A DNA stretch of 64,000 bases. It comes from Candidatus Bathyarchaeota archaeon. GTDB taxonomy: Archaea > Thermoproteota > Bathyarchaeia > Bathyarchaeales > Bathycorpusculaceae. This document shows positions 1-64,000 of this stretch, in pieces. Each line of letters begins with the position of its first letter. Position 1 is the first letter of the stretch. The stretch lies in NCBI GenBank assembly GCA_963702095.1, contig OY969706.1, positions 1,088,001 through 1,152,000 on the forward strand. Direction: 5' to 3'. Made by a program: the position numbers and the translations under genes. Below the pieces are notes generated by a model that was not told where the DNA came from, did not search any database, and saw only the letters and a list, made by a program, of their open reading frames with translations.

Positions 1-887
1 AAATAGTTGATAGTACAGACAAAGACCTATTCGTTACCTTCTATCCTAATTTCGCTGATAAAACATTTAGCATTAACATGTCATATAACATATCGAATAA
101 CAGTTGGGCTGTTGCAGATTCAGGCTATTATGAACTAAAGCTTGAACCTTCAAATGCGATAGATGGAAAATTGAATTTTAGATTAGAGTATGCTTTCCAA
201 GAAGAATTTCCGCCTTTTATCTATCTTACAAATGGAACTCTGATTAACGGGCGAACCCTAATTGAGCCAAAGCCTGAATATAAGGACATACCATTTCCTG
301 AAGAGTGCTTTGTAAAAGGGCTAGTTTGGGATGATTGCAACATCAATAAGGAGTTCCTTAATAAGGGCGAAGCAGTTGGTACTAAAAAAACTATACATGA
401 CTGGCTTGAGTCATGGCTGAGCAATAATTTGCCGCCGGATTCAATCATTTTTAAAGACCATGAAAGTGGTGAAATAGCTGATTTTATAGCGATTCAACCT
501 GATGGTAAAATTATAGGTTTCTATCACTGTAAGTCTTCATCGACAAAGCAACCGGGCGCAAGCATTGGTCACATAAGTGCAGTCATGGACCAAGTTTTAA
601 GGAGTATCTCTTTGGTCAATACGCGGACGCTCGTTGATAGACTATTAGAGCACAGTGACGGAAGGCGACCTAGGTCAAAATTTATCAGGGGTGATCGAGG
701 TATGGTGAATCAATTGAAGGATACTTTTTCACCGTTAGATTGGTCATATCAAGTTTTCATTGTACAACCTGGTTTAGACTGCAAAGAGGCAGCGGTATAC
801 GAAAATACTAAACTGCTATTGCTTACCTGCTATGAATGGCTAAAAGACATTGGAGCTAAACTAAGAATAATGGGGTTTTATAAATAA
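1..887 (+). CDS. C-terminal part of a larger protein with a PD-(D/E)XK-like nuclease domain, truncated by the window edge; resembles the C-terminus of SF2 helicase-nuclease fusions, possibly defence-related
   Basis: Frame is open from position 3. Motifs DHESGEIADF..FYHCKSS..DQVLRS..IVQPGL. AT-rich. Confidence 0.55.
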   Translation, partial: IVDSTDKDLFVTFYPNFADKTFSINMSYNISNNSWAVADSGYYELKLEPSNAIDGKLNFRLEYAFQEEFPPFIYLTNGTLINGRTLIEPKPEYKDIPFPEECFVKGLVWDDCNINKEFLNKGEAVGTKKTIHDWLESWLSNNLPPDSIIFKDHESGEIADFIAIQPDGKIIGFYHCKSSSTKQPGASIGHISAVMDQVLRSISLVNTRTLVDRLLEHSDGRRPRSKFIRGDRGMVNQLKDTFSPLDWSYQVFIVQPGLDCKEAAVYENTKLLLLTCYEWLKDIGAKLRIMGFYK

Positions 888-945
888 TAGAATTATTCCA
901 AGAAGAATAATTTTGCAAGATTGTCCGTATACATTGAAAAGTTGC

Positions 946-2391
946 CTATTTTTCCATGCCTTTATTCCAGAAAAGGTAAACTTTTATTTGGGATAACATT
1001 CCAAGTATTTTAATGAGTTTAGTGAGCTGTTTAGAATTGGCGTTTTGAATGTATTTTACGTAATCGGAAGTTTTTCCAAAAGGTTGATGTCGGCTAGCCG
1101 TTACCTCTTTTTTGAAGCGTGGATGCTTGTCTTTTGTGAAAGCAATTTTTAGCGCATTTATTTGTTCACTAGTTGAACTCCCGATTTTGGCTGCGACATA
1201 GCGTTCGCTGCACAGAAGCCGTAAATCAAAACCAAATTTGGTCAGAGTATTTGTGACTTCTTTAACGCTTTCGATATGCTGCTGTTCGGCAATTTTTTTC
1301 ATACCCGCTTTCTCTGCGAAGGGCGAATATTTTGGCATAACAGCAATCAATTCAACATAAGGAGTACCCACCATCTGTAGTGTATCATGAATTAGCTTAG
1401 CACCTAATCCTATTGTTCGATATTTTGGGTGGATAACCACTCGATTAATAATGCTTAGTTGTTTGTTCATTTCTTGAATAGTCATTCTCGGCAGCACTAT
1501 TCGTCTTCCATAGCATGCTGGTGGTGGGTAACTGTAGACTATGACGCCGCAGAGTTCATCGCCTCTTACTAGGCGGAAGATTTTTCGTGGAACCGCAACC
1601 TTGTGCCCTCGGTAGTGGAAACTGCTTAGTTTTTGCCAGTCTTCTCTGGTGCCTTCTTCAATTCTCATTTCACGGATTAGGCTGCATTCGGTTGCTGGAG
1701 TGTTTGGGTAGTAGTTGATTTTGATTTCTTCTCCGAATCGTTTGCGGACCAATACGCTGGGTTTGAGGTCTTCGGCTAGGTCGCTGTGGGTTGTTGCTGC
1801 TATGACTGCTTTGCCTTGTTGGCGGGCGATTTTCTGCAGGTTGAAAGCGATGATTTTGGCGGTGTCTCGGTCTAAGCATGCGGCGAATTCATCCATAAGC
1901 CACCATTGCTTGCCGCTCTCGATTAGTTTGGCGATTCGGTAACGATAACGTTGACCATCGCTCAATTGGCTGTAAGTGCGCAGAAAAAGGAAAGCATCGT
2001 TTAGGCCGACTTTGCTTAACAGCTCTAAACCTTCTTCGACTGTGGCTCCGATAGTCTCAATCAATGGCTTCTCAGCGTCCACTGCCACATCTGACAGGTC
2101 GATGGCTTCCTCGTCTAAATCCGCCTTAATTGCTCGCAACAGTACGCTTTTGCCGCTGCCGCTATCCCCAGTAATATAAACGATGTCTTGAGGTCCGATC
2201 TTCAATTCAGCATCAAGAACCTTAAAGCGCTGGGTATCGTCGATGCCTAATCCGAAGGCTTCAGCCACAACCAAGCTGCGAGGTGTCGGCTTAGTATGGG
2301 TTTCATAGCTGATATTGTATGTGAACTTGCCTTCCGTCCGGTCGTAGATTCGTCGGAATTGCCTTATGCGAATGTCTCTTTGTCGTCTCAT
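946..2391 (-). CDS. ABC-type ATPase fused to a GNAT-family acyltransferase
   Basis: Walker A GDSGSGKS, signature LSDGQ, Walker B WLMDEF, H-loop ATTH; C-terminal GNAT motif RVVIHPKYRTIGLG. Confidence 0.85.
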   Translation of the reverse strand: MRRQRDIRIRQFRRIYDRTEGKFTYNISYETHTKPTPRSLVVAEAFGLGIDDTQRFKVLDAELKIGPQDIVYITGDSGSGKSVLLRAIKADLDEEAIDLSDVAVDAEKPLIETIGATVEEGLELLSKVGLNDAFLFLRTYSQLSDGQRYRYRIAKLIESGKQWWLMDEFAACLDRDTAKIIAFNLQKIARQQGKAVIAATTHSDLAEDLKPSVLVRKRFGEEIKINYYPNTPATECSLIREMRIEEGTREDWQKLSSFHYRGHKVAVPRKIFRLVRGDELCGVIVYSYPPPACYGRRIVLPRMTIQEMNKQLSIINRVVIHPKYRTIGLGAKLIHDTLQMVGTPYVELIAVMPKYSPFAEKAGMKKIAEQQHIESVKEVTNTLTKFGFDLRLLCSERYVAAKIGSSTSEQINALKIAFTKDKHPRFKKEVTASRHQPFGKTSDYVKYIQNANSKQLTKLIKILGMLSQIKVYLFWNKGMEK

Positions 2392-2398
2392 TTCTTGG

Positions 2399-3847
2399 TC
2401 ACCTTGGAATAACTGTTAAGAATGGTTCGGGTTCCATCTGCACGGTTGCAAACACGGCTAGCGCCGTACTCCAAAACACGTCATCATGGGTGCCGTTTGG
2501 ATGCGAGTATCCTATGGCGCCGTCCTTGCGTAGGTCATAGCGTTCCACGTTTAACTCGGTGCAGATGTCACCTCTGTATGGTCGCTCCCAATTGAGCAGT
2601 GGATAGTAGAATTGCTTGTTCATCATGCGCTGCTTTAGCAGGCTTGCCATCTCGCTCTTTCTTGGCACGCTAAAGTTGACGCCTTCGGCATTCTCTATGC
2701 CCGCAGTCTCCATGTCAGTGATGATGCTTGGGCCTTCCCGTGTAAAGTCAACCCTGATCTTCTGGAAACCGCCCCATCTATCCTGCAGCGCCTTTAGATA
2801 ACCGAGAACTTGAGCGTAGAGTGTGGGCTGCTGGAAAATCTTTAGGTGCCGAAGGAACAGCTTATCGTTTAGGCGCTCAACCACCGAAAGCACACAGTAA
2901 TCCCTTGTCTGCGCCAAGTCAAGTCCAGCAAAAAAGTCCCCTTCACAGCTAGCTTCAGGATTGAACTCTTGCAAATCCTCGCCGCAATTCTTCACTGTGC
3001 CCACGCAGGCAACAATTAAACTCTGAGCCAGCCAAACATCTTCATCCTCTGCCCACTCAGCTTCCATTTCCCGACGCCAACGTTGCGGGTCATCCCCGAA
3101 CTGACGCTTAATCTTCTCAACAATAGCAGGCTTAAGCGGACCATTAGGTTCAAGCGCATCAGTCCACCGAACATGTGACCGTGCAAAATCAGAGTAGTCT
3201 TTGTGGTTGCACATTTTCCAAAACAGCGAATCCGTATTCCAAGGCGTTGACGTGGCGATTAGTTTGCCGTTGGTTGTTCCAAGCGTAAACAGTATGGCAT
3301 CATAGAGCTCCTCGTCGTTAGGAACGAAATTGGCTTCTTCGATCCAGATTACTTTAAAGGTTGGGCCTCTGATTGTGTCGGGGTTGTTGGGGAAGGCTTC
3401 AATCATGCTGCCATTTGGCAACGTAATCCTTGTTTTTTGTATGTGCAGGCCTGGCTGCTGTGGAAGCTTTCGGCAAAAACCGCCCATGCGTCGTATGTTT
3501 AGTTTGGTTTGGCGCCAGCTTGGACCCACAATCGCGACATAGCTGTCAGGATGTTCCCAGGCGTATTTAAGAAGCAAAGCTGAAACCGAGAAGCTTTTCC
3601 CGGTTTGGCGTGCCCAGCGTACAGCGGTGAATTGGTTTTTCTCAAATTTCTCGGCTAACTCAAGCTGGTATTTGAAGGGTGTAAAGCCAAAAATCTGCTC
3701 AAAAAAGCCCTTAACATCCCTCTTTAAGGCATCGACATGGTTTTCGCTGGATTTTTCAACCGCTGCCACGTCCTCCCAGAGCTTGTTGTACTCCGAGAAG
3801 AGCTGATTAGGACGAAGTGCCCTGGGACTTTTTCCTAAGCGCCTCAT
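2399..3847 (-). CDS. terL: Terminase large subunit
   Basis: PFKYQ adenine motif, Walker A ARQTGKS, Walker B VIWIEEA, coupling motif STP, RNase H-like AGLDLA and terminal HDD. Confidence 0.95.
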   Translation of the reverse strand: MRRLGKSPRALRPNQLFSEYNKLWEDVAAVEKSSENHVDALKRDVKGFFEQIFGFTPFKYQLELAEKFEKNQFTAVRWARQTGKSFSVSALLLKYAWEHPDSYVAIVGPSWRQTKLNIRRMGGFCRKLPQQPGLHIQKTRITLPNGSMIEAFPNNPDTIRGPTFKVIWIEEANFVPNDEELYDAILFTLGTTNGKLIATSTPWNTDSLFWKMCNHKDYSDFARSHVRWTDALEPNGPLKPAIVEKIKRQFGDDPQRWRREMEAEWAEDEDVWLAQSLIVACVGTVKNCGEDLQEFNPEASCEGDFFAGLDLAQTRDYCVLSVVERLNDKLFLRHLKIFQQPTLYAQVLGYLKALQDRWGGFQKIRVDFTREGPSIITDMETAGIENAEGVNFSVPRKSEMASLLKQRMMNKQFYYPLLNWERPYRGDICTELNVERYDLRKDGAIGYSHPNGTHDDVFWSTALAVFATVQMEPEPFLTVIPR

Positions 3848-4259
3848 ATTTTGGCCTCAACTCCATTAATTCCACTTCAATTTTGCGGTAGCGCACGTAT
3901 TCGGCAAAACGCTCCTGATACACCTTCGCCCCAGCTATGATTCCACGCAAACGCAAAACCTCAGACTTATCTATGCCAGGCTCTTGGAGCGCCTCTATCG
4001 CGGCGGCTAACTTCTTTAGCATCGTCTCAACACTTGGAAGCTCGTTTGGCAAGTCTTTAAAAGAAGAAGAAGCGCAGATTTTTCCACCTTCTTCTTCTCT
4101 TGAAATTAGTCCTAAGTCTAGGAGCTTTTGGTAGATGGCGTTTTGGCTATACTTGAATTCTAAACTAAAGGCTAAAACGGCATAATCAGTGATGCCTGAA
4201 GTGTACCAGTCTTTGAGCTTTTTCTCGTCATCTACTGGCCAAGGTTTGCCTTTAGTCAT
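3807..4259 (-). CDS. Probable terminase small subunit
   Basis: 150 aa with an N-terminal HTH-like segment and helical C-terminus; overlaps the terL start. Confidence 0.5.
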   Translation of the reverse strand: MTKGKPWPVDDEKKLKDWYTSGITDYAVLAFSLEFKYSQNAIYQKLLDLGLISREEEGGKICASSSFKDLPNELPSVETMLKKLAAAIEALQEPGIDKSEVLRLRGIIAGAKVYQERFAEYVRYRKIEVELMELRPKYEALRKKSQGTSS

Positions 4260-4497
4260 GTTTTCTGCCCCACAAACAACCCAATCACGGTGCCGCTTAA
4301 TCCTGTGATGGATGCGAAAATCTCAGCGTTCCAAGTGTGCAAAATGGCTAAGTGGGCTATCTCAAGAGCAGACATAAACGCCGTCATGCATATGGCGAAT
4401 TTTACGCCCAACACAAGCTTAGCAGTAGGTTCCTCAACGATGAGGCGGCTCTCTCAAAGCGTCTTCTAGTCAAGGCACGTTTAATGGGGTCTGCCAT
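4256..4497 (-). CDS. Small two-TM membrane protein (holin-like); one frameshift near 4450; absent from the ORF track
   Basis: Manual translation MADPIKRALTRRRFER/RLIVEEPTAKLVLGVKFAICMTAFMSALEIAHLAILHTWNAEIFASITGLSGTVIGLFVGQKT; ATGA overlap with the next gene. Confidence 0.5.
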
Positions 4498-4903
4498 CGA
4501 CACTCAACCTCTGCTGAAACATTGTCATCCGAAAAGTTCTTGGGCGGTTCATCGTTCGGTGCCCGCCCATCATAAAACTGTTAATGAGCTTGCTAGCCGA
4601 TTCGCTGGGAATATGCTCTTTTACCAAAACTTGGACGCCTAAAGCCCAACCGATAGGTATTGCGGTGTAGTCCAGATCGAAGAGACCGTCGGCATAGCGA
4701 AAACTGTTCTGTGCAATTACAATATGTTTTATTTTACCTATCAGCCCAACGTATATGCCCCAGCTTTTCACCGGTACATCTATAGTTAAGCCTGAACCGG
4801 AGCTTTTGCCAACCGAGGCATCACACCAATCTACAGCGATTAAATCGCCCGGCTTAACGTTCTCTATGAGCTTTAGCACTTGCTTACTCAACAGGACACC
4901 CAT
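4481..4903 (-). CDS. Hypothetical viral protein (beta-rich, VDWCDAS motif)
   Basis: 140-aa ORF heading the packaging operon and overlapping the next gene. Confidence 0.6.
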   Translation of the reverse strand: MGVLLSKQVLKLIENVKPGDLIAVDWCDASVGKSSGSGLTIDVPVKSWGIYVGLIGKIKHIVIAQNSFRYADGLFDLDYTAIPIGWALGVQVLVKEHIPSESASKLINSFMMGGHRTMNRPRTFRMTMFQQRLSVDGRPH

Positions 4904-5052
4904 AACCTACGGGGGAAAACATTGTAAAAAGCAATCTTGCGAAAAAACAACCTCTAAAAAATAAGGGATAAGAAAAACCAGTTAATGATTAGCTCTCAGC
5001 GTAGAATAAAAATGTTAATTTTAAATAGGTAAAGCGCAGATACAAAAATCCG

Positions 5053-6129
5053 GTGGGTGAGTTGGAGGAAAAACAAAAAAAATTTAATTATATCTGGATT
5101 GTTCGATGCGCTGGAAATGATGCAAATAGAAACGTTACCTGTAACATGTTAGAGAAAGCACCTTCAACTAGACTCATTAAGCCATTGGTGGAAGTAATTG
5201 ACCCGAAGATACTTCACAGGTTATCTAGACTCTTACGGGCTAAATATGGGTCTATAATGGTCGAATTACCCGCTTACTTTCTTGAAGTACGAAATAAGTA
5301 TTCAAGTTCTATTGAAAATCTAATCGCCCAATACCCCGACCAAGCGACCTTTTATGTTAAACACAAATCACTATTGGATACTCCCGTAATTTCGGCTCAA
5401 CATATTGGAAACCGTGATTACGATGAGGAGACTGAAACTCTTAAAAAAGTCAAAGATGACTTTAAGTCAGTAGCTGTACGAGTAAGAGTTCCCTATTTTG
5501 AACTAGCTACTGCAACGAGAATTCTTAACTCATATAAATCGTTAGTCAGCAAGATGGAAGAAAACGATAGCCTATTGATGGATGTTTTTAATTTATCGGG
5601 TTATGAAACTCAAATAAACTCAAACGTTGAGTTGATGTCTAAAATTGCTGCTGAAAGAACCGCCAAAACATTTGTTCTAAATGCCTTTGAACCAATTGAT
5701 AACGGTCATAATTTTGGGCCACTACTTAGCTTTAGAAATAATCTTAGTGGATTTGGCGATTTTGCGACAGAAAGGCGATTCCCACCAGAAGGAGGACGAC
5801 AACCGGAAAAGAAAGTTGGAAAATACTACTTTTGGGATCGGTTTTATCTAAAAGACTTCAAGAGAGTGGACTATGATATTGTTGCTGCATCGTTGAAGGC
5901 TACAGCGTTTTGGAGCAATCACGATAAACACGTTTCAAGCTGTAATGCATGTTATGCCCTGCAACATAATGACTACAACAGAAGCCCAACTTATTGGAAG
6001 GCTTTTAGAATGATTCATTACTTGCATTCAATTACTAATGAGACAGCCAAACATTTTAGCTCTGTTACATCGGACCAAGACCTTGACCCAGACGGTTTCG
6101 ATATTTTATTTAACGTCGAAGAGATTTAA
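5053..6129 (+). CDS. Beta-protein / sce7725-like protein
   Basis: GFGDFA..EGG and WKAFRMIHYL motifs; paired with an sce7726-like gene; AT-rich and opposite strand to the viral core. Confidence 0.6.
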   Translation: MGELEEKQKKFNYIWIVRCAGNDANRNVTCNMLEKAPSTRLIKPLVEVIDPKILHRLSRLLRAKYGSIMVELPAYFLEVRNKYSSSIENLIAQYPDQATFYVKHKSLLDTPVISAQHIGNRDYDEETETLKKVKDDFKSVAVRVRVPYFELATATRILNSYKSLVSKMEENDSLLMDVFNLSGYETQINSNVELMSKIAAERTAKTFVLNAFEPIDNGHNFGPLLSFRNNLSGFGDFATERRFPPEGGRQPEKKVGKYYFWDRFYLKDFKRVDYDIVAASLKATAFWSNHDKHVSSCNACYALQHNDYNRSPTYWKAFRMIHYLHSITNETAKHFSSVTSDQDLDPDGFDILFNVEEI

Positions 6130-6937
6130 TGTGTTGAATGTCATGCGAACAAAACAAGATTACCTGTCCGAAATACCATTTGAGTTCTTGATCGGTTTTT
6201 CTAAAGAAACGGGTCTAATTCGCGATAATGCTTGTTTTACAAAAAAGGATTTTATTCATCGATTGATACCTAACCTAACTCTTTCCGATTGCCAACAACT
6301 CAATGAGGAGTCAAAAGAAGGGCATTGTTACAAGTCAAGTGTTAGCCGGTATCTAAATGAATTCCCGACAGGTAATATTGTCAGTAAGAATTTTGTTGAA
6401 CATTTAGGCAAATTTGAAAGTCAACTTGGTTCAATTTTTTATGAATTTCCCATTACACATACCAGGGTTGATATTCTCAGACTTTCAGGAGAATTTTACG
6501 CGTATGAAGTCAAGTCTGTACGCGATAAGCTTGACCGATTAGTTTACCAAATTCCTGCCCTCCAAAAATACTTTGATTATGTAACTGTTGTTATTCCAAC
6601 CGAAAACGAAAAAAGCGTTAGGTGCTATCTTCAAAAAAACATTGGAATAACCAGTTTTCAAGTAAAAGACCGATTAATGGTCTTTGATTCCAAAAGGAAA
6701 GCAAAAAAAAGCGTGCTGTTGGATTCTATTGCCCAACTAGAAATATTGCGCTTGGACGAACTTAGGGATATTTACCGCTGTGGTAAGCTTAAACCAACAA
6801 GGAAGGAAGCCATTGAAGGAATAATGAGAAACCTGAACACAAAGGAGATTCACACTGTTTTTCTGTCAAAGCTTAAGGATAGAGAAAGAAAAACGCAGAC
6901 GAACCATTCAAATCAAAAAAGACTGGGTCATTTTTAG
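6038..6937 (+). CDS. sce7726-like PD-(D/E)XK nuclease (true start probably 6131 or 6143)
   Basis: E..RVD..YEVKSVRDKLDRLVYQ..Y.KYFDYVTVV motif. Confidence 0.75.
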   Translation: MRQPNILALLHRTKTLTQTVSIFYLTSKRFNVLNVMRTKQDYLSEIPFEFLIGFSKETGLIRDNACFTKKDFIHRLIPNLTLSDCQQLNEESKEGHCYKSSVSRYLNEFPTGNIVSKNFVEHLGKFESQLGSIFYEFPITHTRVDILRLSGEFYAYEVKSVRDKLDRLVYQIPALQKYFDYVTVVIPTENEKSVRCYLQKNIGITSFQVKDRLMVFDSKRKAKKSVLLDSIAQLEILRLDELRDIYRCGKLKPTRKEAIEGIMRNLNTKEIHTVFLSKLKDRERKTQTNHSNQKRLGHF

Positions 6938-7231
6938 TAACACTTCTTATCAAATTATCTCTTGGGTTATACCACATTAATTCGAAAATCACCTACTCTT
7001 CCAACACGTGGAAAACCATAATTGGTTGCTGCCACTAAACTGTTCTACGGTTCTGCGTTTTCTGGGCTAAGTAAAATACGTTCAATCGGTATCTCCTGCA
7101 AATTAATGGTAGCCATACTGTCCAGCAACCTTATCGTGTAGTTGCGGGAAATTAATACAATACTTGCTAAAAGAAAAAACAACTTTAAAGCACTAACAAA
7201 TAGTCATTAAAAACGCTGCGACAGTTTCTTT

Positions 7232-9441
7232 TTATTTTGTTACTTTTAATCTGTTAATTCTATTGACTTTCGATTTTAGTGCGTACACGTAATCCGCTAA
7301 CAAAACGGCTTCCCTGCCAAGCTCCAACATTATCTCCAATTCTTGAGTTTGACCGTCAACAAGATATTCAGCGCTGATAACTCGGAAGTCTGCGTCTACG
7401 TTCTCGTTTGGCAACTCAACATGTACTTTGTCGCCTGCAAGGATTAAAGTCGTGCCGTAGTCGATAACTGAACTTTTAACAGTTAGGTGCTCAGCTGGGT
7501 CCTTCATATAGTCAAGGATTGCTTGGGCTCTTAGGTTACATTCGTTGTCGCTGTATAATTCGTCGTCTGTGTCAACGTATTCTCGGAGTCCGTAGAGCGC
7601 TTGACTAGGATAATCTTCAACAACCGCACAGTAACGCATACCGCCGAAGTATAGACCATCTATCCAGTAATCGCCGTTTCCAGGGCTTAAATCCTGATGA
7701 ATATTTATTGAAACTTGAACCCTTACAATTTTGTTCCAATGGAACCCTGATTGACCATAACCGGGAAGCCATTCATCCGCATACTTGGAGCCGACTTTAA
7801 GCGAGACCTGGTTCCATTGAGCGTCATGCGCGACACCGGGTTTAGCAACCATTTGCTTTCCAGTATCGTCGATTAAGCTAATTGCCACCCCTGAACCTTC
7901 AAACGTGCTTGGAATATAGAGGCATAAATTAAGCGTGGGAAATAACTCGCAATTTGGTTCCATCCCTGCTTTGAAGGTGAATTTTGCCATTCCATACCAA
8001 TCGTTCACAAGGTGAACTTTGACGCTGCTTGTTCCGAAGGCTTTGTTTGTACTATCCTGTGCGACGTTTCCTGAGCCGCCCGAGCCTCCAGCGAAAGTCC
8101 AATCACCGTAGGGTGGATGCAGTATCTCTGTGAAGCCGTCTTTATCGAGAGGATAGCTTTTGTCCGACGCGCCCCAAATGGTGATTTTGTTTCGCACTGC
8201 AGAGATGTCTTTGCTGTAGGTGCTTTCCTCGATGCTGTCGGTTAAGTCGGCAACTACGCTTCGGCTGTTTTTGCGGAAAAACTCAAATCGCCCATCTGGA
8301 GCAACACGGAAATCAAAACCGATTACCCCGTTGTAGTCCGCTGACTGTGCAATATACTGCAGTATGTCCCAAACTGGCGTATCGTTGTAATCAAGCTCTG
8401 TATAGGTTGTGCTTGTATTCTCGACGAGTTCATAGCCATTGCGTGTATGGCTGATTCCCACGTAATTGTCCAGTAGGTCCTTGACTATGGTTTCGCCTTT
8501 GCAGTTGAGGTATTTTTTGGTGACTGTTCGGCGAAATAGCCGCTCTCCCCAGCATCTACCGCTTATGAGGGCATAGGTTTCTGTGCCTGTGGCTTGGTAC
8601 TCTATGTGCTCAACTTTGAGCGAAATCATGGGTAGCACGTTTGGGTTATAGGGGATGCGGCAAATTCCGATTCCTCCAGTTGCTCCCAGTTGGATGGGTA
8701 ACCAGCCGCTTTGGCTGTATTTTTTGCCCCAATTCTGGAGTTTAACTTCAAAGCTGCTTACCTCTTTTGTGGCGCCCAAATGAACCGTACATTCGATTAT
8801 GTCGGTCTCTGGAACGAAGATATTGCCAAAAACAACTACTGGTTTTGGAACGTTGATTACTTGCTCGGTGCTAGTTGGGGGCAACCCGACGTAGTGGAAA
8901 TTGGCCGTAATGGATGCATCATTGCCAGGATACCAAACGTATGGATTGTCATTGTTTCCGTCGCCCCAATCATCAAAGGTGTAGCCTGATTGTGGAAAAG
9001 CCTCTAGGCTGATTTGGTCTTCGGGATTAAAATGGAGTGTTGCTGGAAAGCTGGCAAAGACTACCGAGGTTTGCTGCCCAACGTTTATGGCTATTATGTG
9101 GTTGCATTCTTGGCTTAAGGCGGTGATTGTTAGGGTTTTGGTGCCTGTCCCGCCTTCTTGGCCTTGCCCTTCGTATAGGTTAAGTACAAGGATTATTGGT
9201 TGGGGTGTGTCCCAAGCTGCAAGTTGAGAAGCGGTGTTAGTGGCTGTCCAGTAGCCGGCAAAGATTTCATACCATTGGCTGCCAAGGAAAGGCGTCGGAA
9301 ACGCCAAATCTCCTGTAACGTAATCGCCGTTTCCATCGGTCAGCTGCCTTCTTCGACGGCAACGTAATCAACGACGGCAACGTTAGCGCCCACAATTGGA
9401 TTCCCATGTTGGTCCTGAACATGCACAGTAAAAGACGTCAA
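7232..9441 (-). CDS. Tail-tip/hub protein with N-terminal carboxypeptidase-regulatory-like and InlB B-repeat-like domains and an internal CBM-like insert; frameshift near 9345
   Basis: Follows the TMP. Upstream TTG at 9441 overlaps the TMP stop and encodes VHVQDQHGNPIVGANV..TDGNG. PQSGYTFDDWGDG..ITANF repeat; hub-like VRNKITIWG and SQALYGLREY. Confidence 0.7.
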
Positions 9442-10118
9442 GGCGACTCAAGACCTCTGCGAAGCGATGCGTTGCCTCCAATGTTGCTGCTCATGGAGCT
9501 TACGGATTCTTCGCCGGCTCTGGTTATGCTTCTAACGTGCTGGGGCGTTGAAATATTGGCGGCGTTAAAGGTCTTAACGCTACTCGTCGCCGAATCCATG
9601 CTTTTAGAAAAAGCAAACATCGCAACTGCAGCGGCAGCAATGACAGCGATCCCAACTCCGGTTAATGCGAAAAAGGTTGCATAACTAATGTTTAGTGCAT
9701 TTTGAGCAGCGGTTGAAATCCAAGCGGCAGCGCTATAGACCGCGTGAGCTGTAGCAGAAATTCCCAAGCGAACAGCTTGAAGCGTCTGTGATATGATGCC
9801 TGTCTGAGTAGCTGTGTTTTGAGCCACTTGAGCCGTCATGGCGCCAGTAGTTGAAACCGCCAAAGTGCTTTGAACACCAGCGCCTGCAGCAACGGCGGCG
9901 TTTTGGGCTGTCTGGGTTGCAGTGGCAGTCATCAGAATAGCATGCAACGAAGTCATGACGCGAATAACAGAGAAGATTTGCATGACACTTCTGCCAGTCT
10001 GTGAGTCTAGGGCGCCAAAAGAGACCCCTAAATTGATTACATCAGAGGAGATGGAGCGGAAAACGGATGAGGCTCGGTTCTCAGCACGAACGGCTATGCT
10101 GATGTCGCGCATGCTCAT
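9438..10118 (-). CDS. Very short tape measure protein (226 aa)
   Basis: Position after the chaperone and gp10-like genes; N-terminal ISIAVRAENRAS, Ala/Thr-rich helices, hydrophobic TGVGIAVIAAAAVA segment. Confidence 0.7.
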   Translation of the reverse strand: MSMRDISIAVRAENRASSVFRSISSDVINLGVSFGALDSQTGRSVMQIFSVIRVMTSLHAILMTATATQTAQNAAVAAGAGVQSTLAVSTTGAMTAQVAQNTATQTGIISQTLQAVRLGISATAHAVYSAAAWISTAAQNALNISYATFFALTGVGIAVIAAAAVAMFAFSKSMDSATSSVKTFNAANISTPQHVRSITRAGEESVSSMSSNIGGNASLRRGLESP

Positions 10119-10450
10119 GTCAGGCCAGCCTCCACTTTGGCACTTTCAATTGCCTCGATGATTATTTGTTCGAGTTGGGGCAGGTATTCTTGTAATGCGG
10201 GAAAGAGGTAGGGTTTAGCTTGCATGTATCGGGTGCCAGCTTCCACAAAGTAAGCGTAGGTTGCTTCAGCGCCGATACTTACCAGCCAATCTTTGACTAC
10301 AGCGTAGATTGTGCTTCTTAGGTAGCCTGTTTTTACGGAGACAAGTTGTCTTGCTAATGCTTGCACATCGTTAGCCCAAGTGACTAAATAACGGTAGACG
10401 GCATTCTGCAGGGCAGGGTCAAGCCTAAGCATAGCATCCCCAAACTCCAC
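10115..10450 (-). CDS. HK97 gp10-like neck/tail-completion protein
   Basis: VKTGYLRSTI, YAYFVEAGTRYMQAKPYLFPA motifs. Confidence 0.85.
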   Translation of the reverse strand: MEFGDAMLRLDPALQNAVYRYLVTWANDVQALARQLVSVKTGYLRSTIYAVVKDWLVSIGAEATYAYFVEAGTRYMQAKPYLFPALQEYLPQLEQIIIEAIESAKVEAGLT

Positions 10451-10547
10451 TAACCCCTCGACATCGCAGTCAATTTCTACCGTTTTCTTGTTTCCCTCTC
10501 TACTTTGCGCTTTTCTTCTTCGACCATAGCGTCCATTTCGTTGAGTA

Positions 10548-11006
10548 CTACAAGGAAGGACTGGACGGTTCTTGCAGGCTGTTTTCTAAGTTGGGTGATG
10601 GTCCAGCCGAATTCTTTGCATAGCCTAAACTCGCTAAGAGCTGGGTTCGGTCTTCCTCGCTTAATTGCGCTAATAAAAAACGCAAATCCTCATGAGACAA
10701 CCCATTTAGTTTATTGACGATTTTGGAGAGCAATTCGCCAAGCTCGATCGGGACGCCTTCTTCGTCGCCAAGCAACTTTTGCAGAGTTATCGGTTTAGTT
10801 TCGGGTTGCCCATGGATGCTAGCGATTATGGTTTCCGCTTGGATGGCAAGAAAGTCACTGCTTACCACTTCGCCGGTGACGTTGTTGTATTTCGTGTGCT
10901 TCTGAATGATGCGGTTGCGTTTAGCCCAGGTTATCTCTTTTAGAACGTACTTGCCTGCGAATTCAGAGCCAAATCTGTTATCGAGGTCTAAAACTTCGCT
11001 GTTCAA
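10548..11006 (-). CDS. Tail assembly chaperone (G-like); a -1 frameshift product would extend to 10477
   Basis: Immediately after the tail tube gene; contains a slippery heptamer with an open -1 frame. Confidence 0.8.
   Translation of the reverse strand: MNSEVLDLDNRFGSEFAGKYVLKEITWAKRNRIIQKHTKYNNVTGEVVSSDFLAIQAETIIASIHGQPETKPITLQKLLGDEEGVPIELGELLSKIVNKLNGLSHEDLRFLLAQLSEEDRTQLLASLGYAKNSAGPSPNLENSLQEPSSPSL
10674..10680 (-). other. -1 programmed ribosomal frameshift site T TTT TTA
   Basis: X XXY YYZ heptamer in the correct phase (CGT TTT TTA). The -1 frame reads ISAIKRGRPNPALSEFRLCKEFGWTITQLRKQPARTVQSFLVVLNEMD..RKR to a stop at 10477. Confidence 0.75.
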
Positions 11007-11867
11007 TTAGGTCACCTCGCTATCAGTGAAAGATTCTGCAGTGAAGCCCAATTTCATGGCGATGATGTCTTCTGGTCGGCGAACAGAGCTTACGTTTGCC
11101 CATTGGCAGTTCTTGAACAGGAAATACTTGCCAGCGCTTAAATCGAACTTGAGGCTAAATGAGCCATCGGCTGCTGCATAGTATTGGTCTTTGTTTTCAA
11201 AAGTGCAGGTTAATTCACCCGATAGGTCTCTGTGTCTTGGCACGATATACTTGGGCTTTGTTGGGTTGCTAGCTCGAATCACGCCGACACGTTTCAGGTT
11301 GTTTGCTATGGTGAATTTCCAGTCAGTTGTAACTTCAAAAGGCGACAAATTGGAACCATCAGCATTACCTTTCAGAACTGCGATGTCCTCCCAAGAGACG
11401 GCGCCGCTAAGCAAATCGTAGGTTGCACCGGCAGGTTTAGCCGAAGCGCCCGTCACATCCTGGGACATTAGATCGCATTCTGCGCGAAGCACGTCTTCCA
11501 TTGAGCATGAGATTGTTGCTTTATCAATTCTTGAACCGGTATATAGTAAATCAACAAGCTCATCTTGGCCTTCATCTAGAACCGATACTGTGAGCGCGAA
11601 GCAATCGACGACATGGTGCACAAAATTCATGATGTCATCTGAGGGAAGCGGATAAGCTACTTTGAGGTCGGCTTTGAGCAATCCTCGTTTGAGGGCAACT
11701 AAATCGCGGGTGCCGCATCCTCTTATTTTGACAAGTGATGGGTCGATGGCTGGTTCTATGTCGTCTGCGGTTAAGGTTTTGAAAATTGGGTTCGGGGGTA
11801 GTGGAGCGCCTAAGTAGTCCTCTAAGATGTAGTTGAATTTAGAGGTGGCGCCTGCGTAGACGGGCAT
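11007..11867 (-). CDS. Major tail (tube) protein
   Basis: Beta-rich 286 aa; WKFTIANNL and RDLSGELTCTFE motifs; position before the chaperone. Confidence 0.8.
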   Translation of the reverse strand: MPVYAGATSKFNYILEDYLGAPLPPNPIFKTLTADDIEPAIDPSLVKIRGCGTRDLVALKRGLLKADLKVAYPLPSDDIMNFVHHVVDCFALTVSVLDEGQDELVDLLYTGSRIDKATISCSMEDVLRAECDLMSQDVTGASAKPAGATYDLLSGAVSWEDIAVLKGNADGSNLSPFEVTTDWKFTIANNLKRVGVIRASNPTKPKYIVPRHRDLSGELTCTFENKDQYYAAADGSFSLKFDLSAGKYFLFKNCQWANVSSVRRPEDIIAMKLGFTAESFTDSEVT

Positions 11868-11914
11868 TTAGTTGCCGCCTCCCATTTGGGCGTTAGTTTT
11901 ATTCATTGTATCCC

Positions 11915-13270
11915 TCATTTTGCAACCCACAATTTCTTAGGAAAATAACTGCACTTGACTTGGACAGTGACTCTTGCAAAAGTCGAATCATCGGTTTTAT
12001 TGGATGTCTGAGTTACAGCTACATCAATCAAGCCAGGTATGACTCTGCGGTGCTGAATTCCCGTGCCCGGGTCCCAAAGCGGGCCTAACCTGCTGTACAG
12101 GTGCATAATCCGTTCAACTTCAACTCGCATGCGTTCTCGAATAAAGCAGGCTTTGTCAAGGGTAGTACCAAGGACCTTAACTAAAACTTCAACGGCGACT
12201 ACTTCAGCTCTTAACCAACGGTTGCCGCCTTCACTTAGGCTGTAGCAGCTGATTGCATATTTTTGGGGCATGTTTTTGAAGTCATGCTTTGATGGTTGAA
12301 TATCCCAATCAGCAACGGTTGAGGCTCGACCGTCTAGCCAAGCAATTTCGGTTTTAGCGGGCCCGCCTATCCATTCTGCTTTCAGCGTCTCCAATAGGAC
12401 TGTGCTGTTTGGTTCAACTGCAACTTGAGAATTCAAGAACCGATGGATAATGCGAAGGCTGTCTCGGGGTTTTCCAGTGGTGTGCTCAAAGAACCACCAG
12501 TAGGCCTCAAACTGGAGAAGCTCAGCGCCACTGTACCAGACTGTTGGCATGGTGACGGCTTCTTGCATATGGCACACCATGTAGGAGATTGGCATGTTGT
12601 CTGGGTTCCAGATGTTGGCTTCTGGATGCGCCGATAAGCCTCGATGGCGAGTTTCCCAATACCAGCTCTCAATTGTGGCGCCCCAATGCTCCGGATAGGG
12701 TGAAGAGGCCCTTAGCTTGTCAACCAGATACTTGAAAGCTGCAGCGGGTTCCATGTCACCTGAATTAGTCTTAAACCCCACCGTGACAATGTCTTCGTAT
12801 CCAGCGATAACTTGCAAAACTTTGTCGAAGGCTGCAATCTTCCATTCGCAAAAATAAACCTTAATACCGTTAGATTTGCAGAACTGCAGTAACCCAATTA
12901 CATAGTCGTCTGGGAAGGGTAGATGCAGCCACTCTTCATAGTAGCTTACGAGTTCTGCAATACGAATCCAGGGTATCTGGACGCCCGCCGCAATCAAATC
13001 CTGTAACCGCTCGGGGGTCACATACTGAGCTGTATCCCAGCCGCCAGCGCAGTCAATCATCACGGGGATGCCTTGAAAATTAGCAGTTATCCAAGCGGCC
13101 TCATCAGCCCAAACAGCATGTGCATTATACTCAGGGAGCAACACAACATCTGAAACCTTTCCCTCGTTAACTGCGAGCATCTGCTCGTAAACGGCGTGGA
13201 CATTTGGCATGTGCACCGTAAACTCCGGCGACGTCTTTTCGCTAACATGATAAACGATGGTTTTGAGCAC
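11915..13270 (-). CDS. Fusion of an ~280-aa probable (beta/alpha)8 hydrolase-like domain to a tail-terminator/completion-like domain
   Basis: Lies between adaptor and tail tube. N-terminal part aligns with 13730..14686; C-terminal part has VAVEVLVK..ERMRVEVERIM..ARVTVQVKCSY. Confidence 0.65.
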   Translation of the reverse strand: MLKTIVYHVSEKTSPEFTVHMPNVHAVYEQMLAVNEGKVSDVVLLPEYNAHAVWADEAAWITANFQGIPVMIDCAGGWDTAQYVTPERLQDLIAAGVQIPWIRIAELVSYYEEWLHLPFPDDYVIGLLQFCKSNGIKVYFCEWKIAAFDKVLQVIAGYEDIVTVGFKTNSGDMEPAAAFKYLVDKLRASSPYPEHWGATIESWYWETRHRGLSAHPEANIWNPDNMPISYMVCHMQEAVTMPTVWYSGAELLQFEAYWWFFEHTTGKPRDSLRIIHRFLNSQVAVEPNSTVLLETLKAEWIGGPAKTEIAWLDGRASTVADWDIQPSKHDFKNMPQKYAISCYSLSEGGNRWLRAEVVAVEVLVKVLGTTLDKACFIRERMRVEVERIMHLYSRLGPLWDPGTGIQHRRVIPGLIDVAVTQTSNKTDDSTFARVTVQVKCSYFPKKLWVAK

Positions 13271-13596
13271 TATGCACTCCCCAGATAGGGCTCTGTTTCG
13301 GCATCGATGTATGCCTGCAAGAAAGCCACCGCATCATTCCAAAAGCCCTGAGCGCTAGCGGGGTCACGAATGCGACGATATGCCCAAGCCGCAAAATTGC
13401 ATGCAGAGAACTTGACCAGCTGAGGCACGAAAGCTGGCACCATCAAACCCTTGGCTTTTAGGAACCCGTCGATTAAGCCGCTACTAGCAACTATGCAACT
13501 GGCTATTTCCGTATCCTCGCTTGTCTCTGCTGCGTCAATGTGCAAGAAAGGCTTTACTTCCGAGACAACGCAATAGTCTGCCATCGAAATTACCAA
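13270..13596 (-). CDS. Head-tail adaptor (gp6/gp15-like)
   Basis: DYCVVSEVKPFL..ASSGLIDGFL..VPQLVK pattern; ~105 aa. Confidence 0.75.
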   Translation of the reverse strand: MVISMADYCVVSEVKPFLHIDAAETSEDTEIASCIVASSGLIDGFLKAKGLMVPAFVPQLVKFSACNFAAWAYRRIRDPASAQGFWNDAVAFLQAYIDAETEPYLGSA

Positions 13597-13729
13597 GTAG
13601 CCAATCAGAAAAATTAGAAAAAAAGGCTTCTTATCAAAAAAAACCTATCAAAAAATCTACACTAAAAAATACCCTGAAACTCCTAAGTTTTAAAAGCCAA
13701 CAACCGTTAGATATCGATAAACGGGTTGA

Positions 13730-14686
13730 ATGATAATGAACAGGGCAACAATATTAATCGCTGTATTAGTATGCATCATTCTAACCGTCAGTTTTGCAGG
13801 AATCATCGCTACTTATAGCATCGCTGACGAAAACAAAAGCCTCAAAGAACAATTGGCAGCACCGTCAAAAAGCAGCAGTTAACGTTAGTTTTCCATGTAT
13901 CCGAAAAAGGCGATGAATACACATATGCCCGGCTCCCAAACGCCAGCTATACTTACGACCAAATACTCGCACTAAACAACAACACGTACCAAATCCTCTT
14001 ACTTCCAGAATACAAAGGAAACCTCAACTGGACAGAAGAACTCGCCTGGATAGAAGCAAACTTTGGAGGACCACAAGGCATCCCAATAATGCTAGATGTC
14101 TTTGGTGGAGGAAGTCAGAGTACACCCACACCAATGCTGACAACAGACCAAATCTCACAGGCTATGGACATAGCAAACGTCAAGTGCATTCGTATTGCAG
14201 AGGTAATAAGCTGGCACCTAGAAAACAACCTATCCTTCCCAACTAATTACGTTAATGAGCTCTTAGAATTCTGCAAAACACACAACCTCCAAGTATTTTG
14301 GACTGAGTGGAAAAACGACTTCCCAGATAAAAATGTAGAAACCTTTACAGCGATTAAATCATACATAGCAGGCTACGAAGACCTTGTAACCGTTTCCTTT
14401 TCTACCAATTCACAAGAACTTGAACCTGCGGACGCATTTCTAAAACTTGATCAAATGTTTACTCAATGGGGCACATCAATTCAACCTTGGTACTGGAATA
14501 CCACCCAAAACCAAGACCTAATGGACATGCCTGCCTCACTAATACCTAGAACACACTTTTGCAGCTCAAGGATTAGGCGCAAAAATAATACAGTATGAAC
14601 CTTACTGGTATCTCTTTGATAATGGAGTACCAAACGAAAACTTGAAGCTAATCTTAACAAATTTAGTCAACGAAAACAGCCACTAA
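13730..14686 (+). pseudogene. Secreted or membrane-anchored paralog of the N-terminal domain of 11915..13270; two frameshifts (A5 run 13867-13871 and ~14545), possibly assembly errors
   Basis: Signal/TM MNRATILIAVLVCIILTVSFAGII, then FHVSEK, LLPEY, IRIAE, IAGYEDLVTVSFSTNS, WGTSIQPWYW, QYEPYWYLF. Confidence 0.75.
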
Positions 14687-14731
14687 CTCTTTTAAAAAAA
14701 GGAAATTAAGGAAAGAACCGCCTTTTTCGGT

Positions 14732-15880
14732 CTAGTAGTGGCCGCCGCAGTTAATGCAGTCTATTTTCATTTGGCTTGTCGTGCCTGAATCGTATGCGAT
14801 GACGAGTATGAAGCTGTATGTGCCGCTTGGTGTACCGCAGCTGATCCATCTGTCGCCGCCATTGTAAACGAGTTGCTCGCTGCTGAGTCGCCAGTTGTAG
14901 TTGTCGCTTGAGACGTAGACGAGGAACCTGCTGAATGATTGCATTGAATCGCCATGTATCCAAACTTGCCCTGAAGCTGTGCCTCCGAGCCAATAGGATG
15001 CTCGTGCTGTTGCGCCACTTGATGCTGCGAGGAAGGTTGCGTAGCTGTAGTCAGGTGTTCTATACTGGCATTCGTATGGATTAGTAATGGATGCTGAGCC
15101 CCAAACGTCTGTGTATTGGCAGCTACATGCGAAGTGGATTTCGTCGTCAGGGATTAGGAATTTCCAGCTTTCCCAGCCCTCGTCGTAGTGTGATGTTCCA
15201 ACGCTAAATCCGTGTCTGTTGCTTGAATCGGGTATGTCATCAGTTGCACCGCGTTTCTCATAGTAAATTGGGTAGCCGGGTGTAACGTGGTCCCACTCTA
15301 TGCAGAATGAGATTCTGTAAGTGTGTCCGTTCCAAACATGTCCGTTTACTGAGTCAGTGAAGTCTTGCGTTGACCAGTAGTTTGGCCATTGGTCGTATCC
15401 ATAGGTTAAGCCAGACCATGTTAGGTCATATTGGAAGTAGAGTGTGTTGCCGTTCCATTGGTCGTAGTAGAATGTTTGGTCGTTAACCCAGACTGCTCCG
15501 CCTTGTCTGCTAATTGGAATCCACATCGTTGGGTATGGTCCTTCGGCTGGTATCGGTATCTCTAAGCCGTTTGCAACTACCACTCCGTCGATTTCGAGGA
15601 CTTTGAGAAGTCTTGCTTGTACCATTTCGCCGTCGTAGAAGTTACTATCCCATGCGGGTAGTTCTGCGGTTAAGTATGCAACGTCATATTTGTCCTCAGA
15701 TGGGTAGCCATAACATGACTGCTCATGGCTCCAATCATAGCACCGTGAGAATTGCGTGTCATCGATGGTAAGGCTGCCGATTATTGTCTCGCCCGTTGCT
15801 GCCGCTTTTGGAGTTAGTATGGCAAACATTGAGATTGCTAAGAGAGCAATTATCAAGATAGAGATTGGCTTTTTATTCAA
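14732..15880 (-). CDS. Secreted beta-rich protein with a C-terminal discoidin/CBM-like domain (viral cargo)
   Basis: Signal peptide NKKPISILIIALLAISMFAILTPKAAA; W/Y-rich; VYVSSDNYNW motif. Confidence 0.6.
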   Translation of the reverse strand: MNKKPISILIIALLAISMFAILTPKAAATGETIIGSLTIDDTQFSRCYDWSHEQSCYGYPSEDKYDVAYLTAELPAWDSNFYDGEMVQARLLKVLEIDGVVVANGLEIPIPAEGPYPTMWIPISRQGGAVWVNDQTFYYDQWNGNTLYFQYDLTWSGLTYGYDQWPNYWSTQDFTDSVNGHVWNGHTYRISFCIEWDHVTPGYPIYYEKRGATDDIPDSSNRHGFSVGTSHYDEGWESWKFLIPDDEIHFACSCQYTDVWGSASITNPYECQYRTPDYSYATFLAASSGATARASYWLGGTASGQVWIHGDSMQSFSRFLVYVSSDNYNWRLSSEQLVYNGGDRWISCGTPSGTYSFILVIAYDSGTTSQMKIDCINCGGHY

Positions 15881-16046
15881 TTTTTCACCTCCACCAACCC
15901 CTAAATTGGAAAATAACTGCTGAAATGCCTTCTTTTCAAAAAACAGGCAATAAAAAACACTAATTAAAATGAATTAACTAACCGATAACTAGTTAAAAAC
16001 AACGATAAAAAAAGGATAAAAAACAAAGGCTTACTGAATGCAAACA

Positions 16047-16253
16047 CTATCTTTCTAAAAACGCCTTTGCATCAGCAGCAATACGTCGGCATTCTTCCTC
16101 AGACACCTGATCGTCTTGAACAGCATTCACAACATCACTAAGCAAAGTTGTGACTTTGTCCTTGTTCACCTTAAAATCTATACCAACCAAACCAGCGATT
16201 ACTGAAAAGGCAGTTGTAGCAATCAAAGCTATAGTTCCATAATCCAAAATCAA
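16047..16253 (-). CDS. Small single-TM viral protein
   Basis: 68 aa with an N-terminal hydrophobic helix; overlaps the portal stop. Confidence 0.55.
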   Translation of the reverse strand: MILDYGTIALIATTAFSVIAGLVGIDFKVNKDKVTTLLSDVVNAVQDDQVSEEECRRIAADAKAFLER

Positions 16254-17509
16254 TCACCTCCCTTACTTTTGCCATCCAAACTTGTTGACGGTGATGACTG
16301 TGGATTAGCCTCCCAGAGCTCCCAACCTAGAATTTTAACAGCGTTTTTTCTAAATTCTTCAGGTCTAATCAGTTGCTTATCTGCTGCTGAAATTAGATCG
16401 GCAGCTGAGATTTCAGGGGTCTCAGGGTTGCCCCAGTTTAAGCGTACCTGTGCCTTTAGGGGGTCATAACCGCTCTGTTTTGTAATAACTGCAAAAATCT
16501 CCCGCTCGACTCTTCGTTTAATCATTCTTTGGATGGGGTCGATTAACATATCCTGTAGTTCAAGTGCAGCTTTGGCTGAGGCTTCGGTGAAACCAGGAGT
16601 ACTAAATAGGCGTGGGAGTGGCGTTTCACAGCCTAAATAAAACTGGTTAACAATATGGTCGATGTAGTACTCGAAGCGGGCTCTTGGGTCAATAGAAACT
16701 GGGTTAACGCTTACGTTTTTGGCGCCGCTAAAGAGCCATTGGCCTTCTTCGGGTCGGTTTCTAATAGCGTTTTCATATTTCTTGAAACTTTCATCCTTCA
16801 TACCCTCGGCTTGAACAACTACGTCAGGACCGGCATACTTGACAAAGATGCTGGGAAGGATTTTCTCGATTTTAGCTTTCATCCAAGCAAACGCAGGTCG
16901 CTTATCATTGTTGATTGCTAAGGTGTGAAGAAGAACCTGTAGTAAGCCTACACCGAAACCTGAATTAAAGTTTTGATTGATGTTCCAATGCAAAACGGCA
17001 TCAGGTCGCAATTCCCCATTGTTTACGCTTTCACAATAGGCGGCTCGAAGATGGTAGCTCTCAACTTTGTAGGGGATTTTAAAACCTTTAACGCTTGACA
17101 GTTTAATTTTGTCGATTGCGTCGATAGGCATTCGGACAAACTCTGCAAGCCTGTCCGGTGTAAGCCTTAGCCAAAACTCATTTCCACAAGCAATCAACCG
17201 AACAGCCATGTCATGCATTAAGCAATCTAAGTTGATTTCTTCGTTGAAAGAATCAACGGCGTTTTTGGCTTTCTCTTGACCCTGCGCACAAGTGGTGTAA
17301 AATCGTTTAACCGCGCTAGCAGCTAATAAGTCAACGCTGCTTTTGCAGGTTGGGTCTCGGTCATAGAGTCTCATGACGTCGGCAAGCGGAATATCTGAGG
17401 TCTCGTAGAATATTGTTCCAGTTGGATGGGCAACGCCTGAGGAGGGCGGAGCAAAACTGAGGAACTCTCGTAGTTTGTGGTAGATTTGGCTTATGGTTTT
17501 TTCCTCCAA
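16250..17509 (-). CDS. Portal protein
   Basis: 419 aa; LIACGNEFW, VLHW..GFGVGLL, IDPIQRMIKRRVERE pattern. Confidence 0.85.
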   Translation of the reverse strand: MEEKTISQIYHKLREFLSFAPPSSGVAHPTGTIFYETSDIPLADVMRLYDRDPTCKSSVDLLAASAVKRFYTTCAQGQEKAKNAVDSFNEEINLDCLMHDMAVRLIACGNEFWLRLTPDRLAEFVRMPIDAIDKIKLSSVKGFKIPYKVESYHLRAAYCESVNNGELRPDAVLHWNINQNFNSGFGVGLLQVLLHTLAINNDKRPAFAWMKAKIEKILPSIFVKYAGPDVVVQAEGMKDESFKKYENAIRNRPEEGQWLFSGAKNVSVNPVSIDPRARFEYYIDHIVNQFYLGCETPLPRLFSTPGFTEASAKAALELQDMLIDPIQRMIKRRVEREIFAVITKQSGYDPLKAQVRLNWGNPETPEISAADLISAADKQLIRPEEFRKNAVKILGWELWEANPQSSPSTSLDGKSKGGD

Positions 17510-17742
17510 GCCAAAAATAATCTGCCTTTTTCCGTTATTCGAAAAGGTGCAGTTTTCTCAGCGCTCTCTTTTTCTATGTCTCCGTCTATGACAAGAAAAG
17601 CAAACATGCCCGAAAAACAGGCGTAAGAAATGTCTTTGGTGCGAAAGAGCCTCTTCTCAAGTGCTGTGCGACGCATAGGGCCATAGCTAAGAGTTTTTAG
17701 GATAGCCTCAGCCACACCCAAACGGTCAATTAATTCACCCAT
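17491..17742 (-). CDS. Winged-helix DNA-binding protein
   Basis: ILKTLSYGPMRRTAL..FRITEKGRLFL. Confidence 0.7.
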   Translation of the reverse strand: MGELIDRLGVAEAILKTLSYGPMRRTALEKRLFRTKDISYACFSGMFAFLVIDGDIEKESAEKTAPFRITEKGRLFLAWRKKP

Positions 17743-17808
17743 TTTTACATCAGCCCAAACTTTCTTGAAAACAAAAAAGGAGGTTGTTAAGTGAGAGGCA
17801 GTTTTGCT

Positions 17809-18789
17809 CTAAGCTTCAGTCTGCTCTATAGTCTGCTTGATGTTTGTCATTCTGGCAATACCCTTAGAACGCAGGATACCTAAGCCAAATCTGGTTGTGG
17901 CACGAACCCCGTACTTGCCATTCTTAACGTCTATCCAGTCTTCGACTGTAACGTCTCGGCGTAGCAGCATAACAGCGGCAATTCTTGTGTCAATTGCGTA
18001 GGCAGTTCCGTTAGGTACAAGGGTTGTTGACTGAACTTTCATGTTCAGAACGTTTCCTATGCTGCCTTGGGCAATGTCGGTTTCGTCGCTGGGCAGATAT
18101 ACTGAGTTTATGAATTTGTCGTCGTTTAACAATTGGTGCTTCTGCATAGTGCTGCATGGTAGTACTGTTGGGTTCCAGTCCTCGCCTTCGACAGCGTTAT
18201 GAATGTTTAGCAATCCCGCCCAACTTAGTGGTGTATTGCCGCCGGCAACCTCTGCTCCGCCAGCGAGATCGGCATTAGCAACAGCAGCATACAATGCCAG
18301 AATTCTCTTTGTTTCATCTTTGGCAAGGGCTCTTCCAACTTTTTCTACCATGTTATTCATTACGTTCCAAGTGGCGTCTTCGGTGAATTCTTTAGTCCAT
18401 TCTTCAGAGGCTTCGGCTAGGATGTTTGTGTAGATGTCAACGGTACTGCTTTTTTTGCCGCTCAAGCGTGTGACTGCACCTTCAGCATATCGATATGCGA
18501 CAGCTTCTTCGTCAAGTGGAAAGCGCTCCATCTGCTCAGTAGTCGGCAGAACGGTTATGATGCTTCTGCCAATAAGGTTAGGCTGTGCTGCCTGCACTAG
18601 AGTGTCATGCATTCTTCCAAGGGCACCAACAGAATCGCTAAAGAGGCCTTCTTTGACTCCCAAATCGGTATAGCGTTTTAGAAATGGGTGGGTGCACATC
18701 TTCGGTTTCAAAGTTTCATAGAACTGCCTAGTTGAGCCGTCTGTAATGGCTTTGTCTTGCATTACTGCTTCGAAAAGTCTTGGTTTCAT
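17809..18789 (-). CDS. Major capsid protein (HK97 fold)
   Basis: 326 aa; YAEGA, IGNVLNMKV, VTVEDW..YGVRATTRFGLGIL motifs. Confidence 0.9.
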   Translation of the reverse strand: MKPRLFEAVMQDKAITDGSTRQFYETLKPKMCTHPFLKRYTDLGVKEGLFSDSVGALGRMHDTLVQAAQPNLIGRSIITVLPTTEQMERFPLDEEAVAYRYAEGAVTRLSGKKSSTVDIYTNILAEASEEWTKEFTEDATWNVMNNMVEKVGRALAKDETKRILALYAAVANADLAGGAEVAGGNTPLSWAGLLNIHNAVEGEDWNPTVLPCSTMQKHQLLNDDKFINSVYLPSDETDIAQGSIGNVLNMKVQSTTLVPNGTAYAIDTRIAAVMLLRRDVTVEDWIDVKNGKYGVRATTRFGLGILRSKGIARMTNIKQTIEQTEA

Positions 18790-19221
18790 TTAGGCGCCTG
18801 CCTCTATGAAGATTAAATCGCCGTCTGCCTCTGCCTTGTTTACGGTAGTTCCTAATTTGCGACTCATGTAGATAGTGTAAGTTGCTGCACCGCCTTCGTT
18901 TACTTCTTGATCGTTTAGTTCAGTTACTTTTCCGTTGCCGCCGTTACGGACTGCAACCCCTGCGGCAGTGGTTGCGCCATTAGCAACCACTTTGACCCTG
19001 CCTTTTCTTAGGATGGGAACCTGCTCGCTATCCGCAGCGGCTTTAACAGCAATGCCAAAGCCATACCAAGTGGTAGGAGTAGCCGTCACTTTGCCATCAT
19101 TTGTTAATTCGACAGGTGACCCCTTTGTAACTGCGCCATTGGCTTCATAACTCTCAATGACTGCATTTGGATCGTCAGTTTCTCCAGCAGACATCCAAGG
19201 CTTACCTGTTTTATCAGCCAT
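18790..19221 (-). CDS. Capsid decoration/cement protein (DUF2190-like)
   Basis: Gly/Ala-rich, ANGAVTKGSPV..FGIAVKAA; between protease and MCP. Confidence 0.7.
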   Translation of the reverse strand: MADKTGKPWMSAGETDDPNAVIESYEANGAVTKGSPVELTNDGKVTATPTTWYGFGIAVKAAADSEQVPILRKGRVKVVANGATTAAGVAVRNGGNGKVTELNDQEVNEGGAATYTIYMSRKLGTTVNKAEADGDLIFIEAGA

Positions 19222-19298
19222 CCAAAATAATCTCCAAAAGTTTTAACGTTCAGCCAAGGTCGTTCTTGGCCTACTAGCCCCACAAAAGTGAGCATAAA

Positions 19299-20216
19299 CT
19301 AAGGTACACTCCCCAAGCGTTCTTTCGCCCTAAAAATCTCCGAGCGAATTCCCTGACAGATACGTTGCATGCCCAAGCTTGACCGTTGTACCATCTGAGA
19401 AGGCAACAACCGCTCAAGGATAGCGATATGCTCAGAAAGAGGAATCATAACAGGAGGGTTCGTTAGCAATCCTCCACCGGGCAACTTCTTTCGCAGTTCC
19501 TCGATGGTTTTGTTAGCAGTAGACAGCTGGTTTTTTGCCTCATCGCAGGTATTCTCAGCGGTCTTGCATTTGCTCTCTGTGTCAGATAATTTTGTGTTAG
19601 CTTCAAAAATCTGTAACTTGAGGTTCTCAATTGTTTCCGTGTTCTGTCCGTTTACTTTTGCAGCGACCTTTTCAGCGATTAAATTCAAGTCTTTCTCTGC
19701 CAATTGTACAGGATTCTTACCCGTTGCAAGATGCTCTAGTACCTGAACGTTAGTTTCAGGCACACCTGGAACGGCAACAAGCGATAACTCAGGATTGAAC
19801 AAGCCGTGCGGAACTTTGGCGTCCACTACATCAAGCGTGTTGTAGTCAGCGCCGACACTAACGTGCTGAACGAGTCCATTTCTAATTTTATCAGCGGTGG
19901 CAGCGTCATAAATCTCAGCCTCATAATTTAGACATCGAGCAGCGGCATCGTAGTTGCACTTGGTTACTTTTCCAGCAGCCGAATCAACAGCCACATGCTC
20001 GATATAGACAGGGGCATCAACCAGCTTGTCAGCAAAAGCTCGGAGTTCTTCAGGCGTATAAACGTTAAAGTTCCTAGACATTCCAGCGGCCAATGCAACT
20101 CCGCCGATTCGTAATGGCTTCTCTGCTACTGCTTCAAGGACTTTGAAGGGAAGAACCGAAGATACATGCTCCCGAACATGCTTACACTCTTTACAGCCAG
20201 AGCCACACTGAGACAT
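19299..20216 (-). CDS. Prohead protease with a C-terminal scaffold-like coiled coil
   Basis: SRNFNVY..VYIEH, HVSVG, ELSLVAVPG, then a coiled coil. Confidence 0.85.
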   Translation of the reverse strand: MSQCGSGCKECKHVREHVSSVLPFKVLEAVAEKPLRIGGVALAAGMSRNFNVYTPEELRAFADKLVDAPVYIEHVAVDSAAGKVTKCNYDAAARCLNYEAEIYDAATADKIRNGLVQHVSVGADYNTLDVVDAKVPHGLFNPELSLVAVPGVPETNVQVLEHLATGKNPVQLAEKDLNLIAEKVAAKVNGQNTETIENLKLQIFEANTKLSDTESKCKTAENTCDEAKNQLSTANKTIEELRKKLPGGGLLTNPPVMIPLSEHIAILERLLPSQMVQRSSLGMQRICQGIRSEIFRAKERLGSVP

Positions 20217-20593
20217 ACCTAAATCGCCAAGAAAACAATTCTGCGGTTAAGCATTAATGGCTTGAGAGCCTAAACAGGATAATATCGCAAACAGGACATA
20301 CACGGCTACTTGGACATAGCACATCGTTTAGCTTTTTTAGCTCTGGGAAATCATTTCGCAACAGGATTAACTGTGAACAATTTGGTAAGTTCCTCCGCAG
20401 TTAGACTTCCTTCGATTAATTTTTGTAAAACCCTTCTCGTAATTCGCCTTGTAGAGCAGGTCATTATTGATCTCGCTGGCTTCTGTCAGGTATGAGGGAT
20501 TTTTCTTACAGTTAATGACAAGGAGAACCATTAAGGCAAAATCTAAATACACTAATTAAACAATCAAGAATACCAGTTCTGGGATAGAAAATT

Positions 20594-21734
20594 ATGAAGT
20601 CAAAAAAACAAGTGATTTACGGGATAATAGTAGCATTCATTGTTCCTACCTTACTGGTTTTTGTCTCATGGGCTATAGGAGCGGTTCATGATGTGATGTT
20701 TGTTATTGATGAAGTTATTGCCGCTACGGCAGCATCGTTGGTGTTTGCGGGACTTGTTATATGTGTTCATGGTGTGATAGGAAAAGAAGGAATTATAGAA
20801 GCAAGAGACATATTGAAACTCCCTAAAGCTAAACAAGCTAGTTGGATACAAAGACATAGAATTTTTGTTAAGAAAGATAAGAAGGCAGACTTTTGGTTAA
20901 TGATTTTTCTACTAGCGGTTTTCGGTTCTATCGCTATCCTGATTGCTACAACTTTTCCAGTAGTGCCCTCTTCAACAAACGCAGTTCTCATATCTAATGT
21001 TACTAAAGGAACCATGATTGCTTTTGGTGCAGGAATCCTGATCACTTGTATACTGCTTTCAGGGAATGAATTATACAACATATGGGATTCCAAACAAAAA
21101 ATCATTTACGAACAAAAAAAGGCTCTTTTAACCATAATTACTGACTTTGATAATTCATTTCGAGAATTAAAGCAAACTACTCAACAGAAAACGAAGGAAA
21201 GACTACTAGATGACTTTCAAAATAATCTTAGAAATCTATGTTACGATTACCCGTGGGATGAAAAAAAACGAGACAGAATAGTAGATGTATTAAACTACAT
21301 ACCGTCTAGACTCGCAAACGACCCTAACGTCGGGTCTTATCTGCTCTTTCTTGGATTTATAATTCATCGAGACAGCAAGTATACTATAAAACTAGTAAAA
21401 GAGAAGTTCTCAGTAGAATTGGAGAACTTGTATAATGACCAACGATTTGAAACTAACCCAAAACCTATACTTTTACTTCAAGAACTAAACGAGCATTCAG
21501 AAGTATATATGATGAAACTGATTGACGAGACAAGTTCAATTTCTAAATGGAGCGACCAGCGATTTCAAGCTTTAGGCAGTAACATTGAACTATGGGAACT
21601 AAAGACCAAAAACATAGAAGCCCATTCTAGAAGTTTCAGATTATATACTCAGAAAAATGGATGATGCAGCACGAAGTAATGATGATACAGTTTTCAAAAG
21701 ACTTGATTTCCTTAAAGCAGTAACAAAGAGGTAA
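20594..21734 (+). CDS. Four-TM membrane protein with a helical cytoplasmic domain (cargo); probable frameshift near 21622, ORF track ends at 21664
   Basis: Hydrophobic segments; the shifted frame continues ILEVSDYILRKMDD..KR to a stop at 21734. Confidence 0.55.
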
Positions 21735-21756
21735 AGAAGAATCAGAGGTTTTATCG

Positions 21757-22257
21757 TTGCAGAAACCGTTGCACATTGAACTCATAGCTACAGATGGTGC
21801 AGTACAAAAAAGGGTACTGTGGGCACATTCCGCACCTAACGGTGTATATTGTGGTATGTGTAGCAACGGTCAAGATTTTCATGTTACTTACCATGCGGAC
21901 GGGAATGTGTTTAATAATTTTGGCGGCAAAACAACAAAGACTTTTACAGGAAAATCCTTTAAAGAGTTTACAGGGTATCAACAACTATTATGTTCTGGCG
22001 TTACCAATAACTTGTCTCATGGGTTCTATCCTTCATATACGCTAAAGAAACTAGACGCTATTGTAAACATTGATGTACGAAATTACAAAAAAGGCGCTGG
22101 TTGCATGTTGTTTATGGTAGAGCCAACTTTTACTGCACTATCAGAATTAGTTAGGCATTTTCAAACTGGGAACCAACCACATATAACGGAAGTTCACTCA
22201 TTTATGGAATGTAATCCTTGGTTAGCTATTTTTGTATATGGCGATGTTTACGGTTAG
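21757..22257 (+). CDS. Hypothetical protein (HVTYHADG motif)
   Basis: 166-aa ORF in the AT-rich cargo block. Confidence 0.55.
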   Translation: MQKPLHIELIATDGAVQKRVLWAHSAPNGVYCGMCSNGQDFHVTYHADGNVFNNFGGKTTKTFTGKSFKEFTGYQQLLCSGVTNNLSHGFYPSYTLKKLDAIVNIDVRNYKKGAGCMLFMVEPTFTALSELVRHFQTGNQPHITEVHSFMECNPWLAIFVYGDVYG

Positions 22258-22391
22258 ATTTACAGGGTGTCCTTCTCCTCAAAGGCATCAAATTCTTTAA
22301 TTCTAATAAAAAACGACATCGTTCGAATCGGGTAAGACAACCACCAAGGCGCAGAGAAATGTTATATTCTTAGCACTTGCAATAGAACACT

Positions 22392-23072
22392 ATGGGTAAA
22401 AAGAGTAGGCTAGACGCTTTAGATAATATTACTCTTGCATTGTTTGGCGCTTCATTGGCTATCCCAGCGTTGATAGGCTACTATGGATTAGATGTCCGAT
22501 TAATGGTAATTCCCAGTTTATGCTATGGCTTTTGGATTCTAATCATTGGCTACGCCAAACCTAAAGTGTCATTTGATGGTCAGCCTGACCGTGCGCTGGT
22601 TGAGCGTATCCGTGGCTGGGCATATGTTTTGGGCTTTCCTGTGTGTTCGGTAACGAATTTCATCTTCATCTTTGTGCTTCCGCATACACTCGACTACTTC
22701 CTTTTTGGAATCGTAACTGGAAGCGCTGCATTGTTCCTATGTGTTAGCATTGTCCAAGCAATCTTCAGAAAAGATATCGCTAACATGGACGTTGAGCAAC
22801 ACGGCTTGCTTTTAAGCATGCTGAGTTGGGTTGGAGCATCAATCATTTTCGTTTCTGTAGGGTTACCCTATCCTACGATTATGACAACCTGGACGAGTTA
22901 CCCTCTTGCGATGGTAGTAGCTTATTCGGTGACAGCTGTGATTATGTTTTGTTTCAGCTTTGACAGATATAAGAAGTCATCTAAGCTGTGTAAGCAACTT
23001 GCGGATTCAATGAGGGAAAGCAGATTGTCCAAGAAGAAGCAAAAGACGGAATCAGTCGAGAAAAACATGTGA
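22392..23072 (+). CDS. Multi-pass membrane protein
   Basis: About six hydrophobic helices. Confidence 0.65.
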   Translation: MGKKSRLDALDNITLALFGASLAIPALIGYYGLDVRLMVIPSLCYGFWILIIGYAKPKVSFDGQPDRALVERIRGWAYVLGFPVCSVTNFIFIFVLPHTLDYFLFGIVTGSAALFLCVSIVQAIFRKDIANMDVEQHGLLLSMLSWVGASIIFVSVGLPYPTIMTTWTSYPLAMVVAYSVTAVIMFCFSFDRYKKSSKLCKQLADSMRESRLSKKKQKTESVEKNM

Positions 23073-23130
23073 AAAAGTACACAGGATATTCACTTTGAAT
23101 AAAGGAATATCACTTTCTTCTCTTATTATT

Positions 23131-23805
23131 CTAAACCCAGTTTTGTTCTTTTTCGGGGTGCGCTAAAACCCAATTATATTTGTCGATGAATGTCGTGGCT
23201 GTTTTAGGCGCATATTTCTGCTCTAACTGCCTTAATGTCGGTTGTAGTTGTCTCATTCTCTCTTGCATCTCCACCAAGAATAAGAAGTAATCGTTTCCAT
23301 CACCATTTTTGTTAAACTTTTTCCTGATGTCTACATCCCACATAATAAAAAAATTGGGGCAGCAAAGATGTAATATTTTAGAAGCTGTTGTTGGACCCGC
23401 ACGTTTAGGTTTTCCTTTATTGCTACTAAAGCTCGTCATTGCCATATCGTTGAAAAGCTCTGTTATTTGAGTTTTGAGAGCTTTCAGATTATCAGCATTC
23501 TCTATGTTTAAGGTTCTAAAGGGCGCAAGCTTTGCACTAAATTGAGCATCTTTTAGTTTTTCATAAACTGCCTCTAATCCTGAATAACCAAGATGCCTCT
23601 GCATTACTCCCCATACTAGAAGGAAAGCAACCAAAATTCTTTCTCTATAGAGGTCGTTGAGGTCTTTCAGGTCAATTTTACTGAATTCAGCAATGCATGC
23701 TTGGTAAATTAGGTCAGTAATTCCCCATCGAGCTTCCACGTCTTCGATAACCTTAGAGAACTCTTCTTCTTTTATACTGTTATCCGCCAGCTTAGCAACC
23801 TCCAA
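23131..23805 (-). CDS. HhH-GPD-superfamily DNA glycosylase-like protein
   Basis: AGPTTASKILHLCCPNFFIMWD helix-hairpin-helix with a downstream Asp; FLLVWG and IDKYNW. Confidence 0.55.
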   Translation of the reverse strand: MEVAKLADNSIKEEEFSKVIEDVEARWGITDLIYQACIAEFSKIDLKDLNDLYRERILVAFLLVWGVMQRHLGYSGLEAVYEKLKDAQFSAKLAPFRTLNIENADNLKALKTQITELFNDMAMTSFSSNKGKPKRAGPTTASKILHLCCPNFFIMWDVDIRKKFNKNGDGNDYFLFLVEMQERMRQLQPTLRQLEQKYAPKTATTFIDKYNWVLAHPEKEQNWV

Positions 23806-23808
23806 TTA

Positions 23809-24315
23809 TTATGTATGAAGCGTAAATCTGATCAACCAATCAATTACCTGAAAAATAGCAATTACCGCCAACGATGCAACCGCAACGAAAAAGGCATTTC
23901 GTAATTCTTTTTCTTCAGGGCTTTTTGAGCGCATTGCAAACAATGGCTGGATCAATGGCTGATTACCATAGATAGGAAATGGATATAGTTTATTACCTCC
24001 TTCATTGAGGACTTCTACTTGCCCGCCCTTAGTAGCCACAGCACCAACTACCGTAAACCAAGTGTAGCCTGACATAAGAGGGGCTTGGCTGTATGGAATT
24101 GTTGCTTCAGACTTTGGGGCTAAATTTTGAATGTTTAATGGCTGATACACATTTTGGTTAAGTTGACTCCACGAGAGCATAATTTGAATAAAACCATCAA
24201 ATGTTGCGGAGCCAAGATTTTTCACTTTGTAGGCATACTTAGCTGTTTTGCCGACGACTGCTTCTTTGGGTGCTTGAACAACAACCTCGAGCTTATACGT
24301 TGCGTTTGCTGTCAT
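23809..24315 (-). CDS. Ig-like (CARDB-like) domain with a C-terminal TM anchor
   Basis: YKVKNLGS..NLAPKSEAT; C-terminal hydrophobic helix. Confidence 0.55.
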   Translation of the reverse strand: MTANATYKLEVVVQAPKEAVVGKTAKYAYKVKNLGSATFDGFIQIMLSWSQLNQNVYQPLNIQNLAPKSEATIPYSQAPLMSGYTWFTVVGAVATKGGQVEVLNEGGNKLYPFPIYGNQPLIQPLFAMRSKSPEEKELRNAFFVAVASLAVIAIFQVIDWLIRFTLHT

Positions 24316-24385
24316 ATCTGTCCCCCGGCCATTTTTTGTTGTTACCGCTAATAAGGTTTTTCAACGATTATGGGGTTTGCTTTGT

Positions 24386-24598
24386 CTATTTGGTACTTCT
24401 TGTATTCAAGTTGTTCGAAGTATTAAGAACGTCAATAAATTCTAAATCAGCCCTTGCACGCTCGATTTTCTTTAAAGCATTCCGTCTAGAACGAGTTACA
24501 TTGGGTGTTTCTACTTTCAGCTTATGTGCAATTCGATAGTCGCTTAGGCCCTCACTATGCAACCGTAGAATCTGCCGTTCACGCTCAGTCAACGCCAT
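24386..24598 (-). CDS. LuxR/Tfx-like HTH protein
   Basis: LTERERQILRLHSEGLSDYRIAHKL..RRNALKKI. Confidence 0.8.
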   Translation of the reverse strand: MALTERERQILRLHSEGLSDYRIAHKLKVETPNVTRSRRNALKKIERARADLEFIDVLNTSNNLNTRSTK

Positions 24599-24600
24599 AT

Positions 24601-25167
24601 CTAATTCGTTCCATCAGGCTCTTCGGAGTAATCATTCAGAACCACGCCTTGGGCTAGCAAGTCCTTCTCTGATGCTTTGTAGGCGTCTACGCCGAAGCTT
24701 GTCATAGCCCAGCACCAACCCCGCCGCTCAACAACCGCCGAGTCCAGCTCCTGAGATAACCGTTTATTCATGCGAATAATCCGTCGAGTCACTTGATAAC
24801 GAGCAACCTTGAACTCAGCCAATTTAGCAGCTATGTCTTTAGGCAGTAATCCGGGAGCGCCTGCTTCAAACAGCAACTGAAGAATAGCCTTGTCAACCTC
24901 GTCACAGCAAGCGGCTTCTTCAATTAGTGACTTCTCAAAATACAAAGAATCCTTTAAGCCAGCAAAGATAACCTTAAGCAAGAGTTTTATTTCGGCGACG
25001 TCACGGTCGAGTTTCTTGTCCTTGGCAAACAGGTACTTGAGTTTTCCAACTTTGTCAGCTTGGCTACGCTTCCTTTTATCTGCTTTTTGGGCTGAAAATG
25101 TCGTGTTTTGAACAGGGTCATCGCTGGCTTCCATGTCAAAAGGCACACTCCACGGTTTTCGCTCCAT
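24601..25167 (-). CDS. Winged-helix protein with an N-terminal coiled coil
   Basis: DKAILQLL..GLLPKDIAAKL..VERRGWCWAMTSFG. Confidence 0.65.
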   Translation of the reverse strand: MERKPWSVPFDMEASDDPVQNTTFSAQKADKRKRSQADKVGKLKYLFAKDKKLDRDVAEIKLLLKVIFAGLKDSLYFEKSLIEEAACCDEVDKAILQLLFEAGAPGLLPKDIAAKLAEFKVARYQVTRRIIRMNKRLSQELDSAVVERRGWCWAMTSFGVDAYKASEKDLLAQGVVLNDYSEEPDGTN

Positions 25168-25316
25168 GAACGCATGTGACTTTTAGCGTTGGGCAATCTA
25201 CTCTAAGCAACCGTAGAAAAGCAACTTCCCAAAAGCATGGACTTTTCCCATGCCCTCGCCATACCGCTAAAAGTACTTTTGAACAGGTTTTAACAGCCAA
25301 AAACCTGAAACTACCG

Positions 25317-26273
25317 CTAAGAAACATAGCTTTTACCTCCCTCTCCCCCGGTCTTTGTTACCTCTTGGGGAGCTCCTTCTAAATTTCCTACAAGCCGCCC
25401 CAAAGCATCCGCAACCTTAGCCAAGTCGCAACCCATCTTCTCCAACTTTGCAAGACTACCTGAAATCCGCTCCAAATCACCAAGAGCAGTTTCCACTTGA
25501 CCTTCCAATTTCTTAACCCGCTCAGGCATCAACAAATACTCGACGGCTGCGTCACGGCCAAGATGGTCCAGTTCTCCTTCGTCTTCGCCGGGGCTGTCAT
25601 CAATCAACCGCTTTGGAGTGCTTACCTCAAAATAGCGGTTTAACAGGTTGGCTACTGGGTCGTCGATGCCAAGTTCATGGCGGTTGTTGATTGTTCCCTG
25701 CCCTAAAACGCAGCCATACTTGCTCATTAGGCCCTGAGCGACGCGGTCAGCCAAGTTCTTAGCTAAAGTCACAAGCTCCCCGGGACTTCGACCATAGAAA
25801 GTCTCTACATGGACAATCCAAGACGTCGTCGTATGCCTCACCTTAACACCCTGCTCCAGCCCCAAAAGCGCGGTCCAATTCTGCATCTCAATCCGCCGAA
25901 AATCGCCCGAAGGATAAACCCCCTCACGTAACACTGGATACTTGAAAAAACACCGATGCAACCGAAACACGCCGCTGCTGAAGAGGACTCCCTCACAGGA
26001 TATGAGAAAGTTTTGACCTCGCTCTGTTAGCTCAAAATCGACGAAGTTGCTGCGCTTTAATCTGCGGATTAAGCCTGCCTTTTCAAGCTTTTTAACATAG
26101 TAAGCGACATGCTGGCGCTTCCATCCACGGACGCGCCCTATTTTGGCTGGGTACATTTTGACTTCTATGCCTTTGAGTATGGGTATGACACGGGCGCGAA
26201 CGGTATTGAAGTCAAATTTGACTTTTGACTTTGAAAGCGCAAAATTTTGACTTCTATCTGGTTGGGCAGTCAA
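25317..26273 (-). CDS. wHTH-containing protein, candidate replication or regulatory protein of the element
   Basis: N-terminal MarR-like wHTH (YYVKKLEKAGLI..ELTERG); central RLH and IDDSPG..GELD motifs; C-terminal coiled coil. Confidence 0.55.
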   Translation of the reverse strand: MTAQPDRSQNFALSKSKVKFDFNTVRARVIPILKGIEVKMYPAKIGRVRGWKRQHVAYYVKKLEKAGLIRRLKRSNFVDFELTERGQNFLISCEGVLFSSGVFRLHRCFFKYPVLREGVYPSGDFRRIEMQNWTALLGLEQGVKVRHTTTSWIVHVETFYGRSPGELVTLAKNLADRVAQGLMSKYGCVLGQGTINNRHELGIDDPVANLLNRYFEVSTPKRLIDDSPGEDEGELDHLGRDAAVEYLLMPERVKKLEGQVETALGDLERISGSLAKLEKMGCDLAKVADALGRLVGNLEGAPQEVTKTGGEGGKSYVS

Positions 26274-26278
26274 AAGCT

Positions 26279-26398
26279 TTAGCGCCTCCTGGATTCCTTA
26301 AAGTTGTCGCAGGCGTCAGAGGAAGCCACACGGCCTATTGATCGTCTGCCCCTCATGGACGGTTCAGAGCAGCGCCCGCACCAAAAAACGCAGTCCAT
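26279..26398 (-). CDS. Small Cys-rich peptide (39 aa)
   Basis: MDCVFWCGRC..ASSDACDNFK, directly upstream of 26273. Confidence 0.3.
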   Translation of the reverse strand: MDCVFWCGRCSEPSMRGRRSIGRVASSDACDNFKESRRR

Positions 26399-26503
26399 AC
26401 AATAGTGAACTGTCGCGCTATGCGTAGAAGCAGTGTAGAGCGTACGCTGAGGGAAAAAAGAAGAGAGAAAAGAAAAAAGGCTAGTACTCTTTCGTGTAAA
26501 TGT

Positions 26504-26581
26504 TGGCGGGTCCGACGGGAGTTGAACCCGCGACCCTCGGATTAAAAGTCCGATGCTCTAGCCTGACTGAGCTACGGACCC
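26504..26581 (-). tRNA. tRNA-Lys(TTT), intronless, CCA encoded
   Basis: GGGTCCG..CGGACCC acceptor stem, anticodon arm TCGGA-CTTTTAA-TCCGA, GGTTCAACTCC T-arm, ends GCCA. Confidence 0.97.
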
Positions 26582-26678
26582 GCGCTCATTTTTGTTGCGG
26601 CTGATAGAACAATACAAAGGGGTTTTTTAGTATTTCGATTGTGAGGGCGCAAAAGGTGAGTGGTTGAGGGTTTTTTAC

Positions 26679-27038
26679 TTAAGCCCTGAGTATGGTTGCC
26701 ATGAAGCTTCTGATTTTTTCGTGTGAACTAAGGATGGTTTCGATTGTTTTGGCGCCTTTGTCGGTTAGTTTGTAGACGCGTTTGCGTTCAATCCAGATGC
26801 CTTCGACTAGGCCGTTTCGCTCCAGCGAGTAGAGTAGGGAGTAGACTGTGCCAGAGCTGACGAGGTAGTGGAATTTGGTGTGGATGAAGCTTATGACGTC
26901 GTAGCCGCTGATGGGTCCGTTTCTGAGTTCAGCCATTATGATGGTGTCTAGGAAGCTTTTGATTACGCGTTCGTTCATTTTTTTGATTATTCGGGCTTCA
27001 GATTTTTCCCCGTTTACCGTTATTGTTAGTGCTACCAT
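26679..27038 (-). CDS. PadR-family transcriptional regulator
   Basis: SGYDVI..SSGTVYSLLYSLERNGLV..KRVYKLTDKG. Confidence 0.9.
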   Translation of the reverse strand: MVALTITVNGEKSEARIIKKMNERVIKSFLDTIIMAELRNGPISGYDVISFIHTKFHYLVSSGTVYSLLYSLERNGLVEGIWIERKRVYKLTDKGAKTIETILSSHEKIRSFMATILRA

Positions 27039-27440
27039 GTTTACACGATCCCGTTTTCTCTATTCGTGTTTAGATATATAAGTTTTATTCGAATTTAGAA
27101 TAGAATGTTATTACATAACCGAAAATGTTTAAACAAACTAGCTGCCTCCAAGTAACCGCTCAACCAGCAACCCCACAAAAAACTCCCAAAACGCAAACAC
27201 ATACGCCTAATTACTGCCCAGTAGCAGCGCATAAACTTGACAAAAACATGTCAGCGCCAACCCAAAAACTCAATAAAAATTACCGCAAAAATATACAAAA
27301 AAGCCCCACCCAACCACCAGTTTATACTGCAAAACCGCAGTTTTTTAGCGGTTCCAATCGATTTTAATAGTGACCGATATATGTGCATGTTAACAAACGT
27401 TATCTTGCATTTTGACCCTAAATTCCTCGGTGTTAAATAA

Positions 27441-29081
27441 TTGATTTCATGGAAATACACGTTTAAACGTATAAACGAAGAATACGAAATCGCCACGAAG
27501 AAGAAGCAGGCCCTAGAGAACCTGTGCGCTTCAGGCAGGATTTCACAAGCAACCCACGACTCATTCACAAGCGACATCGTCAAAGCCATAACCGAGCTTG
27601 AAAATCAACGCAAAGAACTCGGCGAGAAAATGCAGGCAAAAACCCTCGAACTTGAAGGGCAACTTAAAACACTCGAAATGTTGCTTGCCAACTACGAAAT
27701 CCAGCATGTCGTAGGCGAAATCGATGACGAAATTTATACCCGAGAAATTAATCTTCTCGCAAGTACCCTTGAAACAACCAAGAATGAATTAGGCACAATC
27801 AAAGAGGCGGCTAGTCAACTTTTTTCTTCCCCCAAACCAATAGAGGCTCCAGTAGCGGTTAAACCAGTCGCTGAAGCTGCGCCCATACCATCAATTCCCG
27901 TTGAAGTTCCAGTTGAAACTGCCACAATCGAACCCGCAATCGTGGAAACAGTGACAGCTGCCGAACCTACATCAGTTGAAACAGCGCCAGCCGAAGCACC
28001 AGTCGAACCTGCTCCAGTTGAAGTAGCATCGATAGAAGTTGCATCTATTGAGGCTCCAGTTGAGATAGCTCCAGTTGTGGAAGCCCCCATTGAACCCTCT
28101 CCAGTTGAAGCTCCAATCGAAACCGTGCCAGTTGAGTGCGCTCCCGCAGAAGTAGCTCCAGTCGAAACTGTCGAAGCAGCCCCAATCGAAGCACCAGCAG
28201 TTGAAGCCCCTCCAGCCCAAGAAACCGTAATTGAAACTCCAGTTGAAGCAGCACCAACAGAAGCCCCCATAGAGATTCCAGTCGAGGCAGTCCCAGTTGT
28301 GGAAGCTCCAATTGAAACCGCTCCAGTTGAAACCCCAGTCGAAACTGCAACAGTTGAAATACCAGCAATCGAAGAAGCCCCTATTGCTGAAGCTCCAATC
28401 ATCGAGTCAGCCCCCATGGATGTGCCAGTTGAAACCGCCCCTGTCGAGGTTGCACCAGTAGAAACAGCGCCAGAGACCGAAGCGCCAGCAGCAATTGAAA
28501 CTCTAGCCGTTGAGACCCCTGTTGTTGAAGCAGCCTCTGCTCCAGCGGAAGAAGCTCCAATCGCCTCTGCCGAGCAAGAAATACAAATTATCACCGAACC
28601 AGCAGTAGAAGCAGTTATCAATGAATCAATCATCGAGGAAGCATCTGCCGCTGAACCAGTAGCCGAAGCAGCCCCAATTGAAGAGCCGATCATGGAAGCA
28701 TCAGTTGAAGAAGACGCTCCAGTTCAGACTTTACTCATCGAGGAAGCTCCAGCAGTTGAAGAAACCCCAATAGAAACCGCAACTCAAGAAATCGTTGACG
28801 CTGCTCCAGCTGAAGTGGTAGATGAGGCCTGTGCAGAACCAGTCGTTGAGGCACCTCTGCAAACATTCGAAGTTACCGAGCATGCCCCAACAGAAATCAC
28901 CCTTGAAAAAGCATTAGAAGACGCAATAATTGTAGAGCAACTTCAACCAGTTATCGTGGAGGAGGTCCACGTGCCAGCCCACCCTACAGAAGCGCCCCCG
29001 CAGGCGCCTTCAGAAGAGACCGCAGAGGCAGACCAATCCCCCCCAGTAGAAGAAAACGACGAAAACACCACAACTGAATAA
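27441..29081 (+). CDS. CdvA-like coiled-coil protein with a ~410-aa Pro/Ala/Glu/Val low-complexity tail
   Basis: KKKQALENL..GRISQAT and VGEIDDEIY motifs, followed by many APVE/APIE units. Confidence 0.7.
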   Translation: MISWKYTFKRINEEYEIATKKKQALENLCASGRISQATHDSFTSDIVKAITELENQRKELGEKMQAKTLELEGQLKTLEMLLANYEIQHVVGEIDDEIYTREINLLASTLETTKNELGTIKEAASQLFSSPKPIEAPVAVKPVAEAAPIPSIPVEVPVETATIEPAIVETVTAAEPTSVETAPAEAPVEPAPVEVASIEVASIEAPVEIAPVVEAPIEPSPVEAPIETVPVECAPAEVAPVETVEAAPIEAPAVEAPPAQETVIETPVEAAPTEAPIEIPVEAVPVVEAPIETAPVETPVETATVEIPAIEEAPIAEAPIIESAPMDVPVETAPVEVAPVETAPETEAPAAIETLAVETPVVEAASAPAEEAPIASAEQEIQIITEPAVEAVINESIIEEASAAEPVAEAAPIEEPIMEASVEEDAPVQTLLIEEAPAVEETPIETATQEIVDAAPAEVVDEACAEPVVEAPLQTFEVTEHAPTEITLEKALEDAIIVEQLQPVIVEEVHVPAHPTEAPPQAPSEETAEADQSPPVEENDENTTTE

Positions 29082-29165
29082 ACCACCCTAACCTTTTCTT
29101 TTTTGTTTTAATTTATTGACCATTTCTCAGTTCTCCCGGTTCAGGTTTGATGCAATACTCTTTTC

Positions 29166-29691
29166 TGTTTTTGTCTCTGGGTGTGGCAATCCACAGGGCA
29201 CCACAAGATTGCAGTTGGGCACGGTTGCTTTTTGGGATTGCAACGTTTTTTGGCGTCTGTTTCGGTGGGGGATATGCGTTTTCTTCCACATGCCCTGCAT
29301 GGCTCTATGCAAAGGCGGTCGCGGTGTGGATGTGGAAGCATGTTGAGTCTTCTTAAGAATTCACATGATAGCAATGTATAAGTGCAATGCAGTCGGCGCA
29401 CTGGCATCGCCCATTCAACAACTTCCAAACATCCTTCACTTCCAAACCCCTCACCCAACCGCCGCCTATAAGCAATTTTGGCGCTTAAAAAGCACAATTA
29501 AAAACACCATACAAAACCACAAAAAGGCGGCCACCTGCCTCCCTACTACCTGCATTGCGTAAAACGCACGGTTCCACCTAGTCGCTACCCTCTCTCTATA
29601 GGTTTGTGCATACATCTGATATTTGGATCTTGATATGTTGGCGCAGAACGCAACAGACGTGCGGTTAACGTGGAATCAATGCATAGCCCAG
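29166..29691. repeat. Mosaic of three dispersed non-coding repeat modules: C ~29166-29265, A ~29388-29484, B ~29556-29691
   Basis: A and B match 57140-57236 and 56991-57125; C matches the reverse complement of 54815-54919. Confidence 0.8.
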
Positions 29692-29787
29692 GGTTGGCGG
29701 TATTTCTGTTTGTTGTGTTTGGGCTATGTTAGTGCTTTTCTGCTAGGCGTTTCGCTTGTTTAAGACCTTTGATGGCCCAGGTGTTCT

Positions 29788-30732
29788 TTATGAGGGTAAG
29801 CGGGCGGCTACTGCGCCGATTATCAGCCGCTCTGAGAACCCTGAAACAAACGCCAACGCAAAAATCAAGTAGATACTGACCGTTAGGTCGGCTACTTGCA
29901 CTAATCCTGCGATAACAAAGATTGCGATTATGATGGCTGCTGCGAAGCCTATGATGGGTTTGGCGATGGTCATCCATTTGTTGAGTAACCGTTCTGGGGT
30001 GTCGCTTTTTAATGCAAAAGCCTGCTGTAAACCCAGCAAGCCGCTGATGGCTCCGCCTGAGCCTCCGAGTAAACCTATGGTGAACCAGAACAGCCAGTTC
30101 TCCGTGGGCACTGCTCCGGCGCTGGGGACTAGCGTAAGAGTGATGATAGATGCTACACTTAATGCTAACGCTATCACGGTTAAGGTTGCGAGCTGTTGCA
30201 TTGTCAACTCCAGATAGATGTATTTGTTGTTGTAGTAGTTCTGCACGATTCTTCTGCATTCAATTACGTTGTCCAGTTTTATGGGTGAACTGAGTTTCCA
30301 GCCGCCGTTTCCCGAATCCTGCCCTATTAACCTGCGGATATTCTGTTTGGCACCCTCATTTAGCATGGAGGTGTCTTCATAGAGAAGTTTCCCCGCTTTC
30401 GCATCAACCTCAGCGGGATCCATCAATCGATAAGTAACAAGCTCAGCGTTATAGTATAATGCCCAAGCGTTTTGAGCTCTGCCCTCTTTGAGTTCAGCTC
30501 GGGATTTGTTGACATACAAAAGCGCTTTTTGCGCAACTGAAACATTGGCGGGTACAGGCGGGTTTTTGATGTATTGATCTAAAAACTCTTCCATCGGCGC
30601 AAGTTCTAGTTCGAGTTGTTTTTGGGAAGTAGATTTGAGCCAGTTCCAATCGGGCAGCTTCAAGTTAACCCTTCTGTTTGCCAGATTCTCTAGTGAAGAG
30701 TTGTAGTTTACAAACCTTTCCACGTTTGTCAT
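29788..30732 (-). CDS. Membrane protein with a C-terminal four-TM domain
   Basis: GLLGGSGGAISGL, KPIIG, AFVSGFSERLI motifs. Confidence 0.7.
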   Translation of the reverse strand: MTNVERFVNYNSSLENLANRRVNLKLPDWNWLKSTSQKQLELELAPMEEFLDQYIKNPPVPANVSVAQKALLYVNKSRAELKEGRAQNAWALYYNAELVTYRLMDPAEVDAKAGKLLYEDTSMLNEGAKQNIRRLIGQDSGNGGWKLSSPIKLDNVIECRRIVQNYYNNKYIYLELTMQQLATLTVIALALSVASIITLTLVPSAGAVPTENWLFWFTIGLLGGSGGAISGLLGLQQAFALKSDTPERLLNKWMTIAKPIIGFAAAIIIAIFVIAGLVQVADLTVSIYLIFALAFVSGFSERLIIGAVAARLPS

Positions 30733-30748
30733 ACAACGGATTTAGCGT

Positions 30749-31555
30749 TTGAGAGTAAAACACAAAAAGAACTATCGCCCCAATACACTTATGACGACTA
30801 AGAAACATACATGTCTATGGCTTGACGAATTAAGCACCCAAGAAGCCGCTCAAGCCGCAAAAGACGGCAAAGTCATAATCTTTCCCTTAGGCAGCGTTGA
30901 AGAACACGGCGACCACTTGCCCCTGTGCACAGACAGCATCCAACCCGAATACATCGCACTCGAAGTCGCCAAGAAAACCGGATGTTTGGTTGCGCCACCG
31001 CTCCGCTATGGCATCTGCAACGCCACCCGCAACTTTCCAGGAACCCTCACCATACAGTTTGATACTCTCTACCGATTGGCGCATGACGTCCTAAGTGAGC
31101 TTGTTCGGAACGGCTTCAAAAAAATAATCGTTATGAGCGGTCACGCTGGCAACTCGCATATGGTTGCGCTGCGGTTGGCGGCACAGGACATAGTGGTGGC
31201 CAACGACGCCAAAGGCGACGAGGTCAGGATTTTGGTGCTCTCGGACTTTGATTTTGCGGTGGAGTTAACGCCTCAGTATGCTGCGGTGAAGGATGGCCAC
31301 GCTGGCACCTTGGAGACTTCACGGGTGATGGCGATTAAGCCTGAACTAATCAAAGGCAAAGGCACCGCGGCAGTGTGGAATATGCCCCGTTTCGAGGTGG
31401 TTGCGCATCCGGAGCTGGGTTTTCCAAGCGGAGTCAACGGAGACCCAACCGAAGCCTCTGCTGAGAAAGGAGAAAAAATCAACCGATACATTATTGAAAA
31501 AGTTGTGGGGTTGATTCAATCCTTAAACAGTGGATCAAAAAATTCGGTGTTTTGA
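30749..31555 (+). CDS. Creatininase/creatinine amidohydrolase family protein (start probably 30791)
   Basis: PLGSVEEHGDHLPLCTD, SGHAGN, GHAGTLETS. Confidence 0.92.
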   Translation: MRVKHKKNYRPNTLMTTKKHTCLWLDELSTQEAAQAAKDGKVIIFPLGSVEEHGDHLPLCTDSIQPEYIALEVAKKTGCLVAPPLRYGICNATRNFPGTLTIQFDTLYRLAHDVLSELVRNGFKKIIVMSGHAGNSHMVALRLAAQDIVVANDAKGDEVRILVLSDFDFAVELTPQYAAVKDGHAGTLETSRVMAIKPELIKGKGTAAVWNMPRFEVVAHPELGFPSGVNGDPTEASAEKGEKINRYIIEKVVGLIQSLNSGSKNSVF

Positions 31556-31580
31556 CTATTGAGGTTAAAGGGCTCTTCGG

Positions 31581-31718
31581 GTCTGCTTGAGGTTTGCTCC
31601 ACAACCAGCCGGCAACCCAAAACCGTTGCAGAACAAAAAACACAGCCGCCCACCAAAGCCACAGGAAGAAGAAGAGTAAGGGCGCCTATGCCTTCATCTA
31701 ACACTAGAAAAAACAAAA
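31581..31718 (+). repeat. Dispersed repeat D, copy 1 (138 bp)
   Basis: Identical to the reverse complement of 40037..40174. Confidence 0.92.
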
Positions 31719-31760
31719 TACCCCACATAATCCATTGGCTAAAAAACGAACAGAGGGATT

Positions 31761-32237
31761 CTACGCGGGTGCCGGCATTTCTGAAGTTTCAGGCGTCGCC
31801 ACCCCTGCCTCGCGGAACAGCCGCCGAATCGCCCCAGGCATATTAGCCGCAACCTTACACAACTCGCCGCCGCCCATGCGCCTGTTAAGGATGCCTACCA
31901 CAGTTACAAACGCGTCTTCAGTGTTTATTATGTCACGCATCGAAGCATCATAGTTTATCTGTATGTACTCAAGGAAGCTTTCGAGGTCGCGGATACGCAG
32001 TGGCTTGTCTTTTAAGCTGTAGCCATCCATCATCATGCCCTTGAAGATAAGCGGCAAGTTCGCGGAGAAATGCACGACTTCTTCGATGGGCAATCGGTCG
32101 CGGATGCTCTGCAACACGGCTTTGGTGGCTTGGTAGGTTTTGTCGCGGCTCTCCCAACCCAAGACAGCTTGGATTTCATCCATGATTTCAAGGGTGTTGG
32201 ATATGGCTCGGTCAAGCGCCACAATACTTGTTGACAT
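31761..32237 (-). CDS. DUF2267 family protein
   Basis: KAVLQSIRDRLPIEEVVHFSANLP. Confidence 0.85.
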   Translation of the reverse strand: MSTSIVALDRAISNTLEIMDEIQAVLGWESRDKTYQATKAVLQSIRDRLPIEEVVHFSANLPLIFKGMMMDGYSLKDKPLRIRDLESFLEYIQINYDASMRDIINTEDAFVTVVGILNRRMGGGELCKVAANMPGAIRRLFREAGVATPETSEMPAPA

Positions 32238-32300
32238 AAAATTCCCATCCCATGCTGGGAGGTGGGCGGGGTTTAAAGGTTTGTTGGCGTTGCAAAGAAG

Positions 32301-33239
32301 TTACATTTTTGCAATGTGCCTCTTCATAGGAGCACTACCGCCAACAAGGAAACTGCTACAAGCAAAGGCAGAGCGAGGGCAAAAAATTCTGGAGTGATTG
32401 GAGATGAGGTAGATTCTGGCACAATCGAGAAACAAACGATACTTCTTTGTCCTAAGAACCAATCCTGAAGCAAACATAGCTGTAATTAGCAATACAATAG
32501 CTAATACTGATGGGAACTCAGGCAACTGTCTGTTAAATGAAAACGCTACAACAAGATCACCTAACAGGGGTTTGCCAAACTCAGAAAATTGTTCAATAGA
32601 TATTATCTGGCTGGAATTAGTCTTCGTTAAATTGTAAATTGCCGGGTTCCATTTTGTGTCTGTCTCTGTGTTATATACTCGCAAGTCTGTGAAATTAGTG
32701 CTCATCTGTATGTTGAAATAAGCTGTTGTGTTAGGGCTTTGTTCAGATAGGTAAGGGCTTACGTTGAGGTCATATAGGAAAATATACGAACCATTGACTT
32801 CTTGAAGTGGATGCTCGTAATGAATTCTTAGCTCAAAATTGTTTGATGCAGTTCTTATGTTGCTGGAAATCATTCCCCAGTCACCAAATGCGGTGTGGTG
32901 TAACTCCCAAGGATAATATTCAGCAAGATTACTCCAATTAATTTGCTCATCATTCAAACTGACGCTTATGTTAGTGGTGTTTGGGGGCACAGGGTACACT
33001 ATTGGCAAATCACCAGTGAAATTTCCCTGAAGATAGATTGGGTAATATCCATCAATAATGGCCCATAAGGTGCCATTTAGTTCTGTTATTGTATAGTTAA
33101 CGTATTCTTCTGGCATGGAGAGATTAGGTATATAGCCCTCTGAGTTAGCAGTTGTTGGTTTTATAAATATTGGACTTAGGGTTGAGATGGCTACAATTAG
33201 AATCAGAACTAAAGCCAAACCTTTACCTAAGCTACCCAT
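32301..33239 (-). CDS. Secreted surface protein with a PEF-CTERM-like anchor
   Basis: Signal peptide; C-terminal LPEFP + TM helix + RTKK. Confidence 0.75.
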   Translation of the reverse strand: MGSLGKGLALVLILIVAISTLSPIFIKPTTANSEGYIPNLSMPEEYVNYTITELNGTLWAIIDGYYPIYLQGNFTGDLPIVYPVPPNTTNISVSLNDEQINWSNLAEYYPWELHHTAFGDWGMISSNIRTASNNFELRIHYEHPLQEVNGSYIFLYDLNVSPYLSEQSPNTTAYFNIQMSTNFTDLRVYNTETDTKWNPAIYNLTKTNSSQIISIEQFSEFGKPLLGDLVVAFSFNRQLPEFPSVLAIVLLITAMFASGLVLRTKKYRLFLDCARIYLISNHSRIFCPRSAFACSSFLVGGSAPMKRHIAKM

Positions 33240-33323
33240 ACTTTCTATTGGCCATTGTTTGGATAAAAGGTTTACAGTAAACTGTATTTGACTAAGTTAA
33301 GAAGTTTCTTGACCCTATGTCTG

Positions 33324-35074
33324 CTACTGGGAGACTCTCCGATGCCTCCTGTAGAGCACTAAAGAAATCGCGAGGATTACAACCACAATGGCAGCAACGA
33401 CAAGTGTCATGGCAAAATATGGCGTGGTTACATATGTTCCTCCTTGCTTATCCGTCTGGTCTACTGAGAAAGTTATTTGCTGAGACAGGGCATTTCCATA
33501 GTTATCATTAGTAAAGATAGTCAACGTGTGGTTACCCGCCGCCAAATCGCTAAGGGTAGTATTTCCTGTGAAAGTTACCTCGCCTTTGTCATCTAAACGG
33601 TAGGTAATAGAGTACGGTTCAATAACTGTCAAGTTCAACGGTAAACTGGTACCTGCTACCGCGGCGTTTTGGGGCGAATTTATGCTTAGAATCTGTGAAC
33701 CCCATGGATACATTAACGGAGAGGAATCAAAATGCGTGTTATAATCAAACGGGATGTGGGTTCCCATGTAGGTTTTCCCAATTTTGTAATCCTGAATAGT
33801 GTAAGCTGAGTCCCCGATACCGTCCTTGTTTAAGTCAGAGCCATTGTAATTGCTCCAATAATTTGAGTTGCAACTTTTGACGCTTCCGTCGTCAATGGTT
33901 GCTTGCCCTAAAATGATGTCTTGAACCATAGCTTCGGGGGCTTGGGTTTGATTAATTCGGGCTCTGCCGTTAAGTACAAAATTGTTTTTCATGAAGATAT
34001 TATCTGAACCGCACTGAACATCTAGACCACCTTGACCATTTCCAACCAAGCTATTTTCTGAAACTGAAACGCCGGCACAGTCAAAAAGCTCGATTCCATT
34101 TTCCTCGTTATTCATAATATTGTTTCGATAAATTTCATTATAATCAGCTTCATACAACATTACGCCGTTCAGTGCGTTTTCCATTATTATGTTGTCGCTA
34201 ATCTGATTGTAATAACATGGGATGCCTGGATAGCTTCTAAGGACCAAACCACACGAATTGTTTGTTAGTTGGTTCTCGATTACCTGAGAGTAGACGGTTT
34301 GGTCTAGAAGTATGCCTGGTTCATTATTGCTTATCTTTAGTCCTTTCACCGTTATGTTGCTGCAATCCACTAAACCCACGAACCCAGCGTTTGACGGAAC
34401 CACTTTGTCATGTTCGTTTACCCAGTAAATAATGGGTTTGCCATCAACAAGGTTCGACGGGTCAATGCTGTTTACAAAACTGTTAGTGAGCTCCCAACTG
34501 AAACGCAAGTTGTACATGTTATTGCTTAAACGATTGCTCATAAGAGTATGGCGGAAGAGGTTGAGAACGAAATACCGTATGTTCCGTTTTGTATTGTGTT
34601 GTTATCAATGGTGTTACTGTATGTGAACAATCCGAGCGAAATACCTATTCTGTTATCAACGAGAGTATTGCCGCTAACTATATTGTTATGGAATGACGCT
34701 TGCTCCACCGTGCTATTCCACGTTAATTCGATCGCACGAGAAAAATTTTGGACATCAAAATTCTTCACTGTAACGTAGCACACCCCTTGCAGAAAAACAC
34801 TGGTAGAGGTACCATCTCCAGTTAGTGTATGGTTGGCGCCCTCAAGGATTATATTGTTACGCTGAACCACTATAGTTTGCTGCAAATCGTCAAGCAAGGT
34901 ATAATCCTACCCGTGCCTCTTGATTTTATCCGTCCCAACCACGCTGCCATCGCTTGTTATTTGAATACCTGTGGGAGTGGGCGGTGGAAAAAAGTTGCCG
35001 TAAACGGGACCGGCAAGGAAAGTTTCTGTAATCAGGCAAGTTATTAACAGAAGTGAAGGAACGGTTTTTCTCAT
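33324..35074 (-). pseudogene. NosD-like parallel beta-helix surface protein, interrupted by an in-frame TAG (34907-34909) and a frameshift (~34548)
   Basis: ATG at 35074 encodes a signal peptide and IQITSDGSVVGTDKI in frame with 34897; NN-GI repeats, NYWSNYNGSDLNKDGIGD, C-terminal TM. Confidence 0.75.
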
Positions 35075-35194
35075 ATGCCAATATCGGAAGCGATTGAAAT
35101 ATAAGCGTTCTCATCAAGGCTTCTTGACCAAGCTAGTCAAACTTTGACAGCCAAAGGACTAGAGGGTAGGGTACACCTAGCTGTTTGAAAAAGT

Positions 35195-36139
35195 CTAATT
35201 TCTCAAATTACTGGTTTTTCTATGCCTTCTGTAAACAGCTATTCCCAATGCCGCAATCACCACAGACAAGACTGCGGTAACAGCTACAAAAATCAAAATA
35301 GGAAAAGGCTCTGCAACATTGAAAGTAACGGTGTCTGAGGCGCCGACGTTTCCAGTAACATCCCAAGCATAAACAGTAATGTTGTGTTTGCCAGCAGGCA
35401 AGTCTGTAAGAGCAGTGTGGGTAGTGTTTCCAGCAAGCGTCATATTATCCTGATTATCTAAATTGTATGCGATTCGGGAAGAAGGTTGGTTTACGACTAA
35501 ATCTAAGATAACGCCTGACGAATAGAATGGTGCATTTTCCACTGAGAGTGTAATTGTGGGCGGTAGCGACATGTCAAAAGATACCATCTCAGAAGAGCCC
35601 GAAAATGAAATATTCGTTTCCCCGTAAGAGTCTGGGCTATCAAGATATTTTTCAGGATCACGGTAAAAGAGAGTTGCACAATTTACGGTAACTGTTATGT
35701 TATGTTTTCCCTCAGCCAAAGTCAGATTTACTGAATAACTGGTTGAGGCTGCAGGCTTATCTCGAAAGTGCATGAAAGTGCGCACACCAAAGTTGTCTTC
35801 AAGCGGAACTTCTTGACTTTCAATCCCATCCAATGCATAGCGATATGAGACTAACTTGCCAATAGCCATCATCGTGTTAGGATTGTAGCTGAACATTGAG
35901 TAGGTAAACCATGTGTCTGGTTTGGTAACGGTAAAGTTTAGCACAGTTGCAGTTGAATTAACAGTCTGGTTTTGAAGCGGTGATTGTATAGTAACTATTG
36001 GCGGGGTTGTTACTGGTTCAGTTGGATACCACGTTAGATACAGAGGATTAGCTTTTGTTAAACCAACGAGAGTGGGATTAGCTAATGAGAGCAATAACAC
36101 CGCTAACAGAATTAGGAGGATGCCCTTTTTCTTGTGCAC
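35195..36139 (-). CDS. Secreted Ig-like-domain surface protein with a C-terminal TM anchor
   Basis: Signal peptide; two GKHNITV repeats; AEPFP-TM-RRHRK. Confidence 0.8.
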   Translation of the reverse strand: MHKKKGILLILLAVLLLSLANPTLVGLTKANPLYLTWYPTEPVTTPPIVTIQSPLQNQTVNSTATVLNFTVTKPDTWFTYSMFSYNPNTMMAIGKLVSYRYALDGIESQEVPLEDNFGVRTFMHFRDKPAASTSYSVNLTLAEGKHNITVTVNCATLFYRDPEKYLDSPDSYGETNISFSGSSEMVSFDMSLPPTITLSVENAPFYSSGVILDLVVNQPSSRIAYNLDNQDNMTLAGNTTHTALTDLPAGKHNITVYAWDVTGNVGASDTVTFNVAEPFPILIFVAVTAVLSVVIAALGIAVYRRHRKTSNLRN

Positions 36140-36172
36140 GATCGCTATCGCCAGTTTGTGTTTTTGTATAGA

Positions 36173-36916
36173 CTAGCATAAGAGCTTTTTCGTTAAAGTT
36201 TTTTGACTAAGTGCGATTTTTTGATACCTAACTATCACAGCAATTAATAAGACGCTAAAAAGCAAAGGCACGACTGCCAACCAAGATAACTCTGGAGCGG
36301 TCGGAGATGGAGAAGGCGTGGCTTGGTCGTAGCTTATTGTTTGGGTGTTGCTCCACTCCCCTGCTGTGCCCTCAAAGTAGAAATCGTAGGTGGCGCCGCC
36401 AGGCAAAGCAATAGCGTGCCCGTAGGGTACAGCACGGTAGCCGCCGTACAAGCCTTGAACTTTAACGTCCATTGCTCCCTGCGTGATTTTGGGCAAAAAA
36501 GTCAACGCTATCACGGTTGAGGTGCCGTTTGAGGCGTGGCAGGGGACGTTGTAGCTATCATACTGGTTGTAGGCGCCTGTGGATTGTGGGTCTGATGGGA
36601 AATAATTCCAGTGGGTTTCGTAGTGTCCTTTGTAGGCAAAGTTATAGTATGATGCACCGTTGTTGGTGATTGTTGCCTCGACAGTTTCGTTTTCAACGCG
36701 GTAGCCAGGTATAGTGGTGGTTGTTGTGTTGCCAGTGTAGGGGTCGGTTGAGGTTATTGTGGCTGGTGCCACATTGTAAGAGTTATCCGCAACTGTTAAC
36801 TTGAATTCTGGGGCTGACTGTGCAGATGATTGGGCAAAGGTTGATTGAATGAGGAGCAGGCTTGAAGCTGCCAGGGCGACTGAGAGAAGCAAGGCTAAAC
36901 TCTTTGAGCGTTCCAT
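36173..36916 (-). CDS. Secreted surface protein with a PEL-CTERM-like anchor
   Basis: Signal peptide; PTAPELSWLAVVPLL-TM-RYQK. Confidence 0.8.
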   Translation of the reverse strand: MERSKSLALLLSVALAASSLLLIQSTFAQSSAQSAPEFKLTVADNSYNVAPATITSTDPYTGNTTTTTIPGYRVENETVEATITNNGASYYNFAYKGHYETHWNYFPSDPQSTGAYNQYDSYNVPCHASNGTSTVIALTFLPKITQGAMDVKVQGLYGGYRAVPYGHAIALPGGATYDFYFEGTAGEWSNTQTISYDQATPSPSPTAPELSWLAVVPLLFSVLLIAVIVRYQKIALSQKTLTKKLLC

Positions 36917-36965
36917 GCTTCCAGTTGGGCATAGTTTTTGATAAAAAGTTTCCTGTATAGCTTTG

Positions 36966-36994
36966 TTGACTAAGCCTTGTCAAGGTTTCTTGAC
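36966..36994. promoter_or_regulatory. Palindromic GTCAA-N6-TTGAC site plus TTGACTAAG, upstream of the minus-strand TATA
   Basis: Related sites at 36192-36211, 35113-35148 and 33288-33313, each upstream of a surface-protein gene. Confidence 0.55.
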
Positions 36995-37069
36995 AAACCC
37001 TCGCCGAGTAGAGGATTTTTATACCTATGTACCTCATTGTATTTAGTGGATTTCTAAGAGGATTCAATC

Positions 37070-37744
37070 ATGACTTACTTTTCTGACCGAGTAGAAGCGG
37101 GGAAACGTTTAGCCGCTGAACTCAAAGATTTCAGGGGAGAAAAAGGGATTGTTTTGGCGATTCCCCGCGGCGGAGTCATCGTAGGCTATGAAATTGCGCA
37201 GGCACTCAATCTGCCACTTGACATCATTATTCCCCATAAACTCGGCGCACCCGACAATCCCGAATTAGCCATCGGCGCCATCGCAGAAGACGGCACGGCA
37301 ATTCTTGACCAAAACCTCATTGCCTACATGGGAGTCAGCCGCGAATACATCGCCGAGGAAAGCGAACGGCAAAAAAAAGAGATACAGCGCAGGCTTAACC
37401 TTTACAGGCAAGGCGCGGAGGAACCCAACCTCAAAGGGCAAGACGTCATCGTCGCCGACGACGGCATAGCCACAGGCTCTACCATGAAAGCCGCATTGGC
37501 TTCGCTTAAAAACCGTGGCGCCGCCACCATAACCGTCGCTGTCCCAGTCGGTCCCTCCTCAACCATAGAGGAACTCAAACGCCTTGCCGACCGAGTGATC
37601 TGCCCCTACACGCCCGAGTACTTCCAAGCTATCGGACAATTCTACAGCAACTTCACGCAGACCACTGACGAAGAAGTCATCGAACTCCTAAAAATGAACA
37701 GGCAGAATAAGGTTTCAACTCAGAAGGGGGTGGTTGCATTATGA
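37070..37744 (+). CDS. Phosphoribosyltransferase family protein
   Basis: FSDRVEAG, LAIPRGG, VADDGIATGST. Confidence 0.92.
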   Translation: MTYFSDRVEAGKRLAAELKDFRGEKGIVLAIPRGGVIVGYEIAQALNLPLDIIIPHKLGAPDNPELAIGAIAEDGTAILDQNLIAYMGVSREYIAEESERQKKEIQRRLNLYRQGAEEPNLKGQDVIVADDGIATGSTMKAALASLKNRGAATITVAVPVGPSSTIEELKRLADRVICPYTPEYFQAIGQFYSNFTQTTDEEVIELLKMNRQNKVSTQKGVVAL

Positions 37745-38391
37745 CCAGTATGGAATCAGCCATAAAAATTCCCGTAGGCAACGTCGAAGTTGAGGGCACC
37801 CTGTTTTTGCCTTCAGGCACGGGGGGCGTAGTGGTGTTTGCACATGGCAGCGGCAGCAGCCGTTTTAGCCCACGCAATCAGTATGTCGCCAAAGAATTCA
37901 ACCTGGCAGGCATGGGCACGTTGCTGTTTGATTTACTAACTCCCGGCGAAGAAGAGGAAGACGAGTTGACCGCTGAATACCGCTTCAACATACCGTTGCT
38001 GGCAGCACGGTTAGTTGGCACAACGCAGTGGCTGCGAAATGACCCTTCGACTCGCAATTTGAAGTTAGGCTACTTTGGCGCATCCACTGGTGCGGCTGCG
38101 GCTTTGATTGCGGCGGCGAAACTGCCCGATGAAGTTTCAGCGGTGGTTTCCCGCGGTGGACGACCCGACTTGGCAGGCGAATACTTGGCTGATGTTAGGG
38201 CGCCGACGCTGATGTTGGTCGGCGGATACGATGAAGAAGTCATTGAACTCAACAAGAAAGCCCAAAACCAAATGACTAACGAAAACAAACTCGTCATTGT
38301 CCCTGCTGCAACGCACCTGTTTGAGGAGCCAGGCAAACTCGAAGAAGTCGCCAAATTCTCAACGGAGTGGTTCAAACGCTTCTTAAGCTAA
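37741..38391 (+). CDS. Dienelactone hydrolase-like alpha/beta hydrolase
   Basis: FAHGSGSSRFSPRN, GASTG, HLFEEPG. Confidence 0.9.
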   Translation: MTSMESAIKIPVGNVEVEGTLFLPSGTGGVVVFAHGSGSSRFSPRNQYVAKEFNLAGMGTLLFDLLTPGEEEEDELTAEYRFNIPLLAARLVGTTQWLRNDPSTRNLKLGYFGASTGAAAALIAAAKLPDEVSAVVSRGGRPDLAGEYLADVRAPTLMLVGGYDEEVIELNKKAQNQMTNENKLVIVPAATHLFEEPGKLEEVAKFSTEWFKRFLS

Positions 38392-38392
38392 T

Positions 38393-38821
38393 TTATTCTG
38401 CTTTGGGCTGCTGCATCATCCTAAAGAGGGCATAGTTCTCCGCGATTTCTGCGTCGTAGAGGAAACTAAAAGCTAAAACACTTTCCAAGGGCACGTTCAT
38501 GTAGATTTTTTCTCCGCTAATCCGCAGTGCATTGGGTTGGGCTGTTAAAATTATGTTTAAGACGTCGCCGACAACTAATTCGTCGCCGATTCGGTGACCG
38601 TCTTCAGATGCTTCGTCAAGCGGCACCGCGGTTTTCCATGCGTCCGCTCCAAAATCAATGATTACATAGGCGTGGCCCATCTGTACTATCGAGGACACTG
38701 TGATGGTAGGTATGCATTTTTGGCATTGTCCGACGACTTCGTTGAGTTCGTTTTGTTTGAGTGGGATGACAAGTATTTTGTGTTGAATACTGGATTGGTC
38801 TGTTACCGTAAAAAACTGCAT
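38393..38821 (-). CDS. Hypothetical protein
   Basis: 142-aa ORF filling the intergenic space. Confidence 0.6.
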   Translation of the reverse strand: MQFFTVTDQSSIQHKILVIPLKQNELNEVVGQCQKCIPTITVSSIVQMGHAYVIIDFGADAWKTAVPLDEASEDGHRIGDELVVGDVLNIILTAQPNALRISGEKIYMNVPLESVLAFSFLYDAEIAENYALFRMMQQPKAE

Positions 38822-38901
38822 AAAATCACAGTCTAGGATTCTTTTCTGTGGCTTTAACTTTTTCTGTTAAGCCAAACACAGCACTTTTCGGTGAAAAAGG
38901 A

Positions 38902-39654
38902 TTAGAATCTAATGTTCAAGGACTTTGAGAAGTAGCCAAACGGCATCTTCATGCGGTCGCCGAATACTCGTTTTAAAAGGTCAGTGTAGGCGCTGTTTTC
39001 ATCCATATGATACTTGTATTTTCCAGCGGTGGATTGTATTTCAACCTCGAAGTATTGCCGATTAGTGTTTTCGTTGTCGCCTTTGACTTGGACTTTGATT
39101 TGGCTTATTATATTGTTGCTTAATTCAAAGTTGCCCAGGGTCTCCGCAAGTATAGCCTGCGGATGCATCGTTAGGAATCTATCGGCATAGTTAGAGGCGC
39201 CTTTGATCTGCTGCGCCCACTGCCCAAAGAAGCCTTTGCCCTCTGCTTTAGCCTGCTCTTTGGCCTGCATAGCCGCTGCATTAAGCATCTCGCTTGTTAA
39301 CTGCGCGAAAATCAACCGTTGAGGAGTCAGTACTCCAGCATAAGAGTCGTATCTTCCCAGCGACTTAGGTTGCCTTAGAATTATGACGCCGATGATGGGT
39401 TCACCGCCAGTTTGAGTTGTCTGCGCCGCTGGCTGGGGTGGAGGAGGCACCTGAAAATTCGGGTTTATGTCGGGCGGAGGAGGAGGCGGTGGGTAAGGGG
39501 CTTGTGGCGGCGGGCAGTAGTTGGATTGGAATGAGGGGGTAGCGGGTGAAGTTCGGGTTGACGCGGGCGTTTGGGCGGCACCGCAATTACCACAGAATCT
39601 GGCGTTTGGCTGAATTTGCGACTTGCATTTACCACATTGAGGCATAGGAATCAT
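38902..39654 (-). CDS. Zinc-ribbon protein with a Pro-rich linker and a PH-like C-terminal domain
   Basis: CGKC..FCGNCG; polyproline linker. Confidence 0.75.
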   Translation of the reverse strand: MIPMPQCGKCKSQIQPNARFCGNCGAAQTPASTRTSPATPSFQSNYCPPPQAPYPPPPPPPDINPNFQVPPPPQPAAQTTQTGGEPIIGVIILRQPKSLGRYDSYAGVLTPQRLIFAQLTSEMLNAAAMQAKEQAKAEGKGFFGQWAQQIKGASNYADRFLTMHPQAILAETLGNFELSNNIISQIKVQVKGDNENTNRQYFEVEIQSTAGKYKYHMDENSAYTDLLKRVFGDRMKMPFGYFSKSLNIRF

Positions 39655-39758
39655 TGATGTATTGGTTTTTTAGCTAATAAATTTGGCTGCAAACATGTTT
39701 ATGCTCAGGTTGTGCTGTTGCGTTAACGCGAAATTTATATTATTAGTTTACCATTTTT

Positions 39759-39968
39759 ATGTTAGAGCTGTTTTTAGAAGGTGATTTTTTGGCAAGAAAA
39801 AAAGGTGAACGATATGAATGTGAAGAATGCGGTCTTGTTGTGGTCGTTGAAAACCCCTGTGACTGCGACGAATCCTGCGAGTTAATCTGCTGTCAGGAAC
39901 CCATGAAACCAGCTAAATCCTCCGCTTCCAAGACATCTGAAAAAGCGCCTGAAAAAACCAAGAAGTAA
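39759..39968 (+). CDS. Small desulforedoxin-like Cys-rich metal-binding protein
   Basis: KGERYECEECGLVV..LICCQEPM. Confidence 0.7.
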   Translation: MLELFLEGDFLARKKGERYECEECGLVVVVENPCDCDESCELICCQEPMKPAKSSASKTSEKAPEKTKK

Positions 39969-40036
39969 ACAAAAAAAATCGCATTCCCACTTTCTTTTTT
40001 TCAGTTACCTCTCATTTAACAGTAGATTAAATGGGT

Positions 40037-40174
40037 TTTTGTTTTTTCTAGTGTTAGATGAAGGCATAGGCGCCCTTACTCTTCTTCTTCCTGTGGCTTT
40101 GGTGGGCGGCTGTGTTTTTTGTTCTGCAACGGTTTTGGGTTGCCGGCTGGTTGTGGAGCAAACCTCAAGCAGAC
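40037..40174 (-). repeat. Dispersed repeat D, copy 2 (inverted)
   Basis: 138-bp exact reverse complement of 31581..31718. Confidence 0.92.
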
Positions 40175-40285
40175 AGCAAATATTTTGGTTGCTGATAATA
40201 GAAAAGACCCGCCGAAAAGTAAGCTTGCGACCAAGCCTAAACATGTTTGCGCAGTAAAAACTCCGTGGAAAAGGCACACCTATAA

Positions 40286-40651
40286 ATGGGTGAAAAACAA
40301 TCATTGCCTATCCAAAAGCGGATAAACATGACTGAACAACCAAACAACCAACCTCAAACTCAAAAACTTTTAATCGATAACCCCGTGAACTTCCAGTTCC
40401 ACGCTGCATACCTCGTCTATGAAGAAGCATTCGACAAGGCACGTGACGAGCAAGCGAGAACTGAATTAAACCAAAACATCCAAAACCTCTACGAAAGCAA
40501 AATCAGCCCAGAAACCTTCTACATGAACGTTTCACGCTTCAGAAAGATTGATGCTCCTCGCCAAGAACGCTTCTCCATGCAGACACAGCGCAAGAGAGAT
40601 TGGCGCAAGAAGGAACAGCGTCAAGACAGAATCAAACGCCACAAGAAATAG
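40286..40651 (+). CDS. Hypothetical protein with a basic C-terminus (start probably 40328)
   Basis: ORF with host-like composition. Confidence 0.65.
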   Translation: MGEKQSLPIQKRINMTEQPNNQPQTQKLLIDNPVNFQFHAAYLVYEEAFDKARDEQARTELNQNIQNLYESKISPETFYMNVSRFRKIDAPRQERFSMQTQRKRDWRKKEQRQDRIKRHKK

Positions 40652-41546
40652 GCCGTTTGCCTTTCGGGTCTTTTTGGACATATTCGAGCGCTTTTAGGGC
40701 GCTTACCTCTTTATCTTTAATTTCAAGCATCAAGTCAAAGTCATAGGGCTTAGTGTTTTCCAGGAAATCGCCGAAATCAGCTAAATCGATGGTCTCTGCA
40801 TGTTGCCCAACCCTTCCCTTGGGCTTCTGTGAGCTGTAGTCCACCATGGGAACCCCATCTTTCTTTGGCTCCCAAGACTTGCTTATCAGTGAAAAAGAGT
40901 CATGGCTGCTCTCTGCGCTGTGGTTTAGTCTATGATGGAATACGTCGAAGAGCACAGGGATCCGTGTTTCAGCGGAAATCGCCAAGCAATCATCGATGTC
41001 GTAGAGTCTTTCGTCGTTCTCAATCACAAGCCGCTGTTTAACTGCTTCTTCTAGTTCCCCAAACCTGCGGATAAAAAGTGCCATGCTTTTAGGCTTGTCT
41101 CCATAAGCGCCGCCCACATGGATTTGGATTTTAGCCGAGGAATCAAGCCTCATCGCATTGAGCAGTTGGGCATGGTAGTTAAGTTCTTTTTTGCTGCGCC
41201 TAAAGGTTTCGTCGCTGATGGAGTTGATTAGGGTAAACTGGTCAGGATGAACTGATATTCTTATGCCATTTCGTGCGATGTAGTCGCCGAGGGTTTCGAA
41301 TTTTCCTCTGTAGTGTTCTTGCCAGTCGAAAGTGTTGATTGGGTGGGACGCGAAGGGAATGATGCCTGATGGGATCCTGAAAAAAAGCAATTGATGCTCA
41401 ACGTTGAATTCCAAGATTTTTTGAAGGCAGGTCAGGTTGCTTTTGATTGTTTCTTTTAGGCGTTCTTCAGAGTAAGATTTTAAGCGAAAAGTTCGGGCGC
41501 TTATGCATCCTACGCTGCTGTTGATGCATGGGTAACCAATTTTCAC
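40632..41546 (-). CDS. uvsE: UV damage endonuclease
   Basis: KIGYPCIN, HPDQF, IHVGG, ENDE, DVFHH, MLEIKDKE. Confidence 0.95.
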   Translation of the reverse strand: MKIGYPCINSSVGCISARTFRLKSYSEERLKETIKSNLTCLQKILEFNVEHQLLFFRIPSGIIPFASHPINTFDWQEHYRGKFETLGDYIARNGIRISVHPDQFTLINSISDETFRRSKKELNYHAQLLNAMRLDSSAKIQIHVGGAYGDKPKSMALFIRRFGELEEAVKQRLVIENDERLYDIDDCLAISAETRIPVLFDVFHHRLNHSAESSHDSFSLISKSWEPKKDGVPMVDYSSQKPKGRVGQHAETIDLADFGDFLENTKPYDFDLMLEIKDKEVSALKALEYVQKDPKGKRPISCGV

Positions 41547-41774
41547 AAAATCTCAACCTTCAAAAACATTCCAATTCAACATACCCTCTGATAGCATAAA
41601 AATCTATTACGGCCTTTTGGGTGCTTTCTGCATTGTTTGCTAAAACACTGGGAAAATAGGCGCAGAAACCAGCTAAGGCTATATTCTGTTTAATCGTGTT
41701 TAAACGTTATATACGGAATGCTTAAACGTGCCATTTTGTCACAAAGGTTAATCTAAAATCCAAAGGGATAACAA

Positions 41775-42521
41775 TTGAACACGCGATTCAAGGCCCAGGA
41801 TATAGCTGTTATTGGCATCAGCGCAGCACTTTATGCTGTATTTGGAATATTAACTGCAGGCTGGAGTTTTATAGGCGTGGGTTTTTTGCCTGCCGTGGTA
41901 ATTCCCGCAGTTTTTGCTGTGCTGTACGGTCCATGGGTGGGTGGATTGGGTGCTGCAATCGGCATTTTTATACGAGACATGTTTGTGCATGGAAACGCAG
42001 CTTTAAGCCTCGTAGCTGGCGTGCCTGCGAACTTTATAGTATTCTTCCTAATTGGGTATATAGCTGTAAGAGAGATAAGCCTCAAACAAGCCCTTATAGG
42101 TATAACGATTGCTGCAATAGGCCTGTTAGTTCCAACTTTAGTCTTCCTTCCCGATTTCTCAACTTACACTGGGTTATCTTCCGAATATTTCCTCCTCACC
42201 TTCGGTCTAACAATTATTCTAAGTCTAGCCATCATAGCTATAGTATCAATACGGTATAAAGAATGGCGAAGTTACGCCATTGGTGTTGTGGTCGGTCAAG
42301 CAATAGGTGCAGCGTTACTGTCAGCAACAGTATGGGCAGTCAGCCCCCTGTTCCTTTCATACTTCGGCACACCATTTGCTGCAATTTACATTCTGCCGCT
42401 ATTTGTTTGGACATTCGCCACAGAAATACCGTTTGTATTGTTGCTCGGACCGCCAATTATAAAAGTATGTTACCGTGCATTTCCTTCGCTAAAACAACGA
42501 AAGATACGCCAAGTGAATTAA
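41775..42521 (+). CDS. ECF transporter S-component-like membrane protein
   Basis: AALYAV..PAVVIPAVFAVLYGPWVGGLGAAIG; first gene of the CoA operon. Confidence 0.75.
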   Translation: MNTRFKAQDIAVIGISAALYAVFGILTAGWSFIGVGFLPAVVIPAVFAVLYGPWVGGLGAAIGIFIRDMFVHGNAALSLVAGVPANFIVFFLIGYIAVREISLKQALIGITIAAIGLLVPTLVFLPDFSTYTGLSSEYFLLTFGLTIILSLAIIAIVSIRYKEWRSYAIGVVVGQAIGAALLSATVWAVSPLFLSYFGTPFAAIYILPLFVWTFATEIPFVLLLGPPIIKVCYRAFPSLKQRKIRQVN

Positions 42522-42522
42522 A

Positions 42523-43455
42523 GTGACCAAAACCGCTAAAGCCTTTGCACCAGCAGCCATATCCAGCTTCTTCGAAATCCACGACACCCAAAACGGCAAA
42601 CCCATCACCCAACTCGAAAAAGTCGGCGCAGTCGGCGGCGGCTTCGGACTGCACAAAGGCGTCCACACCCAAGTCACTGCAGAAGAAGCGAAAAGCAACT
42701 GCGTAACCGTAACAATCAACGGCGAAGCGAACTCGGCAAGAACCACCACCCAGGCAATCCAAACCCTCCTTGCACTGACAGAAAAAAAGTATGCTGTGGC
42801 AGTAGACCACATTATTGAGGTGCCCATAGGCATGGGATTCGGCACCAGTGCAGGCGGTGCATTGACGGCGGGTTTAGCACTGCGAGAAGCCCTCTCATTG
42901 CCATTAACATACAACCAAATCGGCAAAGTCGCCCACATCTCAGAAATCCAGTGCCTAACAGGACTGGGCACGGTGAGTTCGTTGACTTACAGCGGTGGTT
43001 GCGTGCTCGTTGTTGAGCCGGGTGCACCGGGCATCTGCAAAATCGACCGCATACCCCTAACCCCCAACTACGCCGTCGTAGTGGGCTATTACCCTTCGAG
43101 GATACCTAAAAAATCGGTGCTCTCATCTCCTGAGAAGAAACGGGAAATTAACCGCTACGGCAAAAAAACTCTTGAGGCAATTTTGGATGAGCCCAGTTTA
43201 GAGAATTTCTTGTCGTGCTGCTGGGAGTTTGCGCAGAAAGCAGGCTTTGCCACCGAAGACATCTGCCAGCTTGTGGCGGCGGCGAAAAAGGCTGGTGCAG
43301 TGGGTGCAGCGCAGAACATGATTGGGGAGGCTGTGCACGCGGTGGTGGATGAGGAGGGCGCTGAGGCGGTAGCGGAAGCTTTTAAGGAAACCTTATCTCC
43401 AAATCAAGTGTTTATCAGTAGAATAGGTTTTCAGGGTGCAAGACTGGTAAAATGA
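42523..43455 (+). CDS. Pantoate kinase (GHMP family)
   Basis: AFAPAAISSFF, PIGMGFGTSAG, TGLGTV, AQNMIGEAV. Confidence 0.88.
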   Translation: MTKTAKAFAPAAISSFFEIHDTQNGKPITQLEKVGAVGGGFGLHKGVHTQVTAEEAKSNCVTVTINGEANSARTTTQAIQTLLALTEKKYAVAVDHIIEVPIGMGFGTSAGGALTAGLALREALSLPLTYNQIGKVAHISEIQCLTGLGTVSSLTYSGGCVLVVEPGAPGICKIDRIPLTPNYAVVVGYYPSRIPKKSVLSSPEKKREINRYGKKTLEAILDEPSLENFLSCCWEFAQKAGFATEDICQLVAAAKKAGAVGAAQNMIGEAVHAVVDEEGAEAVAEAFKETLSPNQVFISRIGFQGARLVK

Positions 43456-43928
43456 AGCAGTTCAAGAAAGTGGCGGTCGGAGGAACCTTTGATAAGCTGC
43501 ATAGAGGACACCAAGCGTTGCTGGGTAAAGCCTTCGAAGTCGGCGAAAAAGTAGTTATCGGCTTAACATCGGATAGTTTTGTTGAGAGGATGGGTAAGCC
43601 CCATAAAACCGCTTCTTATGACAGCCGCCAAAAAGAACTCTGGGCTTTCCTCCGCGAGAAGGGTTTGGCGGAGAGAGCAGAAATCGTGCCCCTAACCGAC
43701 GCATATGGCTTAACCGTTTCTGGCAGGGGTTTGGAGGCGTTGGTGGTTAGTGAGGAAACCGCGAAAACTGGTGAGGCAATTAATCAGGTGCGTAGAGAAG
43801 CTGGTTATCAACCGCTTGAAATCGTAGTCGTTGGCATGGTGCCCGCTGAAAACCACTGCCCCATTTCAACCACGCGGATTCGCCGCGGAGAAATCGACCG
43901 CAACGGCTACCTAATCACAGTACGCTAA
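43452..43928 (+). CDS. coaD: Archaeal phosphopantetheine adenylyltransferase
   Basis: VGGTFDKLHRGH, LVVSEET, ISTTRIRRGEID. Confidence 0.92.
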   Translation: MKQFKKVAVGGTFDKLHRGHQALLGKAFEVGEKVVIGLTSDSFVERMGKPHKTASYDSRQKELWAFLREKGLAERAEIVPLTDAYGLTVSGRGLEALVVSEETAKTGEAINQVRREAGYQPLEIVVVGMVPAENHCPISTTRIRRGEIDRNGYLITVR

Positions 43929-44864
43929 AGAATTTCGCCTACAACGTTGATGGGTTTAGGAATCAACGACGTTAAGTCTTCAAGCCGCTCCCGATCGATT
44001 GTGGCTAAAACCACTGTAGCTGGACCCGCAGATTTGTTGAGGTCCAACCCCGCGGGTTCCACAAGCTTTAGTTGCCTGCCGACGCCGTAAGCCATCATTT
44101 TGGCTTCGCTGGCAATCCCAAAATCCCCCACTGAAACGATGTCGTGGACGTATTTTCGCTGGGAAAGCTGCGTTACGTTTTTGAGGTCTGCTATTTCGCC
44201 TCTTGCTTCTGCCGCGATGACTTCTTCGCCGACTTTGGGTCTGCCAATTGCCACTATCAAGTCGCCAGGCAACGTTTTTCCAATTCTAAGTTCGCCTTCG
44301 TTGCGCCAACCCCACGACCGTTAAGCCTGCGCCTGTCTGGGTGGTTTGGAAGTTGTCTTCGGTTTTTTCCATTAACACTTGGTTTGGGTCTAAGCCTATG
44401 CTTCGGGCTTCACGTTTTATGCCTTCCAAGATTTCGTTGCCAGTCGGATTCTTCTCAACACCCAACGTTACTGACAGTAGAAGCGGAAACGCGCCTGTCG
44501 CAGTCACATCCATCAACGCGATCCTTGCCAGAAATTTCCCCAAAACTCTGCCATCCACTTTCACCCTGTCATCTATTTTGGGTCCCACGGCTCCTGTGGA
44601 TGTGGAGCCAGCGATGATTGCGTGCCCAGTGGGCATTCTAAGGATGGATATGTCGCCTCTTCTGGTGTAGGCGATTTGGGCAGGTTTAACTTGGAAGACT
44701 ATGGGGCGAAGCATGGTGCTGACGTTTTCGGTGAGGTGGAGGTAGATTGTGAGGGCTTGGCGCATGACTTCGGAGCGGGTTAACTCGTGTTTTTTGGCTA
44801 GTTTGTCTACGTCGGAGATTATTTTGTCGGGTAAACGGACGTTTATGATTTTCAACTGCATCAC
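43925..44864 (-). CDS. RHH (CopG-like) domain fused to an alpha-ribazole kinase CblS-like / PurM-fold domain; frameshift near 44303
   Basis: INVRLP..LTRSEVMRQAL, then GAVGPK.DD.VKV, ARIALMD, TEDNFQTTQTGAGLTVVG, then SAGPAT in the second frame. Confidence 0.7.
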
Positions 44865-44865
44865 T

Positions 44866-44883
44866 GTGTTACAACCGTAACAC
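44866..44883. promoter_or_regulatory. Perfect palindrome GTGTTAC-aacc-GTAACAC, candidate RHH operator
   Basis: Lies between the minus-strand TATA-like element (~44890) and the start codon. Confidence 0.55.
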
Positions 44884-44953
44884 TGGATGCTTTTATGTTT
44901 AGCTAAAATCCGCTACACTCTAATTCAAAAACAAAAAGGGGAGGAAGATGGTT

Positions 44954-46654
44954 TTAGCGGAAGCAGAAGAACCACCCGCTAAGGCGGCCCCAGAAAAAGA
45001 ACTGCCAGGGCGACCAATAGTGTGCTGGGCGGTATGTCCCTGTTTGGCCGTTTGTTGGGAACGTGGGTCTTGTTGGCTGTTGAGTTACCGGCGGCGCTGT
45101 TGGTTTAGCGGTAGGGTCAGGTGTGGGGTCTTGGGTTGGAGCAGGGGTTGGTGAGGTTGTTGGTGATGAAGGTGATGTTTCTGTTGGGTTTGGGGTCGGT
45201 GTTGCAGTTGGTGCTGGTGTTGGCGTCGCAGCGGGGGTTGATGTCGCCTGTGGAGTTGGAGTGGCTGTTGGTTCTTGAGTTGGTGTCGTTGCGGGGCCAT
45301 TGTAGGCGTTGATGAAGGCTTGTCCCATAGTGTTGGGTGAGTAGCCGCTGCTTAGAATGGTTTCGCCTGAGTAGACTGGTCCTAATCCCGCGTCGCTTAA
45401 CCAGTAGTATGCTCCTAAGCCTATGCCAACATCACGTTGTGCCACAACGAGGTTTTGCCACCAAGTGTAGTCGTTTTGTTTGTTGCTGACGGCGCTTAAG
45501 CATGAGCCCTCTTCATTAACCACTAATGGAGCAGTTACGCCCATGGTTGCTACGCCTGCTTGTAGCTGTGCCTTCAAACCCGCGTAGTCGGTGTTCCAAT
45601 AAGAGCTTAAGTCGGTTGGCGCGTGGTAGTAGAGGTGTGTGGTGTAGACTAGGTTGGTTGCGCTTGGTATGGCTGTTGCGATTTGTTTGCACCAGCTGAG
45701 GTCGTTGCCATAGCCGTTGGGGAACCAGCCCATGTGCCACTGCATCATGACTAGGTTGGTTGAACCTGTTCCACGAATTGCACTGTACATAGTCTGCAAG
45801 TATTGGAGGTAACCTGAGGTTATGGGTGCGTTGTCCGCGCCGGGTTGCGGTTCATTCCATGCCTCGAAGATCGCGTTTGGACAGTTCATCAATGTCTTTG
45901 CCATGTCGCTCCAGAACCAGCTCCAGAAGCCCAGTTCATTGCTGCCGTAGCCTGCATCTGAGAGAAATCTTTGTCCTGCACTGTCCCAGCTGCACATTGG
46001 CAATCCTTGACCTCCTGCAAAGCTTGAGGTTGCATAGGGGTCTTTGCCAAAGGAGCCTGAGTATGGCGTCAGCATGTAGGGAACTATGTCGACGTAGATT
46101 CCGTATTTGGCTGCTTCATTGCACAGTGTTTGCAGGTACGCTTTGGTGCTAATTGGAGTTGAAGAGGCATAGTTACTGTCTTCCTGTGCGGGTGCAATGT
46201 TGTCGCGGTAGTACCAGCTTGGATAGATGAAGACCCGTATCATGTTTATGTGCCATTGATTTTGCATGGCAGAGAAGGTCTGATCCATCGCTGTAGTTGG
46301 GTTGTAGTTCCATTGGGCGCCGAAGTTGTCGGTTGCCCCGCTTCCCCAGAGGATCAAGTCAGGTGCAAACCCCGCGACACCTACACCACGGAGGTAAACA
46401 ACGTTGTCGTCTGCATCCAAAATGTTTGAGCCAGAGGTATGCAGAACAAGCGTTGTAGCCGCCTGCGCCGGTTGCACCGCCAGCACAGAAACCATGCCAA
46501 CGATGAACAATGCGCATAAACCGATTGCAAACGGTTTAGATAGTTTCTTCAGCCCGCGAAATTGATTGGACCCCGCCATAGGGTTTCCTAATGTTTTTGT
46601 CTTCACTTTTTTCTCTCTTCCTGAATTTGTGATTTCCCTTATCGTTTGGATCAA
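44954..46654 (-). CDS. Secreted GH5-family glycoside hydrolase with a Pro/Thr linker
   Basis: LRGV, NMIRV, FEAWNEP (acid/base), HLY, VVNEEG (nucleophile); PT repeats. Confidence 0.85.
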   Translation of the reverse strand: MIQTIREITNSGREKKVKTKTLGNPMAGSNQFRGLKKLSKPFAIGLCALFIVGMVSVLAVQPAQAATTLVLHTSGSNILDADDNVVYLRGVGVAGFAPDLILWGSGATDNFGAQWNYNPTTAMDQTFSAMQNQWHINMIRVFIYPSWYYRDNIAPAQEDSNYASSTPISTKAYLQTLCNEAAKYGIYVDIVPYMLTPYSGSFGKDPYATSSFAGGQGLPMCSWDSAGQRFLSDAGYGSNELGFWSWFWSDMAKTLMNCPNAIFEAWNEPQPGADNAPITSGYLQYLQTMYSAIRGTGSTNLVMMQWHMGWFPNGYGNDLSWCKQIATAIPSATNLVYTTHLYYHAPTDLSSYWNTDYAGLKAQLQAGVATMGVTAPLVVNEEGSCLSAVSNKQNDYTWWQNLVVAQRDVGIGLGAYYWLSDAGLGPVYSGETILSSGYSPNTMGQAFINAYNGPATTPTQEPTATPTPQATSTPAATPTPAPTATPTPNPTETSPSSPTTSPTPAPTQDPTPDPTAKPTAPPVTQQPTRPTFPTNGQTGTYRPAHYWSPWQFFFWGRLSGWFFCFR

Positions 46655-46862
46655 TTTTAATGCTTTTTGAAAAGAGCGTTACGCTATCTTGTTAAATCTG
46701 GCGCGGGCGTTGCGAAGCTAACTTTACAAGCTTAGTAAAGGGTCAAATACTCAGACAAGTTACACTTGGAATGTTAGATCTTGACCATTGCTTGGTCCGC
46801 TCCACCCGAAAAGCACAAGTGTTATATGCATCAATCAATAAAAAAATTCAGGATGGTCGTAA

Positions 46863-47810
46863 ATGAAAAACAAGGTTTTAGCGTTAAGTATCATTTTATT
46901 ATTAACAACCATATCTTTAACTTCAATTACGTTTGCCCAAGCAGCGGGAGAAAGCCAATGGATCGGCGACTACGAGATACATGATGCATCAACTAACGCC
47001 CTTCTTGTCCAGCATGACGCCGCCACAAACACAACCACAACTATCTCCCCCGTTCTTCCGGGCGCTGACATAACAGTTGATTTCACAGTTAACATTCTTG
47101 CAGGCGGCGAAGGAAACCTTAAGCTATCCACTTCTCTGTCCAAGACATCGGGTCAAAGCACCTATTGGACACTTGAAAGCGACGATTACACCATGGGCAG
47201 CCAATACAACCCCGCCCAGCAATCAACACCATTTAACTGGGTTGAGGGCTCTTTTGAAATGTCTCTTCGCGGAACAGTTTCCAGCAGTGCAAGCGCCTCT
47301 CGACCAGTCACCGTGGTCACACTGGCTGGTCCATCTGGAAGTGTACTTGGACAGTTAATAGTAACTTCTACCAGCGCTAAAATGAATACTTACCTAACCC
47401 TCTACAGCCAGAAAAATGCAAACCTAAACCAACTTGTATCCGGCGGAGTTGACGCAGGATTTATTGAATTATACACTAACACTCTTAACGCATCCAAAGT
47501 AGTAGCTAACGGCGGAGACGTTGACAGCGCGATTGCCATCTTAAACGGCTTAGACGTTGCTAACCCACCTGCCGGTTCAACCATGCAAATGCTGTTTCTG
47601 CCGCTTGTAGGAGTCACAGTTGCCATAGCGGTAATCTTCTTAGTGCTATTCCTAAGAATTCGCGGCAGGATCGGTTACTTCCAACTCGTCGTTGAAGACC
47701 AAATCAAAGACCTTGAAGGTTTAACGCTAAGAGCCAGAAAAATTGACCGTGCAATGTCAGCAAACTTGGACTCCATCAAGGACAGACTCAAAAACTTAGT
47801 TGGGATGTGA
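46863..47810 (+). CDS. Secreted single-pass membrane protein with a cytoplasmic coiled-coil tail
   Basis: Signal peptide, beta-rich ectodomain, TM, then QIKDLEGL..LDSIKDRL; abuts the tubulin-like gene. Confidence 0.75.
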   Translation: MKNKVLALSIILLLTTISLTSITFAQAAGESQWIGDYEIHDASTNALLVQHDAATNTTTTISPVLPGADITVDFTVNILAGGEGNLKLSTSLSKTSGQSTYWTLESDDYTMGSQYNPAQQSTPFNWVEGSFEMSLRGTVSSSASASRPVTVVTLAGPSGSVLGQLIVTSTSAKMNTYLTLYSQKNANLNQLVSGGVDAGFIELYTNTLNASKVVANGGDVDSAIAILNGLDVANPPAGSTMQMLFLPLVGVTVAIAVIFLVLFLRIRGRIGYFQLVVEDQIKDLEGLTLRARKIDRAMSANLDSIKDRLKNLVGM

Positions 47811-47813
47811 TAG

Positions 47814-50522
47814 TCTACGAGAATATACCAGAACAGCGTACAACTCATAGGCTTGGGATCAGCAGGCACCAACATAGTCGAATCTTTCCTGTTACACAGG
47901 AAAACCCGTGAACTAATAGAGAACGACTTAACCCGTCTTTCTCTTTTAGCTCTAGACATCGCTGACCCAGAAATACGTAGCCTCCAAGAAACCCACGAAC
48001 AAATTTCAAAATCCCTCATAAAAGCCGGCATCCCCCGGGAACGCTGGCGCCTCATCGCGGAATCCGTGAAATTCCCAACCGCCGAAGCCATGTTCGATTT
48101 CATCAACCAAAAATACGGTGAATACGTAGTAGGCGAAGGCTCTAAACTTGAAAACTACATTCCATGGCTGCAATCCACCATGGCGGTTCCACCTATGGCA
48201 GGAGGCGCAGGACGCAGACGTGCACTGGCAAAAGCAATCTACGCACTCAACTACTACCAGTTAGGCATCATAAGAAACTGCATCAACTCCTTCAAAGAAC
48301 AGGCGCTTTCATCCATTGTTACTCCTACTGTTGTTCTGGTTTATGGTATGGGTGGCGGCACCGGAAGCGGCATCTTCTTCGACTTTGCCCGTCACCTACG
48401 GAAAGTTATGGGTTCAGGAGTACCCCTGATAGCATTCGTGATTACGCCGTGCGGCGGAGATGACCCACCAGCCAAAGGCTGCTCTGCATTTACCGCCATG
48501 AATGAACTCTCGCTTCTGCTAAACAAAGACTACAATGAACATGTTATCAAAGAATACGGCGAAATATACCGCAACCCACTAAACGCCTTGGTCTATCTGC
48601 CTTTACTTCCCGCGTTCTCCAAAGTCGGTAACATCGTGTCCGCCCGCAAAGAAATGGATGACATGGTCGTTGACCTCCTCTATGTACTAATGGACTTCGA
48701 CTTAGCAGACCTCTTAGGCGGCATAGGCACAGAAGTCGGGTTAACAACCAACTCCGCGCACACTTTGGGCATGATTAAAGTTATGTATCCAGTGGAGGAT
48801 TACCTCACAGCCTACAAGCTAAGCTTTGAAAGCATGACGCTGCTTCAGGAATCCCGCAAAGAAAAACTTGACATCCTAAGCGAAATCAAATCAGTCATTC
48901 AAGTTGACAGTGACCTAGCAAAGGAACTCTTCAAAAACTATCTAATCAAATCCGGCACTTACAACGAGGATCAGTTTGAGGATAAGCTGAAAACCATAAT
49001 TACCAGCAACCCCCGCCTCGAAGACGACGTTGAATTACACGTTAAAGGTGTTGAAATCCAGGTGAAAAACTGGCTTGACGATATCATGAAGTACCTCTCA
49101 ACTATCAAATTGATGGGCAAGAATGGGCCAATTGAAGAATCAATCATTGACCTCACATTAATGAAGGAAGGTTCAAGAAAACTCGACAACCTTGAAATGC
49201 TCTTAACTACCCTCGCCAAGACTCACCTTGAATTCCGCGAGCGCAAAGCCGACATCGTTGAACGCTTAAACCAACTTATCCCCAGCTCACAAGTCTTCAC
49301 CTTACGCCAGAAAAAAGTTCTAGAAGACCTGGTTAACATCGCTGAGCTAGCCGAGCAATCCCTTGACATACTCAACTTCTATGATGAAACCCGCTATATC
49401 ACCGACGCCTTGGTACGCTACTACGAGGTTCTTCCTGACAGTCAATTAGAACTCGAAGACCTTCATAACATCCAAGCTGAACTGGGCACATTGTACTTGT
49501 TGATTCAGCTTATGCTTCGAACACCCGCTGACGAATCGAAAATGATCGATGAACACCTCACCTATGTCAACGAAATCTTAGGTAAGCGCATGCAGAAACG
49601 AGGTGACTTCGACAATGAAGTTATGCGTGTAGCTGAAATTAAGAAACGCAAAGAATTCGACAAAACCAAGATGGAGCGCCAAATCCGCAAGTTCCTCAGC
49701 TCCAAACGCTACGCCCGAGAACAACTATTAGGCTTAGACCGTGACCTAAGACGCATCGCCGAAGAAGAAGCTATCGCATTGGAGAACCTCGACAAGGTTG
49801 ACGAAACCATAAAACTCTACGAGAAACTCGCCAACCGCTTCCAGTTAATTTCCGAGTACCGCAAACGGCTCAACAAAATTGTAGATGCCCACAACGAATA
49901 TAAAGCTAAAATCGCAGAGATAGTTGCGCCCAAACGTTACTTTGAGAAATCCGCTGACTTGACCGAGAAGGAACAATTAAAAATCATCTTCAAAATCCTC
50001 ACCGAGCAAGAAGAAAACCTAACCAGAGAAGTCATTTACAAAGACATCCTCGACATGGAACACTTCAAAGACTACATAAAAAGCGTGGTCCGCAGCTTCA
50101 AAACCCCCAGTGTCATGGGCTACAAAAACACATACAAAACCGATTACATCTGGGTAACTGTTACGACTCCGCCGAAAATGTGGACGGAAGACATGTCACA
50201 AGAAGTCTACACTGCACTCGCCGGCTATGTAACCAGTGAAGTCAGCCGAACCATCACTGTCCGCGTTGTGGAATCACGCGATGCATGGACAACCAGAGTG
50301 CTGGTGGTTGGCGGACGCGGCCACCCCGAAGACATGGAAGCCTTTGACGAAATGCAGAACCTCTACAGCAAATCCAACGACTTCGAACGCTACCTCTCCC
50401 GCTCCTTCCTACTTGAACACGGCGTACACGCAACCAATATCATCAAGAAGATCAACCAAGAAAACGGTTACACACCGACAGCTGCCAACGGCAACGGCGG
50501 CAACAACAAACCTAAGCAGTAG
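47814..50522 (+). CDS. FtsZ/tubulin-superfamily GTPase with a long coiled-coil insertion (Tubulin_2/FtsZl1-like); start codon unresolved
   Basis: QLIGLGSAGTNIV (frame open from 47814), GGAGRRR, GMGGGTGSG, T7-like MDFDLADL. Confidence 0.85.
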   Translation, partial: STRIYQNSVQLIGLGSAGTNIVESFLLHRKTRELIENDLTRLSLLALDIADPEIRSLQETHEQISKSLIKAGIPRERWRLIAESVKFPTAEAMFDFINQKYGEYVVGEGSKLENYIPWLQSTMAVPPMAGGAGRRRALAKAIYALNYYQLGIIRNCINSFKEQALSSIVTPTVVLVYGMGGGTGSGIFFDFARHLRKVMGSGVPLIAFVITPCGGDDPPAKGCSAFTAMNELSLLLNKDYNEHVIKEYGEIYRNPLNALVYLPLLPAFSKVGNIVSARKEMDDMVVDLLYVLMDFDLADLLGGIGTEVGLTTNSAHTLGMIKVMYPVEDYLTAYKLSFESMTLLQESRKEKLDILSEIKSVIQVDSDLAKELFKNYLIKSGTYNEDQFEDKLKTIITSNPRLEDDVELHVKGVEIQVKNWLDDIMKYLSTIKLMGKNGPIEESIIDLTLMKEGSRKLDNLEMLLTTLAKTHLEFRERKADIVERLNQLIPSSQVFTLRQKKVLEDLVNIAELAEQSLDILNFYDETRYITDALVRYYEVLPDSQLELEDLHNIQAELGTLYLLIQLMLRTPADESKMIDEHLTYVNEILGKRMQKRGDFDNEVMRVAEIKKRKEFDKTKMERQIRKFLSSKRYAREQLLGLDRDLRRIAEEEAIALENLDKVDETIKLYEKLANRFQLISEYRKRLNKIVDAHNEYKAKIAEIVAPKRYFEKSADLTEKEQLKIIFKILTEQEENLTREVIYKDILDMEHFKDYIKSVVRSFKTPSVMGYKNTYKTDYIWVTVTTPPKMWTEDMSQEVYTALAGYVTSEVSRTITVRVVESRDAWTTRVLVVGGRGHPEDMEAFDEMQNLYSKSNDFERYLSRSFLLEHGVHATNIIKKINQENGYTPTAANGNGGNNKPKQ

Positions 50523-50573
50523 CAGAAGCTTCTTTTTTCTTCTGCCCCTATTTTTAGTTTTTCTTTATCATAA

Positions 50574-50710
50574 CTACTTGTAGATTACGCCACAATCAGC
50601 CTGCAACCCAGCGCAGACGTAGAACCCAAAAAGCAGCCGCCTGCAATGTCCTCTGGAAGATGATGAGTAAGGGGCACTCTGTCTTCTTCTAATGCTAGAA
50701 AAAAGCAAAC
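50574..50710 (+). repeat. Dispersed repeat D, diverged copy 3
   Basis: Colinear with 31581..31718 (CCACAA.CAGCC.GCAACCCA, CAGCCGCC, GGAAGA.GA.GAGTAAGGG, CTAGAAAAAA). Confidence 0.75.
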
Positions 50711-50728
50711 GGCAGCCTATCTGCCCTT

Positions 50729-52234
50729 TTATTCAGCTTTTTCTTCACTTTGGGCTTTTCTGGTTCGACGGGTCCTTTTGGGTTTCTGTGGCTCAGCTTC
50801 TTCAACTGGTTGCGCAGGATCCGCTGGAGGTGCTTCCTTGGGTTGTTTGGTTCTCCGTGACCTCTTCTTTTTTTCCGGTGCCGGGGGCTCGGGTTGCTCG
50901 GGTGCAACTTCGGTTTGAGGTAATGCTAAATCCATTTCTGCGGGTTCTTGAGCGGCAGTGGCTGGTGTTTCGGTCACGATTTCTGGTGATGCCTCTGTAG
51001 GCGATATTGGCTCCTCGACTGGCACTTCAATGTTCTGCAATTCAACGGTTTCGGCTGGCTGCTCAACCGCTTGAGTCTCCTCTATTGCAGGTGATTCAGG
51101 AGGCTTGACTTCTTCTTCAACTTTGAAGGGCAACTGCCAATCCTGTGTCATAAAGCCCCTCTCAACCGCTTGCCTCTTCAACCCTTCTACTTTCTTCTCC
51201 AGCCCAGCAAACATCTGTTCTGTGTCAAAGCCGCCGATGAACAGGACTGCGTCGATGCGGTCGGTTAAGTCTGTGGTGTAGATGGGTTCGGTTATGTGGA
51301 TGGATTGGAGGCTGGTTTTCTCTTTGAACCAGTTTGTGATTTCCAACTCGATTTTTGCTCTGGGAATCTTTTCCCGCAGCCCCTCAGGCATACGTAATAG
51401 CACGTAGAGCAATGAGGAACCTGAAACATCAAAATCCAAAAGAGGCTTAAGCAACGCGGTGTCGAGCATGTTCTCAAGTGAGCCGTAAACCCGGTAACTC
51501 GCCGCGGTAACCGCTAAGCAACTGAAAAATTTAACATTAAACGTCCTGGATAACTCGGCGATTTCCTGCACCAGCAACTCTTTAGACAAAAACAGGTTCA
51601 GCAAGTAATTGACCACATTGTTGCCCCTGATTTGTTGGCCTGCGCGGTCTACGCCATCAAAGCCTTCAAGTTGGTCTCTGCCCAGTAGCACAACCGTGGA
51701 GCCCTCTGTTGAGAGGCACATCTGGATTGTGGCGTATGCGTTGAAGTGGGCGTCGTTTGGCTGGATTTTTGAGGGTAAAATCGCCAGTGAAAGCGAGTCG
51801 ATGCTGTGCCGTCGGAACTTATCGATGAGGCTTGGCAGGGCGGCGCTGCCCACTCCATCCCACACTGAAGTGAAAATGATGGCGCTGTGGAGTTCTTGGG
51901 TGTGTTTCTTTTTGAGGCTATCCATAATTGCGGTGCTTCTAATCATCGTTGGCAAGACATCGTACCAGAAGTGGGTGTCGATGTCTTTGTCTTCGAAGCC
52001 CCAAACGAAGTGGGGGTTGTAGCCTCTGGGTATCCACTGGTAGATGTCATCGCTTGATTTTTCGATGAAAATCGGCAGTATGCCCACTTTGTTTACGCCT
52101 GGTTCTTTTATGAATGTTTTAATGGGGTATTCGCCTATGCAGACCATCGCTTGCTTAGGCAGCAAGGGTTTTAAGGCTTCTATATGTTTTTCAACGCTTG
52201 CTAGGATGTTAAAACTTGCTTTGCCATCCTTCAT
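50729..52234 (-). CDS. Degenerate FtsZ/tubulin-like protein with an acidic/Pro-rich then basic C-terminal tail
   Basis: MVCIGEYP (T1-like), TSVWDGVGSA (T4-like), AILPS..FNAYAT, VQEIAEL (T7-like), TALLKPLLDFDVSGS. Confidence 0.6.
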   Translation of the reverse strand: MKDGKASFNILASVEKHIEALKPLLPKQAMVCIGEYPIKTFIKEPGVNKVGILPIFIEKSSDDIYQWIPRGYNPHFVWGFEDKDIDTHFWYDVLPTMIRSTAIMDSLKKKHTQELHSAIIFTSVWDGVGSAALPSLIDKFRRHSIDSLSLAILPSKIQPNDAHFNAYATIQMCLSTEGSTVVLLGRDQLEGFDGVDRAGQQIRGNNVVNYLLNLFLSKELLVQEIAELSRTFNVKFFSCLAVTAASYRVYGSLENMLDTALLKPLLDFDVSGSSLLYVLLRMPEGLREKIPRAKIELEITNWFKEKTSLQSIHITEPIYTTDLTDRIDAVLFIGGFDTEQMFAGLEKKVEGLKRQAVERGFMTQDWQLPFKVEEEVKPPESPAIEETQAVEQPAETVELQNIEVPVEEPISPTEASPEIVTETPATAAQEPAEMDLALPQTEVAPEQPEPPAPEKKKRSRRTKQPKEAPPADPAQPVEEAEPQKPKRTRRTRKAQSEEKAE

Positions 52235-52296
52235 CCGAGGTACCTACGATACCTTTAAGAGGCGTTTAACTACAAATAAGGTTTTAGGTAGATTGC

Positions 52297-54702
52297 TTGA
52301 AGAAGCCCTCCCTACACCTTTCAGGCTTAAGCACTTGGAATAAAGATCGCAAGCAGAAAAAGAAGGAAAAAGAAGAAAGGGAACGCCAACTTGAAACTCC
52401 CATGATAAAAATCTTCACCTTCGCGATCACAGCGGTCACGATGGCGCTTGCCATGTCAATTCTGCCCCTGTTTCCTCAGCCTCTGCCTATTTTCCTCGCT
52501 ATTTTGGTTGCGTTTGCAACCTACATTAAACCCCGCTTAGGCATGCCTGTGGGCGGCTTAATCGTAGGCTTAGGCTTACTGTTTCATTTATCCCAATTGT
52601 ACTTCATATCTTTCCTAGGCGACACCCTCGCCCGGGTGGTGTTTATCGTCGTTTGGATGACGCTGTTTGTAGCTATGCCCCTATTGTTTAACCGTTACAG
52701 AAGCGCCTTAGCCATCGACTTTGGCATTTTAGCGTTTGCAGCGCTTTGTTATCAACCCCTTTTCTTCTTGGCAATACCCTTGATTTTGGCGTCGGCGGTG
52801 TACTTCAAAAAGTATGTTGGGTTAACCGTTGTCTATTATGTTCTGCTGTCTGTACCCCTACAGCTTGTCCAGTACTATCAGGAAACAGTTTTGAAAATTG
52901 TTCAATCTGACTGGTGGACTGTGCCCGGTTCAGCTCCACCGTTATTTGTTTCTCTTAACTCGATTTCCGCCAACCTCACCTCGTCGATGAGTCAGTTCCG
53001 ACTTTATGACACTTCAAAAGTGATTTATGACATCGCTGGCCAAACCACTTGGGTTCCCGATTGGGGAGGACGCACCATCAAAGATGCCCTCTCACAATAC
53101 CTTGACTCTCTACCCGGCATACTCATGTTCGTCGTCATCGTCGTTGGCTTAGCGCTTCTGATGATTTTCTTCACTCAGACAATGGTTAAATCCGGTTTAA
53201 TCGGGGCTGGCGACAGGTTTTTCCCCTGCTTCACCGCCACCATCGCAGCCGCACTCTTCTTTGTGTTGCTAAACGCTTTCCAGACCCCCTTGGCTTTCAC
53301 CGCAGACGTAAGCGCCACAACCATGGTGCTGGGCATTTTCAGTACCTTACTGCTTACCCTGCCCGTAATGTTTATGGATTACGCGCCTAAACAACGCGCA
53401 ACCAACCAAGAAATCATAGAAAAAGCCCAAGAACTCCTCGACAAAGTCACCGCTTTCGATGGGCAACTTGCCAACGTGAAAGAGAATATTCCAGTGAATG
53501 TGACTTCGCCGCAGGGAAAAACGCTTGTTCTCCTAGACGCCATCCAAGAAATAAAGAAGCGAGCGGCGGCTCACGAGTTTGTCCAGAATGAATTAGACGA
53601 AAAAATCGTCGAGTTAGACACGCTGGGCAAGGACTACGAAGCCATAGAAGCTGAACTCAACTCTATCCTCTACGAATACCAGGTTTTCTCTAACTGTGAA
53701 TTCGCCAACTGGGTTGGCAAACTCAAAATTGCAGGCTTAAACATCCAAGCCACTGTCCCGGTAGACTACCAAAAAGAAATGACTATAGACGAGCGCATTG
53801 AAGCCATAAAACAAGTCGTGGAAGCCGGGCGCTCAGTGGTCCGCGAAGTTTCAGCGATTGCAGAACCCATCTACGACATCATCCGCCCCCTCTACGACCC
53901 CTCGCTGCCCGAAAAGAGTAAAGCAGTGGAATTCGCCGCTGAAAAACTCGCAAAAAACGAAGCCCCATGGATAGCCATCGAAGCCTTCTACAATGCCCTC
54001 AACAATTGGGCACGTCAATACGGCAAAGACATCCAAGACACCATGGTTTACCTGCAGCGGTCCCTAAAACCCATCGCCTACCTAAACAGCAAAGCAGACC
54101 TTTTACCCGGGGCCTTCGGCGATAACACCGCCAAAGTATTGGATTACGCAAAGAAAGCCGACGGACTAAAGCTCCTTGCAGAGAAACGCTCAGAAAAAGA
54201 GAAGCTTGAAATCCTCGACGTAGTCAACCTAAAAGAAGACGTGTTAGGATTCATTGAAATGTCAAATGATGTACTCTCTATGCTCTACGCCAACTTGGTT
54301 AACGACGAAGACACAATCGAGCACTTGTTGCCCACTAAAGATTTCATGTGGGAGAAAAACGCCTCCTTACGCGACCGACTAGGACAAGCCAAAGACATGC
54401 TCTCCAACCCCCAGAGCTACCGCATCAACCAAATCATGGAGAGCCTGCCCAAATATCTCGGGTACGTAGACGAAGCCGTGTTGACACTGGCAGCTTATGA
54501 CGAACGCAAAGAATTCCTGCTCAACTACCCATTGGCAGAAGCAGCCATAACTGAACAGCTGAAAACCAAAGAGAAGCTGTTGCCTTCAGATTTGCCTTTC
54601 CGACCCCAATTCGCCGCAGAATACCTAAGACTCTACTATTCACAGAGATACGGCGAATACGCCTTTGACAAAGAAAACTTTGTGCTAACTAGAAGAGAAT
54701 AA
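52297..54702 (+). CDS. Polytopic membrane protein with a large helical cytoplasmic domain
   Basis: About nine TM helices in the N-terminal half, followed by ~440 aa of helical sequence. Confidence 0.75.
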   Translation: MKKPSLHLSGLSTWNKDRKQKKKEKEERERQLETPMIKIFTFAITAVTMALAMSILPLFPQPLPIFLAILVAFATYIKPRLGMPVGGLIVGLGLLFHLSQLYFISFLGDTLARVVFIVVWMTLFVAMPLLFNRYRSALAIDFGILAFAALCYQPLFFLAIPLILASAVYFKKYVGLTVVYYVLLSVPLQLVQYYQETVLKIVQSDWWTVPGSAPPLFVSLNSISANLTSSMSQFRLYDTSKVIYDIAGQTTWVPDWGGRTIKDALSQYLDSLPGILMFVVIVVGLALLMIFFTQTMVKSGLIGAGDRFFPCFTATIAAALFFVLLNAFQTPLAFTADVSATTMVLGIFSTLLLTLPVMFMDYAPKQRATNQEIIEKAQELLDKVTAFDGQLANVKENIPVNVTSPQGKTLVLLDAIQEIKKRAAAHEFVQNELDEKIVELDTLGKDYEAIEAELNSILYEYQVFSNCEFANWVGKLKIAGLNIQATVPVDYQKEMTIDERIEAIKQVVEAGRSVVREVSAIAEPIYDIIRPLYDPSLPEKSKAVEFAAEKLAKNEAPWIAIEAFYNALNNWARQYGKDIQDTMVYLQRSLKPIAYLNSKADLLPGAFGDNTAKVLDYAKKADGLKLLAEKRSEKEKLEILDVVNLKEDVLGFIEMSNDVLSMLYANLVNDEDTIEHLLPTKDFMWEKNASLRDRLGQAKDMLSNPQSYRINQIMESLPKYLGYVDEAVLTLAAYDERKEFLLNYPLAEAAITEQLKTKEKLLPSDLPFRPQFAAEYLRLYYSQRYGEYAFDKENFVLTRRE

Positions 54703-54703
54703 G

Positions 54704-54814
54704 TTAGCCGCTGCTTTTCCAACTGTTTTTTCTGTGTCTTCGTATGATGGCGAAGGTGAGTAAAGAAATCATTAAAGGTACAATCGCAAGCCAAGACAGT
54801 TCTGGAGCGGTTGG
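54704..54814 (-). pseudogene. Orphan PEL-CTERM anchor fragment
   Basis: PTAPELSWLAIVPLMISLLTFAIIRRHRK matches the C-terminus of 36173..36916, with synonymous differences. Confidence 0.65.
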
Positions 54815-54990
54815 CCGAAACAGCCAAAGGAAAACGTTGCAACCGCAAAACGCAACGCCATCCGCTTGCATTCTTGTGGCATCCCTTAAACCGTTACACC
54901 CACACAAAGAGACAAAACATGTTTGCCTTCAAACGGGTGATGCAGAGGTGGCAGAGTAACAGACTTATGGATTGTGCGCCGTAATATGGC

Positions 54991-55356
54991 GTGGTGTGTG
55001 CTGGTTTGGGTCATAAGCATGAATTAAAGAAAACCCATGTTTGCTTCGTGGAGTACGACGATGTCGATTTTGACCGTTTGGGTGACGCCCGTTATTTTGG
55101 GGAAGGCAACTCGGAAAACCGTAAACTCGAATTTGTCTTCGAGTACTGTTTGGGCTGCGATTTACGGTTGCTAAACGGCGAACCCGCATTGACCCGAGAC
55201 ATCTTAGAGACTGAATTCGAAAGGTACGTTAAAAACGCGAAAAAAGGCAACTGTAAAGCCGAAGAAGAAGTGACCCTGCAGCACAGCGATTTCGAAGTTC
55301 TCCAACGCTTAATTGGGATGGCTCTGGAGCTGGGCAAACATAAAAGCACCGTTTAA
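54991..55356 (+). CDS. Hypothetical protein
   Basis: 121-aa ORF. Confidence 0.5.
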   Translation: MVCAGLGHKHELKKTHVCFVEYDDVDFDRLGDARYFGEGNSENRKLEFVFEYCLGCDLRLLNGEPALTRDILETEFERYVKNAKKGNCKAEEEVTLQHSDFEVLQRLIGMALELGKHKSTV

Positions 55357-55540
55357 ACGCTGATTTTCTTCTGGATCTCCTCTTGCTGCTCGGGACTAAA
55401 AACTTCTTCTTTGCAACTTGGGCACCTAAGCGCCTTCACACCTTGCATCAACACGCCGTCGATTTCGCAGTCAAACTGCACCTCAACATATTCCACACAG
55501 CAGACCGGGCAAAGAAGCGCACCCGCCTTGGAGTCTGGTT
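55353..55540 (-). CDS. YgiT-type zinc-finger protein (start unclear)
   Basis: CPVC..GVKALRCPSCKEEVFS. Confidence 0.55.
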
Positions 55541-56046
55541 TACTCGGTGAATTTTCGGCGAACTTCTTGCGCCCACGCCTCAACTTTGGCTGGGTCCGTG
55601 TTGTCCAGCATGGTTTTTCCGAAGTACCGTATGCGTCCCCCAAACGCTTCTGAACCCACGAAGTTAACCTGAGGGAACTTTGCGAGGGTTTTGGTGACGA
55701 ATCGGGTTTTGGCGTTTTCGTAGCTGCCCGGTGTGCCGCCCCAAGACGAAGAGGTGAAGAATGCCACGCGTTTTCCGCCAAGATCGCTTTTGAAGAGTTT
55801 TAATGCGCCGCCGTAGATTCTGCCGCCCCTAACTCCCGCGCCCACAAGCACATTGCGGTACTGCCCCAGATCGCATACATCCTGTTTTTTGAGGTTAACC
55901 AAATCAACCTCCAACCCATACTTTGACTGCAGTGTTTTCGCCAAGATTTCCGCGGCTTCTTTGGAGGCGCCCTGCTTGGATTCATAAGCAACTAACGTTT
56001 TATTCTCAGCCATTCCCAGTTCCCTTCCCCTATCATTAGCGCTCAA
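55540..56046 (-). CDS. Flavodoxin-domain protein
   Basis: LVAYESKQGASKEAA; tandem paralog of the next gene. Confidence 0.85.
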   Translation of the reverse strand: MSANDRGRELGMAENKTLVAYESKQGASKEAAEILAKTLQSKYGLEVDLVNLKKQDVCDLGQYRNVLVGAGVRGGRIYGGALKLFKSDLGGKRVAFFTSSSWGGTPGSYENAKTRFVTKTLAKFPQVNFVGSEAFGGRIRYFGKTMLDNTDPAKVEAWAQEVRRKFTE

Positions 56047-56055
56047 GGTTATAAA

Positions 56056-56529
56056 TTACTGGGTAAATTTCTTTCCAAGTTCTTCAGCCCACGCTTCCAC
56101 ACGGCTTAAATCCGTGGTGTCAGTGACTGTTTTGCCCAGCATCTTGAAGCGTCCGCCGAATGCTTCTGTGGCTACGGGCTGTATTTTCGGGTAGTTGGCA
56201 AGTGTGTTTTCGACGAATTTGGCTTTGGCGGATGCATATTTTTCTGGGGTGCCTGCTTCGCCTGAGGATACAAAAAACGCGACCCGTTTGCCCGACAAGT
56301 CCAGTTCGAGGCATTTGAGGGCTTTACTGTAGACTTTGCCTGCTCTCACGCCGCCGCCCACAACAACGTTGCGGTAACGGTTGCAATCAGAGATTCTCTG
56401 CTTGCCCAAATCGACGATGTCAACCTCCAACTGATACTTCGAACGCAGAACATCCGCAATTTTCCTTGCCGCTTCTTCGGTGGCGCCGCTTTTAGATTCG
56501 TAAGCGATAAGGGTTCTGTTCTGGCTCAT
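56056..56529 (-). CDS. Flavodoxin-domain protein
   Basis: LIAYESKSGATEEAA..EAFGGR. Confidence 0.85.
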   Translation of the reverse strand: MSQNRTLIAYESKSGATEEAARKIADVLRSKYQLEVDIVDLGKQRISDCNRYRNVVVGGGVRAGKVYSKALKCLELDLSGKRVAFFVSSGEAGTPEKYASAKAKFVENTLANYPKIQPVATEAFGGRFKMLGKTVTDTTDLSRVEAWAEELGKKFTQ

Positions 56530-56898
56530 CTATGTACTCCCCGAACCCGACTCGATCCCAACGTGTTTGCCGCAGCTGTAGCAGAAAACCGCGCCTGTGA
56601 CGTTTTTGGCTCCGCAGTTTTGGCAGACGACTGTGCCTTCCTGGCTGGCTTGGCTGGTTTGCGCCGTGTTTTTCTGTTGGATGTTCTCGCTTGCTTTTTT
56701 GAGGGCAGCGTGGGTTTCGTGGGCTGCTATGGTGAAGGCGCGTTCTAACTCTGTTCCGACGCGGTAGAAGGCGTCTTGGAACTCATCTGAGGGATAAGCG
56801 ACTTTAGCGGTTTTTCCAGCTGGGGTCTTGGTGCCGCATTTGGGGCAGAAATTGGCGTCTTCGGCGATCTGTGCGCCGCAATGTGAACAAAAAACCAT
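56530..56898 (-). CDS. Double zinc-ribbon protein
   Basis: CSHCG..FCPKCG and CQNCG..FCYSCG. Confidence 0.8.
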   Translation of the reverse strand: MVFCSHCGAQIAEDANFCPKCGTKTPAGKTAKVAYPSDEFQDAFYRVGTELERAFTIAAHETHAALKKASENIQQKNTAQTSQASQEGTVVCQNCGAKNVTGAVFCYSCGKHVGIESGSGST

Positions 56899-56990
56899 AT
56901 TTTATCACTGCTAGGTATGCATGCTGCATCAGAATTTAAGCTTTACAGCACAGCTGCTTTGTTGCTCTGCCTCAATTCTCAGGCGCTGAA

Positions 56991-57236
56991 TGCGTAAAAC
57001 GCATGTTTCCACCGCCCTAGACCCCTCCCCTATAGGTTTCTGCATACATCTAATATTTGGATCCTGATATGTTGGTGGAAAACGCACACAGACTCCGTTT
57101 TCCGTGGCAACCGACATGTGCCCAGTGCGTTTATTCCACTGCAGTTCGGGCTTCTAGCATGACCCATTCAACGGGGCTTAGTCATCTCTTACATCCAAAC
57201 AACCCGCCCAACCGCCGCCTATAAGCAATTTTGCGC
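56991..57236. repeat. Dispersed repeat modules B then A
   Basis: Includes a 27-bp exact match CCCAACCGCCGCCTATAAGCAATTTTG (57207-57233 = 29454-29480). Confidence 0.8.
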
Positions 57237-57346
57237 CACAAAAAGTAGATTTGAACCGGCAAATCTGCACCTCCACTTGGCGCGTGCACTTTCATTTGTT
57301 GACAGCTGGGCAGAAAATTCTTAAGTAAGACCGGCGTAAGTTTAAC

Positions 57347-57577
57347 TTGGTCGAGTTGTTCCGAGTACGAGTTAAACATAAAGGCCAAGTAACCATACCC
57401 CAAGAACTCCGCACACAAATGGGCATAGAAGAAGGAGCAATCCTAGAAATCACCAAAGAAGACGACAAACTCGTACTCAAACCGCTACCACCCTTAGAAC
57501 CCCGCGAACCCGTTGGCGAAGAAGAACAAAAAAAACTCTTAGACGAACTTGACGCATTAAGGCGACGATGGCGTTGA
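57347..57577 (+). CDS. vapB: AbrB/MazE-type antitoxin
   Basis: KGQVTIPQELR; overlaps a PIN gene. Confidence 0.88.
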   Translation: MVELFRVRVKHKGQVTIPQELRTQMGIEEGAILEITKEDDKLVLKPLPPLEPREPVGEEEQKKLLDELDALRRRWR

Positions 57578-57972
57578 CAAGCATAACAGACACCCGAATG
57601 CTAATCCACTTGGAATTCCCAGCCAACCAAGAGGAAAGCGCAAAAACCAGCGAATTTTTTGAGCGAGAACTCCGAGGACACCTCCTAGCGCCAACAATAG
57701 TTCTAACCGAATTCGTGGAAGTGGCAGGCAAAAAAATAGGAAAAGATGCAGCAAAAAATCGCCTAAGAATACTGAAAGAAAAAGGAATGCAAATCATAGA
57801 CCTAGACGAAAACCACGCGCTAAACGCCGGAGAAATGCTTCTCGCCCACACAAAAGTACCTATCACAGACGCATTAATCGCTTCATACGTAAAATGCGGA
57901 GAAGCCCAATACGTACTAACCGACGATCCCCACTACCAAACCCTAAACACAAAAACAAAATGGCTACCCTAA
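57568..57972 (+). CDS. vapC: PIN-domain toxin
   Basis: ITDT, LTE, ITDALIA, LTDDPHY. Confidence 0.88.
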   Translation: MALTSITDTRMLIHLEFPANQEESAKTSEFFERELRGHLLAPTIVLTEFVEVAGKKIGKDAAKNRLRILKEKGMQIIDLDENHALNAGEMLLAHTKVPITDALIASYVKCGEAQYVLTDDPHYQTLNTKTKWLP

Positions 57973-58120
57973 ACCACATCACCGTCAACTGCATCCCGCA
58001 CTGAAAACTATCCATAAGCCAACCGTGTATCGATACAGGCTTCCCCGCAGTGATCTTTTAAAAGATGAACTTATGTTATGGGCAAATTTTTAAGTACTAC
58101 GTTGGTACTACTGAGAATAT

Positions 58121-58420
58121 GTGAATGCCATGCAAGACGAAGTAAAAATCACAAGAAAATACCAAGTCACCATACCTGAGAGCGTTCGCTCAGAACTAGG
58201 CGTTAAAATCGGCGACAAACTCATAGTGAAATCAGAAAACAAACGCATAATCATGGAATCCCCCAAACGCATCAAAAACCCCTCAGATACACTCTATTGT
58301 CTCTTCGGCAGACCCCTAGAACTTGACGCCGTCAAACTTGTGGAACAATCATGGGAAACCACCTCCGTTTCAGTAGAGCCAAAGAAACCGCACAGTAAAC
58401 AAAAGGAAGACAGATCTTGA
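58121..58420 (+). CDS. vapB: AbrB/MazE-type antitoxin
   Basis: ITRKYQVTIPESVRSELGVKIGD. Confidence 0.88.
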   Translation: MNAMQDEVKITRKYQVTIPESVRSELGVKIGDKLIVKSENKRIIMESPKRIKNPSDTLYCLFGRPLELDAVKLVEQSWETTSVSVEPKKPHSKQKEDRS

Positions 58421-58833
58421 GCTACTACGTCGACACCAACATTTTCATCTATTCTGCCCTAGCGCACCCCACCTACGGGGAAGCGTGCAAACAGATAATC
58501 GATGATATCCAAAATCTCAGCATCAAAGCTTTCTGCGGTTTTTTGGTTCCCATAGAGCTTCTTGGCGCATTAGCACGAATAGACCCCAAAAAGGCAGCAG
58601 TTGCCTTGGAAGCCTTTTTCTCATTACCCATAAACATGATACCGATAGACGAAAGAATTCTCCAAAATGCTGCTAAACTGACGCTTGAGTCAGGAGTGAG
58701 TTATGACTGTGTGCACGCTGCATGTATGCATAACAAGGGTTTGGACACAATAATAACTGAAGATGCAACGGATTGGAATAAAATAAAAAAATTCAAAATC
58801 ATCCGACCTCTTGAATACAAAAAACACAGTTAA
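58417..58833 (+). CDS. vapC: PIN-domain toxin
   Basis: YVDTNIF, YDCVHAA, IITED. Confidence 0.9.
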   Translation: MSYYVDTNIFIYSALAHPTYGEACKQIIDDIQNLSIKAFCGFLVPIELLGALARIDPKKAAVALEAFFSLPINMIPIDERILQNAAKLTLESGVSYDCVHAACMHNKGLDTIITEDATDWNKIKKFKIIRPLEYKKHS

Positions 58834-59159
58834 ACCCTAAAAACTGCAGGGGCATTTGCTAAATTTGAACCTGCGGCCTTCCTGAGCACAAATGACCCGA
58901 CCGACGGCCCACGCTACAAAACCCTAAACACCAATACACTGGGTATTCTAAGAACAACATACCCTCCAATCGCCTCTTCGCTCCATTAAACAATCTTCAG
59001 AGAATCAAAAAACTGTTTAATTCACTCATTTTAGCCGCAGGCGAGTATTTGTCTATTTAGCACTTAAAGTCAAGCAGTGATTTTGCTTAGTTCTCTTCTG
59101 TCCACTACCTGTTGACCCTTTATGTTGTAACTTCTAATTTTACCACTTATCTGTCTTCT

Positions 59160-60524
59160 TCAATCAACCAGTTTTTTGCGTGCGTCCTCGATGAGTTTTA
59201 CTGTTTGGGTGCGCCATGGTTCGAAGCCTTCTGGTGTGGTTGGGTAGGTGTTGTAGTGTGCGCTAAGGCCCCTCATCATGACTACTGTTGCGCGTAGTTT
59301 GGTGAGGAAGCCGACTCTGCGTATGCCGCGGAAGACTCGTTTGGCGGTTTCGGTGATGTTGAGGTGGAAGTCGTCGCCCATGCCTGCTTTTAAGACGTCG
59401 TCTTCGGTCATGAGTTTTTCGTTCATGCCGTAGTTGAGGTCGTCGTCGCTGCATGAGAGGAGGAACATTTTGAAGATGTCAAGGGTGCCCTGTTTTTTGC
59501 CGTAGGTTTCGATGTAGCGTTTGTTGTAGCCCCACAGTGCCTCTTTGGTGGCTGCGCCTTTTTCGAGGGCTTCCACAATCTGCTGCCCTGCGAAGTAGCC
59601 GCTAAGCATTGAGGGTCCTATGCCGCCGCCGTGGATCGGGTTCACAAGTGAAGCCGCGTCGCCGACGAGGACGACCCCGTTGCCGACCATGTTGTCTAAG
59701 GGTCTGCGGACAGGGTCAAACCATGCGCCGCCAGTCAAAACCAGCGAGCCGTCGAACATTGGCTTCTTGAACGCGGTGCTGTATAGCTGTTCTTTGGGGT
59801 TGGGGTAGCCGGACTTGCGCATGCAGGCGCCTATGCCGACGTTGACGCGTGCGCCGCCTTTGGGAAAAATCCAGATGTAGCCGCCTGGGCTGGCTTTTTG
59901 GTTGAGGTAGATTTCGCAGAACCGTGTGTTCTCGGTTTCCTGTTTTAGTTGGCGGATTTCTCGGTAGCAGGCTTCGACGTCGGCGTTGTCTATGTCGCGG
60001 TCGATGCCCATTTCCGCTGGGAGTTGCTTGCGGACCATGCCGAAGTAGCCGGTGGCATCCACCACCACTTTGCTGCGTAACTCGCTTATTTTGCCCGACT
60101 TCATGTTCTTCGCCGAGATGCCTACTACTGCACCTTTCTCGATGATGGGGCCGCGTAAGTTGGTGCTGTCCTGCAAGGTTGCGCCTGCGTCGGTGGCTTT
60201 GTTGAGCAGCCATTGTCCAAAAAGCCGTCGGTTTAAGATGTGACCGACGAAGTCTTTGTCTGCGATGGTGAAGACGGTGTTTTCGTCTGGGCTGTAAATT
60301 TTTATGCCGTCGATTTTTGCTTCTAACTCGCCGCCCTGGGGTTTCTCAAGCCCCAAAAATTTGAGGTGGTGCTCGCCTAAGGCGTCGCCGCAGATTTTTT
60401 CGCCGATTTCTTGGCGGGGTTTCTTTTCTACTAGGCATACTTTTAATCCTTTTTGGGCGATGGTTTTCGCGGCTAAGCAGCCTGCTGTGCCTGCGCCGAC
60501 GACTATGGCGTCATATTTTTCCAT
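59160..60524 (-). CDS. Geranylgeranyl reductase family (digeranylgeranylglycerophospholipid reductase-like)
   Basis: VVGAGTAG, KICGDA, PGGYIWIFPKG, VGDAA..NPIHGGGI. Confidence 0.9.
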   Translation of the reverse strand: MEKYDAIVVGAGTAGCLAAKTIAQKGLKVCLVEKKPRQEIGEKICGDALGEHHLKFLGLEKPQGGELEAKIDGIKIYSPDENTVFTIADKDFVGHILNRRLFGQWLLNKATDAGATLQDSTNLRGPIIEKGAVVGISAKNMKSGKISELRSKVVVDATGYFGMVRKQLPAEMGIDRDIDNADVEACYREIRQLKQETENTRFCEIYLNQKASPGGYIWIFPKGGARVNVGIGACMRKSGYPNPKEQLYSTAFKKPMFDGSLVLTGGAWFDPVRRPLDNMVGNGVVLVGDAASLVNPIHGGGIGPSMLSGYFAGQQIVEALEKGAATKEALWGYNKRYIETYGKKQGTLDIFKMFLLSCSDDDLNYGMNEKLMTEDDVLKAGMGDDFHLNITETAKRVFRGIRRVGFLTKLRATVVMMRGLSAHYNTYPTTPEGFEPWRTQTVKLIEDARKKLVD

Positions 60525-60595
60525 GGTTAGTCTCTCTCCCTGTTAACTTTACTTTGTATACCTTGTTGTATAAGTAAACGCTTATAAAGTGTGAA

Positions 60596-61054
60596 GTGAG
60601 CAAAACCACACCGAGTGTAACCGCCATGAGTGCACCCCTAACTTTAAGCGCAGAATTCCGCAAAATCGTCGAATCCCAAATGACCCAGTTCCTCCACGGA
60701 GCCGAAGCAACCTTCAACCAAATCATCGAAAAACAGAAAATCACCCCCAAAGAACTCAAAAACGAAATCGAAAGCCTCCAGGAAACCTTCAACCTGCTCT
60801 TCCAAAGGTGGAGTCTCGAAATCCTCTACAGCCTCATCCTAAAAGACGCCATCGGCTTCGGAGAAATTAAAAGAATCCTAGGCGTAAACTCGCGGACGCT
60901 AAGTGACAAACTCAAGATGCTCCAATCCCATGGCTACATAACCCGAAACGTCACTGCTGGACCGCCGCTGCGCGTGGAGTACGCCTTAACGCCTAAGGGC
61001 AAGAATACTGTGCTGTTGGCGTTGCCGCTTCTCTACTACTCCAGCTCTGCCTAA
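60596..61054 (+). CDS. HxlR-family wHTH regulator
   Basis: RWSLEIL..NSRTLSDKLK..PPLRVEYALTPKG. Confidence 0.9.
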   Translation: MSKTTPSVTAMSAPLTLSAEFRKIVESQMTQFLHGAEATFNQIIEKQKITPKELKNEIESLQETFNLLFQRWSLEILYSLILKDAIGFGEIKRILGVNSRTLSDKLKMLQSHGYITRNVTAGPPLRVEYALTPKGKNTVLLALPLLYYSSSA

Positions 61055-61644
61055 CAGTGGATCAAAAGATTTGTCTGCCCTGCTTGTAGAAATCGCTATA
61101 ACCAGTCCGCAATGTATGCCGACGCAGTCACAAAATAGCAGTTGCTCGGCAAGGAACCGCGCAAGACACCGTAAAGTTGTATGTAAATAACCCAAACGTA
61201 CTCCATTCGCTGACTCTGGGCGCTTATGATATGTTCTGGTACCCTAACCCCCCAATATCAACAGGTCTCTGGATTGACAACCCGAGTAATTACTACTGGA
61301 TTGATGTCAAAATTACCCAACAATAACCATTCAAGCGACAGAAGGCTGTCACTTTTTTAGATTTGACGACTCAACCTATGATGACTTTTGACAACAGCCA
61401 CAAACCTTTGTGGGCTAGAGGACCAATATTATAACTATTATTATAACGGTATTTTCATTCCATGTCTCACAGACACAACCATCATCGCCGTATATCAGCC
61501 GCCTTAAAAAACTATAACCTAAATGATCAACCAAGAGAGCTAAACTACCAAATGACGTTTAGTCAAAATAATTTGACGAAAAAACTTTTATTACCAGTTC
61601 GTGGTCACGACGTTGAGGACAATAATGCTTAAATTTCCGTTCTG

Positions 61645-61856
61645 TTATCCTTTCTTACTTGCATTCTGTATTAGCGTCATCCATTTGTTATCTCCTTCAA
61701 CTTTAATTCCGCATGCTTCGGCGGGTGTCTTGCCGTGTAGTGCCATGTGAGGGCGTACAAAATTGTAGTATGTCTGGAACCCTTCCAAGATTGGTGTTCG
61801 GCGCTTCTTTAATCCGCGCATTGTCTTTTCTCTATCCCTGATTTCACCGTTCATCC
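61645..61856 (-). mobile_element. C-terminal remnant of a DDE transposase (IS6-like)
   Basis: NGEIRDREKTMRGLK..YYNFVRPHMALHGKTPAEACGI; catalytic N-terminal part missing. Confidence 0.75.
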
Positions 61857-62025
61857 CTCTTTTATATAAAATAACGGGAACAAGACCAACTTCAATTAGG
61901 AAAAAGTATGTTACTATCGCCTTAGTGGCAGTGTCCCCTGCCATAGTGTTGCAGCCTCCGTTTTGGAACTAACTGGTGTAGGTTGCGTTGCTGACGCAGT
62001 AGGGCAATATCAAGTGGTGAGTTTT

Positions 62026-62448
62026 TTAGAAGGTTCTTTTTATGTTTGTTGCGTTGAATCCTTTATCGTTTGTTATTATTTCTTTGGCACCGGCTCTTAT
62101 TGCGACGGCTAGTTGTAGGGCGTCTTCGTAGTCGAGTTTGTTGTTATTCATCAATTCTGCCGCCGCTGAGAGGTCCTCAGGTTTTAGGGGTTCTATTGTT
62201 AAGCCTTTAATGTCAGTTAGGGAGTTTATGATTTGCTGTACGAAGATTTTGTTTTTTAGGTTTGTACCGGCTAATTTAGCCAATACGTAGAGTGCTTGAT
62301 AAAGCGTTAAGCTGGAAGTTACATATTCTCGGGGAGAAGAGTTGGCGATTCTTTGAATCCAATTATAGGCTGTTTCACCGAATAGGGGATGCTTGCCTAG
62401 CCAGTACACGAATACATTAACATCTACATAGTAGTGCGCTGTTTCCAC
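62026..62448 (-). CDS. vapC: PIN-domain toxin
   Basis: YVDVNVF, DYEDALQLA, IITNDKGF. Confidence 0.88.
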   Translation of the reverse strand: METAHYYVDVNVFVYWLGKHPLFGETAYNWIQRIANSSPREYVTSSLTLYQALYVLAKLAGTNLKNKIFVQQIINSLTDIKGLTIEPLKPEDLSAAAELMNNNKLDYEDALQLAVAIRAGAKEIITNDKGFNATNIKRTF

Positions 62449-62693
62449 CGCTTATGCATCTCCTCTTTCGCCAATTCATGGATGTCTTCTGGCCACTTTT
62501 CGACATGAACTATACCGTAGTACTTGTCGGCTATAGGCTCGGAGGCTTCTATGATTATGGTTTTTCCTTCCGCTTTTATGTTTACACAGCTTCCTTCGGC
62601 TAGCTGGGCTGCTTCGCGGATTTTTCGGGGAATTCTGATCCGCCCTTTTTCGTCGAGTTTTACGGTGGTCTCAACCATAATGCTTCCCACCAT
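62424..62693 (-). CDS. vapB: AbrB/MazE-type antitoxin
   Basis: KLDEKGRIRIPRKIRE. Confidence 0.88.
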   Translation of the reverse strand: MVGSIMVETTVKLDEKGRIRIPRKIREAAQLAEGSCVNIKAEGKTIIIEASEPIADKYYGIVHVEKWPEDIHELAKEEMHKRWKQRTTM

Positions 62694-62851
62694 AAACCAT
62701 GTAGCCCACAGACTTAAGTTTTTCCCACAAAAAATCGAATTCCCACATGTTTGGGGATTGCGGGATGGAGGATATTGGAAATACCGTTAGGGTTTGTTTG
62801 TCCTGCTAGATTTATTTACATCCTCACGTAGAGGCGATTGAGGCATTATGA

Positions 62852-63076
62852 TTGAAATATTGGGTGAACATCGATAAACCAACGAAATGTTATCTGCATA
62901 CGGATTTGTGTCCTAGTGTTTTGAGGGAAGCAACTCCGTTGAAGGGCATAAACGAGGAGAAGGCGGGTGGTGGCTGGTACTCTTTTGATTCTAAGGAGGA
63001 AGCAACGGTTTTTCTTGCGGAAAAGTTTCCTGATAAGAGTCTTTTTGCTCATTATTGCGTTGAGTCGCATGCATGA
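62852..63076 (+). CDS. Small hypothetical protein
   Basis: 74 aa; H..C and GGW.F motifs. Confidence 0.5.
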   Translation: MKYWVNIDKPTKCYLHTDLCPSVLREATPLKGINEEKAGGGWYSFDSKEEATVFLAEKFPDKSLFAHYCVESHA

Positions 63077-63112
63077 GTTCCCCCAGCCATAGATAGGGAA
63101 CAGGGAACACCT

Positions 63113-63841
63113 GTGGGTAATGTTTTTGACGAGATGAGCGTTTACTGGGCGGAAATCGCCGACAAAGACCAAACCCAGCGCCAAATCCAATTCTTAAAAA
63201 CCCAGCTTCAACCCGGCACAAGGGTGCTGGATCTTGCCTGCGGAACAGGACGCCACTCGATCCCCTTAAGCATGGAGGAGTACGGCATGGTGGGCGTGGA
63301 TGCTTCGCCGAAACTGCTTCGAATCGCCAAGCAACGCTACCGTGCCCTCGACGTGGTTTTTGGGGATATGCGGCGTCTGCCCTTCAAAGCGGAGGCGTTC
63401 GGGGCGGTGGTGAGTGTGGATACGAGTTTGGGGTATCTGCCCTCTTTGGCTGACGACAGCAAAAGCGTAGCGGAAGCCCGCCGTGTGCTGTGTCGGGGCG
63501 GCGTTTTTGTGGTTGACGTCTTCAACGGGGAGGAACTAAAAACCAAATACCGCGGCGAATCCAAAGTGACAAAGTGGTTGGAGTACCCGAGTTTTTGGCT
63601 GCAACAGCAACGTTCAATCAGCGCCGATGGCGAACGCCTCCATGACTTGTGGACAATCCAGCCGAAGTCTGGTGGAGAAGCGGTTTCTTTTGAGCATTCC
63701 GTGCGCCTCTACGGCAAAGAGGAGTTGCAAGTGCTGCTGGAAAACGCTGGGTTCACCGTCGAATGCGTGTTTGGCGATTATGAACGGCAAGCTTTTAGCT
63801 CAGAGACCCCTCGGCTCATCATGAGGGCAAATGCTAAATAG
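63113..63841 (+). CDS. Class I SAM-dependent methyltransferase
   Basis: VLDLACGTGRH, GDMRRLPF. Confidence 0.92.
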   Translation: MGNVFDEMSVYWAEIADKDQTQRQIQFLKTQLQPGTRVLDLACGTGRHSIPLSMEEYGMVGVDASPKLLRIAKQRYRALDVVFGDMRRLPFKAEAFGAVVSVDTSLGYLPSLADDSKSVAEARRVLCRGGVFVVDVFNGEELKTKYRGESKVTKWLEYPSFWLQQQRSISADGERLHDLWTIQPKSGGEAVSFEHSVRLYGKEELQVLLENAGFTVECVFGDYERQAFSSETPRLIMRANAK

Positions 63842-63933
63842 CCTGTTTTATCATATTTCAGGGTTGGTTGGGCTGTGTTATCGCATAAAAGTTATAAGCC
63901 GCCCAAAATTAAAAGAGTGAATAGGTGACTTTC

Positions 63934-64000
63934 ATGAATGCTTGGAAGCTTCGTTTTTCCATGGTTGCCACTTTAGCAGCCATCTTTGGTTTAACTACAC
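63934..64000 (+). CDS. N-terminus of a membrane protein (possibly HtpX-like), truncated by the window edge
   Basis: MNAWKLRFSMVATLAAIFGLTT preceded by a GGTGA ribosome-binding site. Confidence 0.3.
   Translation, partial: MNAWKLRFSMVATLAAIFGLTT

Follow-up and report, generated by a model that had tools for sequence, protein, structure and literature searches.

Is the compact head-tail gene cluster beside the tRNA-Lys gene of this archaeon a provirus, or a domesticated cluster encoding particles similar to a gene transfer agent (GTA)? The cluster lies in a window of 64,000 nucleotides (the whole stretch analysed, to which positions refer), and a first-pass annotation had considered both readings. 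We read it, with a probability of about 0.85, as the module for morphogenesis and packaging of a temperate archaeal virus with a non-contractile tail (Caudoviricetes), and as the half nearer the tRNA of a 47,978-bp provirus in the 3' end of tRNA-Lys(UUU). From the tRNA side, the element consists of regulators, an S78-like protease, cement protein, HK97 major capsid protein (MCP), portal, adaptor, GH98-like barrel, tube, chaperone, gp10, a short tape-measure-like protein (TMP), hub, small terminase (terS), large terminase (TerL), cargo, a small ORF and an integrase. The features within the window are:

26504..26581, minus strand: tRNA-Lys(UUU) (ARAGORN, Rfam); its 3'-terminal 15 nt (26504-26518) are the attL core
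25317..26273, minus strand: MarR-like wHTH regulator, 318 aa, first gene past attL (weak MarR match)
24386..25167, minus strand: conserved 188-aa protein and 70-aa GerE/LuxR-type HTH protein (GerE 7.7e-9)
20594..24315: variable accessory block with a CARDB-domain protein, two small ORFs and, on the plus strand, membrane-like proteins
19299..20216, minus strand: putative prohead protease, 305 aa, C-terminal part coiled-coil/scaffold-like (Atlas Peptidase_S78 clusters 0.94, 174 shared features)
18790..19221, minus strand: cement/decoration (or scaffold-like) protein, 143 aa (weak matches: Phage_cement E 0.003, phrog_673 7.5e-6)
17809..18789, minus strand: HK97-fold MCP, 326 aa (phrog_267 1.1e-12)
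17491..17742, minus strand: small wHTH protein, 83 aa, between MCP and portal (HTH_45 E 0.003)
16250..17509, minus strand: putative portal protein, 419 aa (Pfam matches of homologues; Atlas portal clusters)
16047..16253, minus strand: 68-aa protein 3' of the portal gene
14732..15880, minus strand: secreted Trp/Tyr/Cys-rich protein, 382 aa, in a variable slot (N-terminal signal-like segment)
14089..14598, plus strand: probable remnant: truncated paralogue of the TIM-barrel gene in inverted orientation (family motifs present)
13270..13596, minus strand: head-tail adaptor, Mu gp36-like, 108 aa (Phage_Mu_Gp36 2.1e-5, 25.1 bits, cut-off 24.7)
11915..13270, minus strand: GH98-like (beta/alpha)8-barrel protein, 451 aa, C-terminal part poorly predicted (AF2, VIA, Foldseek)
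11007..11867, minus strand: tail tube protein, 286 aa (Phage_tube_2 5e-10, phrog_290)
10548..11006, minus strand: tail assembly chaperone candidate, 152 aa (position only)
10115..10450, minus strand: HK97 gp10-like tail completion protein / Neck1 (phrog_5 7.8e-14, weak HK97-gp10_like)
9438..10118, minus strand: short TMP candidate, 226 aa (composition and position only)
7232..9307, minus strand: tail hub/tip protein, 691 aa (YQBQ-like 9e-6, Flg_new_2, phrog_400, VgrG-related)
5053..6937, plus strand: two opposite-strand accessory genes, for a 358-aa protein and a sce7726-family / PADLOC 'cll' protein
4481..4903, minus strand: conserved 140-aa protein between tail tip and terS
3807..4259, minus strand: terS candidate, 150 aa, overlapping the TerL start (position only)
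2399..3847, minus strand: TerL, 482 aa (Terminase_6N 7.4e-15, phrog_2 1.2e-37)
946..2391, minus strand: ABC-type ATPase with C-terminal GNAT-like part, 481 aa (ABC_tran 3e-10, phrog_293 5e-35, phrog_886 4e-21)
1..887, plus strand: 3' part of a cargo ORF starting left of the window, last gene of a pAgo/helicase defence block

The ends of the element are defined by a repeat and an integrase. An exact second copy of the 15-bp tRNA-Lys 3' end lies 21.4 kb left of the window start: the 15-mer TGGCGGGTCCGACGG is found at window position 26504 and at genome position 1066541. The end of a tyrosine-integrase gene is 46 bp away from the distal copy, gene and repeat together spanning genome positions 1066541-1067758 (window -21459 to -20242). 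The enzyme of about 480 aa has an intact 507-codon frame with visible R/K/HxxR/H/Y-type motifs (HSLR...MGH...Y), matches PF00589 above the cut-off (30-32 bits) and is XerA-like (1.9e-9). None of the genome's seven PF00589 profile matches falls inside the window, in agreement with the first-pass annotation, and the search of the left flank that it had proposed recovers both integrase and att repeat; a provirus at tRNA-Lys is therefore the right one of its two readings. Its left limit at position 946 is not the element end, as the ORF at 946-2391 is cargo and the element continues 22 kb leftward. Likewise, "minimal" describes the structural module of about 18 kb but not the whole 48 kb with its large cargo. 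The 13-nt core of this 15-mer occurs only three times in the 2.94-Mb genome (both strands searched), in one orientation throughout, and an integrase gene ends shortly before each of the two copies outside the tRNA. The same att is also occupied by a second island with an integrase of its own, in tandem with the element. No public run contains half or more of the junction words of the element (best 0.20).

This arrangement is familiar from temperate HK97/lambda-like siphoviruses, which encode a tyrosine integrase, have a short core identical to a tRNA 3' end, can occupy one tRNA in tandem and carry moron or defence cargo beside att. The element shares with them the tRNA 3'-end core, the tyrosine integrase, tandem occupancy and defence cargo. 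It differs in that the portal gene follows the MCP gene, the terminase genes follow the tail genes, a gene for a glycoside-hydrolase-like barrel separates adaptor from tube, and the MCP has no match in 50,697 GenBank phage records. Against the same records, TerL reaches at most about 30% identity among the matches listed. By these two proteins, the lineage is far from cultured viruses.

The head-tail genes named by the first-pass annotation are real and their order is right, with one exception discussed below. The MCP has 910 homologues, many of which are named HK97 family MCP, and homologues carry PF25209/PF05065. Two head assignments are more weakly supported. The protease is S78-like by its Atlas neighbours, with a weak Phage_scaffold match at residues 190-244. 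The portal query itself has no Pfam match, its AF2 model is poor (pLDDT 49), Portal_Mu is found in 4 and Phage_portal in 3 of its 24 homologues, and its nearest named Atlas clusters are portal clusters (0.97). In the tail, the TMP candidate is hydrophobic and rich in Ala, Thr and Gln (pI 10.8).

The exception is the 451-aa product of 11915..13270, which had been described as an adaptor-terminator fusion. We reject this assignment: residues 1-280 form a GH98-like TIM barrel (AF2 pLDDT >90), and the structures that match it best are catalytic modules of GH98 enzymes (VIA Z 21.2, 20.2 and 17.9), with which Foldseek agrees. The protein has only 59 homologues among 1.84 billion representatives; the predicted fold makes it a probable envelope-glycan hydrolase of the tail module. 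The inverted fragment at 14089..14598 is 36-39% identical to the homologues of this gene in IMG/VR contig L018, in provirus contig C12 of the closest relative G007 (G007:C12) and in the congener G012. The neighbouring 382-aa secreted protein has no family match in profile searches and no counterpart in the loci compared (L018-L023, G007:C12, G012 and G014), and so is outside the conserved set. The presence of both genes between portal and adaptor indicates a rearrangement, possibly with loss of connector genes. As had been observed from the sequence, no separate head-closure gene is recognised, and neither is a tail-terminator gene.

Regulators and accessory genes flank this module. The MarR-like regulator is kept in relatives (96-98% identity to its L018 and G007:C12 counterparts), and the two genes at 24386..25167, with homologues in L018, G007:C12, G012 and G014, are probably lysogeny or early regulators. 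The accessory block at 20594..24315 is unmatched in L018 and G007:C12, which have other DNA in its place. The slot at 5053..6937 holds different genes in G007:C12; here it encodes the sce7726-family / 'cll' protein (NF033832 4e-28, PDLC02989 2e-16). Conserved small genes are those for the 83-aa wHTH protein (L018, L022 and G007:C12), the 68-aa protein (L018 and G007:C12) and the 140-aa protein (85-89% identity in L019 and G007:C12); the terS candidate is kept in L019 and G007:C12. About 22 kb of cargo lie between TerL and the integrase, and include the ABC-ATPase/GNAT gene, a DUF2797-pAgo block, a HamB-like (Hachiman-like) helicase, a PIN-wHTH pair and two ABC transporter sets, followed by the small conserved ORF. 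The ABC-ATPase/GNAT gene begins 8 nt past TerL and is a conserved cargo or late gene of the provirus group. Profile searches recognise no replication gene in the element, consistent with the earlier statement that polymerase, primase and MCM are missing.

Related proviruses are found at more than one site. In G007 (about 85% nucleotide identity), the tRNA-Lys has no element, and the host flank mapping to genome positions 1008740-1024067 is only 2 kb from this tRNA. G007:C12 carries a near-identical provirus adjoining tRNA-Asn (tail genes 89-99% identical, most 96-99%); in the genome studied here, no trace of an element is seen at that tRNA-Asn. G012 and G014 contain related proviruses with the same integrase-plus-repeat ends and the same small ORF beside the integrase gene. 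The G014 element (39.5 kb) runs from tRNA-Lys through head and tail genes to the small ORF, an integrase (56% identical) and a 14-bp repeat 30 bp past it; in the G012 element (37.7 kb), 16 bp of the tRNA-Asn 3' end are repeated, and an integrase (72% identical) is encoded at one end. Of 101 genomes in the genus, 39 have the MCP (27/62 among those of high quality); a single genome can have as many as 7 matches, and some matches are fragmented or contain stops. Across the order, 45 of 151 genomes have it, in 25 of 63 genera. The gene order is common to predicted-virus contigs in IMG/VR.

The same non-canonical order has been tabulated for two proviruses of the host class Bathyarchaeia, BATPV1 (JAAKEZ010000002_pro, 33.4 kb) and BATPV2 (DTQN01000007_pro, 38.4 kb), which likewise have an integrase, a direct repeat and a tRNA at the integration site (Microbiol Spectr 2024, PMC11705971). 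In the published tables, both share with our element the head order MarR regulator, protease, 143-aa scaffold/cement, MCP, portal and small ORF, the tail order adaptor, enzyme gene(s), Phage_tube_2 tube, chaperone, gp10, short TMP, hub/gpP-like protein, small ORFs, 150-aa protein and 482-aa TerL, and finally an ABC ATPase 8 nt past TerL, cargo and a terminal tyrosine recombinase (PMC11705971). In addition, BATPV1 encodes a Piwi/pAgo protein and a PIN toxin pair; annotated at its matching places are a MarR-family regulator (gene 3, equivalent to 25317..26273), a head maturation protease, the portal (gene 11), a tail chaperone, a TMP of 194 aa, a Mu gpP-like protein at the hub place and, as counterpart of the terS candidate, a transcriptional regulator (PMC11705971). 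This shared order leaves the proposal of a new lineage unsupported; the element belongs, as a new member likened by gene order, to the provirus group described in 2024 (PMC11705971). The likeness consists of gene order, annotation and sizes taken from these tables, and the MCP P0093, named from the A05DMB-2 MAG and 69% identical, is only an indirect sequence link. At 48 kb, the element is larger than its 33-38 kb counterparts because of its cargo of different content, namely the Hachiman-like helicase, the two ABC transporter sets and the DUF2797-pAgo block; and instead of the one GH98-like barrel gene and the inverted fragment found here, BATPV1 encodes two enzymes ahead of the tube, annotated as GlcNAc 2-epimerase-like and as phosphodiesterase (PMC11705971). 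The Bathyarchaeia Caudoviricetes families 'Fuxiviridae' and 'Kunpengviridae' also have HK97 MCP, portal, TerL and tube, Kunpengvirus with a tyrosine integrase and Fuxivirus with a small genome (32 kb), but are set apart by gene order, gene content and host order: TerL (gene 27) and portal (gene 28) of Fuxivirus are neighbours and come before the MCP (gene 34) in canonical order, Kunpengvirus encodes PolB and MCM, neither recognised here, and the hosts are Bifangarchaeales and Jinwuousiales (ISME Commun 2024, PMC10848311). None of the four IMG/VR contigs related to the element appears by its id in the tables of that study (PMC10848311).

We regard it as possible, though rather unlikely, that this provirus is cryptic and no longer inducible; the host would then keep it for the benefit of its cargo (pAgo, Hachiman-like helicase, transporters), and only recent integration would account for the intact structural genes. 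The unrecognised replication module and head-closure/terminator gene, the inverted fragment (14089-14598) and non-conserved insert in the connector region, several clearly decayed relatives in the same genome and the tandem island at the same att all fit such a history. However, all conserved structural ORFs are full length and 77-99% identical to G007:C12 and L018, the integrase gene has an unbroken frame, and both att cores are preserved; moreover, the BATPV1 connector set is equally sparse, so that sparseness is a family trait and not decay (PMC11705971). Improbable is a composite of two elements, an integrase-less head-tail cluster (window about 900-26500) and an integrative defence island owning the integrase and distal att. 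GC content and strand use do shift at about window position 900, the 22-kb cargo far exceeds that of G012 (about 6 kb) and G014 (about 13 kb), and the tRNA-Lys of G005 adjoins an integrase homologue with PIN/TrmB homologues and no head genes in the 20 kb examined. Yet the 48 kb contain no internal att-like copy (13-nt core, up to 2 mismatches allowed), the small ORF beside the integrase gene is kept in G012 and G014, the ABC ATPase 8 nt past TerL is common to BATPV1, and in G012, G014, BATPV1 and BATPV2 the integrase is distal to the regulators with cargo before it (PMC11705971).

A domesticated, host-maintained cluster that packages host DNA into GTA-like particles is less probable still. The GTA of Rhodobacter capsulatus (RcGTA) combines a compact HK97-type head and a short non-contractile tail with a short TMP in a cluster with no known replicase; it is not known to have an integrase or att, is inherited vertically at one locus and keeps the canonical order terS-terL-portal-protease-MCP. 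In favour of this reading are the compact structural set, the short TMP and the unrecognised replicase, as in RcGTA, and MCP identities of 65-91% in most of the matches listed. The BATPV1 portal matches the RcGTA portal structure by HHpred, as a shared fold only (PMC11705971). Unlike RcGTA, the element has an integrase and att repeats and occurs patchily, often in several or decayed copies and in only part of the genus, at tRNA-Lys or tRNA-Asn, and is missing at the tRNA-Lys of the closest relative. The first-pass annotation had named an integrase, an att repeat and excision reads as findings against a GTA; the first two exist, and the GTA reading is thereby refuted.

For the temperate virus, we propose that the integrase recombines the 15-bp attP core with the tRNA 3' end. 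In the circular form, attP would be flanked by int on one side and the MarR-like regulator gene on the other; a possible directionality factor is the product of the small ORF upstream of int. The excised genome would be replicated by host enzymes, since no replicase is recognised. TerS and TerL would then fill an HK97-type capsid, with the protease acting in its maturation and the cement protein in its stabilisation, and DNA would be delivered through a short tail with a single hub protein and the glycanase. At an assumed 1.5 A per TMP residue, this tail would measure about 30-35 nm. The cargo may serve lysogen defence. A point against this picture is that, relative to the integrase gene, the att core has the opposite orientation in G012 and G005.

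The head-tail genes beside tRNA-Lys(UUU) belong to a well-bounded provirus of the BATPV type, an assignment made by gene order from the gene tables published for Bathyarchaeia tailed proviruses (PMC11705971). According to the ORF listing and profile scans, the morphogenesis genes form a minus-strand series at window 2399-20216. The features assigned by match or position are listed below.

Features of the provirus within the window (coordinates, strand, assignment)
946-2391, minus, ABC-type ATPase with a GNAT-like C-terminus, beginning 8 nt after TerL
2399-3847, minus, TerL (Terminase_6N, 7.4e-15; phrog_2, 1.2e-37)
3807-4259, minus, terS candidate, by position
7232-9307, minus, hub/tail-tip protein of 691 aa (YQBQ-like, phrog_400, VgrG-related)
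10115-10450, minus, HK97 gp10/tail completion protein (phrog_5, 8e-14)
10548-11006, minus, chaperone candidate, by position
11007-11867, minus, tube protein (Phage_tube_2, 5e-10)
13270-13596, minus, Mu gp36-like adaptor (Pfam, 2e-5)
17809-18789, minus, HK97-type major capsid protein (MCP; phrog_267, 1.1e-12)
18790-19221, minus, cement-like protein (Pfam and PHROG matches, both weak)
26504-26581, minus, tRNA-Lys(UUU), the sole Rfam match in the window

With these profile matches, the head-tail gene set described in the first-pass annotation is largely real. Homologues of the MCP carry PF25209/PF05065 domains and are annotated as 'HK97 family phage major capsid protein'. The 419-aa ORF at 16250-17509 has no direct Pfam or PHROG match as a query, and PDB sequence searches found nothing; weak matches to Portal_Mu (4 of 24, best E 0.003) and Phage_portal (3 of 24, best E 0.0006) are found among its homologues, and its closest named ESM-Atlas clusters are portals (score 0.97). 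The AlphaFold model of this ORF from a 24-sequence alignment (pLDDT 48.7) is too poor for a fold search; a portal fragment with an in-frame stop on the IMG/VR contig L019 was left out of the portal alignment. For the 305-aa ORF at 19299-20216, the Atlas points to prohead-protease clusters of Peptidase_S78 (0.94), and a scaffold-like coiled coil is weakly matched. The product of the 226-aa ORF at 9438-10118 is basic, hydrophobic and rich in Ala, Thr and Gln, a composition as in tape-measure proteins. No tail sheath family was matched by any of the 35 ORFs scanned against Pfam and PHROG.

One member of the proposed set has to be reassigned. Upstream of the tube, the 451-aa gene at 11915-13270, annotated at first as an adaptor-terminator fusion, has just 59 homologues among 1.84 billion representative proteins. 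With a 40-sequence alignment, AlphaFold models residues 1-280 as a (beta/alpha)8 barrel with pLDDT >90, and the C-terminal 170 residues are left without a confident model. The nearest solved structures are catalytic modules of GH98 glycoside hydrolases (Foldseek top E 4e-8; VIA Z 21.2, 20.2 and 17.9), other glycosidase barrels scoring about 16, while searches against PDB sequences gave chance-level profile matches (E 0.09-0.19) and none with phmmer. The gene therefore encodes a GH98-like barrel and is neither an adaptor-terminator fusion nor a tail sheath; as the sole sheath-sized gene upstream of the tube, it had been a candidate for the sheath of a myovirus-type tail. At 14089-14598 the plus strand encodes a truncated paralogue of the barrel in inverted orientation, and the 382-aa secreted protein encoded at 14732-15880 has no match in any related locus compared. 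The interval between portal candidate and adaptor is therefore a variable, rearranged slot.

The ends of the provirus are defined by copies of the tRNA 3' end. The window corresponds to genome C1:1088001-1152000, on a contig of 2.94 Mb that makes up the whole genome. A search of the left flank for an integrase and an att repeat, a check set beforehand, recovered both (genome 1066601 and 1066541). The 15-mer TGGCGGGTCCGACGG, which reads as the tRNA 3' end with its CCA in reverse complement, recurs without mismatch at genome 1066541; this distal copy, found by searching for copies of the tRNA region, lies 21.4 kb left of the window start, and the two copies are 48 kb apart. PF00589 has seven matches in the genome, one of them at 1066877-1067380 on the minus strand. 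None falls in the window, so the reported lack of an integrase holds for the window and fails for the element. The integrase ORF resembles XerA and passes the Pfam cut-off; its 507-codon frame is intact, contains the motifs HSLR, MGH and Y, and stops at 1066601, 46 bp from the distal repeat. The 13-nt core of the repeat has just three copies in the genome (both strands searched), all in the same orientation, at the tRNA, at 1066543 and at 1026595, the last followed by a second integrase gene. Inside the 48 kb, including the stretch between TerL and the cargo, no att-like copy with two or fewer mismatches to this core is present. From the repeat copies, the integrase and the lack of an internal att site it follows that the provirus extends over genome 1066541-1114518 (47,978 bp); with cargo between TerL and integrase it is not the minimal element first supposed. 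Excision would be predicted to join genome 1066540 to 1114519 as attB, and the integrase end to the MarR end as attP. No public sequencing run contained half or more of the words spanning the attL junction, the best reaching 0.20.

Integration at tRNA-Lys, as originally proposed, agrees with the repeat and the integrase, as well as with the state of this site in G007, the closest relative (about 85% nucleotide identity to the source genome). On contig G007:C4 no element is present at tRNA-Lys, and the host flank matching genome 1008740-1024067 lies just 2 kb from the tRNA gene; about 90 kb have therefore been inserted in the source genome, comprising the provirus and a second island. This integrase-bearing island of about 40 kb (C1:1026595-1066541; stretches L042, L043 and L002) lies in tandem to the left of the provirus and shares its att core at 13 of 15 nt. 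It lacks capsid genes and harbors DISARM-like genes (two SNF2 helicases, an Eco57I-type methylase, a DEAD helicase with MZB domain and a UvrD-like helicase), a 1976-aa ORF fusing glycosyltransferase, methyltransferase and UDP-glucose dehydrogenase, and a SLOG protein.

The same architecture has been described for Bathyarchaeia, in BATPV1 at 240214-273571 of JAAKEZ010000002 and in BATPV2 at 49-38445 of DTQN01000007. PMC11705971 (Microbiol Spectr 2024) reports 38 archaeal head-tailed proviruses, among them eight from Bathyarchaeia defined by MCP, integrase, direct repeat and tRNA. As listed in its gene tables, BATPV1 begins with a MarR regulator, head maturation protease, a 143-aa capsid-fibre/scaffold protein, MCP, portal and a small ORF, continues with a head-tail adaptor, two enzyme genes, a Phage_tube_2 protein, chaperone, gp10/Neck1 and a 194-aa tape-measure protein, followed by a Mu gpP-like tail protein, small ORFs, a 156-aa protein and a 482-aa TerL. 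Its ABC ATPase begins 8 nt after TerL and precedes a Piwi gene and further defence and toxin-antitoxin genes, the last gene being a XerA-type recombinase. For BATPV2 the tables give tube, gp10, tape-measure protein, tail fibre, TerL and ABC ATPase, with XerC at the end. The provirus studied here matches this architecture gene for gene, in a comparison of gene tables and not of sequence identity. Links by sequence are indirect: the MCP P0093, named from an A05DMB-2 MAG, is 69% identical, and the MCP of L040, on a record listed among the MCP contigs of PMC11705971, is 86% identical. A new lineage with a rearranged gene order had been one of two proposals; that order is already in the gene tables of the BATPV-type proviruses. 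A second study, PMC10848311 (ISME Commun 2024), describes 'Fuxiviridae', whose TerL and portal genes adjoin in the canonical order, and 'Kunpengviridae', which encode an integrase, PolB and MCM; its tables do not contain any of the four IMG/VR ids that belong to relatives of the provirus. In the GenBank phage collection the MCP has no match and the TerL matches are distant.

The alternative reading, a domesticated gene transfer agent (GTA), drew on the contents of the window, in which neither an integrase nor, as profile scans agree, a polymerase, primase or MCM is recognised; the latter three are likewise not recognised elsewhere in the provirus, cargo included. Clusters like that of Rhodobacter capsulatus (RcGTA) lack integrase and att site and are immobile as a unit, whereas the provirus has both, and a near-identical copy is found at another tRNA gene in G007. 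RcGTA-like clusters also occupy a single vertically inherited locus, whereas the provirus group is patchy, multi-copy and found at several sites. A collection of 5.8 billion proteins contains 910 MCP homologues, several of them named from Bathyarchaeia MAGs; the named relatives in GTDB genomes are without exception from Candidatus Bathyarchaeia/Bathyarchaeota or uncultured archaeon. The group is common: the MCP is present in 39 of 101 genomes of the genus (27 of 62 high-quality genomes), with at most seven matches per genome, some fragmented or with stops, at differing sites, and in 45 of 151 genomes of the order (34 of 105 high-quality), representing 25 of the 63 genera sampled. The source genome itself contains decayed relatives at 650496-664575 (regulators, protease, truncated cement gene, the conserved small ORF found upstream of the integrase, and integrase), 229185-233115 (regulators alone) and 1210468-1212944 (TerL, terS and a frameshifted copy of o140, the 140-aa ORF between tail tip and terS), as well as a further TerL at 2735005-2736447. 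The patchy and multi-copy occurrence, the decayed copies and the variable sites point to a mobile virus that repeatedly integrates and decays, not to a vertically inherited GTA; together with integrase, att site and the G007 copy they contradict the reading as a domesticated GTA. The idea can be dropped, and no new category is opened.

We note several further remnants in the source genome. The relative at 650496-664575 is a deletion derivative whose integrase lies beside a tRNA-like sequence, an additional decayed site is found at 1968714-1970287, two extra TerL genes are full-length (88% and 66% identical), and the decayed relatives include frameshifted tail-tip fragments.

The structural genes of the provirus are shared with related elements at differing integration sites. 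The IMG/VR contigs L018, L019 and L021 have the same gene order as the provirus, and in L019 the tail tip is followed by o140, terS and TerL as in the provirus. The G007 provirus, located on another contig than its tRNA-Lys site, encodes tail proteins 89-99% identical (most 96-99%), and its MarR-like end lies 618 bp from a tRNA-Asn gene. The source genome has just one copy of the tRNA-Asn 3' 16-mer, and no provirus gene maps to that site. In the 39.5 kb element of G014, tRNA-Lys is followed in turn by related head and tail genes, a counterpart of the small ORF and an integrase (56% identical); 30 bp past the integrase gene, 14 bp of the tRNA 3' end are repeated. The relative in G012 (37.7 kb; L030, G012:C10) lies between two copies of a 16-bp sequence from the tRNA-Asn 3' end, and its integrase (72% identical) adjoins the tRNA gene in convergent orientation. 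An integrase homologue convergent with tRNA-Lys is also found in G005 (L016, G005:C25), without head genes in the 20 kb fetched. The integrase is thus distal to the tRNA in the source genome and G014 and beside it in G012 and G005; the att core is oriented relative to the integrase gene in opposite ways in these two pairs, although the modules are otherwise homologous. The proviruses of G012 and G014 gave no tblastn match to the TerL of the provirus at 1e-5. Integration specificity is apparently exchanged among near-identical structural modules.

The region between TerL and integrase holds the cargo. The ABC ATPase following TerL is a conserved virus gene, found in the same position in BATPV1 and BATPV2; the ATPase/GNAT protein has no membrane partner. 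Further genes comprise a pAgo block (ResIII helicase, a pAgo with a PADLOC match of 5e-38, and a DUF2797 protein), a HamB-like/Hel308-like helicase (3e-43), a PIN-wHTH pair, two ABC transporter sets with TetR and PadR regulators, and three small ORFs. The helicase and pAgo part corresponds to L001:11740-16683 (genome 1079740-1084683). The DUF2797 protein comes before the long pAgo, and two small ORFs and the ResIII helicase come after it, an arrangement that may represent a new set of pAgo partners. The 236-aa ORF before the HamB-like helicase may encode HamA.

A bolder reading, to which we assign a probability of roughly 0.3, is that BATPV-like proviruses could be the principal temperate viruses in this order of Bathyarchaeia and carriers of exchangeable defence islands in the slot between TerL and integrase, with integration modules swapped among otherwise near-identical viruses (tRNA-Lys in the source genome vs tRNA-Asn in G007, att core either way). 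If true, the ABC-ATPase/GNAT protein and the GH98-like barrel would be new virion or take-over functions, and the barrel would suggest that Bathyarchaeia cells have a glycan layer not yet known; both genes are testable starting points for work on the host envelope and on conflict between virus and host. In sediments Bathyarchaeia are abundant archaea; they are known largely from MAGs, and their viruses are known from sequence only. A provirus on a single-contig genome, with both ends placed to the base, provides a clean reference for the BATPV-like group, in which the att core spans 15 bp, the integrase is intact, the structural module is complete and the cargo is of the pAgo/Hachiman type. 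Of further interest are the size of this cargo and the occupation of tRNA-Lys in tandem with a DISARM-like island.

Several features elsewhere in the window also deserve mention. An 889-aa protein encoded on the plus strand at window 47853-50522 has an N-terminal tubulin-like GTPase domain (Tubulin_2 2e-10, Tubulin 6e-6); neither of the large ORFs flanking it (50729-52234 and 52297-54702) matches a family. Some 180 bp of sequence at window 29159-29343, just after the CdvA gene, has at least eight other copies in the source genome (76-86% identity), occurs also in relatives and has no Rfam match; candidate identities are a dispersed repeat, a MITE and a small conserved gene. The CdvA-like protein itself (window 27441-29081, plus strand, 546 aa) contains a long Pro-rich extensin-like repeat region, whose repeat number differs among relatives, judging by multiple short matches in the genomes G010, G001 and G012.

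Follow-up and report, generated by a model that had tools for sequence, protein, structure and literature searches.

Enzymes that help tailed viruses to enter their hosts usually sit at the tail tip. Carbohydrate-directed modules at the head-tail junction, and not at the tail tip, are found in the collar appendages of phi29 and in lactococcal neck passage structures; in both, the module is a protein of its own that is fixed to the collar. The ways in which tailed archaeal viruses cross the envelope and leave the cell are largely uncharted, as is the envelope of the Bathyarchaeia, an abundant sediment group. The tail completion protein gp29 of HFTV1 is a hexamer located between connector and tube (PMC12494034). 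In RgGH98, the GH98 barrel is followed by a C-terminal beta-sandwich domain and Glu411 is the general acid (PMC8730463).

Here we describe a provirus gene in which a barrel closest in fold to GH98 endo-glycanases is joined to a tail terminator, in a 64,000-nucleotide stretch of a Candidatus Bathyarchaeota genome (the window). We hold it moderately likely that the 451-aa product is a tail terminator with a barrel, most likely a glycan-cutting one, and that a free copy of the barrel is optional cargo.

Organisation of the provirus

The element is a siphovirus-like provirus carried by an archaeon of the Bathyarchaeia. Its minus strand encodes a Neck1 / HK97 gp10-like protein (10115..10450; phrog_5, E 7.8e-14), the tail tube protein (11007..11867; PF18906, E 5e-10), the fused protein (11915..13270 in the ORF list, stop codon at 11915-11917) and a Mu gp36-like head-tail adaptor (13270..13596; PF07030, E 2.1e-5, above the family cut-off). 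The adaptor lies directly upstream of the fused gene and the tube gene directly downstream. No direct repeat (attachment site) was found in 1..27000, and the 3' part of tRNA-Lys has no second copy near the provirus. None of the sequencing runs contained half of the words of the stretch, and no RNA run was listed.

Structure of the fused protein

The AF2 model of the 451-aa protein had a pLDDT of 89.1 and a pTM of 0.88. Model and structure search divide it into a GH98-like (beta/alpha)8 barrel without signal peptide (residues 1-282, 12425..13270) and a tail terminator or tail completion domain of the gpU class (residues 283-451, 11918..12424). The fusion is genuine and not a misassembly, since 42 of its 54 database relatives (43-96% identity) cover at least 97% of the query; those relatives that bear a name are Bathyarchaeia MAGs. 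In 22 of 22 related loci the two parts are adjacent and co-oriented, and in all 22 the fused gene is flanked by the adaptor on one side and, immediately downstream, by the tail tube gene on the other. The complete protein matched 0 families in Pfam, PHROGs, NCBIfam and PADLOC. Fusion of such a barrel to a terminator is undescribed in the literature searched, including passages of PMC10848311, the supplementary tables of which may list the gene.

The terminator-like C-terminal domain proposed in the initial annotation has the fold of gpU. Its model (pLDDT 82.4) matched the HFTV1 tail chain 9fkb_Pa (Z 12.9, rmsd 3.0, 135 residues aligned), T5 p142 (Z 12.3) and lambda gpU (Z 11.9), with alignments spanning 122-135 residues, and Foldseek gave the same top matches (E 3e-5 to 1e-3). 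From its length and position, chain Pa is probably gp29. Of the first 35 rows, 32 were components of the neck, terminator, collar or cap in phages and tail-like systems, and the first otherwise-named row was PilO (Z 6.2). The position of the gene, flanked by adaptor and tube, is that of a terminator; a curated terminator family matching the 451-aa protein was found in neither Pfam nor PHROGs. When the whole genome was searched with a profile of unfused terminators, the fused gene was the sole match. Profile searches of other genomes, following up whether relatives have an unfused form, did reveal free-standing terminators of 137-156 aa in more distant proviruses; to one of these, P0233, the match of the fused protein is at 31% identity (E 1e-19). 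An IMG/VR search with P0233 returned no unfused terminators. In the first 35 solved chains an N-terminal domain is absent, all alignments starting at chain residue 27 or earlier, so that a ring bearing six N-terminal barrels has no precedent among them.

The model of the other domain contains eight strands. Structural comparison with GH98 gave a Z of 21.2 (rmsd 3.2, 264 residues aligned), and a search independent of Foldseek placed GH98 first (Z 21.0, 20.1 and 17.7), the next row having a Z of 15.7 and further rows being mostly glycoside hydrolases. With 262-264 residues aligned and about 5 Z units over other families, the domain has the glycoside-hydrolase-type (beta/alpha)8 barrel that had been suggested. 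The invariant residues E106, E142, N169, W203, W205 and E255 are placed at or just past the C-terminal ends of the barrel strands in the AF2 model. All of these but E142 are conserved in 16/16 fused, 25-26/26 free and 4/4 distant outgroup rows; E142 is conserved in 16/16 fused and 26/26 free rows. Judged from the alignment, E106, E142 and E255 are candidate catalytic glutamates.

No sequence library recognises the barrel, which speaks against the reading as a glycan-cutting enzyme. PF08306 (Glyco_hydro_98M) had no match in the window proteins and was absent among the matches listed for 39 family members (E up to 10); a whole-genome search likewise had no match but carries little weight, as the control genomes had none either. 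The short free form P0055 matched 0 families in Pfam, PHROGs, NCBIfam and PADLOC, the long form P0103 had only coiled-coil chance matches, and two profile searches of the PDB brought up no relevant match. More distant relatives (E 1e-14 to 1e-4) are proteins of 600-1800 aa, one of them from Cohnella; some bear F5/8-type-C, SLH, laminin-G or BNR domains. A bridge to GH98 was sought via the multidomain relatives P0238 and P0257, which gave only CBM-type matches. In the ESM Atlas the nearest clusters are unnamed bacterial proteins, and the nearest named cluster, DUF4434 at 0.88, is a lead only.

The barrel might also be a non-catalytic decoration of the terminator, namely a glycan-binding or structural collar that aids adsorption or neck stability and cuts nothing. 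Phage structural proteins often bear binding modules, no glycoside hydrolase family matches the barrel by sequence, and likeness in fold alone does not show function. Nevertheless, E106, E255 and the Trp-x-Trp motif are kept across 46 rows that comprise fused, free and very remote members, a degree of conservation that purely binding or structural roles seldom demand, and we consider this explanation unlikely. We place a barrel that binds and cuts a glycan of the host envelope or matrix at about an even chance; of the possible activities, glycan binding and cutting would be the most likely because of the invariant glutamates and the Trp-x-Trp at the C-terminal strand ends.

A second, interrupted copy of the barrel

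The domain is shared by the 451-aa ORF and the plus-strand stretch 13730..14686, as the initial annotation had noticed; the motifs named there occur in both copies, and BLASTP aligned the ORF with the open middle frame of the stretch (13828..14595) over 220 residues at 40% identity (E 2e-47). The genome of 2,937,366 bases contains only these two copies, which are old paralogs. They belong to a small family, sporadic in Bathyarchaeia, in which the remaining proteins have a membrane anchor and, in many cases, a coiled-coil stalk. In the best tree the free copy groups with copies from cellular neighbourhoods. The domain phylogeny therein separates the two copies, but this separation is not enforced: a single viral clade for fused and free copies was not rejected (AU p 0.118) in a test that included two free rows nesting in the fused clade, and p was 0.019 only in an unfair version that left these two rows out. 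Independent capture of the two copies was not retained as an explanation; the best tree separates them, yet the single viral clade stands at an AU p of 0.118.

Contrary to the initial annotation, 13730..14686 is not one ORF. Three-frame translation resolves it into three segments. The first, in frame A, begins at 13730, meets a stop at 13880-13882 after 50 aa and comprises the hydrophobic N-terminus; the second is in frame C (13828..14595); the third, back in frame A, begins at about 14546 and runs to the stop codon at 14684-14686. Alignment with the intact copies of loci L032 and L006 explains the shifts by an insertion of 2 nt at 13858..13859 and of 1 nt, an extra C, at 14545..14546. Both indels, which had been flagged for verification, are thus present in the assembly. 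The intact relatives measure 311-316 aa and share up to 84% identity with the free copy. The latter begins with a short basic start followed by a hydrophobic stretch of about 22 residues; of the N-terminal signal or transmembrane segment annotated earlier, this reads as a membrane anchor rather than as a cleavable signal for free secretion. An archaeal TATA-like box, TTTTAAAA, may be present at 13688..13695 (+), about 38 nt upstream of the first ATG, and a run of T follows the stop codon.

Both frameshifts could be assembly errors that hide an intact, functional gene. That the genome comes as one contig of 2.94 Mb suggests indel-prone long reads, and in the related long-contig MAG loci L018 and L021 several structural genes have split matches. 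Furthermore, no other interruption occurs between the two shifts, where the sequence is 88% identical to intact L032. A near-identical contig of another sample (run X3) is without the 2 bases at 13858..13859, and loose contig ends in X2 and X4 likewise read the unshifted frame at this site; these near-identical contigs belong to relatives. The second insertion was bridged by no near-identical contig. However, neither insertion lies within a long homopolymer, and the adjacent 6.3 kb of tail genes show only 2 gap openings relative to a 94.5% relative. As all structural genes are whole and the adjacent tail genes have so few gaps, two errors within 700 bases of one dispensable gene would be odd. 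We therefore regard assembly error as possible but rather improbable; with its two frameshifts as assembled, the free copy is probably inactive in this genome. Because it is broken as assembled, the proposed action on the surface of this lysogen, conjecturally receptor removal or superinfection exclusion, cannot be claimed.

Variable slot of the free copy

The free copy is optional cargo on the strand opposite to the late operon, in a variable slot. Of the related loci, 16 extend at least 3 kb upstream, and 5 of these have the free copy; the window, L006/L017, L007, L009 and L011 each combine the two copies in a single provirus. The contents of the slot differ among the window, L003 and L006. 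In the window it also holds a gene for a 382-aa secreted protein (14732..15880, minus strand), without match in Pfam, PHROGs, PADLOC or NCBIfam, a relative of which adjoins the intact free copy in L006/L017; in L003, the 96% relative, other secreted or membrane ORFs fill the slot. In other Bathyarchaeia, 4 non-viral contexts of the free form were examined, and in all 4 it was a solitary gene surrounded by housekeeping genes. Variable presence, a fixed slot, its own orientation and promoter-like and terminator-like signals together suggest that the free copy is a moron.

Both copies in one provirus, and an N-terminal anchor that would put a hydrolase-like domain outside the membrane, are also what one would expect if the free copy served for lysis, as a signal-anchored analogue of an endolysin, and the fused copy for entry, as a virion-borne enzyme, in a mirror of the pairs of endolysin and virion-associated lysin. 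An essential lysis gene should be conserved, though, and the free copy is not: it is found in just those 5 of 16 loci, and other genes take its place in the 96% relative. Its strand, opposite to the late operon, and the solitary free forms among housekeeping genes (4/4) also argue against such a role, which we judge very unlikely.

Proposed function

By analogy with known terminators, residues 283-451 (169 aa) would assemble into a hexameric ring at the end of the tail tube, closing the tube and joining it to the head-tail adaptor. Because the provirus encodes only this terminator, six barrels should be present on each virion, perhaps arranged as a neck collar. Cutting of a glycan could help the short-tailed virion through an envelope or matrix layer, or could free the virion from that layer. 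The neck is far from the tail tip, and its position speaks against the entry reading. In relatives with a free copy, the same kind of predicted enzyme would be placed on the outer face of the lysogen membrane.

A more elaborate version, to which we give little credence, is a two-site glycan system built on one host-derived fold. Six active endo-glycanases on the neck ring would cut through, or release the virion from, a Bathyarchaeia polysaccharide layer, and the membrane-anchored version of the lysogen would strip the same glycan from its own surface, thereby excluding further infection. In half of the fused genes, a fossil start codon lies where the two domains meet and may permit rings composed of both decorated and bare subunits. 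If this two-site reading were true, the substrate of the barrel would be a first experimental handle on the Bathyarchaeia cell envelope.

For the terminator with a barrel, our preferred reading, a conserved enzyme-like domain in a core tail protein, drawn from a host surface-protein family, points to a specific glycan barrier or receptor, and the barrel offers a short, expressible protein for finding that glycan. The fusion widens the known attachment sites of enzyme domains in tailed viruses.

Comparison with known systems

With the morons and lysogenic-conversion surface genes of prophages, the free copy shares its opposite orientation and its location between head and tail modules, in a variable slot whose products are secreted or membrane proteins and whose cargo is swapped in the closest relative. 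Unlike those genes, the cargo is here a paralog of a virion-built domain and is broken in this genome.

The GH98 enzymes (Sp4GH98 and Sp3GH98 of S. pneumoniae, RgGH98 of R. gnavus and the B. ovatus endoxylanase) resemble the barrel in their (beta/alpha)8 fold, being its best match among PDB representatives, and in the conserved glutamates at the strand ends. In contrast to them, the barrel shares only 9-13% identity, has no PF08306 match and is followed by the terminator domain (fused copy) or a stop codon (free copy) instead of a C-terminal beta-sandwich.

The fused protein is like lambda gpU, T5 p142 and HFTV1 9fkb_Pa in its terminator fold, in the position of its gene between adaptor and tube and in being the single terminator gene of the provirus. 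It differs from siphovirus terminators by its 282-residue N-terminal enzyme-like barrel and by having no Pfam or PHROG match. Finally, unlike in the neck appendages of phi29 and the lactococcal phages, the module is here built into the polypeptide of the terminator, in a virus with an archaeal host.

Setting of the fused gene

The 451-aa ORF at 11915..13270 (minus strand) encodes a TIM barrel (residues 1-282) fused to a tail terminator (residues 283-451). It lies in a head-tail virus module that spans 2399 to about 20216, for the most part on the minus strand, between the tail tube (11007..11867) and an adaptor resembling Mu gp36 (13270..13596). The module further contains a large terminase (2399..3847), a 691-aa tail protein, a short tape-measure-like protein, a Neck1 protein (HK97 gp10-like, 10115..10450), a portal-sized ORF, the major capsid protein and cement/scaffold-like proteins. 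Beyond a tRNA-Lys (26504..26581) the genes are of host type, e.g. CdvA and creatininase, and a database search identified named Bathyarchaeia MAGs as the closest protein relatives of the window. Just past the tRNA, a 546-aa ORF (27441..29081, plus strand) combines a CdvA-like N-terminal domain with a long Pro-rich, extensin-like tail. Two other ORFs are possibly defence or counter-defence cargo. The first (946..2391, minus strand) adjoins the terminase and encodes an ABC-type ATPase whose C-terminus is GNAT-like (Pfam, PHROG 293), with weak PADLOC mad3/mad8 matches; the second, of 299 aa (6038..6937, plus strand), matches PADLOC 'cll' (E 2e-16) and phrog_984.

Reality of the fusion

The initial annotation had noted a domain shared by the fused ORF and a plus-strand stretch next to it, and the two indeed align with 40% identity over 220 residues (E 2e-47). 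No third copy of the barrel was found in the genome, a single contig of 2,937,366 bases. The fusion is not a misassembly: 42 of 54 database relatives align over at least 97% of the query (43-96% identity). In all 22 loci drawn from IMG/VR and GTDB genomes (including the duplicates L003 = L016 and L006 = L017), barrel and terminator lie side by side in the same orientation, and the tube gene follows directly downstream. Two loci on long MAG contigs, L018 and L021, gave split tblastn matches for the terminator domain, Neck1, tube, tape measure, tail protein and terminase, which fits indel errors or decay in those assemblies. In a 374-aa protein from a 3.3-Mb contig (P0053), a fused-type barrel is present for its first half (76% identity, 31% of the query covered) and passes into unrelated sequence past the GYD motif; it is probably from a deleted or rearranged provirus of another genome.

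The barrel

An AlphaFold2 model of the fused protein, built from 30 sequences (pLDDT 89.1, pTM 0.88), shows residues 1-282 as eight strands alternating with helices, the TIM-barrel fold that had been proposed. The best Foldseek matches were GH98 catalytic modules (E 8e-11); VIA over the Foldseek list aligned 264 residues with GH98 (Z 21.2, rmsd 3.2, 13% identity). A Foldseek-independent search of 48,161 representatives also returned GH98 (Z 21.0, 20.1 and 17.7), followed by a row at Z 15.7 and later rows that were mostly other glycoside hydrolases. None of the sequence libraries searched (Pfam, PHROGs, NCBIfam, PADLOC and PDB profile searches) recognised the barrel.

Conservation was counted over 16 fused, 26 free and 4 outgroup rows. 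E106, N169, W203, W205 and E255 were present in 16/16 fused, 25-26/26 free and 4/4 outgroup rows; E142 was present in all 16 fused and all 26 free rows, the outgroup having two Asp and two gaps. In the model the conserved residues are predicted to sit at or just past the C-terminal ends of strands 4, 5, 6, 7 and 8. These strand ends form the substrate-binding face of barrel enzymes.

The domain is rare: of 301 genomes sampled from the class, 5 contain it, this genome included. Among 1.84 billion representatives the barrel profile matched 154 proteins at E <=0.001, 73 of them at E <=1e-10. Matches outside the close family were weaker (E about 1e-14 to 1e-4) and mostly proteins of 600-1800 aa; of 25 such long matches scanned, nine (a Cohnella protein among them) had Pfam domains outside the barrel region, e.g. 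F5/8 type C, SLH, laminin-G and BNR, and 16 had none there.

The terminator domain

A separate model of the C-terminal 169 residues was built from 18 locus translations (pLDDT 82.4). A gpU-like virion fold had been suggested for them, and a wide structure search bore this out: 32 of the first 35 rows were neck, terminator, collar or cap parts, including the HFTV1 tail chain 9fkb_Pa (Z 12.9, rmsd 3.0, 135 aligned), T5 p142 (Z 12.3) and lambda gpU (Z 11.9). The first otherwise-named row was PilO (Z 6.2). Foldseek agreed, and the BFVD matches were named tail completion or tail terminator proteins.

Unfused terminators exist as free-standing relatives of 137-156 aa, one of which (P0233) shows 31% identity (E 1e-19). 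Their profile matched 5 of the 301 sampled Bathyarchaeia genomes, this one included. Three of these matches were free-standing frames (137-178 aa), and tblastn found no barrel in the 15-18 kb around each. In this genome the fused gene is the only match, so the fusion protein must itself act as terminator.

At the barrel-terminator border, residue 286 (12413..12415) is Glu in the window and Met in 15 of 30 aligned fused homologs, no more than about two residues from the start of free-standing terminators such as P0233. Judged from the alignment, this Met looks like a fossil start codon, or possibly an internal start yielding bare terminator subunits in that subgroup.

The free paralog

The free copy (13730..14686, plus strand) had been annotated as secreted with a signal/TM; its N-terminal TM segment reads as a membrane anchor, which makes the protein membrane-bound and not freely secreted. 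Its reading is divided over three frame segments. Against two intact relatives the assembled sequence shows both suspected indels, with 2 nt inserted at 13858-13859 and 1 nt at 14545/14546, and one in-frame 3-nt difference. The public sequencing runs contained relatives only (0.28 of the sampled words in the best run). In run X3 a near-identical 229-base contig lacked the 2 bases at 13858-13859, and the unshifted frame was likewise read from loose ends in X2 and X4; no near-identical contig in the runs examined bridged the second site. Since the neighbouring 6.3 kb of tail genes showed only 2 gap openings against a 94.5% relative, and neither insertion lies in a long homopolymer, real, recent inactivation is favoured over assembly error. 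Broken copies of the system recur: in a sampled genome of the same genus (G193), adjacent barrel and terminator matches (C6:384648-385759) have an in-frame TGA in the barrel part, and a second barrel match, on C2, contains a TAG.

A search with the free copy listed 135 relatives, of which about 30 have a length near 310-320 aa and the barrel directly after the anchor; in many others, of 360-445 aa, a coiled coil separates the two. The free copy is optional: of the 16 loci whose upstream flank reaches 3 kb or more, 5 have it beside the fused gene, as the short form in L006/L017, L009 and L011 and as the long form in L007. In the 96% relative L003 this slot instead contains a secreted ORF of 497 aa and a membrane ORF of 152 aa on the opposite strand. 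In the window the same variable slot also encodes a secreted protein of 382 aa that belongs to no known family (14732..15880, minus strand); it recurs next to the intact free copy in L006/L017 (80% identity). Long forms also stand alone among housekeeping genes in 4/4 contexts examined (L025, L029, L030 and L035, the last on the chromosome of Ca. Bathyarchaeum tardum). The free copy is unlikely to serve in lysis, being dispensable and present outside viruses as well. In relatives that carry it intact, it may have a role on the lysogen surface.

In the best barrel tree (46 rows, 262 columns) L026 and P0054, both free rows, grouped with the fused barrels (bootstrap 74, SH-aLRT 99), and the short proviral free copies formed a separate clade (99/97) beside the long forms; backbone support was weak. 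Constraining all viral rows together cost 26.4 log-likelihood units and was not rejected (AU p 0.118). These results indicate that the two copies are old paralogs, and separate capture would be the better-fitting, if unproven, history.

Comparison with known systems

No terminator-hydrolase fusion was described in the literature searched, and a survey of Bathyarchaeia viruses (PMC10848311), its supplementary tables aside, mentions none. In the best 35 rows of the structure search every alignment begins at residue 27 of the solved chain or earlier; thus none of these 35 solved proteins has an N-terminal domain. In HFTV1, gp29 is described as a hexamer between the dodecameric connector and the tube (PMC12494034). 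With the fusion protein as terminator, its terminator domain would form a ring, and if that ring were hexameric each virion would carry six barrels, displayed at the neck, where they could cleave glycan.
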